The notes under the pieces: generated by a model | The model's database searches: none | Told to the model about the DNA's origin: nothing | Seen by the model: only the letters and a program-made list of their open reading frames with translations | Made by a program: the position numbers and the translations under genes | Source: Mobula hypostoma | Lineage: Eukaryota | DNA: 64,000 nucleotides | Direction of reading: 5' to 3' | NCBI RefSeq assembly: GCF_963921235.1 | Contig: NC_086108.1 | Location: 42,286,001 to 42,350,000, forward strand | Shown here: positions 1-64,000 of the stretch, piece after piece | How the letters are laid out: the number at the start of each line of letters is the position of its first letter | How positions within the stretch are numbered: the stretch's first letter is position 1

Positions 1-1389
1 TCTCTGTATGCACAAGACATGCTTAAGTAGATGCAACGAGAATGTTCTTAAATCTACAAAAGCACAAAATGCAATATACCTTTACACAAATATAATCATA
101 ATATCAAAGGTTATTGTTGCTTGAATGTTCAGAAACAGACTGGGAGAGATGATTGAAACTCAGTTAAGATATATGACACAAGAATAAATCATCTGCCTCA
201 CCCTATACAAGGAGAGGCCTTTGTAATTTCAGGTCATAACTTGTTCAGAAGCATGACCTTAAAAAAGTGCTGTCACATATCAGCAGCATATTTAAAGAAT
301 CTATCTTTTCCAAAGAATGCATCGTAATCACAGTTTCATTATCATGACAAGGTTGGCTAATTAGACTTTCTGCTATGATTTGCAAAGAAAGTTAGCTAAT
401 AAAGAAATTCATTGAGTCTTTGTCATGAACTCAATTTGTCCCAAGCTTCTTTACAATTGATTAAATAATTAGGAAATGTACTCACTTTCACATGAAGGAA
501 ACTCAACAGCAATATGTGGATTGCAGGACAAACAAACTGTTGTGTAAAAGTGTTAAGACTATTTATTTTGGTGATGTTGACCTGCTCTTCTTCAAAACTG
601 TGCATGGGATATTTTCTGTGCATAGATGAAGTGCCAAGTGAGACCATCTAAGGCTCTGATTTGTGCAATATACATTAGAATTGAACTAAAAGGTGAAAGA
701 ATAAAATGCAGCATTTACGTTCCTGTAATTGTAAGGTGAAATTGTGAGGTTCCCGTAACTGTACTCTGATTCTGCATTGCCTGTTAATTCACCTTGAAAT
801 CTTATCTGCCAGGAAACATGAACTTGTCAGATACTGCAGTGTTAATTATTCTTCTATTATGAAGCTAATTGCTGCAAAAATGTGTAGATATTTTATGTGA
901 ATCTAAAAACTAGAATTGAATCTCGTACCTTCATATCAAAAGATAACCGCCATTGGAGCCAAGCTCAAAATTGCTGTGGTCCTAAACCTAAAAATTCAAT
1001 GTTCTTTTAATTTTGTAGACTAACTTGAAGAAGCATCTATGAAGTAAATTTTCAAAAATAATGTGACTTAAGTCCAGGTTGATAAAACAGGATTTGAATT
1101 TTTAATACATTTGACAGGATAATTTCAATGAATCAATAATTCAATTCAAATTTTAATTAAAAAATTTGATAATTTCAATATCTGAATGAATGAATAAATA
1201 AATAAATTTGTGTTATTTTTATCTCTCCAATGCAGCTTTTAATTTCGAGTTTGACACAAGTAACAGGGTTCTGAACAGTACACTTTGAATTTCGGAACTA
1301 ATTACACCCTGGTCCCCCTTGCCTCATGATTAGTAACTGTTGTGTTTTAAGTACACTTTTCAAAATAGTTATGCAACAAGTGTTTTTGT

Positions 1390-1522
1390 CAAGACGAGAG
1401 ACTGCAGGTGCTGGAATCTGGAGCAACAAAGAGAAACTGTCAGAGGAATTCACCAGGTGGAAGGGGCATCTGCGGAAGGAAAGGCATTTTCAATGAGTCT
1501 GGTTGAAGCCCTGCATCAGGAC
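1390..1522 (-). mobile_element. Old fragment of the PLE-type terminal repeat
   Basis: Reverse complement resembles the ctgatg..aggg...gatgc...ccagca..ctgcag unit seen at 2347 and 51521. Confidence 0.55.
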
Positions 1523-2099
1523 ATACTGTACAGCTATTTTATCTCCATAATCTTAGTTAATGGGTCAAAATTTCCCTAGGAGTTTCACAAAAATGAAGCT
1601 TCCCAATTCCTGCTTGTTAATGAGCCCACAGGAGCAGACTGATAAAATAATTCAAGGATCTGTAAAGGTAGTCTTCGCAGCAAATAGGCACGTAAGGGAT
1701 ATTGTGCTGAAGCTGAGGTAGGTTTTCTGAGGACAATTCAAGACAAATGAGGACACAGTCTAGGCAATTTTACCAGTTTCTAATCATTTTGTAGGATTCT
1801 GATTGCAGACATAGGTGTATAAATAAATAGACTATGATTTTGAGTATATTGGGAGAAAAGTGGAAGAGAATGTTCAGAAAATAGGTGAAACAGCAGAAAT
1901 ATGATGTCTGTGCTACAGTCTTCTGTGAGGCAGACCAAATGGTATATAATTAATCTGACTTTTAATTGGATATTTTTAGAAGTCAAAACATGGGTAGACC
2001 AGCGATATAACACTGATACACTGAAGCAGTTTATATATTTACAATGCATTATTTGTTATGGCAACATGAAAAAATGGCTCCTTTTCTTATATGGAACGA

Positions 2100-2482
2100 C
2101 ACCCCCCCCCTTCACCATTTCCCATCCCCTTTTCCCTCTCTCACCTTATCTCCTTGCCCCCCCCATTGCTTCCCTCTGGTGCTCCTCCCCCCTCTTCTTG
2201 CTTCCATGCTTCTGTCTCTGTCAGCAATTAACTTCCCAGCTCTTCACCTCATCCCTCCTGCTCTGGCTAAACCTATCACCTTGTGTGTTTCTCTCTCCCC
2301 TCCCCTTCCCCCACCTTTTAAATCTACTCCTCGGCTTTTTTTTCTCCAGTCCTGCCAAAGGGTCTCAGCCCGAAATGTTGACTGTACTCTTTTCCATAGA
2401 TGCTGCCTAGCTTGCTGAATTCCTCCAGCGTTTTGTGTGTGTTGCCTTGGATTTCCAATATCTGCAGATTTTCTCTTGTTTG
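2100..2482 (+). mobile_element. Penelope-like element 3' region (pyrimidine-rich UTR plus terminal repeat with degenerate hammerhead)
   Basis: C/T-rich tract followed by cagtc-ctgccaa-agggtctcagccc-gaaatgtt-gactg and the same tail as the other copies. Confidence 0.7.
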
Positions 2483-2734
2483 AAATCAGTTTCATAATGT
2501 TTTAATTTTACCAATGCTGTTAACGGTTTGACTGCTTTTTCCCCATGACAGACGTGTTGAGTGAAATCCTTACAATTCCGTACCTTGGGTGCATTATTTA
2601 AAATATTAAAAAGAATAAAACCCTCACCCTCCACTTGCTCCACCTCTTATGTGTTACTTTTCACTTCCTGTTACATATGAGATGCACGTTAAATCACAGA
2701 ACAATGGTGTAAATGACACAAAGTGTCAGAAGTT

Positions 2735-4860
2735 TAGAACATAGAACAGAAAATCCACAGCACAATACAGGCCTTTCGGCCCACAAAGCTGTGCCGAACA
2801 TGTCCTACCTTAGAACTAACTAGGCTTTACTCATAGTCCTCTATTTTTCTAAGCTCCGTGCACCTATCCAGAAGTCTCTTAAAAGACCCTATCGTATCCG
2901 CCTCCACCACCATCGCTGGCAGCCCATTCCACACACTCACCACTCTCTGCGTAGAAAACACCTCCGACATCTGCTCTGTACCTACTTCCAAGCACCTTAA
3001 AACTGTGTCTTCTGGTGCTAGCCATTTCAGCCCTGGGAAAAAGCCTCTGACTATCCACATGATCAATGTCTCTCATCATCTTATACACCTCTATCAGGTC
3101 ACCTGTCATCCTCCGTCGCTCCAAGGAGAAAAGGCCGAGTTCACTCAACCTATTCTCATAAGGCATGCTCCCCAATCCAGGCAACATCCTTGTAAATCTC
3201 CTCTGCACTCTTTCTGTGGTTTCCATATCCTTCCTGTAGTGAGACGACCAGAACTGAGTTCAGTACTCCAAGTGGGGTCTGACCAGGGTCCTATATAGCT
3301 CCAACATTACCTCTCAGCTCTTAAACTCAATCCCATGATTGATGAAGGCCAATGCACCATATGCCTTCTTAACCACAGAGTCAACCTGCGCAGCAGCTTT
3401 GAACGCCTTATGGACTCGGATCCCAAGATCCCTCTGATCCAAGAGCCAAGAGTCTTACCATTAATACTATATTCTGCCATCATATTTGACCTACCAAAAT
3501 AAACCACCTCATACTTATCTGGTTTGAACTCCATCTGCCACTTCTCAGCCCAGTTTTGCATCCTATCAATGTCCCGCTGTAACCTCTGACAGCCCTCCAC
3601 ACTATCCATAACATTCCCAACCTTTGTGTCATCAGAAAATTTACTAACCCATTCCTCCACTTCCTCATCCAGGTCATTTATAAAAATCACAAAGAGTAGA
3701 GGTGCCAGAACAGATCCCTGAGACACACCACTGGTGACCGACCTCCATGCAGAATATGACCCGTCTACAACCACTCTTTGCCTTCTCTGAGCAAGCCAAT
3801 TCTGGATCTACAAAGCAATGTCCCCTTGGATCCCATGCCTCTTACTTTCTCAATAAACCTTGCATGGAGTACCTTATCAAATGCCTTGCTGAAATCCATA
3901 TACACTATATCTACTGCTCTACTTCCATTAATGTGTTTAGTCACATCCTCAAAAAATTCAGTCAGGCTCATAAGGCACAACCTGCCTTTGACAAAGCCAT
4001 GCTGACTATTCCTAATCATATTATACCTCTCCAAATGTTCATAAATCCTGCCTCTCAGGATCTTTTCCATCAACTTACCAACCACTGCAGTAAGACTCAC
4101 TGGTCTATAATTTCCTGGGCTATCTCTATTCCCTTTCTTGAATAATGGAACAACATCTTCAACCCTCCAGTCCTCCGGAACCTCTCCCATCCCCATTGAT
4201 GATGCAAAGTTCATCGCCAGAGGCTCAGCAATTTCCTCCCTTGCCTCCCACAGTAGCCTGGGGTACATCTCATCCGCTCCTGGTAACTTATCCAACCTGA
4301 TGCTTTCCAAAAGCTCCAACATGTCCTCTTTCTTAATATCTACATGCTCAAGCTTTTCAGTCCGCTGTAAGTTAACCCTACAATTGCCAAGATTCTTTTC
4401 CGTAGTGAATACTGAAGCAAAATACTCATTAAGTACCTCTGCTATCTCCTCCAGTTCCATAAACACTTTTCCACTGTCACACTTGATTGGTCCTATTCTG
4501 TCATGTCTTGTCTTCTTGCTCTTCACATCCTTGTAGAATGCCATGGGGTTTTCCTTAATCCTGTCCACCAAGGCCTTCTCATGGCCCCTTCTGGCTCTCC
4601 TAATTTCATTTTTAAGCTCCTACCTGCTAGCCTTATAATCTTCTAGATCTCTATCATTACCTAGTTTTTTGAACCTTTCGTAAGCTTTTCTTCTTGACTA
4701 GGTCTACTACAGCCTTTGTACACCAGGATTTCTGTATCCTACCATCCTTTCCCATCTCATTGGAACATACCTATGCAGAACTCTGCGCAAATATCCCCTG
4801 AACATTTGCCACATTTCTTCCGTACATTTCCCTGAATTCATCTGTTTCCAATTTATGCTT
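2735..4860 (-). mobile_element. CR1 LINE, 5'-truncated, ORF2/RT fragments
   Basis: ORFs 3765-4571, 3307-3774 and 2879-3226 carry PGNYRPVSLT, QHGF, DFSKAFDKV, QGSVLAPLLF, KFSDDTK and ERVQRRFTRM; (tagaaca)-type tail. Confidence 0.95.
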
Positions 4861-4927
4861 TATGTTTAAAACTGTGTTGGATGTTCTGGGCATGATCTGA
4901 AATTTCTCTGTTTTATGATTGATTTAG

Positions 4928-5011
4928 GTAAATGAACATTTGAAGGCAATAGTTACCCAAGAGCAGAAGTTGAGGCGACCTCAAGGGCCAGAAATATCTG
5001 GAAGTCAAAGG
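4928..5011 (+). CDS. CAMSAP2: CAMSAP2 internal exon (84 nt, phase 0/0): VNEHLKAIVTQEQKLRRPQGPEISGSQR
   Basis: Acceptor tttag and donor gtagga; translation resembles recalled human CAMSAP2 VNEHLKDIMEQEQKLKEHHTVEAPGGQK. Confidence 0.9.
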
Positions 5012-5889
5012 GTAGGAACTGAGATTGAACTTCGTCTCTCAAAAAATAATTTAATATGTGAGAATATAAAAATATGGGCTTTATAGTGGTCAAATGTGTA
5101 ACTCCTTTGCCTGTCAAATAGCAGAATGAATATTTATCTCTTAGAATTACCTCATTGACAAGTCATTTTTTTCAAGGTAGCACTTTTCTATGGATAAAAA
5201 GCTGCACTTTGAGATATGCTGACAGTATTCCTTGGTGTTGTAAAACACTACCACATGATCAGGGTGATGGTAAACTAACTACCAAATTGGAAGGTAAACT
5301 TTGCACTTGAAACAGCACAAAATCAATGGTATAAATACCAAGACAGACTTCAATATTTCATTAAACAAAGCCCAGATGTCATTGACGGAATGCAGAAAAT
5401 GTAGGTCGTTTCAATTGAGTGATCTGAGTTGGAGTATTTGGGTGGATTCCAATTGAGTTAGTGATATGAATTAGATTATCATCAGAGATAAACAGTTATC
5501 ATTATTACAGCAACTGTTTCACATATTCTGTTCATAAACCAATTTCCTGAAGTCAGATTTTTTTCATACCAGTTCAGAAGCACAATGTAGAGTTTACATC
5601 AATTTACATCATCTTGGTGAAAGTCAATTGGTGAAAGCCCTCAAATTTTTGACCAAGGCATAAGAGTTACATTTTCCCAGCCAAAACTCCATGGCAGTTA
5701 GCAGCAGAGGCAAATCATACTGGTGAAGATTGGCTCTTGTTGACTATGTAACAACTGTAATGGTGTATAATACTGATTTGCATTCAAGAAATCGACCTGA
5801 TACAGATTTTAGTTATTCAAAATGCATAAAGGAAGATTAGTATGACAGTGGTGGACAGAATTTGGAAATGTACAGAATTGCCAAAGATA

Positions 5890-5999
5890 TCAGAATCAGG
5901 TTTAATATCACCAGCATATGTCGAGAAATTTGTTGTTTTGCAGCAGTGGTACATTGCAATAATTGGTAATAAAAACTGTAAATGAGAATAAGAAGTGTA

Positions 6000-6030
<31 letters not shown>

Positions 6031-6230
6031 GAAATGAATTAAATAGTGCAAAAAAAGAGGGGGAAATATTTTGGAAGTGTTCATGGGTTCATTGACAATT
6101 CAGAAATCTAATGGTGGAAGAGAAGAAGCTATTCCTGAAATGTTGAGTGTGTGCCTTCAGGCTCCTGTACCTCCCCTTCGATGGCAGCAATGAGAAGAGG
6201 GCATGTCCTGGGTGATGGGGATATTGGTGA
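5890..6230 (-). mobile_element. Rex1/Babar LINE 3' end with (TG)n(TA)n microsatellite
   Basis: Reverse complement of the 3' end of the Rex1 copy at 44990-46725. Confidence 0.75.
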
Positions 6231-6769
6231 CAAAAACTGTGTAGTCACTTTTAACAATTTATGATTTTTGAATGGAAGACTTTCATATTTAACAGTGGAA
6301 TGTGAGAATGACAGACAAAGCAACATGTTGTAGAGCTATGTGACAAGCACAGATACTCTTGGCCTTACTGGTTTTTGCGTTGTTTTCTTTCAAGATATCA
6401 TTAACTGACAGTAAAGCGGGATAGCCCTGATTTTAGTTGCTGCCCACCAACCACAGAAACATGATTTATATATGGAGTCCTGTCCAAGCTGACCCTCTGC
6501 ACCAGAGAGTCCTCCTACCAGCGAATCTTCAGACTCCCTTCTTTTCAGCTCCCAGAACTCTCTGATAGTCTTTTGACAACTTGCTAGTCAACGTCCCGAG
6601 CTAGTGTCAGATGCCTCCAACAAGTGGATACATCTAAAAGCAACACAAATAGGCTTGAGTCATCAAATGAAACATATAAAATAATTCAGAGCATTTTAAA
6701 CTTCAAGAAATTAATTGAAAAGATAAAGAATAAGTAAACTACTCACCTACACTCAGAAGTTTGGTAGGA

Positions 6770-7699
6770 GTAGGAGGAGGGATGGGTTAGTAAGTTGGCT
6801 AATGACACAAAGGTTGGAGGTGTTGTGGACAGTGAGGAGGATTGTCAGAGGTTACGGTGGGACATTGATAGGATGCAAAACTGGGCTGAGAAGTGGCAGA
6901 TGGAGTTCAACCCAGATAAGTGTGAAGTGGTTCATTTTGGTAGGTCAAATATGATGGCAGAATATAGTATTAAAAGAGTCTTGCAGTGTGGAGGATCAGA
7001 GGGATCTTGGGGTCTGAGTCCATAGGACACTCAAAGCAGCTGTGCAGGTTGACTCCGTGGTTAAGAAGGCGTACGGTGTATTGGCCTTCATCAATCGTGG
7101 AATTGAATTTAGAAGCCGAGAAGTAATGTTGCAGCTATATAGGACCCTGGTCAGACCCCACTTGGAGTACTGTGCTCAGTTCTGGTTGCCTCACTACAGG
7201 AAGGATGTGGAAGCCATAGAAAGGGTGCAGAGGAGATTTACAAGGATGTTGCCTGGATTGGGGAGCACGCCTTATGAGAATAGGTTGAGTGAACTCAGCC
7301 TTTTTTCCTTGGAGCGACGGAGGATGAGAGGTGACCTGATAGAGGTGTACAAGATGATGAAAGGCTTTGATCGTGTGGATAGTCAGAGGCTTTTTCCCAG
7401 GGCTGAAATGGTTGCCACAAGAGGACACAGGTTTAAGGTGCTGGGGAGTAGGTACAGAGGAGATGTCGGGTAAGTTTTTTACTCGGAGAATGGTAAGCGC
7501 GTGGAATGGGCTGCCGGCAATGGTGGTGGAGGCGGATACGATAGGGTCTTTTAAGAGACTTCTGGATAGGTACATGGCGCTTAGAAAAATAGAGGGCTAT
7601 AGGTAAGCCTAGTAACTTCTAAGGTAGCGACATGTTTGACACAGCTTTGTGGGCGGAAGGGCCTGTATTGTGCTGTAGGTTTTCTGTGTTCTATGTTCT
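6770..7699 (+). mobile_element. CR1 LINE 3' fragment, same subfamily as 2735-4860
   Basis: ORFs 6795-7025 and 7042-7473 (LVRPHLEYC, RRMRGDLIEVYK); tail ttctgtgttctatgttct. Confidence 0.95.
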
Positions 7700-8329
7700 G
7701 AGGAATTAAAGGGAAAAAATTATAATCCGTGCATCTCATGTGCATGTATTTTGCATTTTTTTCTCATCTCTTATGTGTTAGATATTACCCTGCAAAATTT
7801 TTTTTGCAAACAAAGCCTGCTAATTCCTGTTTTGTTCTCAGAATTATTTATTTATTTGTTGTTTGTTAACTATAAGACATATTTTGTTTGATGTTCTTCG
7901 TTTGGTTGTTTTATGCAAAAGTACATCCTGTAATAGGACAGGTAAATCTGAGGTCCAACCTCAACGGCTAACGCATCACAGTTCTATTTGGATCATTGGG
8001 AAACAGACTGGCAAGTAAAATACTCGTACACTAATCTTCAGTTTCCAAACAAATGAAACTAAAAGTGGTTATAGTCTTTATTTATTAATATTATGAGTTT
8101 GAACTGAAACTGAAAATTATGGAAATTCTCAGCAGGACATTCTGGAAATGTGAAGAGAGGAACAGAATTAATGTTTCAGAACTTTTCACATGCTTGGCCA
8201 GTCTGTTTCAGTACAGCTACAACAATGAAATCTTCCTGACCTGACAATGTAGGAAGTTGTCCAAAGTGCAGAATACAAAGTTGTGATATTCAGTGACGTG
8301 CGCAATGTTCAGCAGCGTTCGTGACTCCC

Positions 8330-9130
8330 CAAACAATAAAAGAGTCCACAACCAAGTGCAGTAAGACAGGCCAGGACTGATAGGTGGCAAGTAACACAGG
8401 TTCCAGGCAGTGATAGTAACAAGAAAATCCATCGCTCACTTCTTGTCATTAGATGTATTAGCATCACTGTATCCTCCACTATCAATATTCAGGGATGTGT
8501 GTTGGGGGGGGTGGGTGTTACCAATGCACAAAAACTAAAGTGGAGTATCCATATACACAGTGTGGCAGGTAAAAGGCTCAGAATCCTGTGGCAAGTAACT
8601 CGCCTCCCATCTCTCCTAATCCTGTTCATCATCTACAAGGCTCTAGTCAGGAGTGTGATAGAACATTTCCCAGTTGCCTCGATGAGCACAGCTTCAGCAA
8701 GCTCAAGCAGCTCCACACAGGGCAGAGCTGCCCACTTGGTGGGCGTCCCATTCACAACTGTTCACTCACTTCACTGATGCACGGTAGAGCCGGTTTGTAC
8801 CATCCACAGGGTGCAGCTGCACTGCAGCAACCAGCCAAGATCGTTGGCCAGCACCTTCCAAACATTTTCGGCAAGCGAGAAGGACAAGGGCCTCAAGAGC
8901 AGGGGGACACCACCACATAAGCCACACAGCATTCTGACTTGCAAGAATGTTGTTCCTTCAACATTGCTGGCCAAAACCTTAGAACTCTCCTTCACAGCAT
9001 TATGGATGTGCCCATACCTCAAGAGCTGCAGCAGTTCAAAAAGGCAGTAGACTGCCATGTTCTCAAAGCAACTAGAGATGAGCAATTAAGTGCTGACTCA
9101 GCCTGTGAAGTGCACATCCCTTGAATGAAA
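8330..9130 (+). mobile_element. Old divergent CR1-group LINE 3' fragment
   Basis: ORF 8499-8777 LKWSIHI...IYKALVRSVIEH resembles the post-RT region of CR1-group LINEs. Confidence 0.65.
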
Positions 9131-10439
9131 ATATATTTAAAAAGCTGTCATTTTAATGTTTATATGTAATTTAATGATGTTTACTTAATACTTAAAAGAA
9201 CTTTTTCAGAGGTTTCATATGGTTATAGGTGCACTATAATAATAATATCTCAGGATTCAGATCTTTGGCAAATACAATGGGGAAAAAAATTGAGTGACAT
9301 TAATGACTGGATGTGTGTTTTCTGGAGACCTTGATTGGCTACACCTGGTCTGTATTTACTTATTCCTTTTGTTTCCGAAATACTGCTGGTGTACGTGGAA
9401 TCCATCACTATAACCACATTGTTGAATTTTAACAGCATGACATTAATTAGAATTCATTTGTTTAATTATAAAAGTGTTATTTTCTTCAGCCAACATTGCA
9501 CAGGTGTATTGTTTCCCTTGCCTGTGAGGGCATTTATTGGTGCAACAAATAAGGGAATATTAATTGTTCCCAACTATTTTTAAAGTGGTTGAATAGAAGC
9601 ATTCTGTTTTTAAAGAAATACTGTAAGGTGAATAGTTTCTCTGCTGATATTGTAGTTTTTGAGATAATTGCTGAGTTATACAGAAAGTGGTCTTTAAGTG
9701 TATTTCTGAAACAGCTGGACAGCACCTGACAACCTCTGTATGTGAAGTGATGCATTCTGCATCGGAGTTGCTGGACTTGGACTGCAATCTTTGTGAGTCC
9801 ATATTTAAAGCCCTGCATGTAGATGCAATGCCAGTAATCTGGTGTGATTAAGATGTTTCGTTATGAATGTTGTTACTAATTCATGATAAGATCATGAGAT
9901 ATTACAATTATTTTTGCTTTTTGGGCCTTGTTGGAGTTTTTAATCTCCTCAGTTAACAAGGCTTTCAACACTTCAGTGTTCCAGATGATAGTTTTTGATC
10001 TGTGTCTGTAAATTGGCAGACTGTGCAATGTTACCTGCTCCTTATGCAGTCGTTCTCCATGGAGTTTCCATTCTACAGAGTCCAGCCAGTAGATACTCTT
10101 TTTAATGTTTCTGTAAAGGTCAACAAATAGGCCAAACTGGGAAATGCACTTTTAAGAAACTAAATTCAGTGGTGTCTTTTTACATGTTTTTACTTAAGAT
10201 TTCAGAAAATTCATTTCCGCCCAGTTTGCCTGAATTTCCTTCAGCAAATGTGTCATTGCAGGAGCTCTGTCACTCAGCAAGATCTGTGTAGTTTAGTTTT
10301 GGAAATCCCAAGGTCACTTATTGTAAACAAATATTTTGTAAATTTTACATTTTCGGTTGCATTCAAAGCAAGAACCAGCCTAAGAGTAGAAAAATATTTA
10401 GAATCCCTTTGCGGGAAAAAATCATTGGCTGTCATATTA

Positions 10440-10950
10440 AAACATGTTACGGATATTGAAACAAAGTTAATGTTTTAGTTTAAAGACCCCTCAGCAGCCC
10501 ACTGGGAAAGAGAGAAAACAAGTATCGCATTTCAGAGGAGTGGGAAGGGAAAGGAACACAAAGGGAATATTTGTGATAGGGTGAGATCAGGGATGCTATA
10601 GTAGTGATTTATTGTCGATGGTGGCATTAATAATAAAGATAGATTAAAAGAGAGAAAAATATTGCAAACTATGTGGCTGCCAGTCATGTTCATGCAACTG
10701 CAGGAGATGTGAAGATCTATCCTTCCACCTTTTCCCTTCCCATTTTCCAGGGACTTCACAGTCCTTCCAGACAACACAGAGATTCGCTTGCACTTCTCGT
10801 GTAGCACAATCATGTTCAGAATTTGTTCTCCTCCAACACCCAGATTGGGTGACCACTTCGCAGAGTAGCATATCAGCAAAGTTGAGTGTCTTGTTGCCTG
10901 TTGCTAAAGTTCTCCATCACACTCCACTTGGACCAACCTGTCCATAATTT
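10440..10950. mobile_element. Penelope-like remnant including degenerate GIY-YIG endonuclease coding sequence (+ strand, about 10745-10950)
   Basis: Reads QSFQTTQRFACTS ... RLGDHFAE* ... LPVA, like the PLE endonuclease pattern FQVRQRFTCTS...RLGDRFAEH...PVA. Confidence 0.65.
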
Positions 10951-11997
10951 ATAAGACCATAAGATATAGGAGCAGAATAGGCCATTTAGGCCATCAAGCC
11001 TGCTTTCATCATGGCTGATCCACCTTCCCTCTCAACAGCATTCTCCTGCCTTCTCCCTGTAACCTTTCACGCCCTGACTAACCCTGATCAGCATCCACCT
11101 TAAATACACTCAGTGGCCTGGCCTGACCACAGCCGCCTGAGGCAAAAAATTCTACAGCCGCACGACTCTCTGGCTAAGGAAATTCCTCCTCATCTCTGTT
11201 CTCAGTGGATGTCCCTGTATTCTGAGGCTGTGCCCTTTGGTCCCAGACTCCCCCACCACAGGAAACATCCTCTCCACATCCACTCTATCTAGGCCATTCA
11301 GCATTCAACAGGTTTCAATGAGATTCACCCTCATTCTCCTAACTTCCTGCGAGTATAGATCCAGAGCCATGAAATGCTCCTCATATGATAACCCTTTCAA
11401 TTCCTCAATTTTTCTCATGAATCCTCTCCAGTGCAACACATCCCTTCTTAGATAAAGGGCCCAAAACAGCTCACAATACTCCAAGTGAGGCGTCAGCAGT
11501 GCCTTATAAAGCCTCAACATTATATCTTTGCTTTTATATTCTTATCCCCTCCAAATGAATGGTAACATTGCACTTGCCTTGCACCACCAACTCAACCTGC
11601 AAGGTAACTTTAAGGAAACTTGCACAGGGACTCCCAAGTCCCTTTGCACCTTGGATTTTTGAATTTTCTACCCGGTTAGAAAATCACCTACACTTTTGTT
11701 CTTTCTACCAAAGTACTTGACTATACACTTGGTGACACTGTATTCTATCTGCCACTTCTTTTATCCATTCTCCTAATATGTCTAAGTCCTTGTGCAGCCT
11801 TCCTGCTTGCTCAACACATCCTGACCCTCCACCTATCTTCATAACATCTTCAAACTTGGCCACGTAGCCATAAATCCCATCATCCAAATCAATGACATAC
11901 TGTGTAACAGTAAAAAGAAGTGATCCCAACACCGATCCCTGCAGAACACCACTAGTCACCAGTAGCCAAGCAGAAAAGGTTCCCTTTATTCCCACCC
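10951..11997 (-). mobile_element. CR1 LINE 3' fragment, second subfamily (taagaccataaga tail)
   Basis: ORFs 11705-11995 (SGVLQGSVLG) and 11305-11520 (LYKALLTPHLEYC). Confidence 0.92.
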
Positions 11998-12250
11998 TCT
12001 GTCAGTGGCTTTCTGTGCTGTTCCAGAGCATGCTCTATCCATCTGAACACCTTTAATGCTCAGTATTGAATCTGACATCTCTGGTAATGCTCTTTCTCTG
12101 CCTGTACAATTACTCTCCAATCTATGCTGTAAGTCATCTACCTGCAATACAGATTCTGTTTTTTTTTTCTCTCTCCATGAGCACAGCCTGGTCTGCTGGA
12201 TATTTCACAACATTTTACATTTGTTTTATCTATTGTTGTTCTCTAGCCAG

Positions 12251-13121
12251 TGTTACGTACCCCGTAACTGGGTTGCCAAACCAGCAGAAATGGATCACTC
12301 AGTTGGAGTCTGGATTACTAGAACTAAGAAAGTTTTATTAAAGAAACAAGCAACACAGTACTCTTATCGAAAGGATAATAAATGCAACAGTTCAGCAATG
12401 ATAAACATACATGTACACAGAATTAAGATAACAGGATCAGTCAAGCTCTATCGTTGTCTAGGGGCAAATGACCAGTTTCAAAGTGACGCAAAGTTCAGTT
12501 CAGTTCGCAGTAATCGCTGCCGTGGGAGATGGACAGTGTGGGGGAAGGAGAGAGAGCAAAACGAATGAATATTCAAAACAGCTTCCACACACAGACCTTC
12601 GCAGTCAGCTTTCGGGCGAGTCCTTTGTGATGTCATCTGAGGTCACCGACCGTGACCCCTCCGTTTCCAGATACGACCGTTTCTCTGCGCTGAACCTGGC
12701 ACCCAGGCAAGGGTGGACACACACCAGGTTCCCGCCGATTGTGCCTTTCCACCCTGAGCATCTAAGGCTTGATCCCGCGATCAGCCGTCCAAAAGCTTCC
12801 CACCGACTTGTGAGAGGCGCACTGCTTCCAGGGTCTCGTTACCTCGGGTGTCGTGTGTGTCCTGCCTTAGTGAACCTGTCCCTTTTTATCCCCCTGCTGG
12901 GGTATCGCCTGTCCATCACTTCAAACAGTTCAGGGTTCAAAGGGGGGGCCGCTCTAGACAGCTCCCTCCTTCTGTTATTCTCTCTCCCGTCCCTTCATTA
13001 CACATCTCCAAATGCTGCTCCATTGTTTCCCTTATCTCTCTCTCTCCTGAAGACAGGTGGCAGACCAACTGCTGATCACACAGGACAGCTAACATCTTAA
13101 TCTATGTGTATTCTTGTCACA
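12251..13121 (-). mobile_element. Solo LTR (871 bp) of an LTR retrotransposon or ERV
   Basis: TGTTAC...GTCACA termini, 4-bp TSD ccag (12247-12250, 13122-13125), AATAAA on the minus strand near 12335, CpG-rich interior. Confidence 0.8.
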
Positions 13122-13122
13122 C

Positions 13123-13728
13123 CAGACATCCCACCTCTCCCGGAAGTTCCGGGAGTCTCCCGCATATTAATAGTGACTCCCTGATGCCCGCAAATTATAT
13201 ACAATATCACGGAAATCAATTTTTTTGAGAGCGAGCGAGAGAAAACAAGAGAGAGCGTGAGAGCGACCACGAGAGAGAGCAAGAGCAAGCAAGCGAGAGA
13301 GGGTGAGAGAGAAAGCAAGCGAGAGTGCACGAGCGAGAGAGCAAGCAAGCGAGAGAGAGCGAGAGAGAAAGCAAGCGAGAGCGCGCCATGGCAGAGTTTT
13401 CCAAGAAAAAATATAAAACGTACGTCACCCCAGACTACGCCAAAGTGTACCCCTGCCTAATAGGGGTCAGAATAATGACAAGTGTTGCTCGCTGCACTGT
13501 TTGCAACAGCGACTTTTCTATTGCCCATGGTGGGTTAAGACTGTAAAAGACGTGCTGAGGTGAGTTTAACAGGTGTCATTCGTTCATTAGCATAGCTAAC
13601 GTTATTTAAACTAGCTGGCCAGCAACTAAGGAGCTACTCTATTGCAGACATCCCACCTCTCCTGGAAGTCTCCCGCAAATTGATGGTGCTACCTCCCTGA
13701 AATGAGTTTTTGCAGGGTGAGATACCTG
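13123..13728 (+). mobile_element. Non-autonomous hAT (Tip100-like) element with BED zinc-finger remnant and GA-rich repeat
   Basis: Imperfect TIRs cagacatcccacc / ggtgagatacctg, internal copy of the end motif at about 13645-13682, peptide ARCTVCNSDFSIAHGG. Confidence 0.7.
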
Positions 13729-14169
13729 TCTATCTGTGGGCATTAACCTATCAATCACTACTTATCCCCATGGTAAACGTGCCCAACAGATATGCCTTTT
13801 TTCATGTCTATCCTAACTTATAATTAATTTGTTCTACTTTCCCAGTTCTAACAAGAAACTCTGTTTCTGACCTGCTGAGTGTTTCCAATATTTTCTGCTT
13901 TTCTTATAGTTCATTTAAACCGTGTAACCATTTTTCCTTCATAGTTTGCATGCATTGAGAGACAGAATTATACAAAGTTGTGAATGAGACAAATGTACCT
14001 GGAATATTTCACAAAACTGTTCAAATCATTTTATCTTTTCATCATTCAGTGAAGAACAGTAAAGGATTTAGAAATAATTCATATGAATCTTGACAAAATT
14101 GTGACTTTCTTTTTTCTCCCCCTCATTGCTTCCATCCTTTCTCTCTCCTTGATGCTGCTACGTGTGAAG

Positions 14170-14202
14170 TCTCCAACCAAATGGTATTGGAAACTGGTTC
14201 CT
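14170..14202 (+). CDS. CAMSAP2: CAMSAP2 33-nt small exon (phase 0/0): SPTKWYWKLVP
   Basis: aag acceptor after a long pyrimidine tract and a perfect gtaagt donor; matches the CAMSAP motif SPSKWFWKLVP. Confidence 0.9.
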
Positions 14203-16129
14203 GTAAGTTAATTCAATGAGTAGTGATCCATTATATTTGTGATTTTTTTTCACCATATTAATAACCCATGTGAATTAACTCTCTATTTGCTTTCTGTCTG
14301 CTGTGATCCGTTATCATTTTCTGCCATTCACCTTCCTCTCTGCTATTCACTTGTTTAAAGATGAATCATGCAGTTTTACCACTTAAATTCATGCCTTACC
14401 CTTCCATAGAATGTTTACTGTTTAAGGAGCTGCCTTTGTTTGTCTGAAAAAGTTAGCATTGGGCATGTCTACAGTATGTGTGTGTGAAGAATTAGTTATT
14501 TGATCATTGGGAGCTCCATTCCTACTATAAATGCAGTGCAGGTGATGATCAGGGCTATTTTAATCATCACTGAGACGTGGATATGTCGCATCTGCTCAGA
14601 GTCCACAGTCTAAGAACACCTCAACTCTGAGCAGAAATATCATGAACTAGCTTAGAGATGGGAAGAAGACTTATGCCATTTTCAGTAAATTGCTTAGCAA
14701 ACAAAAATACATTCAGTCTGGGGAAGTATTGCATCGTATTTCTTATTCCCGTATTGTTTCCTGGAAAATAATTTGAAGAAGCAAACCCTGTGGTATATAT
14801 AACGTAGCTGCATTGTCGGTAGGAAGCACCCTCATAATAAAACTGAACTAAGAAATGATGAAATGCGACGTTGAATGGATGTTCAAGGGTAGCCAGAAAA
14901 TTTACATAGCAAGCTGCCATTATAAATGTAAATAAAATTTGACATTGTTAAGATATCATAAAGGCATCCCAAGCTCTTCGAGGCCAGGAAGGAGCATATT
15001 TGCAAGAAGTAAACAGACATGTTATTTTGAAAATATTATAAAGGGATGTAGTGAGTGTAGGCATTTTAATAAGTTACATACAGCTGGTTTAACATTTAAT
15101 TCAAAAGGCACGTTCTCCAACAGTGTGGGTATTTGGTCAGTTCTGTTATACAATACCAATTCAGAAGGCATCCCAAGTCCCCAGACCCAGTAAGTTAAAA
15201 TCTGTTGGAAGAATGGATCTCAGAGCCTCAACATCAGTAAGTTGTGTCCTTGTTTAAGTTGCTGGAAGTGCAGCTGAGGGCATCATTGTAAAATGCACAA
15301 TACCCAGGACTATATTGAACAAACTAAGCCAGCTGGTTCACCATTAGAAGATTTCTGGGAACAACACAAGGCAGGAGGTAGAAAGGAAAGGGTAAATTGA
15401 AGTGGAACAAATCAAATCAGACACAGAAAGTGAAATCAAGAAAGAGAAGAATGGTTGGATTAGGAGAGAATAATGAAAAGGAAAAATCTGCAGAAATAAA
15501 AGTTAACAATTTAAATAGTCAAAACAGAAGGAAGGAGAATATTTCTGCTTAAGTAGTCGTAACCTAGTTAGTAACAGTTATTTTAACAAACGTTATTTTT
15601 GAACTATTATAAAGTAATGGAGCCTTCATATGCATATGATGCTGTACAGAACAATAGGTTTGGTTCTTGTTTATAGCTCTTAGCTGTAGATTGTATATCT
15701 TACAGAGTCATAGCATCATGACAGCACAGAAATATGCCATTATTTTCATTGTATCTGGTACATATGACAATAATAAACCAATTCAAATTCAAGTTCATGT
15801 CCGTTCTGTGTAGAATAATCCATATATCTTCTTTAAGTTTATGCAAGTGTTAAGTGTAATATCAGCAAGAGAGGGAAATCTTGTGACAGCAAATGGTTGC
15901 AAGGTTGTATGCATTTTATTGTTAGAAATAATGAAATTATAACACAAATGGCATTGCAGTGCAGATCAATTTAACACTTAAACTTTGGAGCAGAAAAAGG
16001 AGCAGATGACCATATGCAGGAATGACTGGTAAAGCTTTGGAGAAGGTGCTATTTCTGGTTGGAAATGCCTGGGTCAAAACATCTCAGGCTGAAAGTTATC
16101 ATCATGAATATCTTGTCCAGTGGAAAAAG

Positions 16130-16750
16130 TTCTAATTTATCAGGAGGCAGCAATCATAATGTGATAGAATTCACCCTGCAGTTTGAGAGGGACAGCTGAA
16201 ATCAGATGTAACAGCATTACAGTTGAGTTAAAGGTAACTAGAGGCTTGAGGAAGGATGTGCCAGAGTTGATTGGAAGGGAATTCTTCAAGGGAAGATAGT
16301 GAAGCAGCATTCTGGGAGTACCTTGGGAGATACAGTACAATTTCATCCCAGTGTAAAGAAGAAGCACACTAATGGGAGGACAAGGTAACTAGTGTTGACA
16401 AGTGAAGTCAGGGACTGCATAAAATCAAAAGAAGGCAGACAATATGATGAAGGTTAGTGTGAAGCCAAAGGATGAGAAGCCTTTGAAGACCAACAAAGGA
16501 CAACTAAGGAAACAATAAGGGGGAGGGGTGGGTAGGTGATGAATGATGAGAGTAAGTTACCCAATAATATAAAAGAAGATTGCAAAAGTTTTATAGTTTT
16601 ATATAAAGTTTTATAAAGGGTAAGAGAGGGCAAAAGTAGATATTGGATTTCTGGAAAATGATGCTGGGGATGTATTAATGGGAACAAAGAAATGGTAGGG
16701 GAATTGAATTGATAGTAGAAAACACCAGTAACATGTCAGAAATTCTAGAG
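16130..16750 (+). mobile_element. Old CR1 ORF2 fragment; probable host of the nested stack, resuming at about 19180-19320 and 21233-21640
   Basis: Degenerate CR1 ORF2-like sequence; downstream pieces are in ORF2 order (KCSVMHFGKEN, LVRPHLEY, 3' tail tatggtctta). Confidence 0.6.
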
Positions 16751-17580
16751 CAGTGTTTCCCAACCTTTTTATCCCATTGTCCCCTGAAAGCACTTTCATA
16801 CCTGCCAATGCCCCTCTTAGGCACAATGTATTTTCCAGCACCCCCATAGTATAAAAGTATGTCTACCAAATGCTAACATAAGAAAAATGATTCTGCTTCA
16901 AATTTTTATTTGTCTTTAAACCTAGCTTATGCAGTACCTTTATGCTATCAGCAGCTTTGATATCAATGTAATCCTTGAGCTTGATGGTTTTTAGGAAGAG
17001 TTGAAATACCTGGTTCAAGTTGTGACAGCAAGAGCCTTAAGTCCCCAGGCAAAACAATGTCCAAGCGGTTTCTGTTTTTTGTGAGTATGTGACTCACTGC
17101 ACTAAAGCTTCTTTCAACAAGTTAGGAAGATGGAAATGCAACAAAGAGCAGCTTGGCTCTTCTCTAAAGACCAGGAGAATTCGTATGACAGTGTAGGCAC
17201 GTACCACTAAAGCCAACATTTTTGAAAAGCGTTTCTGCTTTTTCATCATTCTAAATTTCGATAATTTCTTTTTGCAAGCTCTCTTCCTGTTCTTTCACCT
17301 TCCAAAGAAATGGGTTAATTACTCAGTCCAGAATTTCCAGATTGTTCAAATTCTTGAATCGATTCTGAAAATCCTCCTTCAGTGACTGCAGATGTAAGCA
17401 GTACTCTTGGAAATTACTGTCTATGAAAGAGAGTGCCATACTTTCCATGCAGGGAAATTTTGAGAACATTTTTCTCCCAGTGGTTTGCTTATATATTTCT
17501 AATTTTTTGATAAAAGTGGACACTGCACTTTTTGCCTGGGTTAAATTGAAATTCTCACCCTGCAAGTTCATACTTGGAAT

Positions 17581-17775
17581 TGCAAACATGAGGAATTCTG
17601 TAGATGCTGGAAATTCAAGCAACACACATCAAAGTTGCTAGTGAACGCAGCAGTCCAGGCAGCATCTCTAGGAAGAGTCCTGACGGAGGATCTCGGCCTG
17701 AAACGTCGACTGTACCTCTTCCTAGAGATGCTGCCTGGCCTGCTGCGTTCACTAGCAACTTTGATGTGTGTTGCT
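17581..17775. mobile_element. Mini-PLE inverted-repeat insertion with hammerhead motif
   Basis: TSD tcatacttggaat (17568-17580, 17775-17787); 60-bp inverted arms. Confidence 0.85.
17676..17711 (+). ncRNA. Minimal type I hammerhead ribozyme motif (A9>G variant)
   Basis: AGUC-CUGACGG-AGG(AUCUCGG)CCU-GAAAC-GUC-GACU: stem I, core, stem II, palindromic minimal stem III and GUC site. Confidence 0.7.
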
Positions 17776-18336
17776 CATACTTGGAATGTTCATTTTGTCA
17801 TACCAATTGGCTAGGTATGCCACATCTCCACGTAGAAGTTCAGTCTTGTTTCCCAAGCTCTTGTTGACTTTGAGCAAAAATTCAATCACAGTGTCAAAAA
17901 GATCAAAGAAATGTTTTAAGTAGCAGCCTTTTGACAGCCAAGCTCACTTAAGTGTGAAGAAGCAAGAGTTCAAACTCTTCATCGTTACCTTGGCCTAACT
18001 GACAAAATATTCTACTTAATGGATGAGTTTTAATTTTGTTGATAGCAGATACTACAAGGGTCATGCTTGAAAAAAGTCACTGGCTGAGGCTTTTAGCTGC
18101 GAGATGTTGATGATGAATTACATGATAGATTGCAAATGGACTCGGAATTTCTTTTTTCATAAATGCGACTTGCCATATATGGTGCTCCATCTGTTACACA
18201 AATCATCATGTTCCTAATCACAATACTTTTATGCTCAGTATACATTTTGAGCTTGTCGTAGATTGATTCTCCGTTGATATTTGTTTTTAACTTTTTACAA
18301 AAGAGATTCTCTATAAGATTTTCCACTTTTGATAAA

Positions 18337-19172
18337 CAAGTGGAATGCAAAAGTTTGGGCACCCCGGTCAAAATTTCTGTTACTGTGAATAGCTAAGCAA
18401 GTAAAAGATGAACTGATTTCCAGAAGGCATAAAGTTAAAGATGACACAGTTCTTTAATATTTTAAGCAAGAAAACTCTTTTTCCATCTTTTACAGTTTCA
18501 AAATAACAAAAAAGAGAAAGGGCCTGAAGCAAAAGCTTGGGCACCCTGTATGGTCAGTACTTAGTAACACCCCCTTTGGCAAGTATCACAGCTTGTAAAC
18601 ACTTTTTGTAGCCAGCTAAGAGTCTTTCAATTCTTGTTTGGGGGATTTTCACCCATTCCTCCTTGCAAAAGGCTTCTAGTTCTGTGAGGTTCTTGGGCTG
18701 TCTTGCAGGCACTGCTCTTTTGAGGTCTATCCACAGATTCTCGATGATGTTTAGGTCGGGGGACTATGAGGGCCATGGAAAAACCTTCAGCTTGCGCCTC
18801 TTGAGGTAGTCGATCATGGATTTTGAGGTGTGTTTATGATCATTATCCTGTTGTAGAAGCCATCCTCTTTTCATCTTCGGCTCTTTTTACAGACGGTGTG
18901 ATGTTTGCTTCCAAAATTTGCTGGTATTTAATTGAATTCATTCTTCCCTCTACCAGTGAAATGTTCCCTGTGCCACTGGCTGCAACACAAGCCCAAAGCA
19001 TGATCGATCCACCCCTGTGCTTAACAGTTGGAGAGGTGTTCTTTTTATTAAATTCTGCACCCTTTTTTCTCCAAACATACCTTTGCTCATTGCGGCCAAA
19101 AAGTTCTATTTCAACTTCATCAGTGCACAGGACTTGTTTCCAAAATGCATCAGGCTTGTTTAGATGTTCCTT
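18337..19172 (-). mobile_element. Tc1 transposon fragment with IR/DR end
   Basis: End caagtggaatgcaaaagtttgggcacccc with inner direct repeat near 18528-18546; minus-strand WPS*SPDLNIIENLW and QAVILAKGGVTKY. Confidence 0.9.
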
Positions 19173-19326
19173 TGAACCTTTTGAATAGAACTGAGAGGAC
19201 TGGAAAATCTGGTAAGATGAGAGGAGACAAAAGACAGGAAATTATGGAGTGTTTATCCTGACCACAGTGGTTGGTAAGAAGAAATTTCTGAGTACTTGGA
19301 ATATTATGGTAAAATAGAGGACTTGG

Positions 19327-20958
19327 ATAAGACCATAAGATATAGGAGCAGAATTAGGCCGTTTGGCCATCGACTCAGCTCGGCCATTTCACCATGGCTG
19401 ATCCAGTTTTCCTCTCAGCCCTAATCTCCTGCCTTCTCCCTGTATCCCTTCACACCCTGACCAATCAAGAATCTATCAACCTCTGCCTTAAATATACATA
19501 AAGACTTGGCCTTCACAGCTGCCTGTGGCAAAGAATTCCACAGATTCACCAGTCTACCTAAAGAAATTCCTCCTCATCTCCATTCAGAAAGGACAGCCCT
19601 GTATTTTGAAGCTGCGTCCTCTGGTCTTAGACTCTCCCACCATAGGAAATATCCTCTGCACATCCACTCTATCATGGTCTTTCACCATTCAATAGGTTTC
19701 AATGAGGTCAATCCTTATTCTTCTGAATTCTAGTGAACACAGGCCCAGAGCCATCAAACACTCTTCATATGACAAGGCATTCAATTTGGGAATCATTTTC
19801 ATGAACCTCCTTTGAACCCTCTCCAGTTTCAGCACATCCTTTCTAAGATAAAGGGCCAAAAACTTCTCACAGTACTCCAAGTGAGGCCTCAACTGTGCTT
19901 TATAAACCTCAATATTACAACCTTGCTTTTATATTTTAGTCCTTTGAAATGAATGCTAACATTGCATTTCCCTTCCTCACCACATACTCAACCTACAAAC
20001 TAACCCTTAGGGAATCCTGCACAAGGACTCCCAAGTCCCTTTGCACTACAGTTTTTTGTATTTTCTCTCCATTTAGAAAATAGTCAACCCTTTCATTTCT
20101 TCTATCAAAGTGGATGGCAATATACTTCCCATCACTGTATTCCATCTGCCCTTGCTTTGCCCATCCTCCTAATCTGTCTTAAGTCCTTATGTAGCCTCTC
20201 TACTTCCTCAAGACTACTTGCCTCTCCACTTATCTTCATATCATCTGCAAACTTTGCGACAAAGCCATCAATTCCATCATCCAAATCATTGACATATAAT
20301 GTAAAAAGAATTGGTCCCAACACAGACCCCTGTGGAACTTCACTAATCACCAGCAGCCAATCAGAAAAGACTCTCTTTATTCTCATTCTTTGCCTCCTGC
20401 CAATCAGCCACACTTTTTCCATGCTAGAATCTTTCCTGTAATATCATGACCTGATATAAGCAGCCTCATGTAGCACCTTTTCCCAATCCAAGTACACAAC
20501 ATCAACCGATTCTCTTTGTCTACCCTGCTTGTTACTTCAGAGTTCCAAAAGAATTTTGCTTGAGGAAACTGTGCTGACTACGGCCTATTTTATCTTGTGT
20601 CTCCAAGTACCCCGAAACCACATCCTTAATAATCAACTCCAACATCTTCCCAACCACTGAGATCAGACAAACTGGCCTACAATTTCCTTTCTTCTGCCTC
20701 TCTTCTTTCTTGAAGAGTGGAGTGACATTTGTAATTTTACAGTCTTCTGGAACCATTCCAGAATCTAGTGACTCTTGAAAGATCATTACTAACTGCTCCA
20801 TGATCTCTTCAGCCACCTCTTTCAGAACTCGGGTGTACACCATCTTGTCCAGGCAGCTTGTCTTCCTTCAGATCTTTCAGTTTCCCAAGAACCTTCTCTC
20901 TAGTTATGGTAACTTCACACACTTCATGGACTCTGACATGTGGAATTTCCACAGTGAA
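19327..20958 (-). mobile_element. CR1 LINE, 5'-truncated (taagaccataaga subfamily)
   Basis: ORFs 20532-20843, 20132-20422 (PQGSVLGP, KFADD) and 19689-19892. Confidence 0.95.
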
Positions 20959-21022
20959 GATAAGTTAGGAGAGTGAACAAAGAAGTAGCAAATGAAACAG
21001 AAGATAGGGAAGTGTAGTGTTA

Positions 21023-21231
21023 CACATAAAAGTTGCAGGTGAACGCAGCAGGCCAGGCAGCGTCTATAGGAAGAGGTACAGTTGACGTTTTGGACCGAGA
21101 CCCTTCATCCTGACCCGGCCCGAAACGTCGACTGTACCTCTTCCTATAGATGCTGCCCGGCCTGCTGCGTTCACCAGCAACTTTTATGTGTGTTGCTTGA
21201 AATTCCAGCATCTACAGATTTCCTCGTGTGT
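21023..21231. mobile_element. Mini-PLE inverted-repeat insertion with two partial hammerhead motifs
   Basis: 15-bp TSD ggaagtgtagtgtta (21008-21022, 21232-21246); about 75-bp inverted arms; same unit as 17581-17775. Confidence 0.85.
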
Positions 21232-21954
21232 GGAAGTGTAGTGTTATGCACTTTGGTAAGGAGAATAAAGGTGTAGACCAATTTCTAAATGGGGAGAGAA
21301 TTCAGAAATTGGTGGTACAAAGAAACTTGAGCGTTGTAGTTCAGGATTCCCTTAAGGATAGCTTGCAAGTTGTGTTAATGGTAAAGAAGGCAAGTGGAAT
21401 GTTAGTATTAATGTACTGCTAAGGTTTTATAAGATGTTGGTCAGACCACATTTAGAATACTGAGATCAAGTTTGGGTTGTATTAAGATTGAGATTGATAG
21501 CTTTCTGATTGGTAAGGGGGTTAGGGGTTACAGGGGAAAGGTCAGAGAATTGGGTTGTAAAATAAAAATCAGCCATGATTGAATGGCAGAGACTCAGTGG
21601 GCTGAATGGCCAAATTCTACTTCAGTATCTTATGGTCTTATCAGCTTTTTCTGAAACTCATCTAAATTACCCCCTAAACTTTTATTCTCCATGACAATAC
21701 CAGCCTAATTTGTACAGAATATTTTCTCACTTTCCAAAGTAAATCATCAGAACCTTACATAAGTTCTGTCAATCATCCAACCAGTGCTTTATAAGGTTGT
21801 GTAAAATTCCCCATTGTATCCCAGCTATTGAGTTTTAAGGGCTCCTTTTCATTTAAGGGTTCCTTCTCATTTGCTATTTTGATTTGTTTTTATTTGATTG
21901 CTACAGTTTAGTGATTTTTGAACAAGAAATCCTCATAAAGGTTAGACCCAAAAT

Positions 21955-22805
21955 TTGGGGGTGTTGTGGATAGTGTGGAGGGCTGTCAGAGGTTACAGCG
22001 GGACATTGATAGGATGCAAAACTGGGCTGAGAAGTGGCAGATGGAGTGTGGGGTGATTCATTTTGGTAGGTCAAATATGATGGCAGAATATAGTATTAAT
22101 GGTAAGACTCTTGGTAGTGTGGAGGATCATCGGGATCTTGGGGTCCGAGTCCATTGAACACTCAAAAGCTGCTGTGCAGGTTGACTCTGTGGTTAAGAAG
22201 ACATATGGTGCATTGGCCTTCATCAATCGTGGGACTGAGTTTAAGAGCTGAGAGGTAATGCTGCAGCTATATAGGACCCTGGTCAGACCCCACTTGGAGT
22301 ACTGTGCGCAGTTCTGGTCACCTCACTACAGGAAGGATGTGGAAACTATAGAAAGGGTACAGAGGAGATTAACAAGGATGTTGCCTGTATTGGGGAATAA
22401 GTTGAGTGAACTTGGCCTTTTCTCCTTGGAGCGACAGGTGACCTGGTATATAAGATGATGAGAGGCATTGATCGTGTGGATAGTCAGAGGCTTTTTCCCA
22501 GGGCTGAAATGGCTAACATGAGAGGGCATAATTTTAAGGTGCTTGGAAGTAGTTACAGAGGAGATGTCAGGGGTAAGTTTTTTACGCAGAGAATGGTGAG
22601 TGCGTGGAATGGGCTGCTGGCGACGGTGGTGGGGACGGAAACAATAGGGTCTTTTAAGAGATTCCTGGATAGGTACATGGAGCTTAGAAAAATAGAGGGC
22701 TGTGAGTAACCCTAGGTAATTTCTAAAGTAAGTACATGTTGGGCACAGCTTTGTGGGCCAAAGGGCCTGTATTGTGCTGTAGGTTTTCTCTGTTTCTATG
22801 TTTCT
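21955..22805 (+). mobile_element. CR1 LINE 3' fragment, same subfamily as 2735 and 6770
   Basis: ORFs 21966-22157, 22258-22458 and 22455-22709. Confidence 0.95.
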
Positions 22806-23602
22806 AAACTTGATTAAATTATCCAGTTCAAGTGTTTTCTAAGGTCAGGCCCTTGTGGGACCCAGTAAAGCATTTCCTGTTCATTTCTAAATAACCCACC
22901 ACAAACAATGTGATACCTATTCCCTAGCACACTCCACTGAAGTAGACGTTGAAAGCCTTGTCATCATGGTTATTTTTAATTGGGATCCCAAATGTATTGA
23001 GGCTTGTGGCGCCTCAGTGGGATTGAATAATTTATGACAGAAAAGAGATCCTAACCAAGCCATGCCATTTGTTGTTGCATGGAGTCCAATTACCCAGAGT
23101 TATCTGTGATTGAAATCATTCTTTTCTTCTTCCAGCCCTCAGAATGTTATCAGAGCAACACAGAAGAGGGTTTCATTATCATATAAGGATTGTCATCACT
23201 GTTTTGTAGGACCTTAGGAATACAATGATTGTCATGAATTCTTATGTCATAATGTACACAAATGTATTTTATGCTCATTAAAAATAAGGATGTTTACTTT
23301 CATTCAAGAACATATTTGATTCCACATTGGGTTCTAAGGTGCACAGAAAAATAAATCTGAAATTCTGTGGCGATTTGTCTCATTCTCTGGTATTGATTAT
23401 GTGAATCTTCTGGAAAGAATCATTTTTCATGTACATAGGAAAAGAAGTGTGTTTGCTGGATTGTGTGGAAATTCTCTTTGGGAAGCATTTCATCAAGTCT
23501 TTTTTAGCCCTGCATTGATTTTTGGCAGATAATTTGGAAGAGTGAACGTTGCAGTGTATATAATGTTCCTGCATTGTTGATGGGAAACACCCTCATGGTA
23601 TA

Positions 23603-25535
23603 CAGTGCCTTGTAAAAGTCTCAGCCCCCAACAATGAGTATTTCAAGCAGGGATTTTGATCAATTTAACTGAGAATTTTTATTTGTAAATCATGTGCTCT
23701 TTTTTTTCCACAGTAGAGCCCAAAAAACCAGGGAAAATTGTAAAGTATGAAAAACTAAAAGTTCAAAACCTGAGATGTCAGCAGTTCAATGGTATTCATC
23801 CCCCTTAGTTCAGTATTTGATTGAACCACCTCCTGCAGCTATTCCAGCCTGTAGGCTTTTTGGGTAAGTCTCTATTAGCTTCACACAATGTGATGGAGCA
23901 AGATTTGCCCATTCCTCCTACAAAATTGCTCAAGCTGTGCCAGGTTAGTTGGAGAGTGACAGTGGACAGCAACCTTGAGGTATTGTCAGAGATGTTCGAT
24001 TGGGTTAAGGTCAGGACTCTGACTGGGCCACTCAAGGACATCAATTTTCTTCATTTGAAGCCACTCCATGGTTGCTCTGGCAGTGTTCTTTGGGTTGCTG
24101 TGCTGCTGAAAGACAAACTTCCTCCCCAGTTTAAACTTTCTGGCAGAGGCTAGCAGGTTTTTATCCAGGATCTCTCTGTACTTAGCTGCATTCCCATCAG
24201 TCCTGACCAGATACCCCGTCCCTACTGCTGAAAAGCATCCCCATAGCATGATGCTACCTCTACCAAGCTCTACAGTAGGGATGGTATTACCTGGCACTTG
24301 TGCAATATTAGATTTACGTCACATGTAAAGCTTAATATTGAGGCTAAAAAGTTCCACTTTAGTCTCATCTGACCGCAAGACCTTCTTGCACATCTTTACA
24401 GCATCTTCAATGTGACGCTTTGCAAAGTCTTTAATAGGCATGGATATGCTTTTTTCTTTAGCCTAGATTTCTTCCTTTTCACTCTTCAATAAAATACCCA
24501 TTTTCTGCAAAGCCCTAGGGATAGTGGAGTCATGAACTTCATCATTTATTACTCTTCCAGTTTTTTTTCGAAGTTTTAGATTTGATCAGAAAGTCTTTCT
24601 TTTTTTTGGTCGTATCCTCAAAATGCACTGCCCAGACCCTTTTTTTTTGTTTCTTTTTTTATATAGTGCAGTGGGGTTTTTTTTCTTCATTTAAAATTAA
24701 ATGCTTTTTCTTTCCTATTCATGAACTGGTAGGAGGAGAATTGCTGTTTTTTTTATTATATATTTTATACTAGCTTACCAATATGTCTGATTTTGATAAT
24801 GTCTATCTTAATCTTGGTTTGTATTGTTATTGATATATATATATATTTGAGATAATTCTCCTCTTGTTTGTATTTATGTTCCTTTTAAATCAATAAAGAG
24901 ATTAATAAAGAAAGAACTTCATCTCCAGTTGCAGCCACTAACTGCTTGCAGCTCACAAGGAGGCATCACAGTAGCCTCTCTTCAGGTGTCATTTTCCACT
25001 GGCAGCTAAATTTAGAGGTGTGACCTAACCTAGACAGTGTGGCTGTGGTTTCATATTTTTTCCACTTTTTCAAGATGGACTGCACTAAGCTCCGAGGTCT
25101 GATCCGTGCCTTTGAGATAGTCTTGTACCCTTCCCCAGATTTGTACTTCCCTATTATCATTTCCCTCACTTGCCTTGAATGCATTTTGTTTTCATTTTGG
25201 TTTGGTCTGTTGAAAATCTACCAGATTGTTGGACATTACAAAGGGAGGGGTTATTGATTCAGGTGATGTTCCAATTTTTCTAATCAACAAATTGGATGCG
25301 TTGGTAAGGTAATGAACAGTATTGCACCTGAGGAAAGTTCCCAGTAATTACCAAGGGGATGAATACTTTTTCAGCCTCACAATTTTGGTTTTTAAATTTT
25401 AGTAAATTGTGGACAGTTTTTGGTATTTTTCTTTTGATTTGACATGATACACAATGCTTTATAGATTAGATCAAAACACCAATATATTTTAAATTTAGAA
25501 AATGAGGCAGTAAAATGCAAAACCAGTTGTGGGTC
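23603..25535 (-). mobile_element. Near full-length degenerate Tc1 transposon
   Basis: TA|cagtgccttgtaaaagt end; N-terminal HSRQVREMIIGKYKSGEGYKTISKA; catalytic region [10 protein letters not shown] and [14 protein letters not shown]. Confidence 0.92.
24544..24913 (+). mobile_element. T-rich retroposed fragment (L1/Tx1-like 3' UTR) inserted in the Tc1
   Basis: 10-bp TSD gaacttcatc (24534-24543, 24914-24923); ends aatcaataaagagattaataaagaaa. Confidence 0.65.
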
Positions 25536-25789
25536 TGTGACCGAGCTAAGAGAGGATGGAGTGTGACACTAAGTAAATAGTTCTTAGTTACCTTTTGTGT
25601 CATAATAAAGTGTTCTTGTACTGTGCAGGTTATTTTAGTAAAGGAAATATCAGATTTAACTATTCTTCACAGTTAAAATTCTTAGTTATTTTAAACTAAC
25701 CAAGGGAAATATTGTGGATATTTTAAAACACCAGAAGATTCTTCTAAAATGGAGTTTGTTCTGGCAAGTGGGTGGTGCGAATTTTGAGG

Positions 25790-26730
25790 TGTCATATGCA
25801 GAAGCCAAGTAAACAGTAAGTGGCAGGATCCCAGGAGCACCGATATGCAGAGGAATAAGTAAAGAAGCTGTATGGCATGCTGGCCTTCATCAGCTGGGGC
25901 ACTGAGTATAACAACTGGAAATCATATTAGAGATGAGTAAAACTTCGGTGAGTCACAAATGGAGTATTGCATGCTACATTACAGGAAGGATGTGGAGACT
26001 TAGGAGAGGGTGCAGAAGAGGTTCACCAGAATGTTGCTTGGTTTGGATTTTTGTAACTATAAGGAGAAATATATGGGGCAACAGGGTAGCCTAGTGGTTT
26101 ACACAGTTCCTTACAGTACCAGTGACCCGGGTTCATTTCACACCACTCTCTGTAAGAAGTTTGTATGTTCTCCTTCTGAAAATGTTAGTTTCCTTTGGGT
26201 GCTCTGGTTTCCTCCCACAGTCCAAAGACTTACCAGTTGGTAGTGATTAGGCTATGATTACATCGAGGGTTGTTGGGTGGCACTGCTTGAAGGGCCTATT
26301 TCACGTTGTATCTCAATAAATAAATAAATAAATGTTGTTTCTCTGGAACACCCCAGGCTGAGGAGCATCCTGATAGAGGTAACTAAATTTATGAGAAGCA
26401 AAGACAGGGAGATTGTGAGAGACCTTTCCCCCCATACTGAGAATATCAGTCACTAGAGGGCATTGATTTAAGGTGGGTGCGGTGGGGAAGGTTACAGGAG
26501 ATATGCAAGACAGTTTTTTTAATATAGAGAGGTAGGTGCCTTCAGCATATTACCTGGAAAGTGGCGGAGCAGGTATGATAACAACATTTATGAGGTATTT
26601 AGACCAAACAATGAAGCAGGCAAGAAATAACAGGGTGTGGACCACGTGCAGGCGGGATTGGTTTAGTTTGGAATCACAGTCAGTACAGGTATGATGTCCC
26701 AAAAGGCCTGTTCATGGCTATACTCTTCTG
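25790..26730 (+). mobile_element. Old CR1 3' fragment interrupted by a SINE
   Basis: ERVQKRFTRMLLGL before the SINE; CR1-like continuation after 26335. Confidence 0.75.
26075..26333 (+). mobile_element. V-SINE (tRNA-derived)
   Basis: tRNA-like head (tagcctagtgg, ggttcatttc), V-domain-like ggtgctctggtttcctcccacagtccaaagac, (taaa)n tail. Confidence 0.85.
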
Positions 26731-27636
26731 ACAACAGAGTTTACTGGGAAACAATTATGCACTCTACGTCACTTCTTTTTAATGTGTGGCTGTGTTTTCA
26801 TCACCCTCACTGTACATCAGAGTTGGGACTGTGATTGAAACTGGCTGACTTAGGTCAATGTCAAAAATCCACAAAAGATATTGGAAAATTAGAATTTTAT
26901 TTTACCTCTGCACATGTCTGTCTCTTTTCTTCTTATTTTCCATTAGCAAATGCAAAATCATGTGTTGGTGGAAGCAGAGCTAAGTATTCCATGGATACAA
27001 AAGTTATTGCTAAAGAAATTACAGTGGTAATTTACAAGAGTTTAATAATAAATAATTCCCCATTGGAATAATACTTTCTTAGATGTCATTAAATTAGCAA
27101 ATTATATAGCTTCATTAAGGTTATTATCCTCTAGGTTTTAAAACAAATATTTTATCCTTATATTCTTTATAACAGACCTTTATTTATTTTATGTTGTTCA
27201 GGGGGTGTTGTCACCAATATATTTATGCGATCTAATTTGAGAATCTAGTTGTTGCAGACATGATTTGCACTGAATAATTTGCTATGGAAATTATGTCAAC
27301 ACTTGGTAATAGATGCAACTGTTGAGTACAGTACCTTGCCAACAAAATCTGTTGTGCAGCTTTGGTTAGCTATCAAATTAAGCAATTTAAGGTTTCAATG
27401 TTGTTTCTAAATTTTTATGACTTTTTTGATTTTTTCATCTCAAAATATCCAGTATTTCTTAATGTGTTCTGGGGAGCAGATAATATGCTTTTGGTCACTT
27501 TCTCTGGTACCCAGGCAGCTTTTCCTTCAAAGTTTCCTTGCTGTTATTTATTTTAGAACATGGGCAATATTCTTACATAGGATTGGGATCTTGCAGAAAA
27601 CTTTTATCTCAAACCACTTTAATATATTTTCATATC

Positions 27637-28412
27637 CAGTAGATCCAGTTAACTGGGACACATTGGGAATCATATGTTTTGGCCCAATTAGATGAAGTTT
27701 TATGGAAATAGTTAAAAAAGTATTAAAAAGACAAACTGTAACAAAATTATATATTTTAATGAAATACAGAACAAATGAGAACATTACCAATACAACAGTA
27801 CTTTAAAACTGCGTATTAGTTCCCAATTGTTATCGTATATGCTATTTTCTTTTGATTGTAAATTAGCAAAATCAGTGCAGACACCTAGTGCAAATAATGG
27901 ATTACCTTCATACAATACTTTCAATGATTGTATTTTCCAAATCATTGTTTTCATTGTAACATTCAAGATGATTGTCAGTACCTTCAACCTCTTCATAGTA
28001 CCTAATCTTGTTGAAGAAGTGAACTTGTTTCATTCTCACTCCCAGCTGGTTCTGACATCATCAAACCTGAATGCTTGAAACCGCAGTGAGCAAAACGGTT
28101 CTGAATAGTCTTACTGCTTATTTCTTGCCAACTATCAGTGACAAAAATCGCTGCTTTTTGAACACAGGCATATGTAACTGGCGCTATTTAAAAATTGTAT
28201 GCTTTAAGCACAGTGTAGTATCTAACGGCCACAGCAAGCGCACATGTTAGAAACTGTTCAGTAACAGTCTCCTGTTCTATTTAAGTGACATAGTGTCTCA
28301 AATGAACAAAATGAATCCCAGTTATTTTCTCAATTAGTTTTTTTCTTTTAAGAATTGTCGCAAATAACCAGCTGCACCAATTACCAGTGGCCCAGTTTAC
28401 TGGAATCCACTG
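27637..28412 (-). mobile_element. Non-autonomous Tc1/mariner-superfamily (pogo/Tigger-like) element
   Basis: TIRs cagtagatccagttaactggg / cccagtttactggaatccactg|TA; inverted homologue of 35893-38460. Confidence 0.7.
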
Positions 28413-29451
28413 TATTGAAATGCTGTGCTCAACAATATTGTTGGAAAGACATGTTGAGAAGTAGACATTTTTTTTGACAGTTCTGCTACACTTTTACCTC
28501 ATGTGCCAGCTGGTATTGAGCCTTACCCAACCAGCATTATAGTGACCTCAGTGAAACACGTACTCCAGTTCATTTATGGTGATGAATTGTCATCCATCGA
28601 TCAGTTGGGAAGTCGGTCAGTTCTCAGTAGGCATGTAATAGAGCTGGCTCATTCCAATTCATAATATGATCCAGAGAGAAAATAAGAAGATGGTAGGCCT
28701 CCCATGCCACATAAAGGAAGCCACTGGCACAATCAAAGTTCTGCTTGACACTGTATTTCTGTATCAAAGTGCACTTAAGTCATTCTCAGATCCCAGCTTT
28801 CTCAAACGTTTGTGCATTTCAGTGATTGACTAGATAGGATAGTAAATGGTGAATGAAAGAAAGCCTGTGTCAAGTTTGAAGTAAACATTTCAAAATATAG
28901 GCTTGCTGGATGAGTATTTCAGTTTAAGTTTTACTTCCTCTTTGTTTTATTAAAAAAGTCGGATACAGGTTTTATAATGCTTATATCAATGAAATTCTGC
29001 TTCCTTTACATAGATTTTTATGGTTTATTTAATTTTCAGTGTAATTTTATACATCTCAATTTGCAGATACACTTTAAAAAAATTTATTTCTGTTTCGGGT
29101 GCTGTATCCTGCATTAGATTGTATGATGGGATGTATTATAAAGTTAATACATTCTGATGCCAGGCACTTAATGATTATGATTTGCCTTCGATGCTACATT
29201 ATATAAGACCATTACGTAGGATTTAAACTTATCTGCAGGATGACTGAATGCAAAATCCTGTATCCCTGTTGGACCTCTCCGCCAATTTTTCTACAGCCCA
29301 CGTTGTCATGGCTCTGTTCAGTATCATGTCAAAATTTGTTTATAATACCAGGTGGTAGTGTTGTTGATCCAACACTAGGTGGCAGTGTTGACTGTGAAAA
29401 GGATGCTGTCCTTTTCAAGCTGAAGTTTATCGTCATATGTACAAATACCGT

Positions 29452-30635
29452 AAGACATAGGAGCAGAATTAAGTCACTCGACCCATTAAGTCTGCTCCGC
29501 CATTTCATCATGGCTGATTTATTATTGCTCTGAACCCCATTCTACTGCTTTCTCCCTGTAACCTTTGATACATTGACTGACCAAGAACCTATCAACCTCC
29601 AGTTTAAATATACCCATTGACTTGGCCTCCACAACTATCCACAGCTATGAATTCCATAGATTCACCTATTCTAAGGCTGTGTTTTCTAGACTCCTTCACA
29701 TCCAATCTGTGTAGGCCTTTCAGTATTTGAAAGGCTTCAGTGAGATCCTCGCTCATTCATCGAAACTCCAATGAGTACAGACCCAGTGCCGTCAAGTGCT
29801 CCTCATACGTTAACCCTTTCATTCCCAGAATTATTCTTGTGAACTTTCTTTGGACTGTCTCCAATGCCACCACATAGGGTCTTTTAAGAATGACTGGGTC
29901 TTAAGAGGCTCCTTGATAGGTACATGGAGCTTAGAAAAATAGAGGGCTATGGTTAAGCCTAGGTAGTTCTAAGGTAAGGACATGGTTGGCACAGCTTTGT
30001 GGGCCGAAGGGCCTGTGTTGTGCTGTAGATTTTTCTATGTTTTTTTCACATCATTTCTTAGATAAAGGGCCCAAACCTGTTCACAATACTCCAAATACGG
30101 CCTGACCAATCCTTATAAAGCTTCAGCATCGCATCCTTGCTCTTGTATTCTTGTCCTCTCAAAATGAAAGCTAACATTACGTGTGCTATCCTTACCACCG
30201 TCTGAACCTGCAAATTAACATGTAGGGACTCCTGCACAAGAACTCTCAAGCCCCTTTGCATCACTGACTTCTGAATTTTCTCCCCCTTTAGAAAATAGTC
30301 TATGCCTTCATTCCTTCTACTCATGACCATACTCTTGTATTCCATCTGCCACTTCTTTTCCTGTTCTTCCAATATCTCCAAGTCTTTCTGCACACTCACT
30401 GCTTCCTCAACACTACCTGCCCCTCCACCTATCTCTGTTTCATCTGCAAACTTGGTCACAAAGCTTTCAATTCTGGCATTGGCAGTGAAACATACTAGGC
30501 CACCTTTACTCCAACTCTTTGCTTCCAGCCAGTCACCAATCTTCTATCCATGCTTGTATTTTTCCTGAATACCACAGGCTCTTCTCTTGTTAAGCAGCCT
30601 CAAATACGGCACCCTGTCAAAAGCCTTCAGAAAAT
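29452..30635 (-). mobile_element. CR1 LINE fragment with a nested + strand CR1 3' end (about 29875-30045)
   Basis: ORF 30058-30459 (KFADETEIGG); the nested piece matches the tail of the 6770-7699 subfamily. Confidence 0.88.
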
Positions 30636-30789
30636 CCTGCAGCTACTGCAACAACGTCACAGTCGCCTGGATTCAGACAGCAGTACACGGAACAGAAGTT
30701 ACATGTAAATTATATATGACAGTGAAGAAGGAAAGGAAGATTGCAAAACAAGGCAAAAATGCAAAACAAAAGTACATTCATGGATGCAG

Positions 30790-32300
30790 AGAGGCCTCGA
30801 AGAATTTCTAGACAGATTAAGTCAAAGGGTAGATGGAATATAATGCTGTTGGATGTGAGGCCATCCACTTTGGCAGAGGAAAAGGAAAGCTGGAATGTCT
30901 TTTTAATTGGTGAGAAATCGAGATGTTTGCATTCAGAGAGACCATGTTGAATCTGTACATGAAATACTGAAAGTTAACATCTGGGTATATCAAGCAATTA
31001 GAAAGGCAAACAGTATGTAGAGAATTTGAAAACAAGATATGGGAGTTCTTGCCAGATGTCACAGTAAGCCAGCAGAGGCTGGTGCAGCTTCTGTTAAGAA
31101 ATTGGCCACCCATACAAGTGGGTTAAATCATGGATGTTGACAATGTAACTGTACCAGTAAAATGTTAAATTACTTGCATGGCACATGTTGCTGTAATCAT
31201 AGAATGGTGGCGAGTCTGCCTGTAGAATATTGTGTGCAGAAGGATGAGGAGAGATCTCCATGAAACCTGCCAGACACTGAAATGTTTGCATAAAGTGGAC
31301 TTAGAGAGGATGTCTGGGATCTAAGGTCAAAGCCTCAGAGTAAGGTGGCACCTTTCTCTCTGACAGTGAAATGAGGAGGAATTTTCTCAGCTGGAGAGTG
31401 GTGAATCTGTAAAATCATTGCCATGGAGGACAAGTCACTGGGTGTATCTAAGGCAGAGATTGATAGGTTTTTGATTGGTAAGGGGTTTAATGGGAGAATG
31501 GGATTATGAAAGAAATCAACCATAATGAAAGAGCAGAGCAGATTGGAATGGTTTAATTCTGCTCCTGTGTCTAATGGTTCAGTCCTAATGGTGTATACGT
31601 CTGATGTTCCTGTTCAAAGGAAGATGCAGTGAAGGTTCACTAATTTAATTCCAGAGTTTGACAGATGAGTCAGAATCAGGTTTAATATCACTGCCATATG
31701 TCTTGAAGTTTGTTGTATTATGGCAGTAGTACATTGCAATACATAATAATAAAAGAACTATAAATTACAGTAAGATTTATCTATAAAAATTAAATTAAGT
31801 AAGTAGTGCAAAAACAGAGGAAACATACTGAGGTAGTGTTCACAAATTCATTGTTCGTTCGGAAATCTGACGGCAGAGGGGAAGAGGCTGATCCAGAAAA
31901 GTTGAAGAAGGGTTAAGCAGGTTCTGCCCATAACAGAGTCTAAAGGGATGAGAGAGGACCTCATTGAAATGTTCACGTTTCATAAGAGACTTGACGCATC
32001 AGATGTGGTTCCCCCTTTCTGTGGATTTCCAAAATCAGCTATCACACAATCTCAAAACTGGGGATCAGCTACTTTAGACAAATAATTGGAAATCTTTTCA
32101 CTCAGTGGGTAGTAAATCTTCCAAATTCTGTACCCAAAAGAACCTTGCTCAGTTGTTTAGCTTATTCAAGAGAGCAGTAGGTTTTTATATATATTCAGGG
32201 AATCGGCAGATATGGGCAAATGTAGAAAAGTGGAGTTAAAAGAGATCTGCCAACAAGCAGAGCAGCCGTTTGACCAACTCCTATTTCTGTTTCTCGTGTT
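30790..32300. mobile_element. Cluster of old + strand CR1 fragments plus a minus-strand Rex1 3' end (about 31670-31905)
   Basis: Degenerate CR1 3' motifs (gtggtgaatctgt, aaggcagagattgatagg); Rex1 tail cagaatcaggtttaatatcac. Confidence 0.65.
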
Positions 32301-32513
32301 TTTGTGTTATCCACTGCAGTTGTTACTGCCTGAAAATGTCGTATAATAGGTGATAAATGCTGGGGAAATTGCACGAGTTATTGTGCCAAATGCCAAGAAG
32401 TACAAGCATGGTTTTCAGTAAATCTTACTAATTTAGGAAAAAGCATATTTTATTTTAAACACCTGCTCATTTGCAGTATGATTTAATTGTCTAACGCCTC
32501 TATTTGGTGATAG

Positions 32514-32655
32514 GCTCGCTACCGGAAAGATCAAACACTACCCAAGCAACTGCCCTGCATCCCACCAGTGGAAAATCTGCTGAAGGATACCACCGATGGC
32601 TGTGCGTTGGCTGCCCTGATCCACTTTTACTGCCCTGATATTATACGAATGGAAG
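32514..32655 (+). CDS. CAMSAP2: CAMSAP2 exon, CH domain start: ARYRKDQTLPKQLPCIPPVENLLKDTTDGCALAALIHFYCPDIIRME
   Basis: tag acceptor, gtgaga donor, 142 nt phase 0/1; CAMSAP CH motif DGCALAALIHFYCP. Confidence 0.96.
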
Positions 32656-33254
32656 GTGAGACTTTGTTTTGGAATGGGTATCATGATCAAGGAATTTATT
32701 CTGATACCTGTAATGGACTCATTTGGGAAGCAATGCGTTCGGAGACTGCTGTAATCGTGCTTACCTAAACTGTTTTTTTCCATCTGGGATGCACATCATC
32801 GGATTCATAAATAAAAGCACCAGTGGCCCCTGGTGATCCTATTTCTCAGTTCTATCAACACCTAAGCTCCTGCTCTTGAGAGCCAATCTGAATTCCATTT
32901 TTAGACAGTTTGGGTATACCTTTGTAGTTCAGACATTGTCCCAGATATATGCTTGAAGGAGACCATGTCATTAGGATCACTACCATTACAACCCCATCAG
33001 TACTATGTTAACTTCTCTGATTCCCATTGATATTGGGGCCTTTTGTACAATCCCATCAAAGTGATGACTCCCTTCTTATTTCTATACTCTGTCCATGTAG
33101 TTTCACTGGACATTCCCAAGGAATATCCCCTCTAAGTACTGCCGTGATGTCCTCCCTAATTTAGAAAAAACTCAACTCCCCCTCTTCTCTTCCCTCCAAG
33201 ACTATCCGGCTTCTGTAGCCCAGAACATTGAACTGCCAGTCTTTCCCATCCCTA

Positions 33255-33640
33255 AATCACAGAACACTGAACAGTACTGTACAGGAGCAGGCCCTTTGGC
33301 CTACGATGTCTATGTCAGCCATGATGCCATTCTAAATGAATCCCATCTGTCTGCTTATGGTCTATATCACCTCATTTCCTGCTTGTTCATGTGCTGCTTA
33401 AATACTTCTAAAAGGTTATTGCTGTATCTCTTCCACCCCCCCCTCCCCTGGCAGCACATTCCAGGGCTCCTACCCCTTTGTGTAAAATCTTGCCCCAGAT
33501 CTCCTTTAAACTTTCCCCCTCTGATATTTTAAATGATCTAGCCTATTTATGCCTCTGATAATCTTATATACTTCTATTATGTTGTTCCTCAGCCCCTGAT
33601 ACTCCAGGGAAAACATTCCAAGTTTGTCCAACCTCTCTTC
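33255..33640 (-). mobile_element. Old CR1 3' fragment
   Basis: Resembles the reverse complement of the CR1 3' ends elsewhere in the window. Confidence 0.6.
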
Positions 33641-34154
33641 GTTTCTGTAACAGTTATAATATCACAAGCCTGTGCGCTTAATCTGCGTATTCTGTGAGGC
33701 TTCTTGTATTAAAATAAGCATGGCCTAACCTCTGGGACAATTCTCCCTCCCTCCCCTGCTCCTGCCTAATCTGCCAAATGAAGTTGCTTTAATTCCTGTA
33801 CCTGTCTCAACATTTCCATCTGCTGTACTACTACCTTGGGTCCATCCCCCACCAGACCATTCAGTTGCAGATCTCCCTGCCGGGACGTTGCTTCCACTTC
33901 AGTTATCTGTTTGCCAACAAAGTAAGTAAAAAACAAACAAACCTTAGAAAAGGTTGGCTTTCAGATTCCACTTCAAAACTTTTTAATGTGCAATCCAATT
34001 TTGTTTTAGAAACACCAAGAGTAATGTGGAAAATTTGAATGAACCTGGCACCTGGTGGGGTATTGCATGCTTCAGTCCAGTCTAGATGCTGCACAAAATC
34101 TTGAGACAGTGTGTTGAGGATCACTCTTTAATTTGTTCCTGAAGAGATTCCTGA

Positions 34155-34820
34155 GTCGGTGGTGAAGAAGGGGAATGCAATGTTGGCATTCATTTCTAGA
34201 GGAATAGAGTATAGGAGCAGGGATGTGATGTTGAGGCTCTATAAGGCGCTGGTGAGACCTCACTTGGAGTACTGTGGGCAGTTTTCGGCTCCTTATTTAA
34301 GAAAGAATGTGCTGACGTTGGAGAGGGTACAGAGAAGATTCACTAGAATGATTCCGGGAGTGAGAGGGTTAACATATGAGGAACGTTTGTCCACTCTTGG
34401 ACTGTATTCTTTGGAGTTTAGAAGAATGAGGGGGGACCTCATAGAAACATTTTGAATGTTGAAAGGCATGGACAGAGTGGATGTGGCAAAGTTGTTTCCC
34501 ATGATGGGGGAGGCTAGTACGAGAGGGCATGACTTAAGGATTGAAGGGTGCCCATTCAGAACAGAAGTGCGAAGAAATTTTTTTAGCCAGAGGGTGGTGA
34601 ATCTATGGAATTTGTTGCCACAGGCGGCAGTGGAGGCCAAGTCATTGGGTGTATTTAAGGCAGAGATTGATAGGTATCTGAGTAGCCAGGGCATCAAAGG
34701 TTATGGTGAGAAGGCAGGGGAGTGGGACTAAATAGGAGAATGGATCAGCTCATGATAAAATGGCGGAGCAGACTCAATGGGCGGAATGGCCGACTTCTGC
34801 TCCTTTGTCTTATGGTCTTA
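34155..34820 (+). mobile_element. Well-preserved CR1 3' fragment ending about 60 bp before exon 34881
   Basis: ORFs 34159-34455 and 34456-34731; tail tcttatggtctta. Confidence 0.95.
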
Positions 34821-34880
34821 AAACTGGTAGAAAGAATCAGTGACACTTAATTAATTCAGTGTGTAATTTTCTTGTCCCAG

Positions 34881-35020
34881 ATATATGCTTGAAGGAGACC
34901 ATGTCATTGGCTGATGGCTTGTATAATCTGCAATTGATTCAGGAATTTTGTGAAGGTTACCTGAACCAGTGCTGCCACTTTCTACTCGAGGACATGCTCT
35001 ATGCATCTTCATCAATCAAG
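34881..35020 (+). CDS. CAMSAP2: CAMSAP2 exon, CH domain: DICLKETMSLADGLYNLQLIQEFCEGYLNQCCHFLLEDMLYASSSIK
   Basis: ttttcttgtcccag acceptor, gtaaaa donor, 140 nt phase 1/0; close to the recalled CAMSAP2 CH sequence. Confidence 0.96.
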
Positions 35021-35892
35021 GTAAAACCGACATCGCATGGTGCTGATTTCCTTCACATCTGAACTCTGCAGCTGTTAGAACCACAGAAAATCAGTGTAAC
35101 AATGCAGATGGCTGGTTTAGGTCAAGGAAATTCAGTTGCCAGTCATGCTGATAGGTAAGGCTGTAAAATGGGAGCCATTTTGATTTAATACAATTGGTCA
35201 TATCTAACTCAGTAAAATCTATCGATGCGATGGAAAACCTGAAAAATTAGCAATGCTACCTGAAACAGATACATCATATATGGGTTGCATTATTTTATAT
35301 GCAATGTGTCTGATTCCTTACCAGCTAATGCACCTGATAAAAGTATACAGGTGTTTGGGATACATATTGTCATGGATGAGAGAGTGGCTAACTAACAGAA
35401 ATTAGAGTCGGGATAAAAGTGTCACTTTTAGTTTAACAGGGGGGTACCACAGGATCACTGCTGGGGCTTCAACTGTTTATAACACATAATAATGACTTGA
35501 ATGAGGTCTGTGTATATTGCCAGCAAATTTGCTAATGGTACTAAGATAAATGGCTAGTTGTTTATGAGGAACGTACGGTGAGCTTGCAGAGGTTGTAGGT
35601 AGGTGACTGAACATGAAATTGGCAACAATGTACAGTACAATTTGGAAAAAAAGTGATATCCACTCTGAAAGAATTTAAAAGAAAATTAATATTTAAATAG
35701 AATAAGTTTATAAAATTATCTATAGGAAAATGAACACTTTTTAGGTAATCATCATGATATACTGAATGCTAAATAATATCCCGTGACACTGCAGCCAAGA
35801 GATTGATCCCAAGTCTGGTCTTCAGGTAGAGTGGGGTTAGATTATTCAATTATTCCAAGGAACATAGATATAATTCTGATTTTTTTGTAATA

Positions 35893-38460
35893 CAGTGGGT
35901 TCTGGTTATATGGCTATTGGTTAATCAGTCACTTATTTGGGTAAATTTTTAAGGAACAAAAACTAATCGAGAAAATAGCTGGGATTCCTTTCATTTATTT
36001 GGGACACTATGCCACTTAATTGGGACAGGAGAGTGTTGCTAAAAAGGTTCTGACCAGCATAAGTTGCATGCAGTTGTGTGGCCGTCAGACACTGCACCGT
36101 GCTTAAAATGAACAGTTTTTAAATGGCGTCAGTTGTTCAGAAAGCTGTGATTTTTGTCTCTGATACTCGGTGAGAAATAAACAGTAAGAATACTCAGAAC
36201 TGTCTTGCTCACTGGGGTATCAAGCATTCAGGCCAGAAACAGCCGGGAATAAAAATGAAATGACTTCACTACTTCAATAAGTTAGGAACTATGAAGAATT
36301 TGAAGGACTTAACAATGAACTTGAATGTTATAATGAAAGTGAAGATTTGGAGAATGAAATCGCCAAAAGTATTGTATGAAGGTAGTCCATTGTTTGCACT
36401 TGGTGTCTGTGCTGATTTTGTTCATCGTGTACGCTGGATAAATTCCTCTGAAGATAACTATTAGGAACTAATACATAGTTTTTAAGCTCTATGTCACACT
36501 TACCGTGCGACATACAGCTTACATTGCCAGCGATCAGCTAGAGCTCAAGAAAAGCAGCTATGATCTGCACAAGGCTGTCAAGGCTGTGAGACAAGATTGA
36601 GTCAAAATTCACAATGAATAGCACACGTGACTTGTGACGAGGGCTGCATACCATCGCAGGCTTCAAAGCCAAACATTGTGGTGCCACCAACATCCTGGCC
36701 TCTCCCAGATGAGTTCAATAGCTTTTATGCTCGGTTCAATGTCGCTAACTCTGAGCCTCCGAGGAAAGCCACCGCTACAACCTGGTCAACTCTGAGGCTG
36801 AGTTACGCAGATGCCTCCAACAAGTGGACAGTTGCAAGGCTGCGGGACCAGGTGATATCCCAGGGCGAGTACTCAGGATGTGCGCAGCACAACTGGCAGG
36901 TGTGTTTACTGACATTTTTAATCTCTCCCTCTCCCAGTGCAGAGTGCCCTCCTGCTTCCAATTATCCATCATTGTCCCTGTACCAAAAAAGACCCAGGTA
37001 ACATGCCTGAATGACTGACGTCCTGTCACACTCACCTCAGGAATATGCAAATGCTTTGAGAGGCTGGTCAAGGACTACATCTGCAGCATGCTACCACCCA
37101 CACTGGACCCCCTACAATTTGCCCACCGACATAACCGATCGACAGACGACGCAATAACCACTGCTCTACATACTGTCCTTACACATCTGGAGAAGGATGC
37201 TTATGTGAGAATGCTGTTCTTGCGCTACAGTTCAGCATTCAACACCACAGTTCCATCCAGGCTCGACAAGAAGCTCAGAGACCTCAGCCTTGACCCTGCC
37301 TTATGCAGCTGGATCCTGGACTTCCTGTCAGATCACCAGCAGGTGGTAGGAATGGGCTCCCTCACCTCCACCCCTCTTACTCTCAACACAGGTGCCCCTC
37401 AGGGCTGTGTACTAAGCCCCCTCCTTTACTCCTTGTATAGCCATGACTGTGTCACCACCCACAGCTCTAATCTGCTAATTAAATTTGCTGATGACACTAC
37501 ATTGATTGGCCTTATCTCAAACAATAACGAGGTGGCCTACAAGGAAGAAGTCATCACCCTGACACAGTGGTGTCAAGAAAACAACCTCTCCCTCTATGTG
37601 GCAAAAACAAAGGAGCTGGTTGTGGATTACAGGAGGAATGGAGACGGGCTAACCCCTATTGACATCAATGGATCTGGGGTTGAGAGGGTGAACAGCTTTA
37701 TGTTCCTCAGCATCCACATCACCGAGGACCTCACGTGGTCTATACATACCAGCTGTGTGGTGAAAAAGGCACAGCACCTCAGACAGTTGAGGAAGTTTGG
37801 TATGGGCCCCCAAATCCTAAGAACTTTCTACAGGGGCACAATTGAGGGCATCCTGACTGGCTACATCACTGCCTGGTATGGGAACTTAATTGCAGGACTC
37901 TGCAGAGAGTGGTGCGGACAGCCCAGTGCATCTGTAGTTGTGAACTTCCCATGATTCAGGATATTTACAAAGACAGGTGTGTAAGAAGGGCCCGAAGGAT
38001 CATTGGGGACCCGAGTCACCCCAACGTCAATCTATTTCAGCTGCTACCACCAAGCCAGGACCAACAGATTCCAGGACAGCTTCTTCCACCAGGTCATCAG
38101 ACTGATTAACTCACACTGATTTGAGTGTATTTTATGTTACATTGACTGTTCTATTCATTACAAATTACTATGATTGCACATTGCACATTTAGATAGAGAC
38201 GTAACATAAAGATTTTTACTTCTCGTGTATGTGAAGGATGTAAGAAATAAAGTCAATTCATTCATTCATTCATTTTATAGTAATGTACTATTAGTAGTAT
38301 TCTAATTTGTTCTGAATTTCATTTAAAATACCTAATTTGTTACTCTGTCTTTTTTATACCTTTTTAACCATTTCCATGAAACTTCAGTTAATTGGTGCAG
38401 GCACTTAATTAGGCAAAATTGTACTGGTCCCAATGTGTCACAAATAACCAGGATCTACTG
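35893..38460 (+). mobile_element. pogo/Tigger-like non-autonomous element split by a Rex1 insertion
   Basis: TA|cagtgggttctggtta ... taaccaggatctactg|TA; homologous to 27637-28412. Confidence 0.72.
36490..38275 (+). mobile_element. Rex1/Babar LINE, 5'-truncated, RT region
   Basis: ORF 37088-37954 [40 protein letters not shown]; (catt)n tail. Confidence 0.95.
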
Positions 38461-40582
38461 TATAATTCTGTCTTTACTTCTGTAAGTTTGCACCTTAGGC
38501 AGGTGCCAGTACTTAAAGAGGAAGCAGTAAAATTGAAGTTTTCATTAAGAAGTTACGACAGTAAAGTTAATAGAATTTTATTTTTGTATGCTTCTTTCCT
38601 CATCTGTGGACTGATTCTCAGAATCACGAAGGTGAGCAAGGTATTCTGCTCCATAGGTTTGTGTCTAGTTTGAGATCTTTTCCTCAAATGATCAAAGGTT
38701 TGCTGGTCATTTGAGAAAAAGTGGTGTGAAGTACATTTTGATTATAATCCTCGGCTTCCAAGGTATGGGAAGTAGTCCAGGTTTCTTCGGAGCCCCCTGC
38801 GAACGTTTTGTTTTGTCTGTGGGCAGTGTGATGAAGCAGTGCTGATACTTAATTACTTAGCGTGACCATCTTGTGCATGGAGGCTAAATATAGAGTGAAA
38901 AAGCAAAGTTGATTGACCAAGAAGTCTTGTCAAGAAAATTATTCCTGTTCTTATCTAGCTTCTTCGGAATCGGGTAGCATCCTGTAATTCTCTTGCCATT
39001 CTGCCTCAGAGCTTCTGGAGACAGCCCTGCTGAGCTGTTTGTCGTTTCTGCAGTCTCTGCAGTCGTTTCCAGTCTATTCCATACCAGTCTCCAGCAGCGA
39101 TCCTGATGTCAGTGTCCTCTCTATATTTCATTATCAAAGCTGTACCTCTTGCTGTGGTACTTGTTTGGTGATGTTGAAACAGCTTTTTGTCGGGCACTAA
39201 TCCACAGTTTGGCTGCTGGACAAACAGCCAAAACAGGTCTTTGCTATTGTCGTATCGCTGTTGTTTCATAGCATTTGTTATTTGTCACAGGAGGCAGTGC
39301 ATGTCATTTCAAACAATGTGATTTTAAAATCCTAGCCACTGAACTATAGTGAGGGAAATTTTGACTCCACTATAATTACAGTTTAGATATGCTACAGTGA
39401 TTGAACAATATTTTTTCCAGCTGTATTCAATAAATAGACTCAGCTTTCTGAATTAATTCCAGGACACATTACTCCATGATTCAATCTAAATGCCTTCATG
39501 CTTGGTTGCATCTGTATCACAACTTTGCTTCTGAAATTCTTGCTATAGTTTTTGCACTGGAGATCCACAGTTATCTTCAGATTTTATGGTACTTTCAACT
39601 TTCTTAATATCAAATAGACAACCTTACTTTAAACTGTATCACCCTCAATTTTATCTGCTCATAACTTTATCAGAGCTGCTTTGCAAACTCCCAGTACACA
39701 GGCCACCTGCCTTGGAGTTATCAGCACGCTTGGATCTTGGCCTCTCTTTTCCTTCTCCCAAGTAATTTAAGTTTACAATGCAAAGCAAGGTTCCGGATCC
39801 CTCAGGCTGCTTCCCGCCAGTATGGATATTTAACTGTTATCATTATTCAATGTTGCCTAAATGCAAGCGATAGATATTATTGGAGATAAACATCATGCAG
39901 AAATGCACATCATCCTATAAGGGCACTTTTAGTAACTTGTCCATGCCTGCTCACCACATGAAGTCAGCCTTTAGAGTATCATGAATGGCCCCCATCAATC
40001 TGGGGAGAATACATAGATTCCTTGTTATCTACTGACTTGCTATCTATGGGTCCTTGCACTTGTGAATTCAGCTTTGGGGCTCATCTCAAGTGTTATGAAT
40101 GAATGCATCTATATACATGCACACATTGAGGGACTAATCACTGTATAAATAAGGTGATCAATCTCCAGTCCACTTGTATCTGGTAGTTCCCTGCTGCGCA
40201 CTGCTCTAATAGAGAGCAGTCTTTACATGTCTTTTCAAAGTGATCTAACACATTTCTCTATTTCACTGGATTCAATGGATGTTGGCTGTTAACTAATACC
40301 GTTTCTTCCGTTGCATTTAAATGTTTTAACATGTTTATTAAAGCATATTGATGTGTGTTAATTATTTTGGAACGTGAAAGGTATGTTTATTTATTGGTGA
40401 AGTTATATTGGACACTTAAGTAATTGCTATCTACAGGAAACTAGTGACCCTATTCCTGGTAATGTATTTGACTTAAGGCAACTTTATCCTGCAAAACAAT
40501 GTTTTAATATTTGCTTCAGGTTATGGTAGTTTTTGCATTTTTTCCCCCAGTATAAAATTTGGATCCATTACTCCTTAACTTT

Positions 40583-41065
40583 AGATAGATAGGTAGATAG
40601 ATAGCTACTTCATTGATCCCAAAGGAAATTACAGTGTCACAGTAGCATGACAAGTGCACAGATATAAATATTAGAAGAGAAGTAGAATGAATAAAAAATA
40701 GATTACCACAAGCAGTCTAAAAGGCGTGGGCCATCACTTCCCTGGCTATAGGTTGACTCATTATAGAGCCAAATGGCCGAGGGTAAGAATGACCTCATAT
40801 AGCACTCCTTGGAGCAGCACAGTTGTCTTAGTGTATTACTAAAAGTGTTCCTCTGTTCAGCCAAGGTGGCATGCAAAGAGTGGGACACATTATCCAAAAT
40901 GGCCGGGATTTCCTGTAGGGTCCTTTGATCTACCACAACCTCCAGTGTGTTCAGTTTGACTCCTATAACAGAGCCAGCCTTTCTAATCAGTTTATTGAGC
41001 CTGTTGGCATCACCCGTTGATGCCTTTGCCCCAGCACACTACAACATAGAAGATTGTACTGGTTA
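40583..41065 (-). mobile_element. Rex1/Babar-like LINE 3' end of a second lineage with (GATA)n tail
   Basis: ORF 40703-40936 ILDNVSHSLH...RSFLPSAIWLYN is typical of the Rex1 C-terminus. Confidence 0.8.
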
Positions 41066-44000
41066 CTAAACAATCCAGATAAAATGATTCGAGCCCTTTT
41101 CGGCTGCTCTAACATTACTAAACAAATTATATATCAAGGAATATGTTTTTGCCTGAAGTTCTGCTGGAAGTGATTCCAATTATAATTTTCAAAGAATATG
41201 ACAGATAGTCAAGGATGAGCAGCTAACAGGATGTAAGACAAACCACAACAGATGTTCTAATAAGTATTTCAGAAAGACAGGACTGTTGTTTGAAGAGAGA
41301 TTAGGTTCTGTATTAGTACCTGTATTCACTAGGGTTTAGAAGAATGAGGGCAGAATCCAATTGAAATTTACTCAAATATTTACAGGGCTAGAAACACTGG
41401 ATGATTTCCTTCCCTGGGTGATTTGGAATGAGGGGTTAAGTTCACAGGTTTGAGATGAGACATTGGGAACTGAAATGAGGTGAAATTACTTCACTCAGAG
41501 GGTGGCGACTTTACCACAAAAGGCAACGGAGGTCATTATGCTGAATATATTTAAAAGCAGTTTCATAGACATTTAGACGCATCAAAGGGCATATTGTAAG
41601 AGCAGGCATATGGTACTGAAATAAAGGATCACCCATGGTGGTATTCAATGGCAGAGTGGTCATGAGCCACTGAACGGTCTATTCCTGCTCCTGATTGCTA
41701 TGCTTCCCACCCGATCCCATCTCCATGTCCTCTGCCAAGTCTTTGTCATCATTTGCTTGTGCAGTCAAATGCAGTATTAAAAAACTTACTTGTCTGGCTG
41801 TTGATAATTTTATTTCCTTTCTATACATTGCAGCTGATACATTTTACACATGGAAGTAATCAAAGATAGAATACTACATTGACTTCTCCACGCTCATTTG
41901 TCTGTGTATGAGCTGGGACTAAACTGATGTAGAAGCTTCCTGATTCTCCTTTATTTCTGCTCAGTCAGCTCTTTTAGAAATGCAACAACACTAGGCATAT
42001 TCATATAACACAGAAATGATCTCTTGCCCACTATGTCTATGACAACCTTTTTGCCTATCTGTACTAATCCCAATTGCCCTCATTAAGGCTGTTTCCTTCT
42101 TGGCCGTGCTTATTTAAGTGCCTGTCTAACTGACCTCTCACAGGCATTTTCCCCAGTCATGCTTGAATGTGGGAGAGAGTTGAAGATGGTTTATCTTCTT
42201 GCTACAGTTTGGACCTTTAATTCCACGGAGTTGAAGTAAAAGGTGTTCAATTTCAATGCAAATATATTTTCCATTCAGTTGGCCCTAGTTTGAACCTTGT
42301 GGGTCACACTTCACTATTCATGTTGTCAATAGCATGTAAGAAAATTTCCTGTTTCTGAAATCCCAGATGTCATTGAATTGTTCAGCATTTCATGACGTTG
42401 TTCTACGCTACCTAAAATGGTACAGTTATCATATGGAGCCTTTCCATTACTTTTGTCACAATTTCCTGAACTTCTGTTGAGCTCTACAGTTCCTTTCTTC
42501 AAAAGCCCCGGATGCTATGTTTCTTCCTTGATGAATACTGTGGACAGAATATCAAAGTGAGACATTTTGCGTGCATGGCTTTGGGAAAAATATGGTTACT
42601 TGGCATGCCTTACTTATTACGTTTTTCACAATCTTCATTTTGCCCTTCCTTTACAAAAGAAGTTTATCTGCAGATAAACCAAGGGGACTTTTAAAAATTG
42701 ACAGTCCTGACTGAATTTGAGATTTGTCTTGTTTTAAGCACACTATATAATTATATTTACTCCACATGTAATTTGCAGCTCAGCTCATCTTTTTATAAGT
42801 TTTTCCCAAATAAATGTTAAAAGTCCATGGACAGTTCATCCTGGTAACTGCAGAGTGTTGTTCATTCACAGCTGACAGCACCAGATGGAACCTTTTAATA
42901 CTTTTCCTGCATGTCCCATGTTTGTTAGATGAGATTTTCCAAGGAGTGTGAAATTGAGTAGAGACCATTTCTTTCTGAGCATTTGCTTTCTAATTCTGCA
43001 CTTAATTTAAAACAAAATTACGGTTCTCCTGTGTTAATGTTTTGTTCAAGTTATGCATGAAAATGATTTGAAAGTGAGTGTGAGCAGGAATCAGTAGAAT
43101 TAATTAATGACTGCAGACAGAAATTAAGGAGAAACTGCATTTCACTGCAGAACTTCACTGCAAACGTAGTAATTGGAACAAAGGCTGATGTCTTCATTGG
43201 TTGTGTTACCACCCCATAAGCCTTGCTTTCTATCTAATCCCGAGTTGCCTGCCTCATGCTTTTTTGTTTCCTATTCCCTTCCCATTTTAATTATGTATAT
43301 TAATTGAATTTCTGCATTGTACATTGAAGGGTAATGGAGCCATAGTAACAATCTTGACAGTAAATCTTAGGGAATTCATTTTGCACGGGAAATCTTACCT
43401 ATTCTGTCTCATTGGTTCTTGCTTTGTTAATCGTGCAATGAGCTAACCTTATTTATAGTTGTTGACAAGGCTCTGTTTCTGAGTGCAAATGCGGTGACAT
43501 GCTGAAACCGTGTACCTGCCATCTGCTGCTGAACAGATTGCAGGTCAAATGAATCTTGAAAATCATAAAGGCACAGAATCGGAAGGATAGTAAAATTATG
43601 ACAAGAATTTCAGATCTGCTACAGTAAAACAGACTTCCATAAATGTTTTATTAAGCCAGATGATGCAAATGATGTATTATGAACAAAACATCATTTGGTA
43701 AGATCATGTTGAAATTTTGTGCATTTTGAGTAACTGCAATCTGGCTTAAGAGGCATTTGTTATGGATATTTCAGAACTACCGTGAGTTTAAGACTGAATG
43801 AATGTTCTACAGGGCACGATGTGGCATACTAATTGTACATGCCCAGAAGGAAATTGCCCCATATTTGATCTTGAGTTATGTTGTATAGTGAAAATGAGGT
43901 GAAGTATGCCCATTAAGCTATTTTAAAAATGTACAGTCAGCTTTACTCAACTTCCTTATACCCCCACCAGTCCTTTTTTTTAAAACCCAAAATGTATACA

Positions 44001-44989
44001 AATCCTTTTTGAACCCAATACGTATACAAAACTTTTTAAACCAGAAAGGAATATTTCCAGTCCTTTTTCGATAAAATGACTATGGCTCAAAAAGCAAATA
44101 TTGAAATACACAGTTGTACAAAATCATAGTATTAAAACAAGATAAAACAAATTATAGGATTCTGACCAGTTTATTAACTGGTCTCAGTAATAAATCATTT
44201 CTGTCCAATGTTGTATTCATTATTAATATCATAACATTGCAGCAAAATATAAATCTTTTCAGTCTTAATAATGTTTTATTAAATCATTTGGTAACAATTT
44301 CTTGTGATGAATTACAATTATTCATGCATCAAAATAAAACCAGCAGCTGTGCATTAATAGTGGCATTGTAAAAGAATAGAGTTCCAATATTTTTGAATTC
44401 TGTATTGTCTTTGAGAGGGAGGGGTAGGGTGGGGAGAGAGTGAGTGAGCAGAGTAAAATGTGTGTGTTTGGGTTGGAGAGTTCAGTTAAGGTAATAGAGC
44501 GGGGGGATGTAATGGGTCTAGTAGTAGGTTGGGGTACATCATTGATGGAGGGCAGAATGGAACAGTGCAAGGCAGAAGTACTTCTCTTGCCCCTCTCTTC
44601 CTCCCACTGCTCTCACACACCCTCCACACGGTCTGCATCACTCGCCCTCACTCCCACTGCCCTCTCATTCTCCCTCCCTCCAAACTCTCACTCCCCACAC
44701 CAGCCAGCTCTCTCTTTCTTGCCCCATACCCCCGGACCTCTTTCTCTCCATCCAAGCCCTCTCCCTTATACACCCATCACTATCTCATTTCTGCCATACT
44801 CCCAGTCCTCCTCCTCCTTCACCCCTCCCCCACACGACCCTCTCATTCTCCCCCAAACCCCGAGCCTTCTTTCTTTCTTCCTCCACTCCATGGTTCTCTC
44901 TAATTCTCTTTCTCTTCCTCCTATCTCTTCAGTTTTATCATACTACTTCTGGTGTTCTTTTGTCAGTCACCTTCAAATACCTGTCTGTG

Positions 44990-46725
44990 TACTTTGTCAA
45001 CAAGACTTCCTGCAGAGCAAAACCCAACAGCATGAATGGCAGTGATGCTTCACTACCAGATGAGCTCAACTCCTCTATGCCTGCTTTGGAAGGGACCATA
45101 TAACTACAGCTGTTAATATCCCTGCTGCACCCTGTGATCTCTGTCTTGGAGGCCAATGTCAGGCTGTCTTTAAGGAGGGTGAACCCTCGTAAGGCAGCAG
45201 GCCCCGATGGAGTAGCTGGTAAGGCTCTGAAAACTTGTGCCAACCAACTGGCAGGAATATTCAAGAACATTTTCAACCTCTCACTGCTGCAGATGGAAGT
45301 TCCCACCTGCTTCAAAAAGGCAACAATTATACCAGTGCCTAAGAGGAATAATGTGAGCTGCCTTAATGACTATTATCCAGTAGCACTCACATCTATGGTG
45401 ATGAAATGTTTAGAGAGGTTGCTCATGGCTAGAATAAACTCCTGCCTCAGGAAGGATCTGGATCCACTGCAATTTGCCAAACGCCACGGTAGGTCTATGG
45501 CAGACACAATCTCAATAGCTCTTCACGCAGCCTTAGATTACCTGGACAATGTCAAGAAGCTGTTCATTTTCTGTAGCTCAGCGTCTAACACAATCATTCC
45601 CACAGTCCTGATCGATAAGCTACAGAACCTGGGCCTCTGTACCTCCCTCTGCAAATGGATCTTCGACTTCCTAACCAAAAGACCACAGTCTGGTGCGGAT
45701 TGGTGATAATACCTCCTCCTCGCTGACGATCAACATTGGTGCATCTCAGGGTTGTGTGCTTAGTCCACTGTTCTGCTCCCTCTCGACCCATGACTGTGTG
45801 ACTAGGTATCGCTGAAATAGCATCTACAAATTTGCTGGTGATACAACCATTGTTGGTAGAATCTTAGATGGAGACAAGAGGGTGTACAGGAGTGAGATAT
45901 ACCAACTGGTTGAGTGGTGTTACAGCAACAACCCGGTACTCCACATCAGTAAGATGAAAGAACTGATTGTGGACTTCAGGAAGGGTAAGACAAAGGAACA
46001 TGAACAATCCTCAGAGAGCAATCAGAAGTGGAGAGACTGAGCAACTTCAAGTTCCCGGTTGTCAAGATCTCTGAGGATCTAACCTGGTCCTAACATATCG
46101 ATGCAGCTCTAAAGAAGGCAAGACAGTGGCTATATTTTGTTAGGAGTATGAAGAGATTTGGTTTGTCACCAAAAACACTCAAAAACTTCTGTAAATGTAC
46201 CATGGAGAGCATTCTGTCAAGCTGCATCACTGTCTGGTGGCGGGGGGGGGGGAGGTTGGGGGTGCTACTACATAAGATCGAAAGAAGCTACAGAAAGTTG
46301 TAAAATTAGTCAGCTCCATCTTAGGTACTAACCTCTATAGTATCCAATATACCTCCAAGAAGTGGTGCCTGAGAAAGGCACCATCCATTATTAAGGACCC
46401 CCATCACCCAGGGCATGTCCTCTTCTCATTGTTACCATTAGGAAGGAGGTACAGAAGCCTGAAGGCACACACACAGTGACTCAGGAACAGCTTCTTCCCC
46501 TCTGCCATACAATTTCTAAACGGACATCGAACCCATGAACACTACCTCACTTTTTTAAAATACACACTATTTCTGTTTTTGCACTATTTTAATATATTTA
46601 ATATGCACATATATATACTTATTTGTTTTTTTCTTTCTATATTATCATGTATTGCAATGTACTGCAGCTGCTAAGTTAACAAATTTCACAACACATACTG
46701 GTGTTAATAGACCTGATTCAGATTC
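44990..46725 (+). mobile_element. Rex1/Babar LINE, 5'-truncated, degenerate
   Basis: ORF 45134-45706 [27 protein letters not shown]; tail ctgattcagattct. Confidence 0.93.
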
Positions 46726-48789
46726 TAAACTCTACTTCATTCTAAGTACCTCTATCAAAGCCCATAAATTATAAGAGCAAGGAAGTCATAACTTTAAAAA
46801 ATATATATTCTGGTTCTGCCACAGCTGAAGTATCACATCCGTTTCTGACCATCACACATTAGGGCAATGGAATGCCCTTAGGTTGCAGAAGATTCAAAGA
46901 TTCAAAAAACTTTATTGTCATTCTAACCATACATCAGCTCTGCAGGGCAGAATGAGACAGCATTCCTCAGGGGCAGTGCAGTCATTCACAGAAAGGATTC
47001 AATGGCTGAGGGACTTCATGGATATACTGGAGAAACTGCAAATTATTGGAATGAAAGAGGGTGAATAGGGATCTGATGGAGATGTTTAAATTCATGAATG
47101 ATCTACATAGAACACATTGAGTGAAGCTGTTCCTAGAAGTGGGGCTGTCAGGGACTATATGACATTGGCATTGTTCACATTCCTGGAGGATCTAATGAAT
47201 TTTTAAAAGGCTGCAACATGCCGGGCAGGAGGAAAGGGAGTAGGAATAGATGGGTTGCACTTGCATAGAGCTATCACAGATTTAATGGCTCAACTGCCTC
47301 CTTTTCTGCTGTGACTTCTCCGATTCTTAAACGTGAGGATGACCTGAATTGTATGATTACACTGCAAAATGCCAGAAGGTCGGAATATGCTTCATGCCTT
47401 GCTGTTCCATAAATATCTGTATTCAAAATCATCAATCTGAAATGAATCACAGGAGAGTTGAGAAAGATACATCTGTGTGAAACTAATTGCTGTATAGAGC
47501 TGTAATTTCATTTCTTTTGCAAAAGCTTCATGGGGATATTAGAACCTGACTGCTGTTGTCGAAAGTGTGATCTTAGATGTGTAATTGTATGGAATGAGGT
47601 GTAAACGGGCTGCTGTGTTTCAAAGTTCTGCTGCAATTTCAAAAGAAGATATTGAGTGTATTTCTAGAACAAGTGAAATTACAGCTATTTGCAACTTCTG
47701 CCTAAATATTCCATTGAATCAAAGGGAAATTATTTGGTACTGTGAACATTGCTGCTACGTATTACTAAGGTTATAAACTTCTGTCAGTGCACTTGACAGC
47801 AGCTGTTTCTGTTAGCATTTGATATGCATCTGTGAGGTTTGCATTTGGGAAGGGCAGTTTGCCCTGATGTATTCAGCCTTTGAACAAATTAATTCAAGAT
47901 GCAGCAAATACTAGGCATGAAACATGAGGGGAATATACAAATGAGGAATAAAATTGAAATTGGTATTAGACTTCACTGTAATAATATTGGCATTATTCTG
48001 GGTAAACCTTTGTTGTAATATCTTGCTAAAATTGAATTGGGTTTCAGTGGGTTGTTTATAGAAGAGAAAGATTGTGTTCATCCTATGATTTGCTTGAACT
48101 TATAGCACTGGAGTATAATGTAGCATTAATTGACGGTGTCACATTGATAGAAGACTGTTCCTAAGATACTGTCTTAAATTACCATGCATTTATCTGACTG
48201 ATTTATGATTGAGTGTGCGGGAAGTACTGGATGTTATGGGGATGATGAAAATGCTTTTCAGGATCAAAGTTGCCTTGCAGTGCAATCAGAGTGGAGTTCT
48301 CTTCAGGGAAGCCTGACATGGGGCTCTAGTTGCTGAAGTTTGGACTTGGTGGCTCTTCACCCTCTTCATATTCCTTTTCTTCCAGCTTCTGATCATTCTG
48401 GTGTTGGGTTTTGCCCTGGTGCTTTAGCTGTCTTGTCCGCTGGACCTTCCCTTTCTCCCCAAGGAGGCAATGGCTGAGCATGTCTGATGGGCTAGTTATG
48501 AAGATGTGACTCTATGGAGACTTTGGCTGCTGAGTACAATAAGACACAGCTCGATAGTCACTTTGACTGAACTGCTAGTAATAGTGTGGCTGTGAGTGTA
48601 GCACTGGTCAGGTGGTGTGTATGGAGCTGTAAACAGTCATATGAGCAAGGGATAACTTTTGCCCAGCACAATCCAATCTTTTGGCCTCCTGAAGGATGAA
48701 AGTACATCATTTCTATGTATTCGCCCAGGACCAAATTTTCTACCATATGTTAACCCTTTCATTCCCAGGCTCATCTTCATGGGTTTTTT

Positions 48790-49770
48790 GAGATAAAGAA
48801 GGAGGTAAAGTCAGGTCTCTTAAACAACATTAATGTGGATATATCACCAGGGCCTGATGGAAGTTACCTCAGATTATTGAAAGGCAACAGGTGAGATTGC
48901 TGGGGCTTTGACCAATATCTTTGTCTTCCCTAGCCACAGACCTGGTCCCGGAGGACTAGTGAGTAGCTAATGTTGTTCCGTTATTCAAGATGGGAAACAG
49001 GGATAATCCTGGAAACTATAGACTGGTGAGTCTCACATCAGTGGTAGGAAAGTTACTGGAGAGGATTCTCAGGTATAGGATTTATGAGCAATTGCAAAAT
49101 TATGGCCTAATTAATGGTACTCAGCATAGCCTTAGCGTGGGGTCAGCCATGTCTTACGAACTTGATTGAATTTTTTGAGGACGTAACAAATGTGATTGAT
49201 GAGGATGAATTTGTGGATGCTGTCTATATGGATTTCAGTAAGGCATTTGAGAAGGTCCCACCCAGGAGACTTGTCCGGAAGATTAAGATGCATGGGATCC
49301 ACGGTGAATTGGCACAGGAATGGTCCTAGGAATGAAAGGGTTAACATACGAGGAGCATTAGATGGGTCTGGGCCTGTACTCACACAAGTTTAGAAGGATT
49401 GGGTGTGGCATAAGGGAAGGTTTTCTTAGAAACTTACGGAACATTGAAAGGCCTTGATAGAGTAGATGAGGAGAGGGAAACTGTAGGGCCAGAGGACACA
49501 GGCTCAGAAAGGATGTCCTTTAGAACAGAGATGAGGAAGAGTTCCTTTAGCCAGAGGGTGGTGAATCTGTGGAATTCATTGCCACAGATGGATATGGAGG
49601 CCAAGGCATTGGATGTATTTAAAGCAGAGGTTGTTGATAAGTTTTTGGGAGTTACAGGGAGCAGGCAGGAGAATGGGGTTGAGAGGGAAAATAAACCAGC
49701 CATGATAGAATGACAGAGCAAATTGGAGGAACCAAGTGACCTAATTCTTCTCTGGTGTTTTATGGTCTTA
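48790..49770 (+). mobile_element. CR1 ORF2 fragments
   Basis: CLTNLIEFFEDVT, YMDFSKAFEKV, FSQRVVNLWNSLP; tail tatggtctta. Confidence 0.88.
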
Positions 49771-50997
49771 AAGTCTAAATCATTTTAAATATATTTTGTC
49801 AGAGGTGCAATGCATTTTATTACTGTATTTTAATATCTGTCTTAACAAATGCACAATTCTTCTCTTACACCTTATAAAATAATTATATGTATTATACATA
49901 AATCTCCTGTTTGAAACATTTTAGATTGCATTTGAAATTTAAGATTTAACATTTTACATTTAAGTTTATAATGTGCTTTAAGTGGAAACTAACCACTCAT
50001 ATAAGTAATTCAGAAGTATTATTTCAAAAGAGTTGCTTTAAAGTTATGGCAAGTCTATATAAACTGGGATGAGTTCTACAACTTGACGAGTCTGTGGAAA
50101 TTAGGTACAAAAAGGCAACTTTTTTTTAAAGAATTAGATGTACTATATAGTCCAATGTTGACAAAAGAAACAGCAGATGCCTAAAGTAGGAGTTGTATTA
50201 GTAATGTGGTCTACTCTAGACTATATTCAGTCATTTCTCCCTCCTGATACTCCTGTCATTAACAGATATTGTTAACATATTTCACACATATGCCGGGGAT
50301 ATTAAATCTGATTCTGATTCTGAATTCAGGATTTTTTCCCTATCTCCATTTTGTTATTCCAAGCTTGTAGCATTTTTTAGAATAACACATTTGAAGCCAA
50401 AATGTTTTTTTTTGGAGAAAGGTAGTTGTACTGATTTTGACTCTCTGGAGCTGAACATTTGCATGTATCTGTGAATCTGTAAAAAATAATTCCTGTTTAT
50501 GAATTTTGACATTATTTCCTTTAAAAGGAAAGAGCTGATTACACTTGGCTACTCCTCGCTAGAGGAATGAACTGTATTACTAAGTCTCGACTGGCTTTTG
50601 AGTGATGTCATCTGATTCTCTATATGAAAGGACCCTTGGAAATACATTCATTCTCTCAATATTCAGTGTCTGTGCACAGAACAATTGTTCGGTCGATTCA
50701 TTGATTAAATAGAAAGTTGGGAAGTGTTTTAATTAGTTTAATAACCTGTTACCATCTTGGGAAATGTTAAAGTGTTTTAATTGAAGGTGAATGACTGATT
50801 CTTCAGCTATCTCTTGATGTTTGAGGATCTTATGCTTAGATGATGTTTGTGATGAACAAAAGCCAAACCAAGTATTTCATATTCCCCCAGTGGGCAGTGG
50901 ATGTGCTTTAACAGGGAAAGGCAGCTGTTCCTATATAAAATGTGTAATTTTTACATCTGTATCCTTCTGAGCTTTAATATTTATTTTTTCTTTGCAG

Positions 50998-51091
50998 AAT
51001 AACTATCTTGTATTTATGGCAGAGCTGTTTTGGTGGTTTGAGGTTGTGAAACCTCCTTTTGTACAGCCCAGATTGATTTCTCAGTTAGAAG
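50998..51091 (+). CDS. CAMSAP2: CAMSAP2 exon, CH domain end: NNYLVFMAELFWWFEVVKPPFVQPRLISQLE
   Basis: ttttttctttgcag acceptor, gtaaat donor, 94 nt phase 0/1; motif FMAELFWWFEVVKP. Confidence 0.95.
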
Positions 51092-51520
51092 GTAAATATT
51101 ACTGTTTGATGCTATGATATGTTGATGGTATTTTCAGTTGTCATTTTCTGGAGATATTGTCTGATGCAAAGAATACCCAGTGGTAGAAATTTTCTTTTCA
51201 ATCTTTTACTGTTTACCTGATGTGGTCATTCATGGCTTTGCCTGTTTTCTGTTGCCATCGAGATGTGTTGATCTTGGCTGTGGAAAAATAACACTGTCAA
51301 GCATTCCCAATTTAAATGCTTTTGTGTGACAGACCTATTAAAAGAATAAAGATAATGAAGATTCTCCCAATGTTACACAAGTAAACTATGCAGGGAGTTA
51401 ACCCATGAACAAGATCCCTGCGAATCTAAGAGGAGATAATACCTTTATTGGTAACATAGAGCAAACACACACGTTTACCATTTGTATATTTGTGCTTGCT
51501 GTAGAGACCCAAAAGCTCAT

Positions 51521-51622
51521 CAGTCCTGAAGAAGTGTCTCGGCCTGAAACATTGAATGTTTACTCTTTTCTACATAGATGCTGCCTGACCTGCTGAGCTC
51601 CTCCAGCATTTTGTGTGTGTTG
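51521..51622 (+). mobile_element. About 100-bp mini-PLE insertion beginning at a hammerhead motif
   Basis: 12-bp TSD caaaagctcatc (51510-51521, 51623-51634); cagtc-ctgaaga-agtgtctcggcct-gaaac-att-gaatg. Confidence 0.82.
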
Positions 51623-51700
51623 CAAAAGCTCATCTTAGTATTATGTGATTGTTTCTGCTTTCTGATTGTTTCTGTATTAATTATTTAACTTTATTCCTAG

Positions 51701-51806
51701 CAGAACCACTTCACACAACAAGAAATAAACCTGCTGCTTTCCTGATATCAAATGCTACCAGAAAAAGCTTCTTGGAAACTTCTCCCAACTCTGAGTCTGA
51801 TTGCAG
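51701..51806 (+). CDS. CAMSAP2: CAMSAP2 exon: AEPLHTTRNKPAAFLISNATRKSFLETSPNSESDC
   Basis: tag|cag acceptor, gtagaa donor, 106 nt phase 1/2; aligns with recalled AEPVKDMPSIPVLNAAKRNVLDSS and keeps the frame. Confidence 0.85.
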
Positions 51807-52879
51807 GTAGAATTTTGCTGAATTATTTAAGAGCATATATTTCCAGCAGGAAATAAGTAAAGCTAATCTAATTTCAACCAGATTAAGTTGCTTCAGCAGA
51901 GCTGTTAAATTAAATGATGTACACAGACTAATTTCTTAGTTTGTATATATAAACAAAGAAATTGAATTCCTGTAAGTGCTTCAAAAGACAAAATCCTTTA
52001 CAAGTGAGCAAGATGACTTTTAAATTTTATTATTTTCTGTTTGTAGCTTCATTGAAATAATTTTGTCTTAAAGACCACATTTTTGGATTTCATCATGGCT
52101 GTTATGTGCAATATTTGGCTACAGCTCAACAATACTCAATAGGCAGGCATTAATTTTGTGATTGATGAGGTGTCACTGACCAATGTAATTGCATCTGTAT
52201 TGTAATGGACACACCATTCCTATTGACAGGGAAGATGCCTCCCAGTACACAAACCCATCAATATAAAATAGGAGTCTTAGACATCACGGTGAATGTTCTC
52301 AACCCCGATAAAACTATAATCACTAAAGTTAGTCCATTTTCAATGCACAATACTCCAAATATGTATGGTTCTGCATTGTGCAAAATCAGACATCTTCGTG
52401 GCCATCAGATAAAGGTATGCAACTACAGTACAGAAACAAGCTGCAATCTCATCTCTTTAGTTCGCACAAATGCAAATTTGAATCCATTGAATGAAATCTT
52501 AACATGATTTGACCCTCTGTAAATTTGTTCTTATAAAAAGTTGGGTGGTCTTTCAAGATAGCACAGACACTCAGAGCTTAAAATATTATTTTGCAGTAAC
52601 ATAGCCTTGCAGTTGATTTTCATGCAGTACTAATGAATTCAGCTCCTTTTTGGTCTTGGTTATAGCAGTGATTGAATTGGTAAGTTGTCAGGATGCCTTA
52701 TTATTTAGTTAACTGACAGTTTTGTGAGACACAAAATTAGCAGACTGTAGAAAAAGTCTTCTGTTATATAATGAGTATAAATTATGCATTTATAATTCTG
52801 CTTGCAATGAATGTATTGGAAAAACTTGCTTCTACCTCAACAAATTCATAGTCTGACTACGAAATTGCTTCCTTTCCAG

Positions 52880-52962
52880 CAAAGGGAGTCCAACGTTTTT
52901 ACCATCACAGCCACTTCTGCCTCTGCGGCATACTCAACACCGACCACATCCTTCAGATTCAG
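52880..52962 (+). CDS. CAMSAP2: CAMSAP2 exon: SKGSPTFLPSQPLLPLRHTQHRPHPSDS
   Basis: cttcctttccag acceptor, gtacaa donor, 83 nt phase 2/1, bridging the neighbouring exon phases; resembles SGEGATFTQSHHHLPSRYSRPQAHSSAS. Confidence 0.85.
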
Positions 52963-53534
52963 GTACAAAAATGTGTTGCATACTTTTGCAGTATCTAATT
53001 GAATTCCTTTTGTTGGGTTCCAAATCTATAGTACTATCAGTAAATCTGTTAAACTCCATATTTTACACTTCCAGCAGATGTAACTGGATTAGAACAGTGA
53101 CAGGAATTGGGTTGCTTGATGCACCCTTAATTGGAGGCATGGCTGAGGTTGAGGCGGAACAAGTGTTTTTTGAAAATTGGCAAAAATTCTTTTCATTTGT
53201 ATATTTTGTCCCCAATTACAAAATCCAGAGCCCTTCACTGTTTTTTTAAATTTTTATTGAAGGAATGACACAATACAGAATACATAATGCATTACATTTT
53301 CCTCCATTTTGTTTTATATCTTACTCCTAAACAAAAATCCCCTCACCCACCCTCCCCCGAACATACCATGACAGCTAATATAGTTACAATACAACACTTC
53401 ACAAGTACAAGTACGGACATTTCACAGCCATACCCCCACATTCCTTCAAGACGAAGGCCCACACACATCCACAATGTGTCAGATGATCCAGAATACACTC
53501 ATATTACAATGACCAACCACCCTATGAGGTAAAC

Positions 53535-54316
53535 CAGGGGTCCCCAACCTTTCTTGCACCGCCGACCGGTTTAATATTGACAATATTCTTGCGGACTGGC
53601 TGACCGGGGGGCGGCGGTGGGGTGGGGGGGTGTTCAAGTAGGGTCAAACTCACCTCAACATGTCTTTTACAGTTAGGGTAAAAACATGTCTTTTACAGTT
53701 AAGGGACAAAAGTAGCAGTCAAATCCCGGGACCCTTTACCCCAGGAAAGACTACCATGACCATGAAGCCTTGTGCATGGTACGCATGCGTGACGTGCACA
53801 TGTGATATACGCATGCGCATACGTGCCGATTTTCCCCCCACAAATCAGTTTTGCCTTCATCTTCCCGACTATACTGTACTTACATGATTTCTACTTTATA
53901 TAGGCTGTTTATTTATCATATCATTCCTGCTTTTACTATATGTTAGTGTTATTTATTTTCGGTTTTATGTGTTATTTGGTATGATTTGGTGGGTTATTTT
54001 TTGGGTCTGGGAACACAAAAGTTTTTCCCATATAAATTAATGGTAATTGCTTCTTCACTTCACGCCACTTCGGCATGAAAGGTTTCATAGGAACGCTCTA
54101 CCTTAGTGGGGGAAATACGGGACAAGGGCGGTTCCGTATGGGACAAACCAATTTAGCCCAGTATACGGAATGTCCCAGCAAATATGGGACAGTTGGCAAC
54201 CCTATGTTCAAGTTCAACAGTGCGTGACAGGGAATGAAGAAAGGTGCAGCTGACTCGTATCATTTCCTCACAGCCCGGTAGCACATGCTTTGCGGCCCGG
54301 TGGTTCGGGACCGCTG
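53535..54316. mobile_element. hAT (Charlie-type ends) MITE
   Basis: TIRs caggggtccccaacc / ggttcgggaccgctg; perfect 8-bp TSD aggtaaac (53527-53534, 54317-54324). Confidence 0.9.
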
Positions 54317-54514
54317 AGGTAAACCATATGCACGTTAAAGCCCTTCGCTATTCTTGACTGATTCTTCAACTTGTCCTAAACTCTTATTTATTCTTTAATT
54401 TATATCAACATTTCGTCATTGTTTACTCTCCATTTGTCTCAAATCTCTCAGCTTCTGCCATTTTGCTGCCACCATCTTAACCTTCCCTAACACATCAATT
54501 TCTAGGGATAAAAG

Positions 54515-54700
54515 TAAAGTGGCAGAAATGGGCAGCATCTGCAGAGAGAGGGGTGGAGAGAATTAATATTTTAGGTTGTGAAGGATCATTGACCTGAAAT
54601 GTTGAGTCTGTTTCTCTTTCTGCAAATGTAGCCTAATCTGCTGAAAATTTCCAGGTTCTTTGTTTTTACTTCAGATTTACAACATCTGTTTTCCTTTTTT
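54515..54700. mobile_element. Old inverted PLE-type terminal repeat
   Basis: ggcagcatctgcagagaga arm facing gaaggatcattgacctgaaatgtt...tctgcaaatgtagcc. Confidence 0.55.
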
Positions 54701-55729
54701 GACTTTCTATTTCCTGGCATCTCCTCACTTCCCCCAGCAGATCTAGTGGAGTATTATGAATGATACGAAATTTTTTGACATTCTAGAAATTACTAACTAA
54801 CTAACTATATCACAACTCCCAGGATCACCATGTTGGCCAGCCATTGTAAGCAACAGTTGGCTCACTTTGTTATGGATGTTAACGAGTCTTAAGCATCTGT
54901 TTCTGCTGCAGTTCAGATATCCCCACTGAAACTGATGAGTTCAAAGAGCAAATTTCACTGATTTTACTAACACTTGAATGCTAAGTAATTGATTTGTACC
55001 ACTGTTTGCTTCGATTTAAATTTGATTTATAAAGTAAACTGGCCCATCTTTGCAGAATAATGCATAATGCTTTTTCATATTAAAGTATCATTCCAACTTG
55101 CTGTTTCTGGTCTCTGGAGTTTATATTTTTAATGGTATTCCTGAACAAACAATTTGTATCAATAGTAAGTATTGAAAATTATTTGCAAGGAAATATTTTA
55201 ACCAGCTTGATGTTGTATTGTAAAATTTTCACTTCTTTTAATTCATTCTCTGAGACCACTTGGACTCTTCTGCAGGAAGAACTAAGTCTGAGATCTGCTT
55301 TATTTGCACGTGAAAATATATGGCTTATCCTCTTTACCAAGTCATTGTTGAAACATTGCTTTTTACTTCATTCTTCAACTCCCTGAAGTTCTTCAAATTC
55401 AGGTGTACTTGATCATGTCTTTTGTACAAGTAAAGCATTGGCACTTATTGATTTTTTTTTAAAAAGCCACCTGAGAACAATGTATGACACACAACCCTAC
55501 TAATGGCTTATCCAATATTGCCACAGTATGATACAAGGAGAGGGAGAAACCATTCAGCCCATTTTGCCTTTCAGTTAGCTCATGGCTGAGCTATCCTTCA
55601 ATCAGAACTCCAGAAATGAAACAAAATCTAGCAACATATCTATTTATATAACTACTTGACTATATACAGTAAAAGTCATGCCATGAAGATATAATCAGGA
55701 TTAATGGTCATTGAGTCAAAGTGAGAGAT

Positions 55730-56545
55730 AAAGCGCCTAGAAAAAAGCATTCCCCACCCTTGTAAGTTTTCATGTTTTATTGTTTCACAACATTGAATCA
55801 CAGTGGATTTAATTTGGCTTTTTTTGACACTGATGAACAACTGAAAAAGACTCTTTTGTCTCAAAGTGAAAACGGATCTCTACGAAGTGATCTAAATTAA
55901 TTACAAAGATAAAACACAAAATAATTGATTGCATAAGTATTCACCCCTTCAAGTCAGTGTTGAGTAGTTGCACCATTGGCAGCCTTGAGTTTGTGTGGAT
56001 AGGTCTCTATCAGCTTTGCACATCTGGACACTGCAATTTTTCTATATTCTTCTTTACAAAACTGCTTAAGCTCCGTTAGACTGCATGGGGATTGTAAGTA
56101 ACAGCCCTTTTCAAATCCAGTCACAAATTCTCAATTGGATTGAGGTCTGGACTCTGTCTTGGCCACTCCAGGACATTAACTTTGTTATTTTTCAGCCATT
56201 TCTGTGTCGCTTTGGCTTTATGCTTGGGGTCATTGTCTTGCTGGAAAACAGATCTTCTCCCTAGGTGCAGTGGTCTTGCAGACTGCATCAGTTTTCCTCC
56301 AGGATTTCCCTGCATTTGTTTTATCCTGTACCTTAAAAAGCCTTCCGGTGCCTGCTGAAAAGTTGTTCTTTCTTGGACTAATAATAATATGGAAATACTA
56401 GTTGTTCCAGAAGCCATTAAATTTTTGAGGTGCTATAGAGTCTTTCTCTGTTGATCTGTGTCAAAAAAGCCAAATTAAATCCACTGTGATTCAATGTTGT
56501 AAAGCAATAAAACATGAAAACTTCCGAGGGGGGTGAATATTTTGA
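55730..56545 (-). mobile_element. Internally deleted Tc1 transposon
   Basis: About 90-bp inverted ends; [13 protein letters not shown] and [14 protein letters not shown]. Confidence 0.9.
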
Positions 56546-57958
56546 TCAAATTAGGTCAAAGAGAAGGTTTTAATAGGGTGAAGAAATTATGTATGTAGTA
56601 ATAAGAGAAACCTGACAAAGTATTTGCAGCAAATCACTAAAGGTGACTGAACAATTTGAAAAACTGTCTTGTTTTGGAAATAAAAGTGAATGAATCCTGG
56701 GATTTATTTATACAGTGCAAAAGCAAAAGTGTGTGCTAAACTTGCAATGGAGGATCTGTTAGTCTCTGACGGAAGTATTGCATTGAGTTAAGGTCATGTG
56801 ACACACTTACTCTAATTTGTGTCATTAGTGTTTCAACATAAGCTCAAGGAACTACAACTGCAATTAAGGCATAATGTTGAATTAAATGAGTTCAGATGAC
56901 AAGCCTGACCAGTTTTAATGAAAGGTTGTTGACCTGAAATATTGTCTCAGATTCTGTCTTCACAGATGTTGCCTGCTCTTTTGAGTTCTTCCAGCATTTG
57001 TGTTTTTATACTGGAAAGGTCTGTGTGTTTGAGGGTACTTAAGATAATGGAGAATCAACAGCTCATATGTTCCTCTTGACGAATGGCCAAAGACGCCTGA
57101 TGGCTAGAGTCAGTGGAACATATTATTCTGTGCAGAACTGTCGGGCTGCTAGAAGGTACCGATGTAAGGAGTCAGTGGGTTTGTATAGACGATTCAGCAT
57201 GAGAATAAAAACTGGAAATAGGAGACGTTAGGGAGCCAGAATTGAGGAGCGTCAGTGAGAAAGGTGATCAATTTCGTCACTCTGTGCTAACTTAATGGAA
57301 CTTTTCTGGACAGAAGAAGGAACAGTATGATTGATTACAACAGCCTCGATTCAGAAGTATTAGAATCACAGAGGCTTGTAAATAAACTGGGATGAGTTAA
57401 GTCATGCAGAGGGAATTTGTATCCTACACAGAGATTCAGGAGGGATGTATTTTATATTAATATTTAATTTATTTTGGAATAAAATACAATGCATATTACA
57501 AAGGGCCTTAAGTTGTTCTTTTTTGGACTAATAATAATATGGAAATACAAGTTGTTCCATAAGCTGTTAAAGTTTTGAGGTACAACTTGGTATTTTTAAC
57601 AGAAAGATCGAGATTCTGACATTGTCTATGAAAAAGGCATTGCACCTACAGTAACAATCTGATAATCGGCTTTTGTATTGTTTGAAAATCTTGATTGAGA
57701 TCAGGCTTGCTTCGATCTGTTTCTCATACTTCCTTTAAATTCAATGGGACCCTGGTTTCCATGCTCCCTTTAAACACCTTAGTGGAAATTTATTACACTT
57801 CTGTGTAACATCTTAAGTAAATTAAAAATATATTGCTGTAGTAATAGGATTTATATCTAATAATGTAAGGCACTTGTCTTTCCAAGACTACCAAAGTCCT
57901 GAGGGTGTCGGATTATTTTCAATTCATAACTAAAGTTACTTAATTTTTTTCCTTTTAG

Positions 57959-58031
57959 GAAGCATGCGTCGATCTACCTCCATGTCTTATGTGGAGGGTT
58001 ATGCTGGGACTTGGCCTGAAAAGAAACAAAG
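57959..58031 (+). CDS. CAMSAP2: CAMSAP2 exon: GSMRRSTSMSYVEGYAGTWPEKKQ
   Basis: ttttttccttttag acceptor, gttagt donor, 73 nt phase 1/2; matches GIRRSSSMSYVDGFIGTWPKEK. Confidence 0.92.
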
Positions 58032-58074
58032 GTTAGTGACATTTTAAAAGGCGTTTTATTGAGGATTATCTTGT

Positions 58075-58925
58075 GTGAAATTGATCCAGTGGGGTCTTGA
58101 CATGGTAGATGCAAAGACAGTATTTTGTCCTGTTGGAGAATCTGGAAGTACTGGTCATAGTCTAAAAATAAGGGATTGCCCATTTAAGACAGAGATGCCG
58201 CAATATTTTCCAAGGGTTATGAGGCCTTGAAACAATCTTCCTTAAAAAGTGGTGGAATCAGAAGCATGCCAGATACTTGATTTAAAAAAAGGAAATGAAA
58301 AGTTACCATGGGTAGATTGGATCAAAGTTGCCGGCAGCATTTGGATCAACTAGGATTGAGTGATGAACCAGATTTAAAGGACTGAGGGACTTTATTCATG
58401 TGTTCATTTGGTTATCAATTTTTGTTAGCAGCTCTATAAAATCCTGGTTCGACCACACTTAAGGTATTATGTTATCTTCTGGTCTCCTCATTATATGAAA
58501 AATCTGGAAACTTTAGAAAGTGTGGAGAGGAGACTTGCCAGGATGAAACCTGGATTAGAGAGCATATCTTATAAGGATAGGTTGACTGAGCAAGGGCTTT
58601 TCTCTTTGGAGAGAAAGAGAATGAGAGTTGACTTGATGATCAAGATGACAGGAGGCATAGATTGAGTGGACAGCCAGATATATTTTCCCAGGATGGAAAT
58701 AGCTACTTAACTTTAAGGTGTTGGGAGGAAAGTTTGGGGGGATGTCAGAGGCAGATATTTTTTTCCACAGAAAGTGATAGGTGCATGAATATGCTGCGAG
58801 GGTGGTGGTAGAGGCAGATACAGTAGGGACATTTAGGAGGCTCTCAGGCAACTGGATGAAAGAAAAATGGAGCACTATGTGGGAGGGAAGGGTTGGATTG
58901 ATCTTGGATTAGGGCTTAGACTGTA
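58075..58925 (+). mobile_element. Old CR1 3' fragments filling most of the intron before the large exon
   Basis: Degenerate LVRPHL / ERVERRLARM / LGLFSLE coding sequence and 3' UTR motifs. Confidence 0.75.
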
Positions 58926-58987
58926 TTGTTATATGATCAATTTCTTAAAATAAGAGTATCTAATATAAGGCCTTCTTCCTTCAACAG

Positions 58988-61169
58988 ATCTTTTCCCCAA
59001 GCAGTGTCATTCAATATCTCCTTTGATACAGACAACGACATTGATTCTTCCACCAAAAATAACCTGACGATCATTAGATCAATTAGTAATGACAGTCTAA
59101 TGTCAAACATTAACAACACTCCCAAACATTCAGTTAGAAATGAATCTGTGCAGCCAATAAATGGACAGAGTAATGTAACAGAAGAAACTCATCTGTCTAA
59201 TCACAATCACGAGAAGCCAACTAAAGGCTCAGCCAAGGGGCCTGGCTCAGCAATGGACACTCTGCAAAGACGATTCATGCGGGATGCAGTATCAAATGGA
59301 CCAAAGGAAAACTGCTTTGATGTCAGAGACTATGGTAATCACAATGGGCCACCTAGTATTGAAGAGGCTCTACAAATAATTCATGATGTAGACAAGCCTT
59401 ATCTAGAACTTGAAAATGAGCAACTAGCTGATGGTTTTTTGCTACATGTTCAAAATGCTAATGATATTTCTGTGAAATCCAAAATGAATCAAACCTGCAG
59501 CTTAGATTCTATTACAGAGGTGAAGGGTGCTACAAGTCCCTTGACTGATAATACTGAGGCGGACACAGGGATCCATGTTCCATCTGAGGATATTCAGGAA
59601 ACGATTGATGAAGACTTTTCCTTGAGAGATTACACAGTTAGTATGGATTCAGACATGGAGGATACTTCCAAACTTCATGACTCTGATTTCAAGAGTGATG
59701 ATCCTAACATTTTAATTTCAGGTTCAAACTGCTTAGCTATACAAGCTGAAAGTAGCATTTCTCCTGGTTCTGCTGTTAAAATGACCAGTTTTGCCGAACA
59801 AAAATTTAGGAAGTTGAACATTCCGGATGCCAGGTTGAGCAGCAGTAGTTCCCAAAAGACCACTCCAGAGAGTTCAGAGCTCTGCACACCAGGTGTGGTT
59901 TCCAATTGCCAGATACCTGAGATAAGTCCCAACAAGCTAACCAGAGATCCTGCTCAGCTGCTGGCATCTGAAATGATTCAACTTAAAATGAAACTTGAGG
60001 AGAAACGTCGAGCCATTGAAGCTCAAAAGAAGAAGGTTGAAGCTGTTTTCACAAGACAAAGGCAAAAAATGGGTAGGACAGCTTTTTTGAATGTAGTAAG
60101 AAAGAAGGGTGATGACATTTCTACAGTGAAAGAAGAACCTGTTGGTGAACAGGAAGACAGATCTGGGTCCAGTGAGGAGAAAGACTATTTAAAACCTGAA
60201 GCAATTAGAATGATGGGCAACTCTGCAAATGGTCAAAGAGAGGGTGTTCAGTCTTCAACTTTTACAGCTGGGTCAGGAAAGCAAGTTGGCTGGAATTTAA
60301 ATAGCCCCACAGAAGAAGCATTGGGTGATGTTGACATTGTGGAATATAACAGACTAATTGAGAAAATGAATACAGCTTTGCATGCCCTACAACAAGAGAT
60401 GCAACGCTTGGCAAACCAGCAGGAATTAATAATGCAGATGAGAGAACAACAGCAACAACAACAAGCATGGGTAATTTCTCCTCCTCCTCCTCCTCAATCA
60501 TCATCGCCACAAAAGCATGTAAGAGAGCTTCGGTCTTCTTCGCGGTCAACTGGGTCACAATCTCCTTCTCTTTCCTCTTCTGGTGAATCGCCTCGTTCTA
60601 CTCAGCGATCTCCTCAAACTGTTCATAGAAGGTCTTCATACTCTCACGTTAAGAACTCAAAAACAAGGCCAAATGAGTTAAAGGTAACAGCATTAAATCG
60701 TGTACTCACACCCCCCTGTTCTGTTGACCGTCTTCCTCATCTCAGGAAGTTTGCCCTCAGCCAAACCCAGACTAGGTCATTCATTTTCCTAGGCGATGAA
60801 GAACCTGAGGACTCTTCAAAAGCAGCATGTGAAAAATCAACTAATGAGGTGGCAGTGCCACAGAAAGAGGAAGGTGAAGCGGCAAATGAAAAGCTTTTAA
60901 AAGCAGAGAAAGAGGATTATGAGCAGCCTGTAGAACCGGAAACTTCACAAGTGCCCATAGTGCCAAAAGAAAATTCTGAATCTCTTAAAGACTCTCCAAC
61001 CAAAAGAAAACATCCTGTTGACCGGACAGTAAAGGCAAGCTTAATTGAAGTTTCCCTTTCTGAACTGAAGCTGTCAGAGGAAGAAGCAGAAGCAGATGAA
61101 GCAAATAATGGCGATGCTGAAAAGGAACACTGTGAGGAACAGAAATTGTGTTGTGGATTCTTCTTTAAA
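58988..61169 (+). CDS. CAMSAP2: CAMSAP2 large central exon (2182 nt) with coiled-coil regions
   Basis: Within ORF 58926-61184; caacag acceptor (phase 2), gtaagt donor after CCGFFFK. Motifs PSIEEALQIIHD, DTGIHVPSEDI, VKMTSFAEQKFRKLN, LEEKRRAIEAQKKK, LQQEMQRL and RPNELK favour CAMSAP2. Confidence 0.97.
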
Positions 61170-62562
61170 GTAAGTGACAAATAATTTTGCTTATTTAGAT
61201 TAAATCGTATGAATTAATATTAACCAGCAGATGAGGATTGATAGTTTTCCACATGTTTTTGACACTGATACAACTCCAACAGCAACTTCTTTAATCAAAG
61301 GTCAACTTATGTCTGAAGTTGCTGTGGTGTTTTGCATGAATAGCAGTCCAATGTATTGGTTTTGTAATTTCAGTTACAATTACTTGTTTTTTGCAGACAT
61401 TGGCTGTCATAATTTCATTAAATATTGTCTATTTTTGGGGCTGCTTTCATCTGTAAAATCTCAATTCAATTCCACATGCTGTTGAAAATCTCATAGGGAA
61501 TATTCTTCCCAATTTTCTACTTAATCGTTTTCTACTTAATGCTCCCTCACATCATCCACATCCTGTTTAATTTTTTGTTTGGTCAATACCTACATTATTT
61601 GTGCTGATCTTGAAAAGCGAAGGAGTACTCAAATCAATAAGAGCCTTGAGTTCAAATGCATAAGTTCATTATCTTCATTTAGCCCTTTACAACGTCTGTT
61701 GGAATTGATGAGGAGTTTCAGAATCCAAGATGGAAAAAAAAGACTTTTGCCCAAGCTGATAAACTTAAGTGCACAATTAGGGATTTCTCCAATTAATTAC
61801 TTATTATTATTTTTTAAAATCTGGTAAAGAAACATTTCAACCCCCCTACGTTCTGAACAACCAATTCCATTCCCATCTCCTATCTTGCATTTATCTTGTA
61901 TGTTTCTTTAAAACCAGTTACCTATTGAAATGATTGTTCTGTTAATGTATGGTTAGTTGAACAATCATAAACAAATACAAATTAGATGGTCTGCCTTTTT
62001 ATGATCCAATATTCCAGCGATCACTTACTGAGGATGAACAATTATGTGCTTTTGAGTAATCTTTTCAAATAACTGTAAATTAACAACTGTCTTTTCTGAT
62101 TAGAAGCAGCAGTCACTGTTCAAGATTAAAATGTAAAACAAAAACATGTTTTTGAAATGTTCTCAATACCATTTTTATAGAGTGCAATTGCAAAGCTGCT
62201 CTAGTTTCATTAACAGTTTACTTGAATGGAGTAGATCCACCTATCACCAAATCACAAAAAAAAAATGACCAGGGTGAATAACTTGATTGGGAGTGGGCAC
62301 CTTTGATTGTTTGCTTGTATTGAGCGAAGAATTTTAATTTACCAGTCCTTTGCCCACATTTTGGTCGCAATAGTTGAAGAATCAGGATTATGGCAAAGAT
62401 TCCCTCAAGGCATTGTTACCATGCTAGTTTGAAATATATAAAAATAGAAAGTAACATTATCCTCAATAAACATGGAAATCATCATAATTTACAGACGTGA
62501 TCAGAAGTCATGATATCTATTAATTCATTACCAAATCTAATCCTTAATAGCAAAATGATCTT

Positions 62563-63910
62563 CAGAATCCGGTTTAATATCACTAGCATATGTCGTGAAA
62601 TTTGTTGTTTTGCAGCAGTAGTACAGTGCAAGAAATAATAATTTACAAATTACAATCAGAAGTATATATAAATTAAATTAAATAGTAGTGCTAAGAGCGA
62701 GCACAAAGAAAAGAAAATAGTGAGGTAGTGTACATGGATACATTGTCCAGTCAGAAATCTGATGGTGGACGGGAAAGGAGCTTTTCCTAAAACATTGAGT
62801 GCACTTCTTCAAGCTCCTGTACCACCTCCTTGATGGTAGCAATGAGAAGAGGGCATGTCCTGGGTGATGGGGATCCTTAATAATGGATGACATCCTTATG
62901 AGGCATTGCCTTTTGATGTCCTCAATGCCGGCAAGGCTAGTGCCCATTATGGACCTGGCTGAGCTTGCAATGTTCTGCAGCTTTTTCCTGATTCTGTGCA
63001 TTGGCCCCTCCATACCACTCTTGAGCTGCAACCAGTTAGAATGCTCTCCTCAGTACAGAGATAGCAGTTTACAAGAGTCTTTGGTGCCATACCAAATCCC
63101 TTCAAATTCCAATTGAAATATTGTCATTCCTTCTTGTAATTGTATCAATATGTTGGGCCCAGGATAGATCTTCATTTTTTGTTTATTCTTATTGATATAC
63201 AGCGTAGAGAAGACCCTTCGAGCCCTTCGAGCTACACCACCCAGCAATACCTGATTTAACCTAGCCTAATCATGAGACAATTTATAATGACCAATTCACC
63301 TACCAACTGGTGCGTCTTTGGACTGTGGAAGGAAACCGGAGCACCCAGAGGAAACCCTTGCAGTCATGGGGAGAACGTGTAAACTCTTTACAGACAATAG
63401 CAGCAAATGAATATTGGTCGCTGGTACTGTAAAGTGTTGTGCTAACCTCTAGGTTATACTCAGGAACTTGACACGGTTCACCCTTTCTTGCTGATCCCTC
63501 CGTGAGGACTGTTGTGTGTTCCATTGACTTCCCCTTCCTGAAGTCCTCAATCATTTCCTTGGTCTTACTCTTGACAAGTACAAGGTTTTGTTTTGACTTC
63601 ACTCAACTAACTGATCATCTCACTACAGTACTGCTCCTCATCACCATCTGAAATTCTGCCAACAATAATTCTGTTGTCAAATTTATAATGGTGTTTAAGC
63701 TATGCCTAGCCACACAGACATGGGTGTAGAGAGACTAGAGCAGTAGGCTAAGCACGTATCCGTGAGGTGCACTAGAGTTGATTCTATGACGAGGAGATGT
63801 TACTACTGATCCACAATGACTGTTTTCAAGGATCCAGTTGCAGAGAATAGTACAGAGACCTGGGGTTTGGAGCTTGCTGAGTAGTGCTGTGGGTATGATG
63901 GTGTTGAATC
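62563..63910 (-). mobile_element. Degenerate Rex1/Babar LINE interrupted by a V-SINE
   Basis: IIKDPHHPGHALFSLLPS, KTKEMIEDFRK, FNTIIPTALLSKL; tail cagaatccggtttaatatcac. Confidence 0.85.
63175..63445 (-). mobile_element. V-SINE
   Basis: gtctttggactgtggaaggaaaccggagcacccagaggaaaccc is the reverse complement of the V-domain. Confidence 0.82.
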
Positions 63911-64000
63911 TTCTCAGTTGAGCTGGTTTAAGTAGTTGTGGCATTAATCCCCACACTTTCAATTCTCAACCCGTCTTCTTGAACCATTGTGTAAAAGTTG

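Follow-up and report, generated by a model that had tools for sequence, protein, structure and literature searches.

A family of short hammerhead-bearing repeats in Mobula hypostoma and its probable derivation from a Penelope-like element

The repeat family in the window

Short repeats carrying a hammerhead-like motif lie scattered over 64,000 nucleotides of Mobula hypostoma contig NC_086108.1 (the window), many of them inside a CAMSAP gene, and this raises the question of what they are, how they were inserted and whether their ribozyme motifs matter to that gene. The first-pass annotation had placed units at seven sites, and we found the unit at all seven, with coordinates borne out; its observation was confirmed, and its interpretation was supported in part. 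A profile search of the window returned nine strong arms (E 1e-31 to 1e-17), which are in the model by construction because the profile was built from window copies. The same profile returned two further weak arms at E<0.001, 54530-54578 (-) and 8112-8179 (-), the latter an old relic previously overlooked (E 0.0009), and there may be fainter relics at 12131 and 13867. BLAST, which does not depend on the model, linked the 2347, 17.6-kb, 21.0-kb and 51521 copies with E values of 1e-9 to 1e-49, and a 20-base motif gave four matches with up to 3 mismatches in the window versus none in shuffles. The bare CTGANGA..GAAAC pattern was not above chance there (2 matches versus 1.48 expected). The scattered repeats are a genuine family, and they appear to be decayed end-pieces of a very abundant Penelope-like element (PLE).

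The CAMSAP gene was located by its Pfam domains on the plus strand at 14170..61184, with exons at 14170-14202, from 32514, near 34880, at 50998-51091 and within 58920-61184. The units from 17.6 kb onward lie in its introns, and the 1392 and 2347 copies lie upstream of the first exon found. The old copy at 1392..1523 (-) carries a tail and starts near stem I without a pyrimidine tract ahead of it; no target-site duplication (TSD) was found. The plus-strand copy at 2347 had been identified correctly, but it reaches about 250 bases farther upstream and lacks a TSD. Directly upstream of its hammerhead is a pyrimidine-rich tract (2098..2346, 81% C+T), the only one in the window, which belongs to a longer element and is probably the non-coding end of a PLE. 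Then follow the minimal hammerhead motif (2347..2384), damaged by A6C and four CpG transitions including G8A, the terminal-repeat body to a first 3' end (2385..2445) and an optional 37-base tail to a second (2446..2482).

The copy at 17.6 kb, formerly listed as plus-strand, is a two-armed fold-back on both strands (17568..17787), with a minus arm (17581-17677) that has the tail but no hammerhead and a plus arm (17676-17774) that starts at stem I without the tail. The 21.0-kb fold-back (21008..21246, both strands) lies inside a LINE fragment; its minus arm (21023-21109) is tailless, its plus arm (21108-21231) is tailed and has lost 8 bases of the hammerhead, and the arms join at a 2-base microhomology. 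At 51510..51634 (+), a single short insertion with its TSD, the unit (51522-51622) runs from stem I to the first 3' end, as does the old copy at 56909..57010 (+). The sequence at 54515..54697 also proved to be a fold-back, an old one, with a minus arm to about 54578 and a tailed plus arm from about 54574. No TSD was found for either of these old copies.

Three copies had been credited with their own TSDs, and all three were recovered: 13 bp at 17568-17580 and 17775-17787, 15 bp at 21008-21022 and 21232-21246, and 12 bp at 51510 and 51623. These were the TSDs found among the 8 units tested; applied at 3000 random positions, the search reached at least 12 bp in 29 cases. The flanks of the LINE fragment interrupted at 21.0 kb align unbroken to two other window copies. 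The TSDs bear out the proposal that the short units inserted on their own. Head-to-head fold-backs make up two of the three TSD-flanked insertions, and in both, which are young, only one arm has the tail; the old fold-back, without a TSD, is the third of its kind.

Abundance and ends of the copies across the genome

We placed contigs of three DNA runs (X1, X5, X11) and of X16, RNA by guess, on the 2347 copy as reference. Contigs cannot show a transcript start, and X16, being contigs and RNA only by guess, was not used as evidence of transcription. About 55,000-60,000 contigs per DNA run were placed on the family. The pyrimidine tract was highly repeated in all four runs, with depth up to 6.7e5 versus about 8 in the flank, and depth dropped to single-copy upstream of about 2090. 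Since this 250-base tract is as a whole also highly repeated, long copies must be common.

All three DNA runs revealed two 3' ends, 37 bases apart (2445 and 2482). Among the 24 loose ends listed of 1942, those behind 2445 comprised 899, 864, 1110 and 151 contigs in X1, X5, X11 and X16, and those behind 2482 comprised 681, 694 and 790 in X1, X5 and X11. The window arms terminate at one or the other of these ends.

At the 5' side there is no smooth truncation ladder, as the first-pass annotation had implied: the starts of 5 of the 11 arms fall within some 7 bases of stem I of the hammerhead. This clustering has P=0.0002 for a 340-base range and 0.025 for a 100-base range, and two of the five edges belong to old copies without a TSD and two are fold-back joins. 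Among the same listed loose ends, 588, 563 and 678 contigs break before 2358, where stem I letters follow a low-agreement (0.42) consensus, and 25 X16 contigs end at 2348. Opposite-strand joints occurred in all four runs, and three of the five among the 15 joints listed of 464 have 2358 on one side. Part of the pile-up at this position is artefactual: the reference copy carries mismatches at 2355-2357, so that clipping there takes in all 5' ends lying slightly upstream and long copies of variants with a different upstream tract. The one unusual point of the family is that many of its copies share their first base.

Origin of the short units

We put at about 0.75 the probability of the following reading as a whole: the units are defunct fragments of the terminal repeat (pLTR) of a PLE that is massively amplified and endonuclease-bearing; the enzyme of that element inserted them, and their hammerheads are passengers in neutral decay, mostly at CpG sites. 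The endonuclease would make staggered nicks 12-15 bases apart, leaving the TSD, and reverse transcription would begin internally on the element RNA, at either of two sites separated by 37 bases, leaving the tail or not. Both nicks would prime, and two short cDNAs joined head to head would yield fold-backs. Long copies would extend into the pyrimidine tract, and many short ones would halt at the start of stem I. Were that start the 5' end of the element RNA, an enzyme starting 98 or 135 bases in would run off its template; we rate such run-off as the cause of the 5' edge at slightly under even odds. More tentatively still, the short units may be 'strong-stop'-like insertions, made by run-off from the RNA 5' end after 98 or 135 bases, since a PLE reverse transcriptase starts internally and can therefore begin within the 5' repeat of its element's RNA. 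This idea was not found for PLEs in the literature searched, most subscription papers lying outside the search.

Known PLEs offer precedents for these steps. A PLE tail of 30-40 bp, called unique to PLEs, has been mapped to two internal initiation sites, and the enzyme nicks and extends both strands (PMC11167929); the typical structure combines an inverted repeat, tailed on one of its arms, with a TSD of 8-10 bp (PMC3846280, PMC8557442). Described insertions (Frangieh et al. 2024, PMC11167929; Arkhipova et al. 2013, PMC3846280; Craig et al. 2021, PMC8557442) share with our units a pair of 3' ends that lie 30-40 bases from each other and some 100-135 bases downstream from the hammerhead, inverted arms that meet head to head and of which one has the tail, and TSDs. 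Unlike them, the fold-backs here contain no coding sequence, the TSDs are 12-15 bp rather than 8-10 bp, and many copies have one 5' edge in common. The anole PLE has an ORF that begins in the hammerhead (PMC11167929), whereas no ORF was found here. Most minimal hammerhead motifs are single truncated PLE pieces (PMC4209133). With the PLE motifs of Cervera and De la Pena (2014, PMC4209133), ours shares the core boxes, the extra base after A9, the G10.1-C11.1 pair, a loop-less palindromic helix III, a helix I of 4-5 bp and dispersal as thousands of single motifs per genome. Helix II has 4 bp here (by fold) versus 7-8 bp in Schistosoma motifs, and abundance is far higher, at about 55,000-60,000 contigs per DNA run versus 2,000-9,000 motifs reported.

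An autonomous PLE was not recovered, and the link to PLEs is therefore one that we infer. No RT/GIY-YIG element could be tied to the repeat: Pfam detected no PLE domain among 294 window ORFs of at least 58 aa, which gave 5 RVT_1 fragments, 4 transposase fragments, 2 ALKBH8_N, CAMSAP domains and one probably spurious match but no GIY-YIG. Searched as protein, one reading frame of the 2347 copy returned 872 candidates, none significant, and the best ESM Atlas score, 0.82, was within the shuffled-input range. Metagenome contigs gave 0 matches in one scan and 32 loci in another, all chance, with little beyond the pattern aligned; viral contigs gave 0 and prokaryote genome contigs 7, all chance, and a loose motif scan gave nothing convincing. 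A 14-base family motif was not found in the literature, nor was the family found in the supplement text of PMC4209133 (from which shark or ray terms are absent), PMC8557442 or PMC11167929; figures and bioRxiv supplements might list a cartilaginous-fish family.

The 5' edge could have another cause within the same PLE reading, whose probability includes it: ordinary 5' truncation, in which the enzyme tends to leave the template at the pyrimidine tract, or else at a splice junction, just upstream of the hammerhead. Heavy 5' truncation is the PLE norm (PMC8557442), in D. virilis helix I has its 5' end where the intron stops (PMC4209133), and here a T-rich run plus AG directly precedes stem I. However, many copies pass through the tract, the 51521 copy abuts its TSD without exon cargo, and the loose ends listed show no common upstream exon (agreement 0.37-0.42); we consider this cause possible but rather unlikely. 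The letters at the edge fit the consensus of an initiator and that of a splice acceptor equally well.

Of the first-pass label, a retrozyme- or SINE-like PLE derivative, the PLE kinship is supported. A SINE-like partner would be a unit of 100-135 bases with an internal promoter, whose solo copies are transcribed and whose RNA the PLE enzyme copies in trans. In its favour are the constant 5' and 3' edges, the units' own TSDs and the very high abundance; D. virilis Penelope has an internal promoter within its first ~50 transcribed bases (PMC2377424), and PLE terminal repeats are able to act in trans (PMC3846280). But young and old variants have common edges and long copies abound; successive PLE subfamilies that shed such units as by-products would be a simpler source, which argues weakly against a separate lineage. 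Moreover, the anole enzyme needs the first 172 ORF bases, beyond initiation sites starting at 111-118 (PMC11167929), so by analogy solo copies ending at the initiation sites may lack the binding element; we regard such a partner as improbable. As for a non-LTR retrozyme, in which ribozyme-cut tandem monomers give circular RNAs that re-insert, such elements derive from PLE terminal repeats, occur in the one cartilaginous fish examined (bioRxiv 10.64898/2026.07.22.740005) and resemble our units in being non-coding, with a type I hammerhead and long TSDs (PMC7229834 and the same preprint). Three joints among the 15 listed of 464 go back, head to tail, but these rest on 1-3 contigs per run. The window holds no head-to-tail or tandem copies and no monomers running from cleavage site to cleavage site, and the cleavage site (2380) is the start of none of the 11 arms, the closest of which begins about 8 bases downstream. 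The absence of tandem units and of such starts leaves a retrozyme unsupported, and the motif here is minimal and damaged, whereas PMC7229834 retrozymes have canonical motifs in tandem units of 150-450 bases; this origin is very improbable.

As it stands, the repeat is one more family, unusually abundant, in an already described class. If the run-off account of the PLE reading is true, the many solo and fold-back copies together would preserve in the genome where transcription of the element begins, those with starts some 32 bases later would attest to hammerhead cleavage in vivo, and it would be explained why most animal minimal hammerheads are solo. The 5' ends of many thousands of copies would then count uncut versus ribozyme-cut templates, readable from DNA. 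An edge at the RNA start would bear on whether PLE hammerheads cleave in vivo; in PMC11167929 cleavage proved unnecessary in vitro, and no RNA reads were seen to end at the site.

Decay of the hammerheads and the CAMSAP pre-mRNA

Comparison with the motifs of PMC4209133 agreed with the annotation that the repeat contains a dimer-type minimal hammerhead, which would cleave itself as a dimer or with help from a protein. The core boxes, the extra base between 9 and 10.1 and the G10.1-C11.1 pair are found in the family majority. As had been noted, every window copy is damaged, at the core, a stem or the cleavage position. The palindromic loop-less helix III and short helix I are intact in the 17676 and 21108 arms, and the stem I arms of the 2347 copy are complementary; the 51522-51622 copy keeps the 11 invariant core bases, with helices I and III broken. 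When three pairs of damaged window copies were co-folded, the minimum-energy structures did not show the hammerhead dimer, and Rfam returned five matches at E up to 5, no hammerhead among them. Counting the hammerheads of the five young arms, with old copies and the hammerhead-less arm left out, we found substitutions at 11 of 49 CpG sites versus 7 of 122 elsewhere (p=0.004); 11 of the 18 substitutions were at CpG-able sites.

A question apart from origin is whether same-sense copies pair in cis in the CAMSAP pre-mRNA and cut it, so that broken cores are selected, as had been suggested. All copies are damaged, and two non-CpG core changes (A6C, A9G) are in sense copies. However, the window revealed no strand bias (6 sense versus 3 antisense, p=0.51; 8 versus 5 with weak relics, p=0.58), decay is CpG-driven, and non-CpG core change was not in excess in sense copies (2/35 versus a background of 10/232, p=0.66). 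The best cores do lie in sense, as claimed, but this holds descriptively, for 4 young sense arms versus 1 young antisense arm with the motif, and selection predicts the opposite, worse cores in sense. Tandem minimal hammerheads cleave poorly even when adjacent and single ones never (PMC4209133), and the anole motif requires its protein (PMC11167929). We judge such selection highly unlikely, although the window is too small to exclude a weak genome-wide effect; nothing relevant on strand bias of intronic hammerheads was found in the literature. Sense copies here are spaced 3.4 to 30 kb apart, and the motif at 21.0 kb is sequestered within a long hairpin of its own. The changes that window copies show at G8, 15.2 and 17 are widespread genome-wide, with at least a third of the depth, a reference-biased figure, lacking the consensus base.

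Repeat copies and their host gene

We searched the window with a profile built from the previously named copies and detected nine strong arms (an arm being one copy or one half of a fold-back), all of them themselves part of the model, plus two weak arms at E < 0.001. The results showed that a single repeat family is present at all seven places named in the first-pass annotation. Perfect duplications of 13, 15 and 12 bp, as claimed there, flank three of the eight units tested; the identical search at 3000 random places attained 12 bp 29 times. The flanks of the 21.0-kb insertion, with the insertion removed, matched two further LINE copies elsewhere in the window without a break, indicating that this insertion is real.

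The host gene is a CAMSAP gene on the + strand. All units from 17.6 kb on are intronic; those at 1392 and 2347 precede the first CAMSAP exon found and probably sit in the intron before it. A CAMSAP micro-exon of 33 bases with AG and GT ends was observed at 14170-14202 (+), the next exon found being ~18 kb downstream. Faint possible relics of an older repeat variant were seen at 12131-12225 and 13867-13895 (+; E 0.035 and 0.24).

Unit anatomy and probable assignment to Penelope-like elements

In the (+) copy at 2347, a pyrimidine tract (2098-2346, 81% C+T) precedes the hammerhead motif at 2347-2384, in which cleavage is predicted after 2379; the body then runs to 2445, and an optional 37-base tail to 2482. 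The single copy at 51522-51622 spans 101 bases, from stem I, the helix at the hammerhead's start, to the first 3' end. The 17.6-kb and 21.0-kb insertions are head-to-head fold-backs with 2-base microhomology at their joins and a tail on one arm only. Variant bases are common to both arms within each, which suggests that each fold-back arose from one source element. An old fold-back lies at 54515-54697.

We then aligned contigs of three public DNA runs (X1, X5, X11) and a fourth, possibly RNA run (X16) to 2010-2580 at 80% likeness, obtaining 59,784, 54,277, 55,251 and 5,131 contigs, respectively. Among the 24 of 1942 loose-end positions listed, ends accumulated behind 2445 and 2482, 37 bases apart, in all three DNA runs.

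The two 3' ends, one-armed tails, fold-backs and target-site duplications are signatures of Penelope-like elements (PLEs). In an anole PLE, both strands are nicked and extended, and reverse transcription begins at either of two internal sites; the distance between these corresponds to the 30-40 bp tail (PMC11167929). Inverted repeats with a tail on one arm, target-site duplications and heavy 5' truncation are described as typical of PLEs (PMC3846280, PMC8557442). The minimal hammerhead is defined in PMC4209133, where single ones, thousands per genome, are regarded as probable truncated PLEs; the features given there are present in the majority of the family. An ORF with RT plus GIY-YIG was not found among the 294 window ORFs of at least 58 aa, so PLE membership is judged from the insertion structure and the motif. 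The repeat was not found in metagenome, viral or prokaryote genome contig collections.

The annotation had also suggested a retrozyme, which sources define as tandem units (PMC7229834; bioRxiv 10.64898/2026.07.22.740005). This reading was not supported: the window held no tandem units, 0 of 11 arms began at the cleavage site, and head-to-tail joints had 1-3 contigs per run among the 15 of 464 joints listed. The original observation is correct, and the element is of an already known kind.

Near-perfect RNA hairpins are predicted from the fold-backs at 17618-17775 (~60 bp, -126 kcal/mol, hammerhead in the loop) and 21022-21197 (~76 bp, -143 kcal/mol, hammerhead buried within the stem) in CAMSAP pre-mRNA; these could be A-to-I editing substrates.

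The shared 5' edge

The smooth truncation ladder that the first-pass annotation named as counting against its proposal was not seen, since 5 of 11 arms started within ~7 bases of each other, around 2346-2352. The probability of such clustering is 0.0002 with a 340-base range of possible ends and 0.025 with a 100-base range. This edge is the only part of the finding worth following. The three clustered arms that are not fold-back joins lack the pyrimidine tract, having 40-55% C+T upstream versus 82%. Summed contig depth in X1, which does not equal copy number, was ~8 in the flank but reached as much as 0.67 million in the tract and 2.1 million in the body. The tract is thus highly repeated too, indicating that long copies are common. 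Among the listed loose ends, 588, 563 and 678 contigs in X1, X5 and X11 ended before 2358, with a low-agreement consensus followed by stem I letters, a peak inflated by reference-copy mismatches at 2355-2357; in X16, 25 contigs ended before 2348. The A6C core change (2355) of the 2347 copy also occurs in an X11 joint sequence, and may therefore be a subfamily marker instead of single-copy decay.

We prefer run-off at the RNA 5' end as the explanation of the edge. Initiation sites would exist also in the 5' repeat of the element RNA, and a start there would give a 98- or 135-base cDNA ending at the RNA's first base; run-off from hammerhead-cut RNA would be expected to give 66 bases. The letters at 2346-2352 match the initiator consensus, and fit a splice acceptor equally well. 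The D. virilis Penelope is reported to carry an internal promoter within its repeat (PMC2377424), and a D. virilis intron ends at the corresponding place (PMC4209133). Given this intron end and the acceptor fit, enzyme fall-off or splicing stay rivals to run-off. A separate SINE-like lineage is a less likely source of the short units.

Core decay in sense copies and neighbouring repeats

Selection against sense cores in CAMSAP pre-mRNA, as proposed earlier, found no support. Sense and antisense arms numbered 6 and 3 (p = 0.51), or 8 and 5 with weak relics (p = 0.58). Among five young hammerhead-bearing arms, 11/49 CpG-able sites differed versus 7/122 others (p = 0.004). Non-CpG core differences numbered 2/35 in sense arms versus 10/232 for body sequence of four related arms (p = 0.66), and 0/7 in the one antisense arm. 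Because G8 (if base 7 is C), G12, 15.2, 16.2 and 17 lie within CpG, methylation decay breaks cores anywhere; window-copy changes at such positions were also common in the aligned contigs. Sense copies have the better cores, contrary to the proposal. These small numbers are compatible with a weak effect, yet nothing points to one.

Other repeats lie nearby. LINE copies at 2827-3666 and 6768-7606 are ~89% alike and separated by 3.1-3.5 kb in inverted orientation; a third copy lies at ~21.9-22.8 kb. DDE and Sleeping Beauty-type transposase fragments occur at 18557-19241, 23821-25217 and 56124-56432, the last enclosed by 81-base inverted repeats (55744-55824 and 56463-56543). A second pyrimidine-rich tract (44590-44940), without similarity to that at 2098-2346, lies a short distance upstream of the RT fragment found at 45104.

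Follow-up and report, generated by a model that had tools for sequence, protein, structure and literature searches.

A near-perfect inverted repeat with a hammerhead ribozyme motif in its loop is present in the window, a 64,000-nt stretch of contig NC_086108.1 of Mobula hypostoma, where it interrupts a decayed hAT-type transposon. Such hairpins are open to mis-annotation as MITEs or microRNA precursors, and a preliminary description of this one saw a mini-element flanked by a target site duplication (TSD). This raises the question whether the hairpin is a mobile unit in its own right or a product of another element.

The insertion and its target site

The insert comprises 17581-17774 (194 bp) inside a 13-bp direct repeat, whose two copies (TCATACTTGGAAT) are the same at 13/13 bases; roughly 195 bp and a TSD of 12-13 bp had been claimed. 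The arms (17618-17677 and 17716-17775) were correctly placed, at 60 nt each with one mismatch, which lies at 17654. The loop sequence was confirmed as well, including the AG at 17676-17677 that is common to arm and motif. The predicted RNA fold of the hairpin has -138 kcal/mol, with z = -16 against 200 shuffles. The site and its host are arranged as follows:

16750..17580, minus strand: host, decayed hAT-type transposon, 3' part (approximate boundary)
17568..17580, plus strand: left TSD, 13 bp, TCATACTTGGAAT, a single copy of which is present in paralogous hAT copies
17775..17787, plus strand: right TSD, 13 bp, its first T (17775) common to the arm
17775..18338, minus strand: host, portion of the decayed hAT-type transposon that lies upstream of the insert (approximate boundary)

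The host ORF lies on the minus strand and is riddled with stops. The ORF of a hAT paralog matches FAM200/ZBED5-type hAT clusters in Atlas (0.95), and Pfam gave no hAT family match on the hAT fragments. The host has many paralogs, with 40 scored of 1,176 candidates. An insert at this position was present in 0/11 paralogous hAT copies; by BLAST, 9/11 lead from the left to the right flank with the 13-mer present once, and for L040 visual inspection shows the same; in L032 the insertion site carries a small deletion. Since the TSD pair is matched by paralogs that have a single 13-mer and no insert, both the insertion and the target duplication are real. The hAT copy is also interrupted by about 1 kb at window positions of about 18339-19330, where paralog alignments end near 18338 and restart near 19330; the start of this interruption resembles what we take to be a Tc1-type end.

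The parent element and its hammerhead

The origin of the arms was sought in seven arbitrary 200-kb blocks, which together with the window make 1.464 Mb. The blocks are arbitrary and not random draws, and were chosen without regard to the hairpin to avoid query bias. In blocks and window, the arm sequence forms the 3'-terminal part of a longer repeat. Its longest copy encodes a reverse transcriptase; past a frameshift follow a linker of the form CX4CxxC and then a GIY-YIG domain, in which the translation has an internal cysteine pair. Pfam placed GIY-YIG above the cut-off (E 1e-4) and RVT_1 below it (E 0.0011), and motifs of Penelope-like elements (PLEs) are visible in the translation. The parent element also has a match in Atlas (0.96). 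A CX2-5CxxC linker is a trait of Neptune/Nematis that is absent from Penelope/Poseidon (PMC8557442). The translation of the parent has such a linker upstream of GIY-YIG, together with the cysteine pair inside the domain, and by the definitions of that paper it would be a C-terminal EN+ PLE with a Neptune/Nematis-type linker.

Long copies of the parent (L214-L232) are 98-100% identical across 205 bp, and several of them retain reading frames of more than 700 codons within the fetched stretch. Identity and open frames together indicate that this PLE family was recently active. A parental 27-mer has 37,414 exact matches genome-wide. Partial tandems, in which a pLTR ending at +104 stands directly upstream and runs into the ORF, were seen at 6/19 long loci. 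The literature searched held no paper on this PLE family, which may have a name in Repbase, Dfam or supplements.

With element positions numbered from the predicted hammerhead cut site, the hairpin divides into three parts:

17581..17617, minus strand: PLE tail, 37 nt, on one arm only (element about +69 to +104)
17618..17677, minus strand: left arm, inverted 5'-truncated pLTR copy (element +9 to +68)
17676..17775, plus strand: right copy, 5'-truncated pLTR without tail (element -32 to +68)

The left part of the insert is thus the reverse complement of +9 to +104 and the right part is -32 to +68, with a 2-nt microhomology (AG) between right copy and left arm. The insert coordinates of the preliminary description stand, and the 37 nt at 17581-17617 that it left unexplained are the PLE tail. 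In the partial-tandem long copies the same tail reads on into the ORF.

This arrangement has been described for EN+ PLEs, whose complex insertions combine a 5'-truncated copy, an inverted copy and a tail of 30-40 bp (PMC8557442; PMC3846280). The hairpin shares with them the head-to-head inverted pLTRs, the tail at one end only (37 nt), the variable TSD length and the heavy 5' truncation, but its copies are only about 100 nt long and the entire insertion is hairpin. It is the shortest case of the published inverted-pLTR-plus-tail insertion; it follows a previously described PLE pattern and is no new kind of mobile element. As an element the hairpin is ordinary, and an apparent lead towards a novel mini-transposon with a ribozyme is set aside. 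In the Poseidon element PAc of Anolis carolinensis (PMC11167929), about 70-105 nt likewise separate the hammerhead from two downstream 3' end classes, which bound a tail that continues into the ORF, and 5' ends at the ribozyme cut site are absent. PAc lacks the CX2-5CxxC linker that the parent has (PMC8557442).

The loop contains the following parts of a hammerhead:

17676..17711, plus strand: minimal type I hammerhead (register from family instances; PMC4209133)
17676-79/17708-11, plus strand: stem I
17680-86, plus strand: core, with A9>G at 17686
17687, plus strand: bulged A
17688-91/17696-99, plus strand: stem II, with G>A at 17690
17703-06, plus strand: palindromic stem III, loopless, with the predicted cut after 17707

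The claimed motif is present. A family-independent descriptor gave 38 hammerhead matches in the 1.46 Mb and one in the reversed sequence, so the motif occurs above chance. An Rfam scan of the hairpin matched no hammerhead model, and its miRNA and snoRNA matches were sub-threshold. Stem II had been drawn as AGG/CCU. In the family register the bulged A instead precedes a GGGU/GCCY stem that closes a loop of 4 nt, and it follows that the hairpin copy carries a second lesion, G>A at 17690. Conservation of CUGANGA and GAAA, which had been proposed as a test of the ribozyme, was found in the family, with the core intact in 30/49 gap-free instances. A9>G occurs in 2/49. Two-sided compensatory changes in stems I and II occur in 0/49, among copies that are too close to inform on covariation. 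The pair G10.1-U11.1 is found in 32/49 instances, compared with G-C in 15/49, and most young copies have G-U.

Minimal hammerheads of metazoan PLEs have the core CUGANGA plus GAAA, an unpaired base before 10.1, a palindromic 15.2-16.2 with no loop 3, and a short stem I (PMC4209133). The hairpin agrees with them in core, unpaired nucleotide, loopless palindrome and short stem I, and differs in its A9>G and its stem II mismatch; most young copies of the family differ in having G10.1-U11.1 instead of G-C. A loopless palindromic stem III requires a second copy, and dual hammerheads on opposite strands, 100-700 bp apart, have been noted previously (same paper). The mutated hammerhead of the hairpin has no tandem partner.

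In structure prediction, the isolated motif of an intact natural copy forms stems I and II with a probability of 0.87-0.97. In 200 nt of native context these stems are not predicted to form, and the prediction there has the hammerhead core paired with a pyrimidine tract that lies upstream. For the hairpin copy the predicted probability of stem I is about 0.15 alone and at most 0.004 in context, where the stems stay below 0.03. With neither core nor stem II intact (A9>G and 17690 G>A), the hammerhead of the hairpin is likely dead. That the A9>G copy may be inactive had been suspected, and the second lesion and the predicted folding point the same way.

Head-to-head insertions and 5' ends in the sample

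Head-to-head arrangement is common for this element, with 19/53 PLE units in the 1.46 Mb. These units measure 175 bp to 1.8 kb, and 15 of 19 are shorter than 350 bp. All 19 have one end at or beyond +94 (tail) and the other at or before +76, and the shorter end stops 25-65 nt short of the tail end (19/19). TSDs of at least 11 bp were detected for 14/19 units. The TSD finder has low sensitivity (scores above 0 in only 10/34 unpaired copies) and overlooked 5/19 pairs, including the one at window 21022; in its random control 3/150 scored above 0 and 0/150 above 9. TSD length varies, from 13 bp in the hairpin to 11 to about 18 bp elsewhere, and junctions, short-arm ends and TSDs differ from copy to copy. 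Short units, 13 in 1.4 Mb, extrapolate to roughly 30,000 for the genome.

At polymorphic cells, the arms of one insertion differ in 27/171 comparisons and arms of different insertions in 999/3,087. At the four non-CpG columns the arms differ in only 1/19 insertions. With fewer differences within insertions than between them, the two arms of an insertion appear to derive from one source variant, and gene conversion could be another source of this likeness.

The unit overlooked by the finder is a second head-to-head PLE stub at window 21008-21246, in opposite orientation, with arms 21022-21109 / 21116-21232 and a 15-bp TSD recognized by eye (21008-21022 / 21232-21246). Its junction differs from that of the hairpin at 17568-17787. 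A further head-to-head stub (L035:1832-2024) occupies another position in another hAT paralog.

The 5' ends were compiled from 123 fragments, 72 from blocks and window and 51 from loci picked by the tail, six of which run off the locus. Of these ends, 38/123 lie at -33 to -20, against an expectation of about 2.5 given the rates on either side (Poisson P about 1e-31, for an interval picked post hoc and with paired arms that are non-independent). At the ribozyme cut site (-2 to +3) there are 0/123. Unpaired copies have sharp 5' ends at -30 to -32. The pile-up site consists of a pyrimidine tract plus AG directly before stem I and recurs in several divergent PLE families (including L230:870-930), whose upstream sequences otherwise differ. 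It forms the loop and 3' arm of a predicted alternative hairpin, and presumably it also fits an initiator-like pattern. In Drosophila Penelope an intron end maps to the 5' end of helix I (PMC4209133). A pile-up at the 5' edge of the hammerhead is not described for PAc in the available text of PMC11167929, nor was it reported elsewhere in the literature searched.

Genome-wide counts of exact patterns (65,497; 45,939; 34,089) confirmed no sharp 5' step. The counts drop by 30% over -31 to -38 but also by 26% over -39 to -45, and since the two drops are similar the pattern counts do not discriminate. In the sample, 5/6 losses in the first step are truncations and 1/2 in the second is a subfamily variant. 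GT..AG ends were found in 0 of 15 joints shown of 182 between four contig sets and pLTR-ORF, a count that is uninformative on splicing. Contig joints at the hammerhead edge have unknown sequence between them and fit PLE families other than that of the parent, whose upstream sequences differ; the contigs are not proven RNA and cannot reveal RNA ends. A spliced exon was not seen upstream of the unpaired copies, where shared upstream sequence consists of further PLE copies only.

Origin of the hairpin

Very probably, the hairpin consists of two 5'-truncated copies of an abundant PLE's end joined head to head within the 13-bp target duplication; a single insertion event likely made it, and it was likely dead on arrival. 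Direct observations are the parent element, how the arms map to it, the one-sided tail, paralogous sites that lack the insert and the diversity of junctions, while the order of events is one that we infer from work on PAc. In vitro, PAc nicks and extends both strands and uses uncleaved RNA, and its reverse transcription begins at two internal sites, one at either end of the tail (PMC11167929). By analogy, the PLE protein would nick both strands 12-13 bp apart. One nick would prime cDNA at the tail end (+104), and at the other nick synthesis would begin from the second start site (+68). The two cDNAs would extend toward the 5' side of the RNA, that of the right arm passing through the uncut hammerhead, and would halt early, at +9 and -32, to be joined via the 2-nt AG microhomology. 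The hammerhead would be a passenger carried in with the pLTR.

A different priming step is conceivable for the same parent and an equally dead product, namely snap-back self-priming of a cDNA or antisense transcript, as proposed for rotifer Penelope with an antisense template (PMC3846280). Two of 29 tail-picked loci are joined via a 22-nt self-complementary stretch at -41 and 1/29 via a 4-nt palindrome, as this mechanism would suggest. In the hairpin, however, the arm with the hammerhead ends at +68 and the other at +104, so that fold-back of the former cDNA cannot give the tail, and the tail arm stops at +9 and cannot template the hammerhead. Because neither arm is contained in the other, this copy cannot have come from one cDNA folding back on itself. 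The end asymmetry of all 19 head-to-head units fits two start sites, and we regard self-priming as unlikely; for head-to-head insertions as a class, self-priming on an antisense template is a competing explanation.

Much less probable still is a self-propagating non-autonomous family, SINE- or retrozyme-like, with a transcribed master re-inserted in trans by the PLE protein. The hairpin retains the tail, which is needed for protein binding in other PLEs (PMC11167929), and at least 40 full-length look-alikes exist genome-wide (40/40 scored, best of 4,053 candidates). The junction of the hairpin recurs in 15 of the best 30 look-alikes, a query-biased set in which two are duplicates of one locus; this would also fit limited re-copying of the hairpin. 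On the two small contigs L012 and L021, shared flanks mark one insertion duplicated or assembled twice. Against a family, the junction has only 18 exact 27-mer matches genome-wide (39 for a junction one base longer) and occurs in 0/29 loci picked by the tail alone. Copies with it fall into at least four haplotype/tail combinations, all of which are also found in long copies. Short-arm ends and TSDs vary, tandem units are absent and no 5' ends lie at the cut site. A family of its own would have a fixed junction and ends from one master; with variable junctions, short-arm ends and TSDs, and a rare junction on several haplotypes shared with long copies, the hairpin is not supported as a distinct unit and is best read as an insertion product of the autonomous element. 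The preliminary description was right in seeing a PLE-derived, non-coding sequence, whereas a mini-element in the sense of a distinct non-autonomous unit is not borne out. Non-LTR retrozymes are likewise non-coding, with a type I hammerhead and kinship to PLE pLTRs (10.64898/2026.07.22.740005; PMC7229834). They are head-to-tail tandems with a hammerhead per unit, whereas the hairpin has only one unit, arranged head to head, and its one hammerhead is broken; identity with them was rejected.

The near-perfect 60-bp inverted arms could also suggest a MITE, or an RNA hairpin under selection by the host (a microRNA precursor, for instance), and Rfam gave weak miRNA matches, the best with E 0.055 and 24 bits where the gathering score is 103. 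The probability of such an origin is negligible. The arms are not terminal, owing to the 37-nt one-sided tail, the insertion site is within a dead transposon, and the mapping of both arms to a retrotransposon end, together with the tail and the variable TSD length, refutes it.

The tens of thousands of recent insertions of the PLE family provide statistics on the transposition mechanism, among them the strict asymmetry of tail and short ends, a cut site without ends and the pile-up at the 5' edge of the ribozyme. It is a doubtful but possible extension that in all head-to-head insertions each nick uses a different one of the two start sites, through twin priming by a dimeric protein on uncleaved RNA, and that a defined RNA end or barrier at about -31 sets a third of the copy lengths. 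No PLE paper in the literature searched contained the term 'twin priming'. If -31 were a splice acceptor of an intron that masks the core, splicing would turn the ribozyme on and only unspliced RNA would be left to serve as template, a possible clue to the retention of introns in PLEs. Elsewhere in the window, older PLE ends that stand alone lie at 2348-2482 and 51522-51623; they belong to related families, and their hammerheads have decayed.
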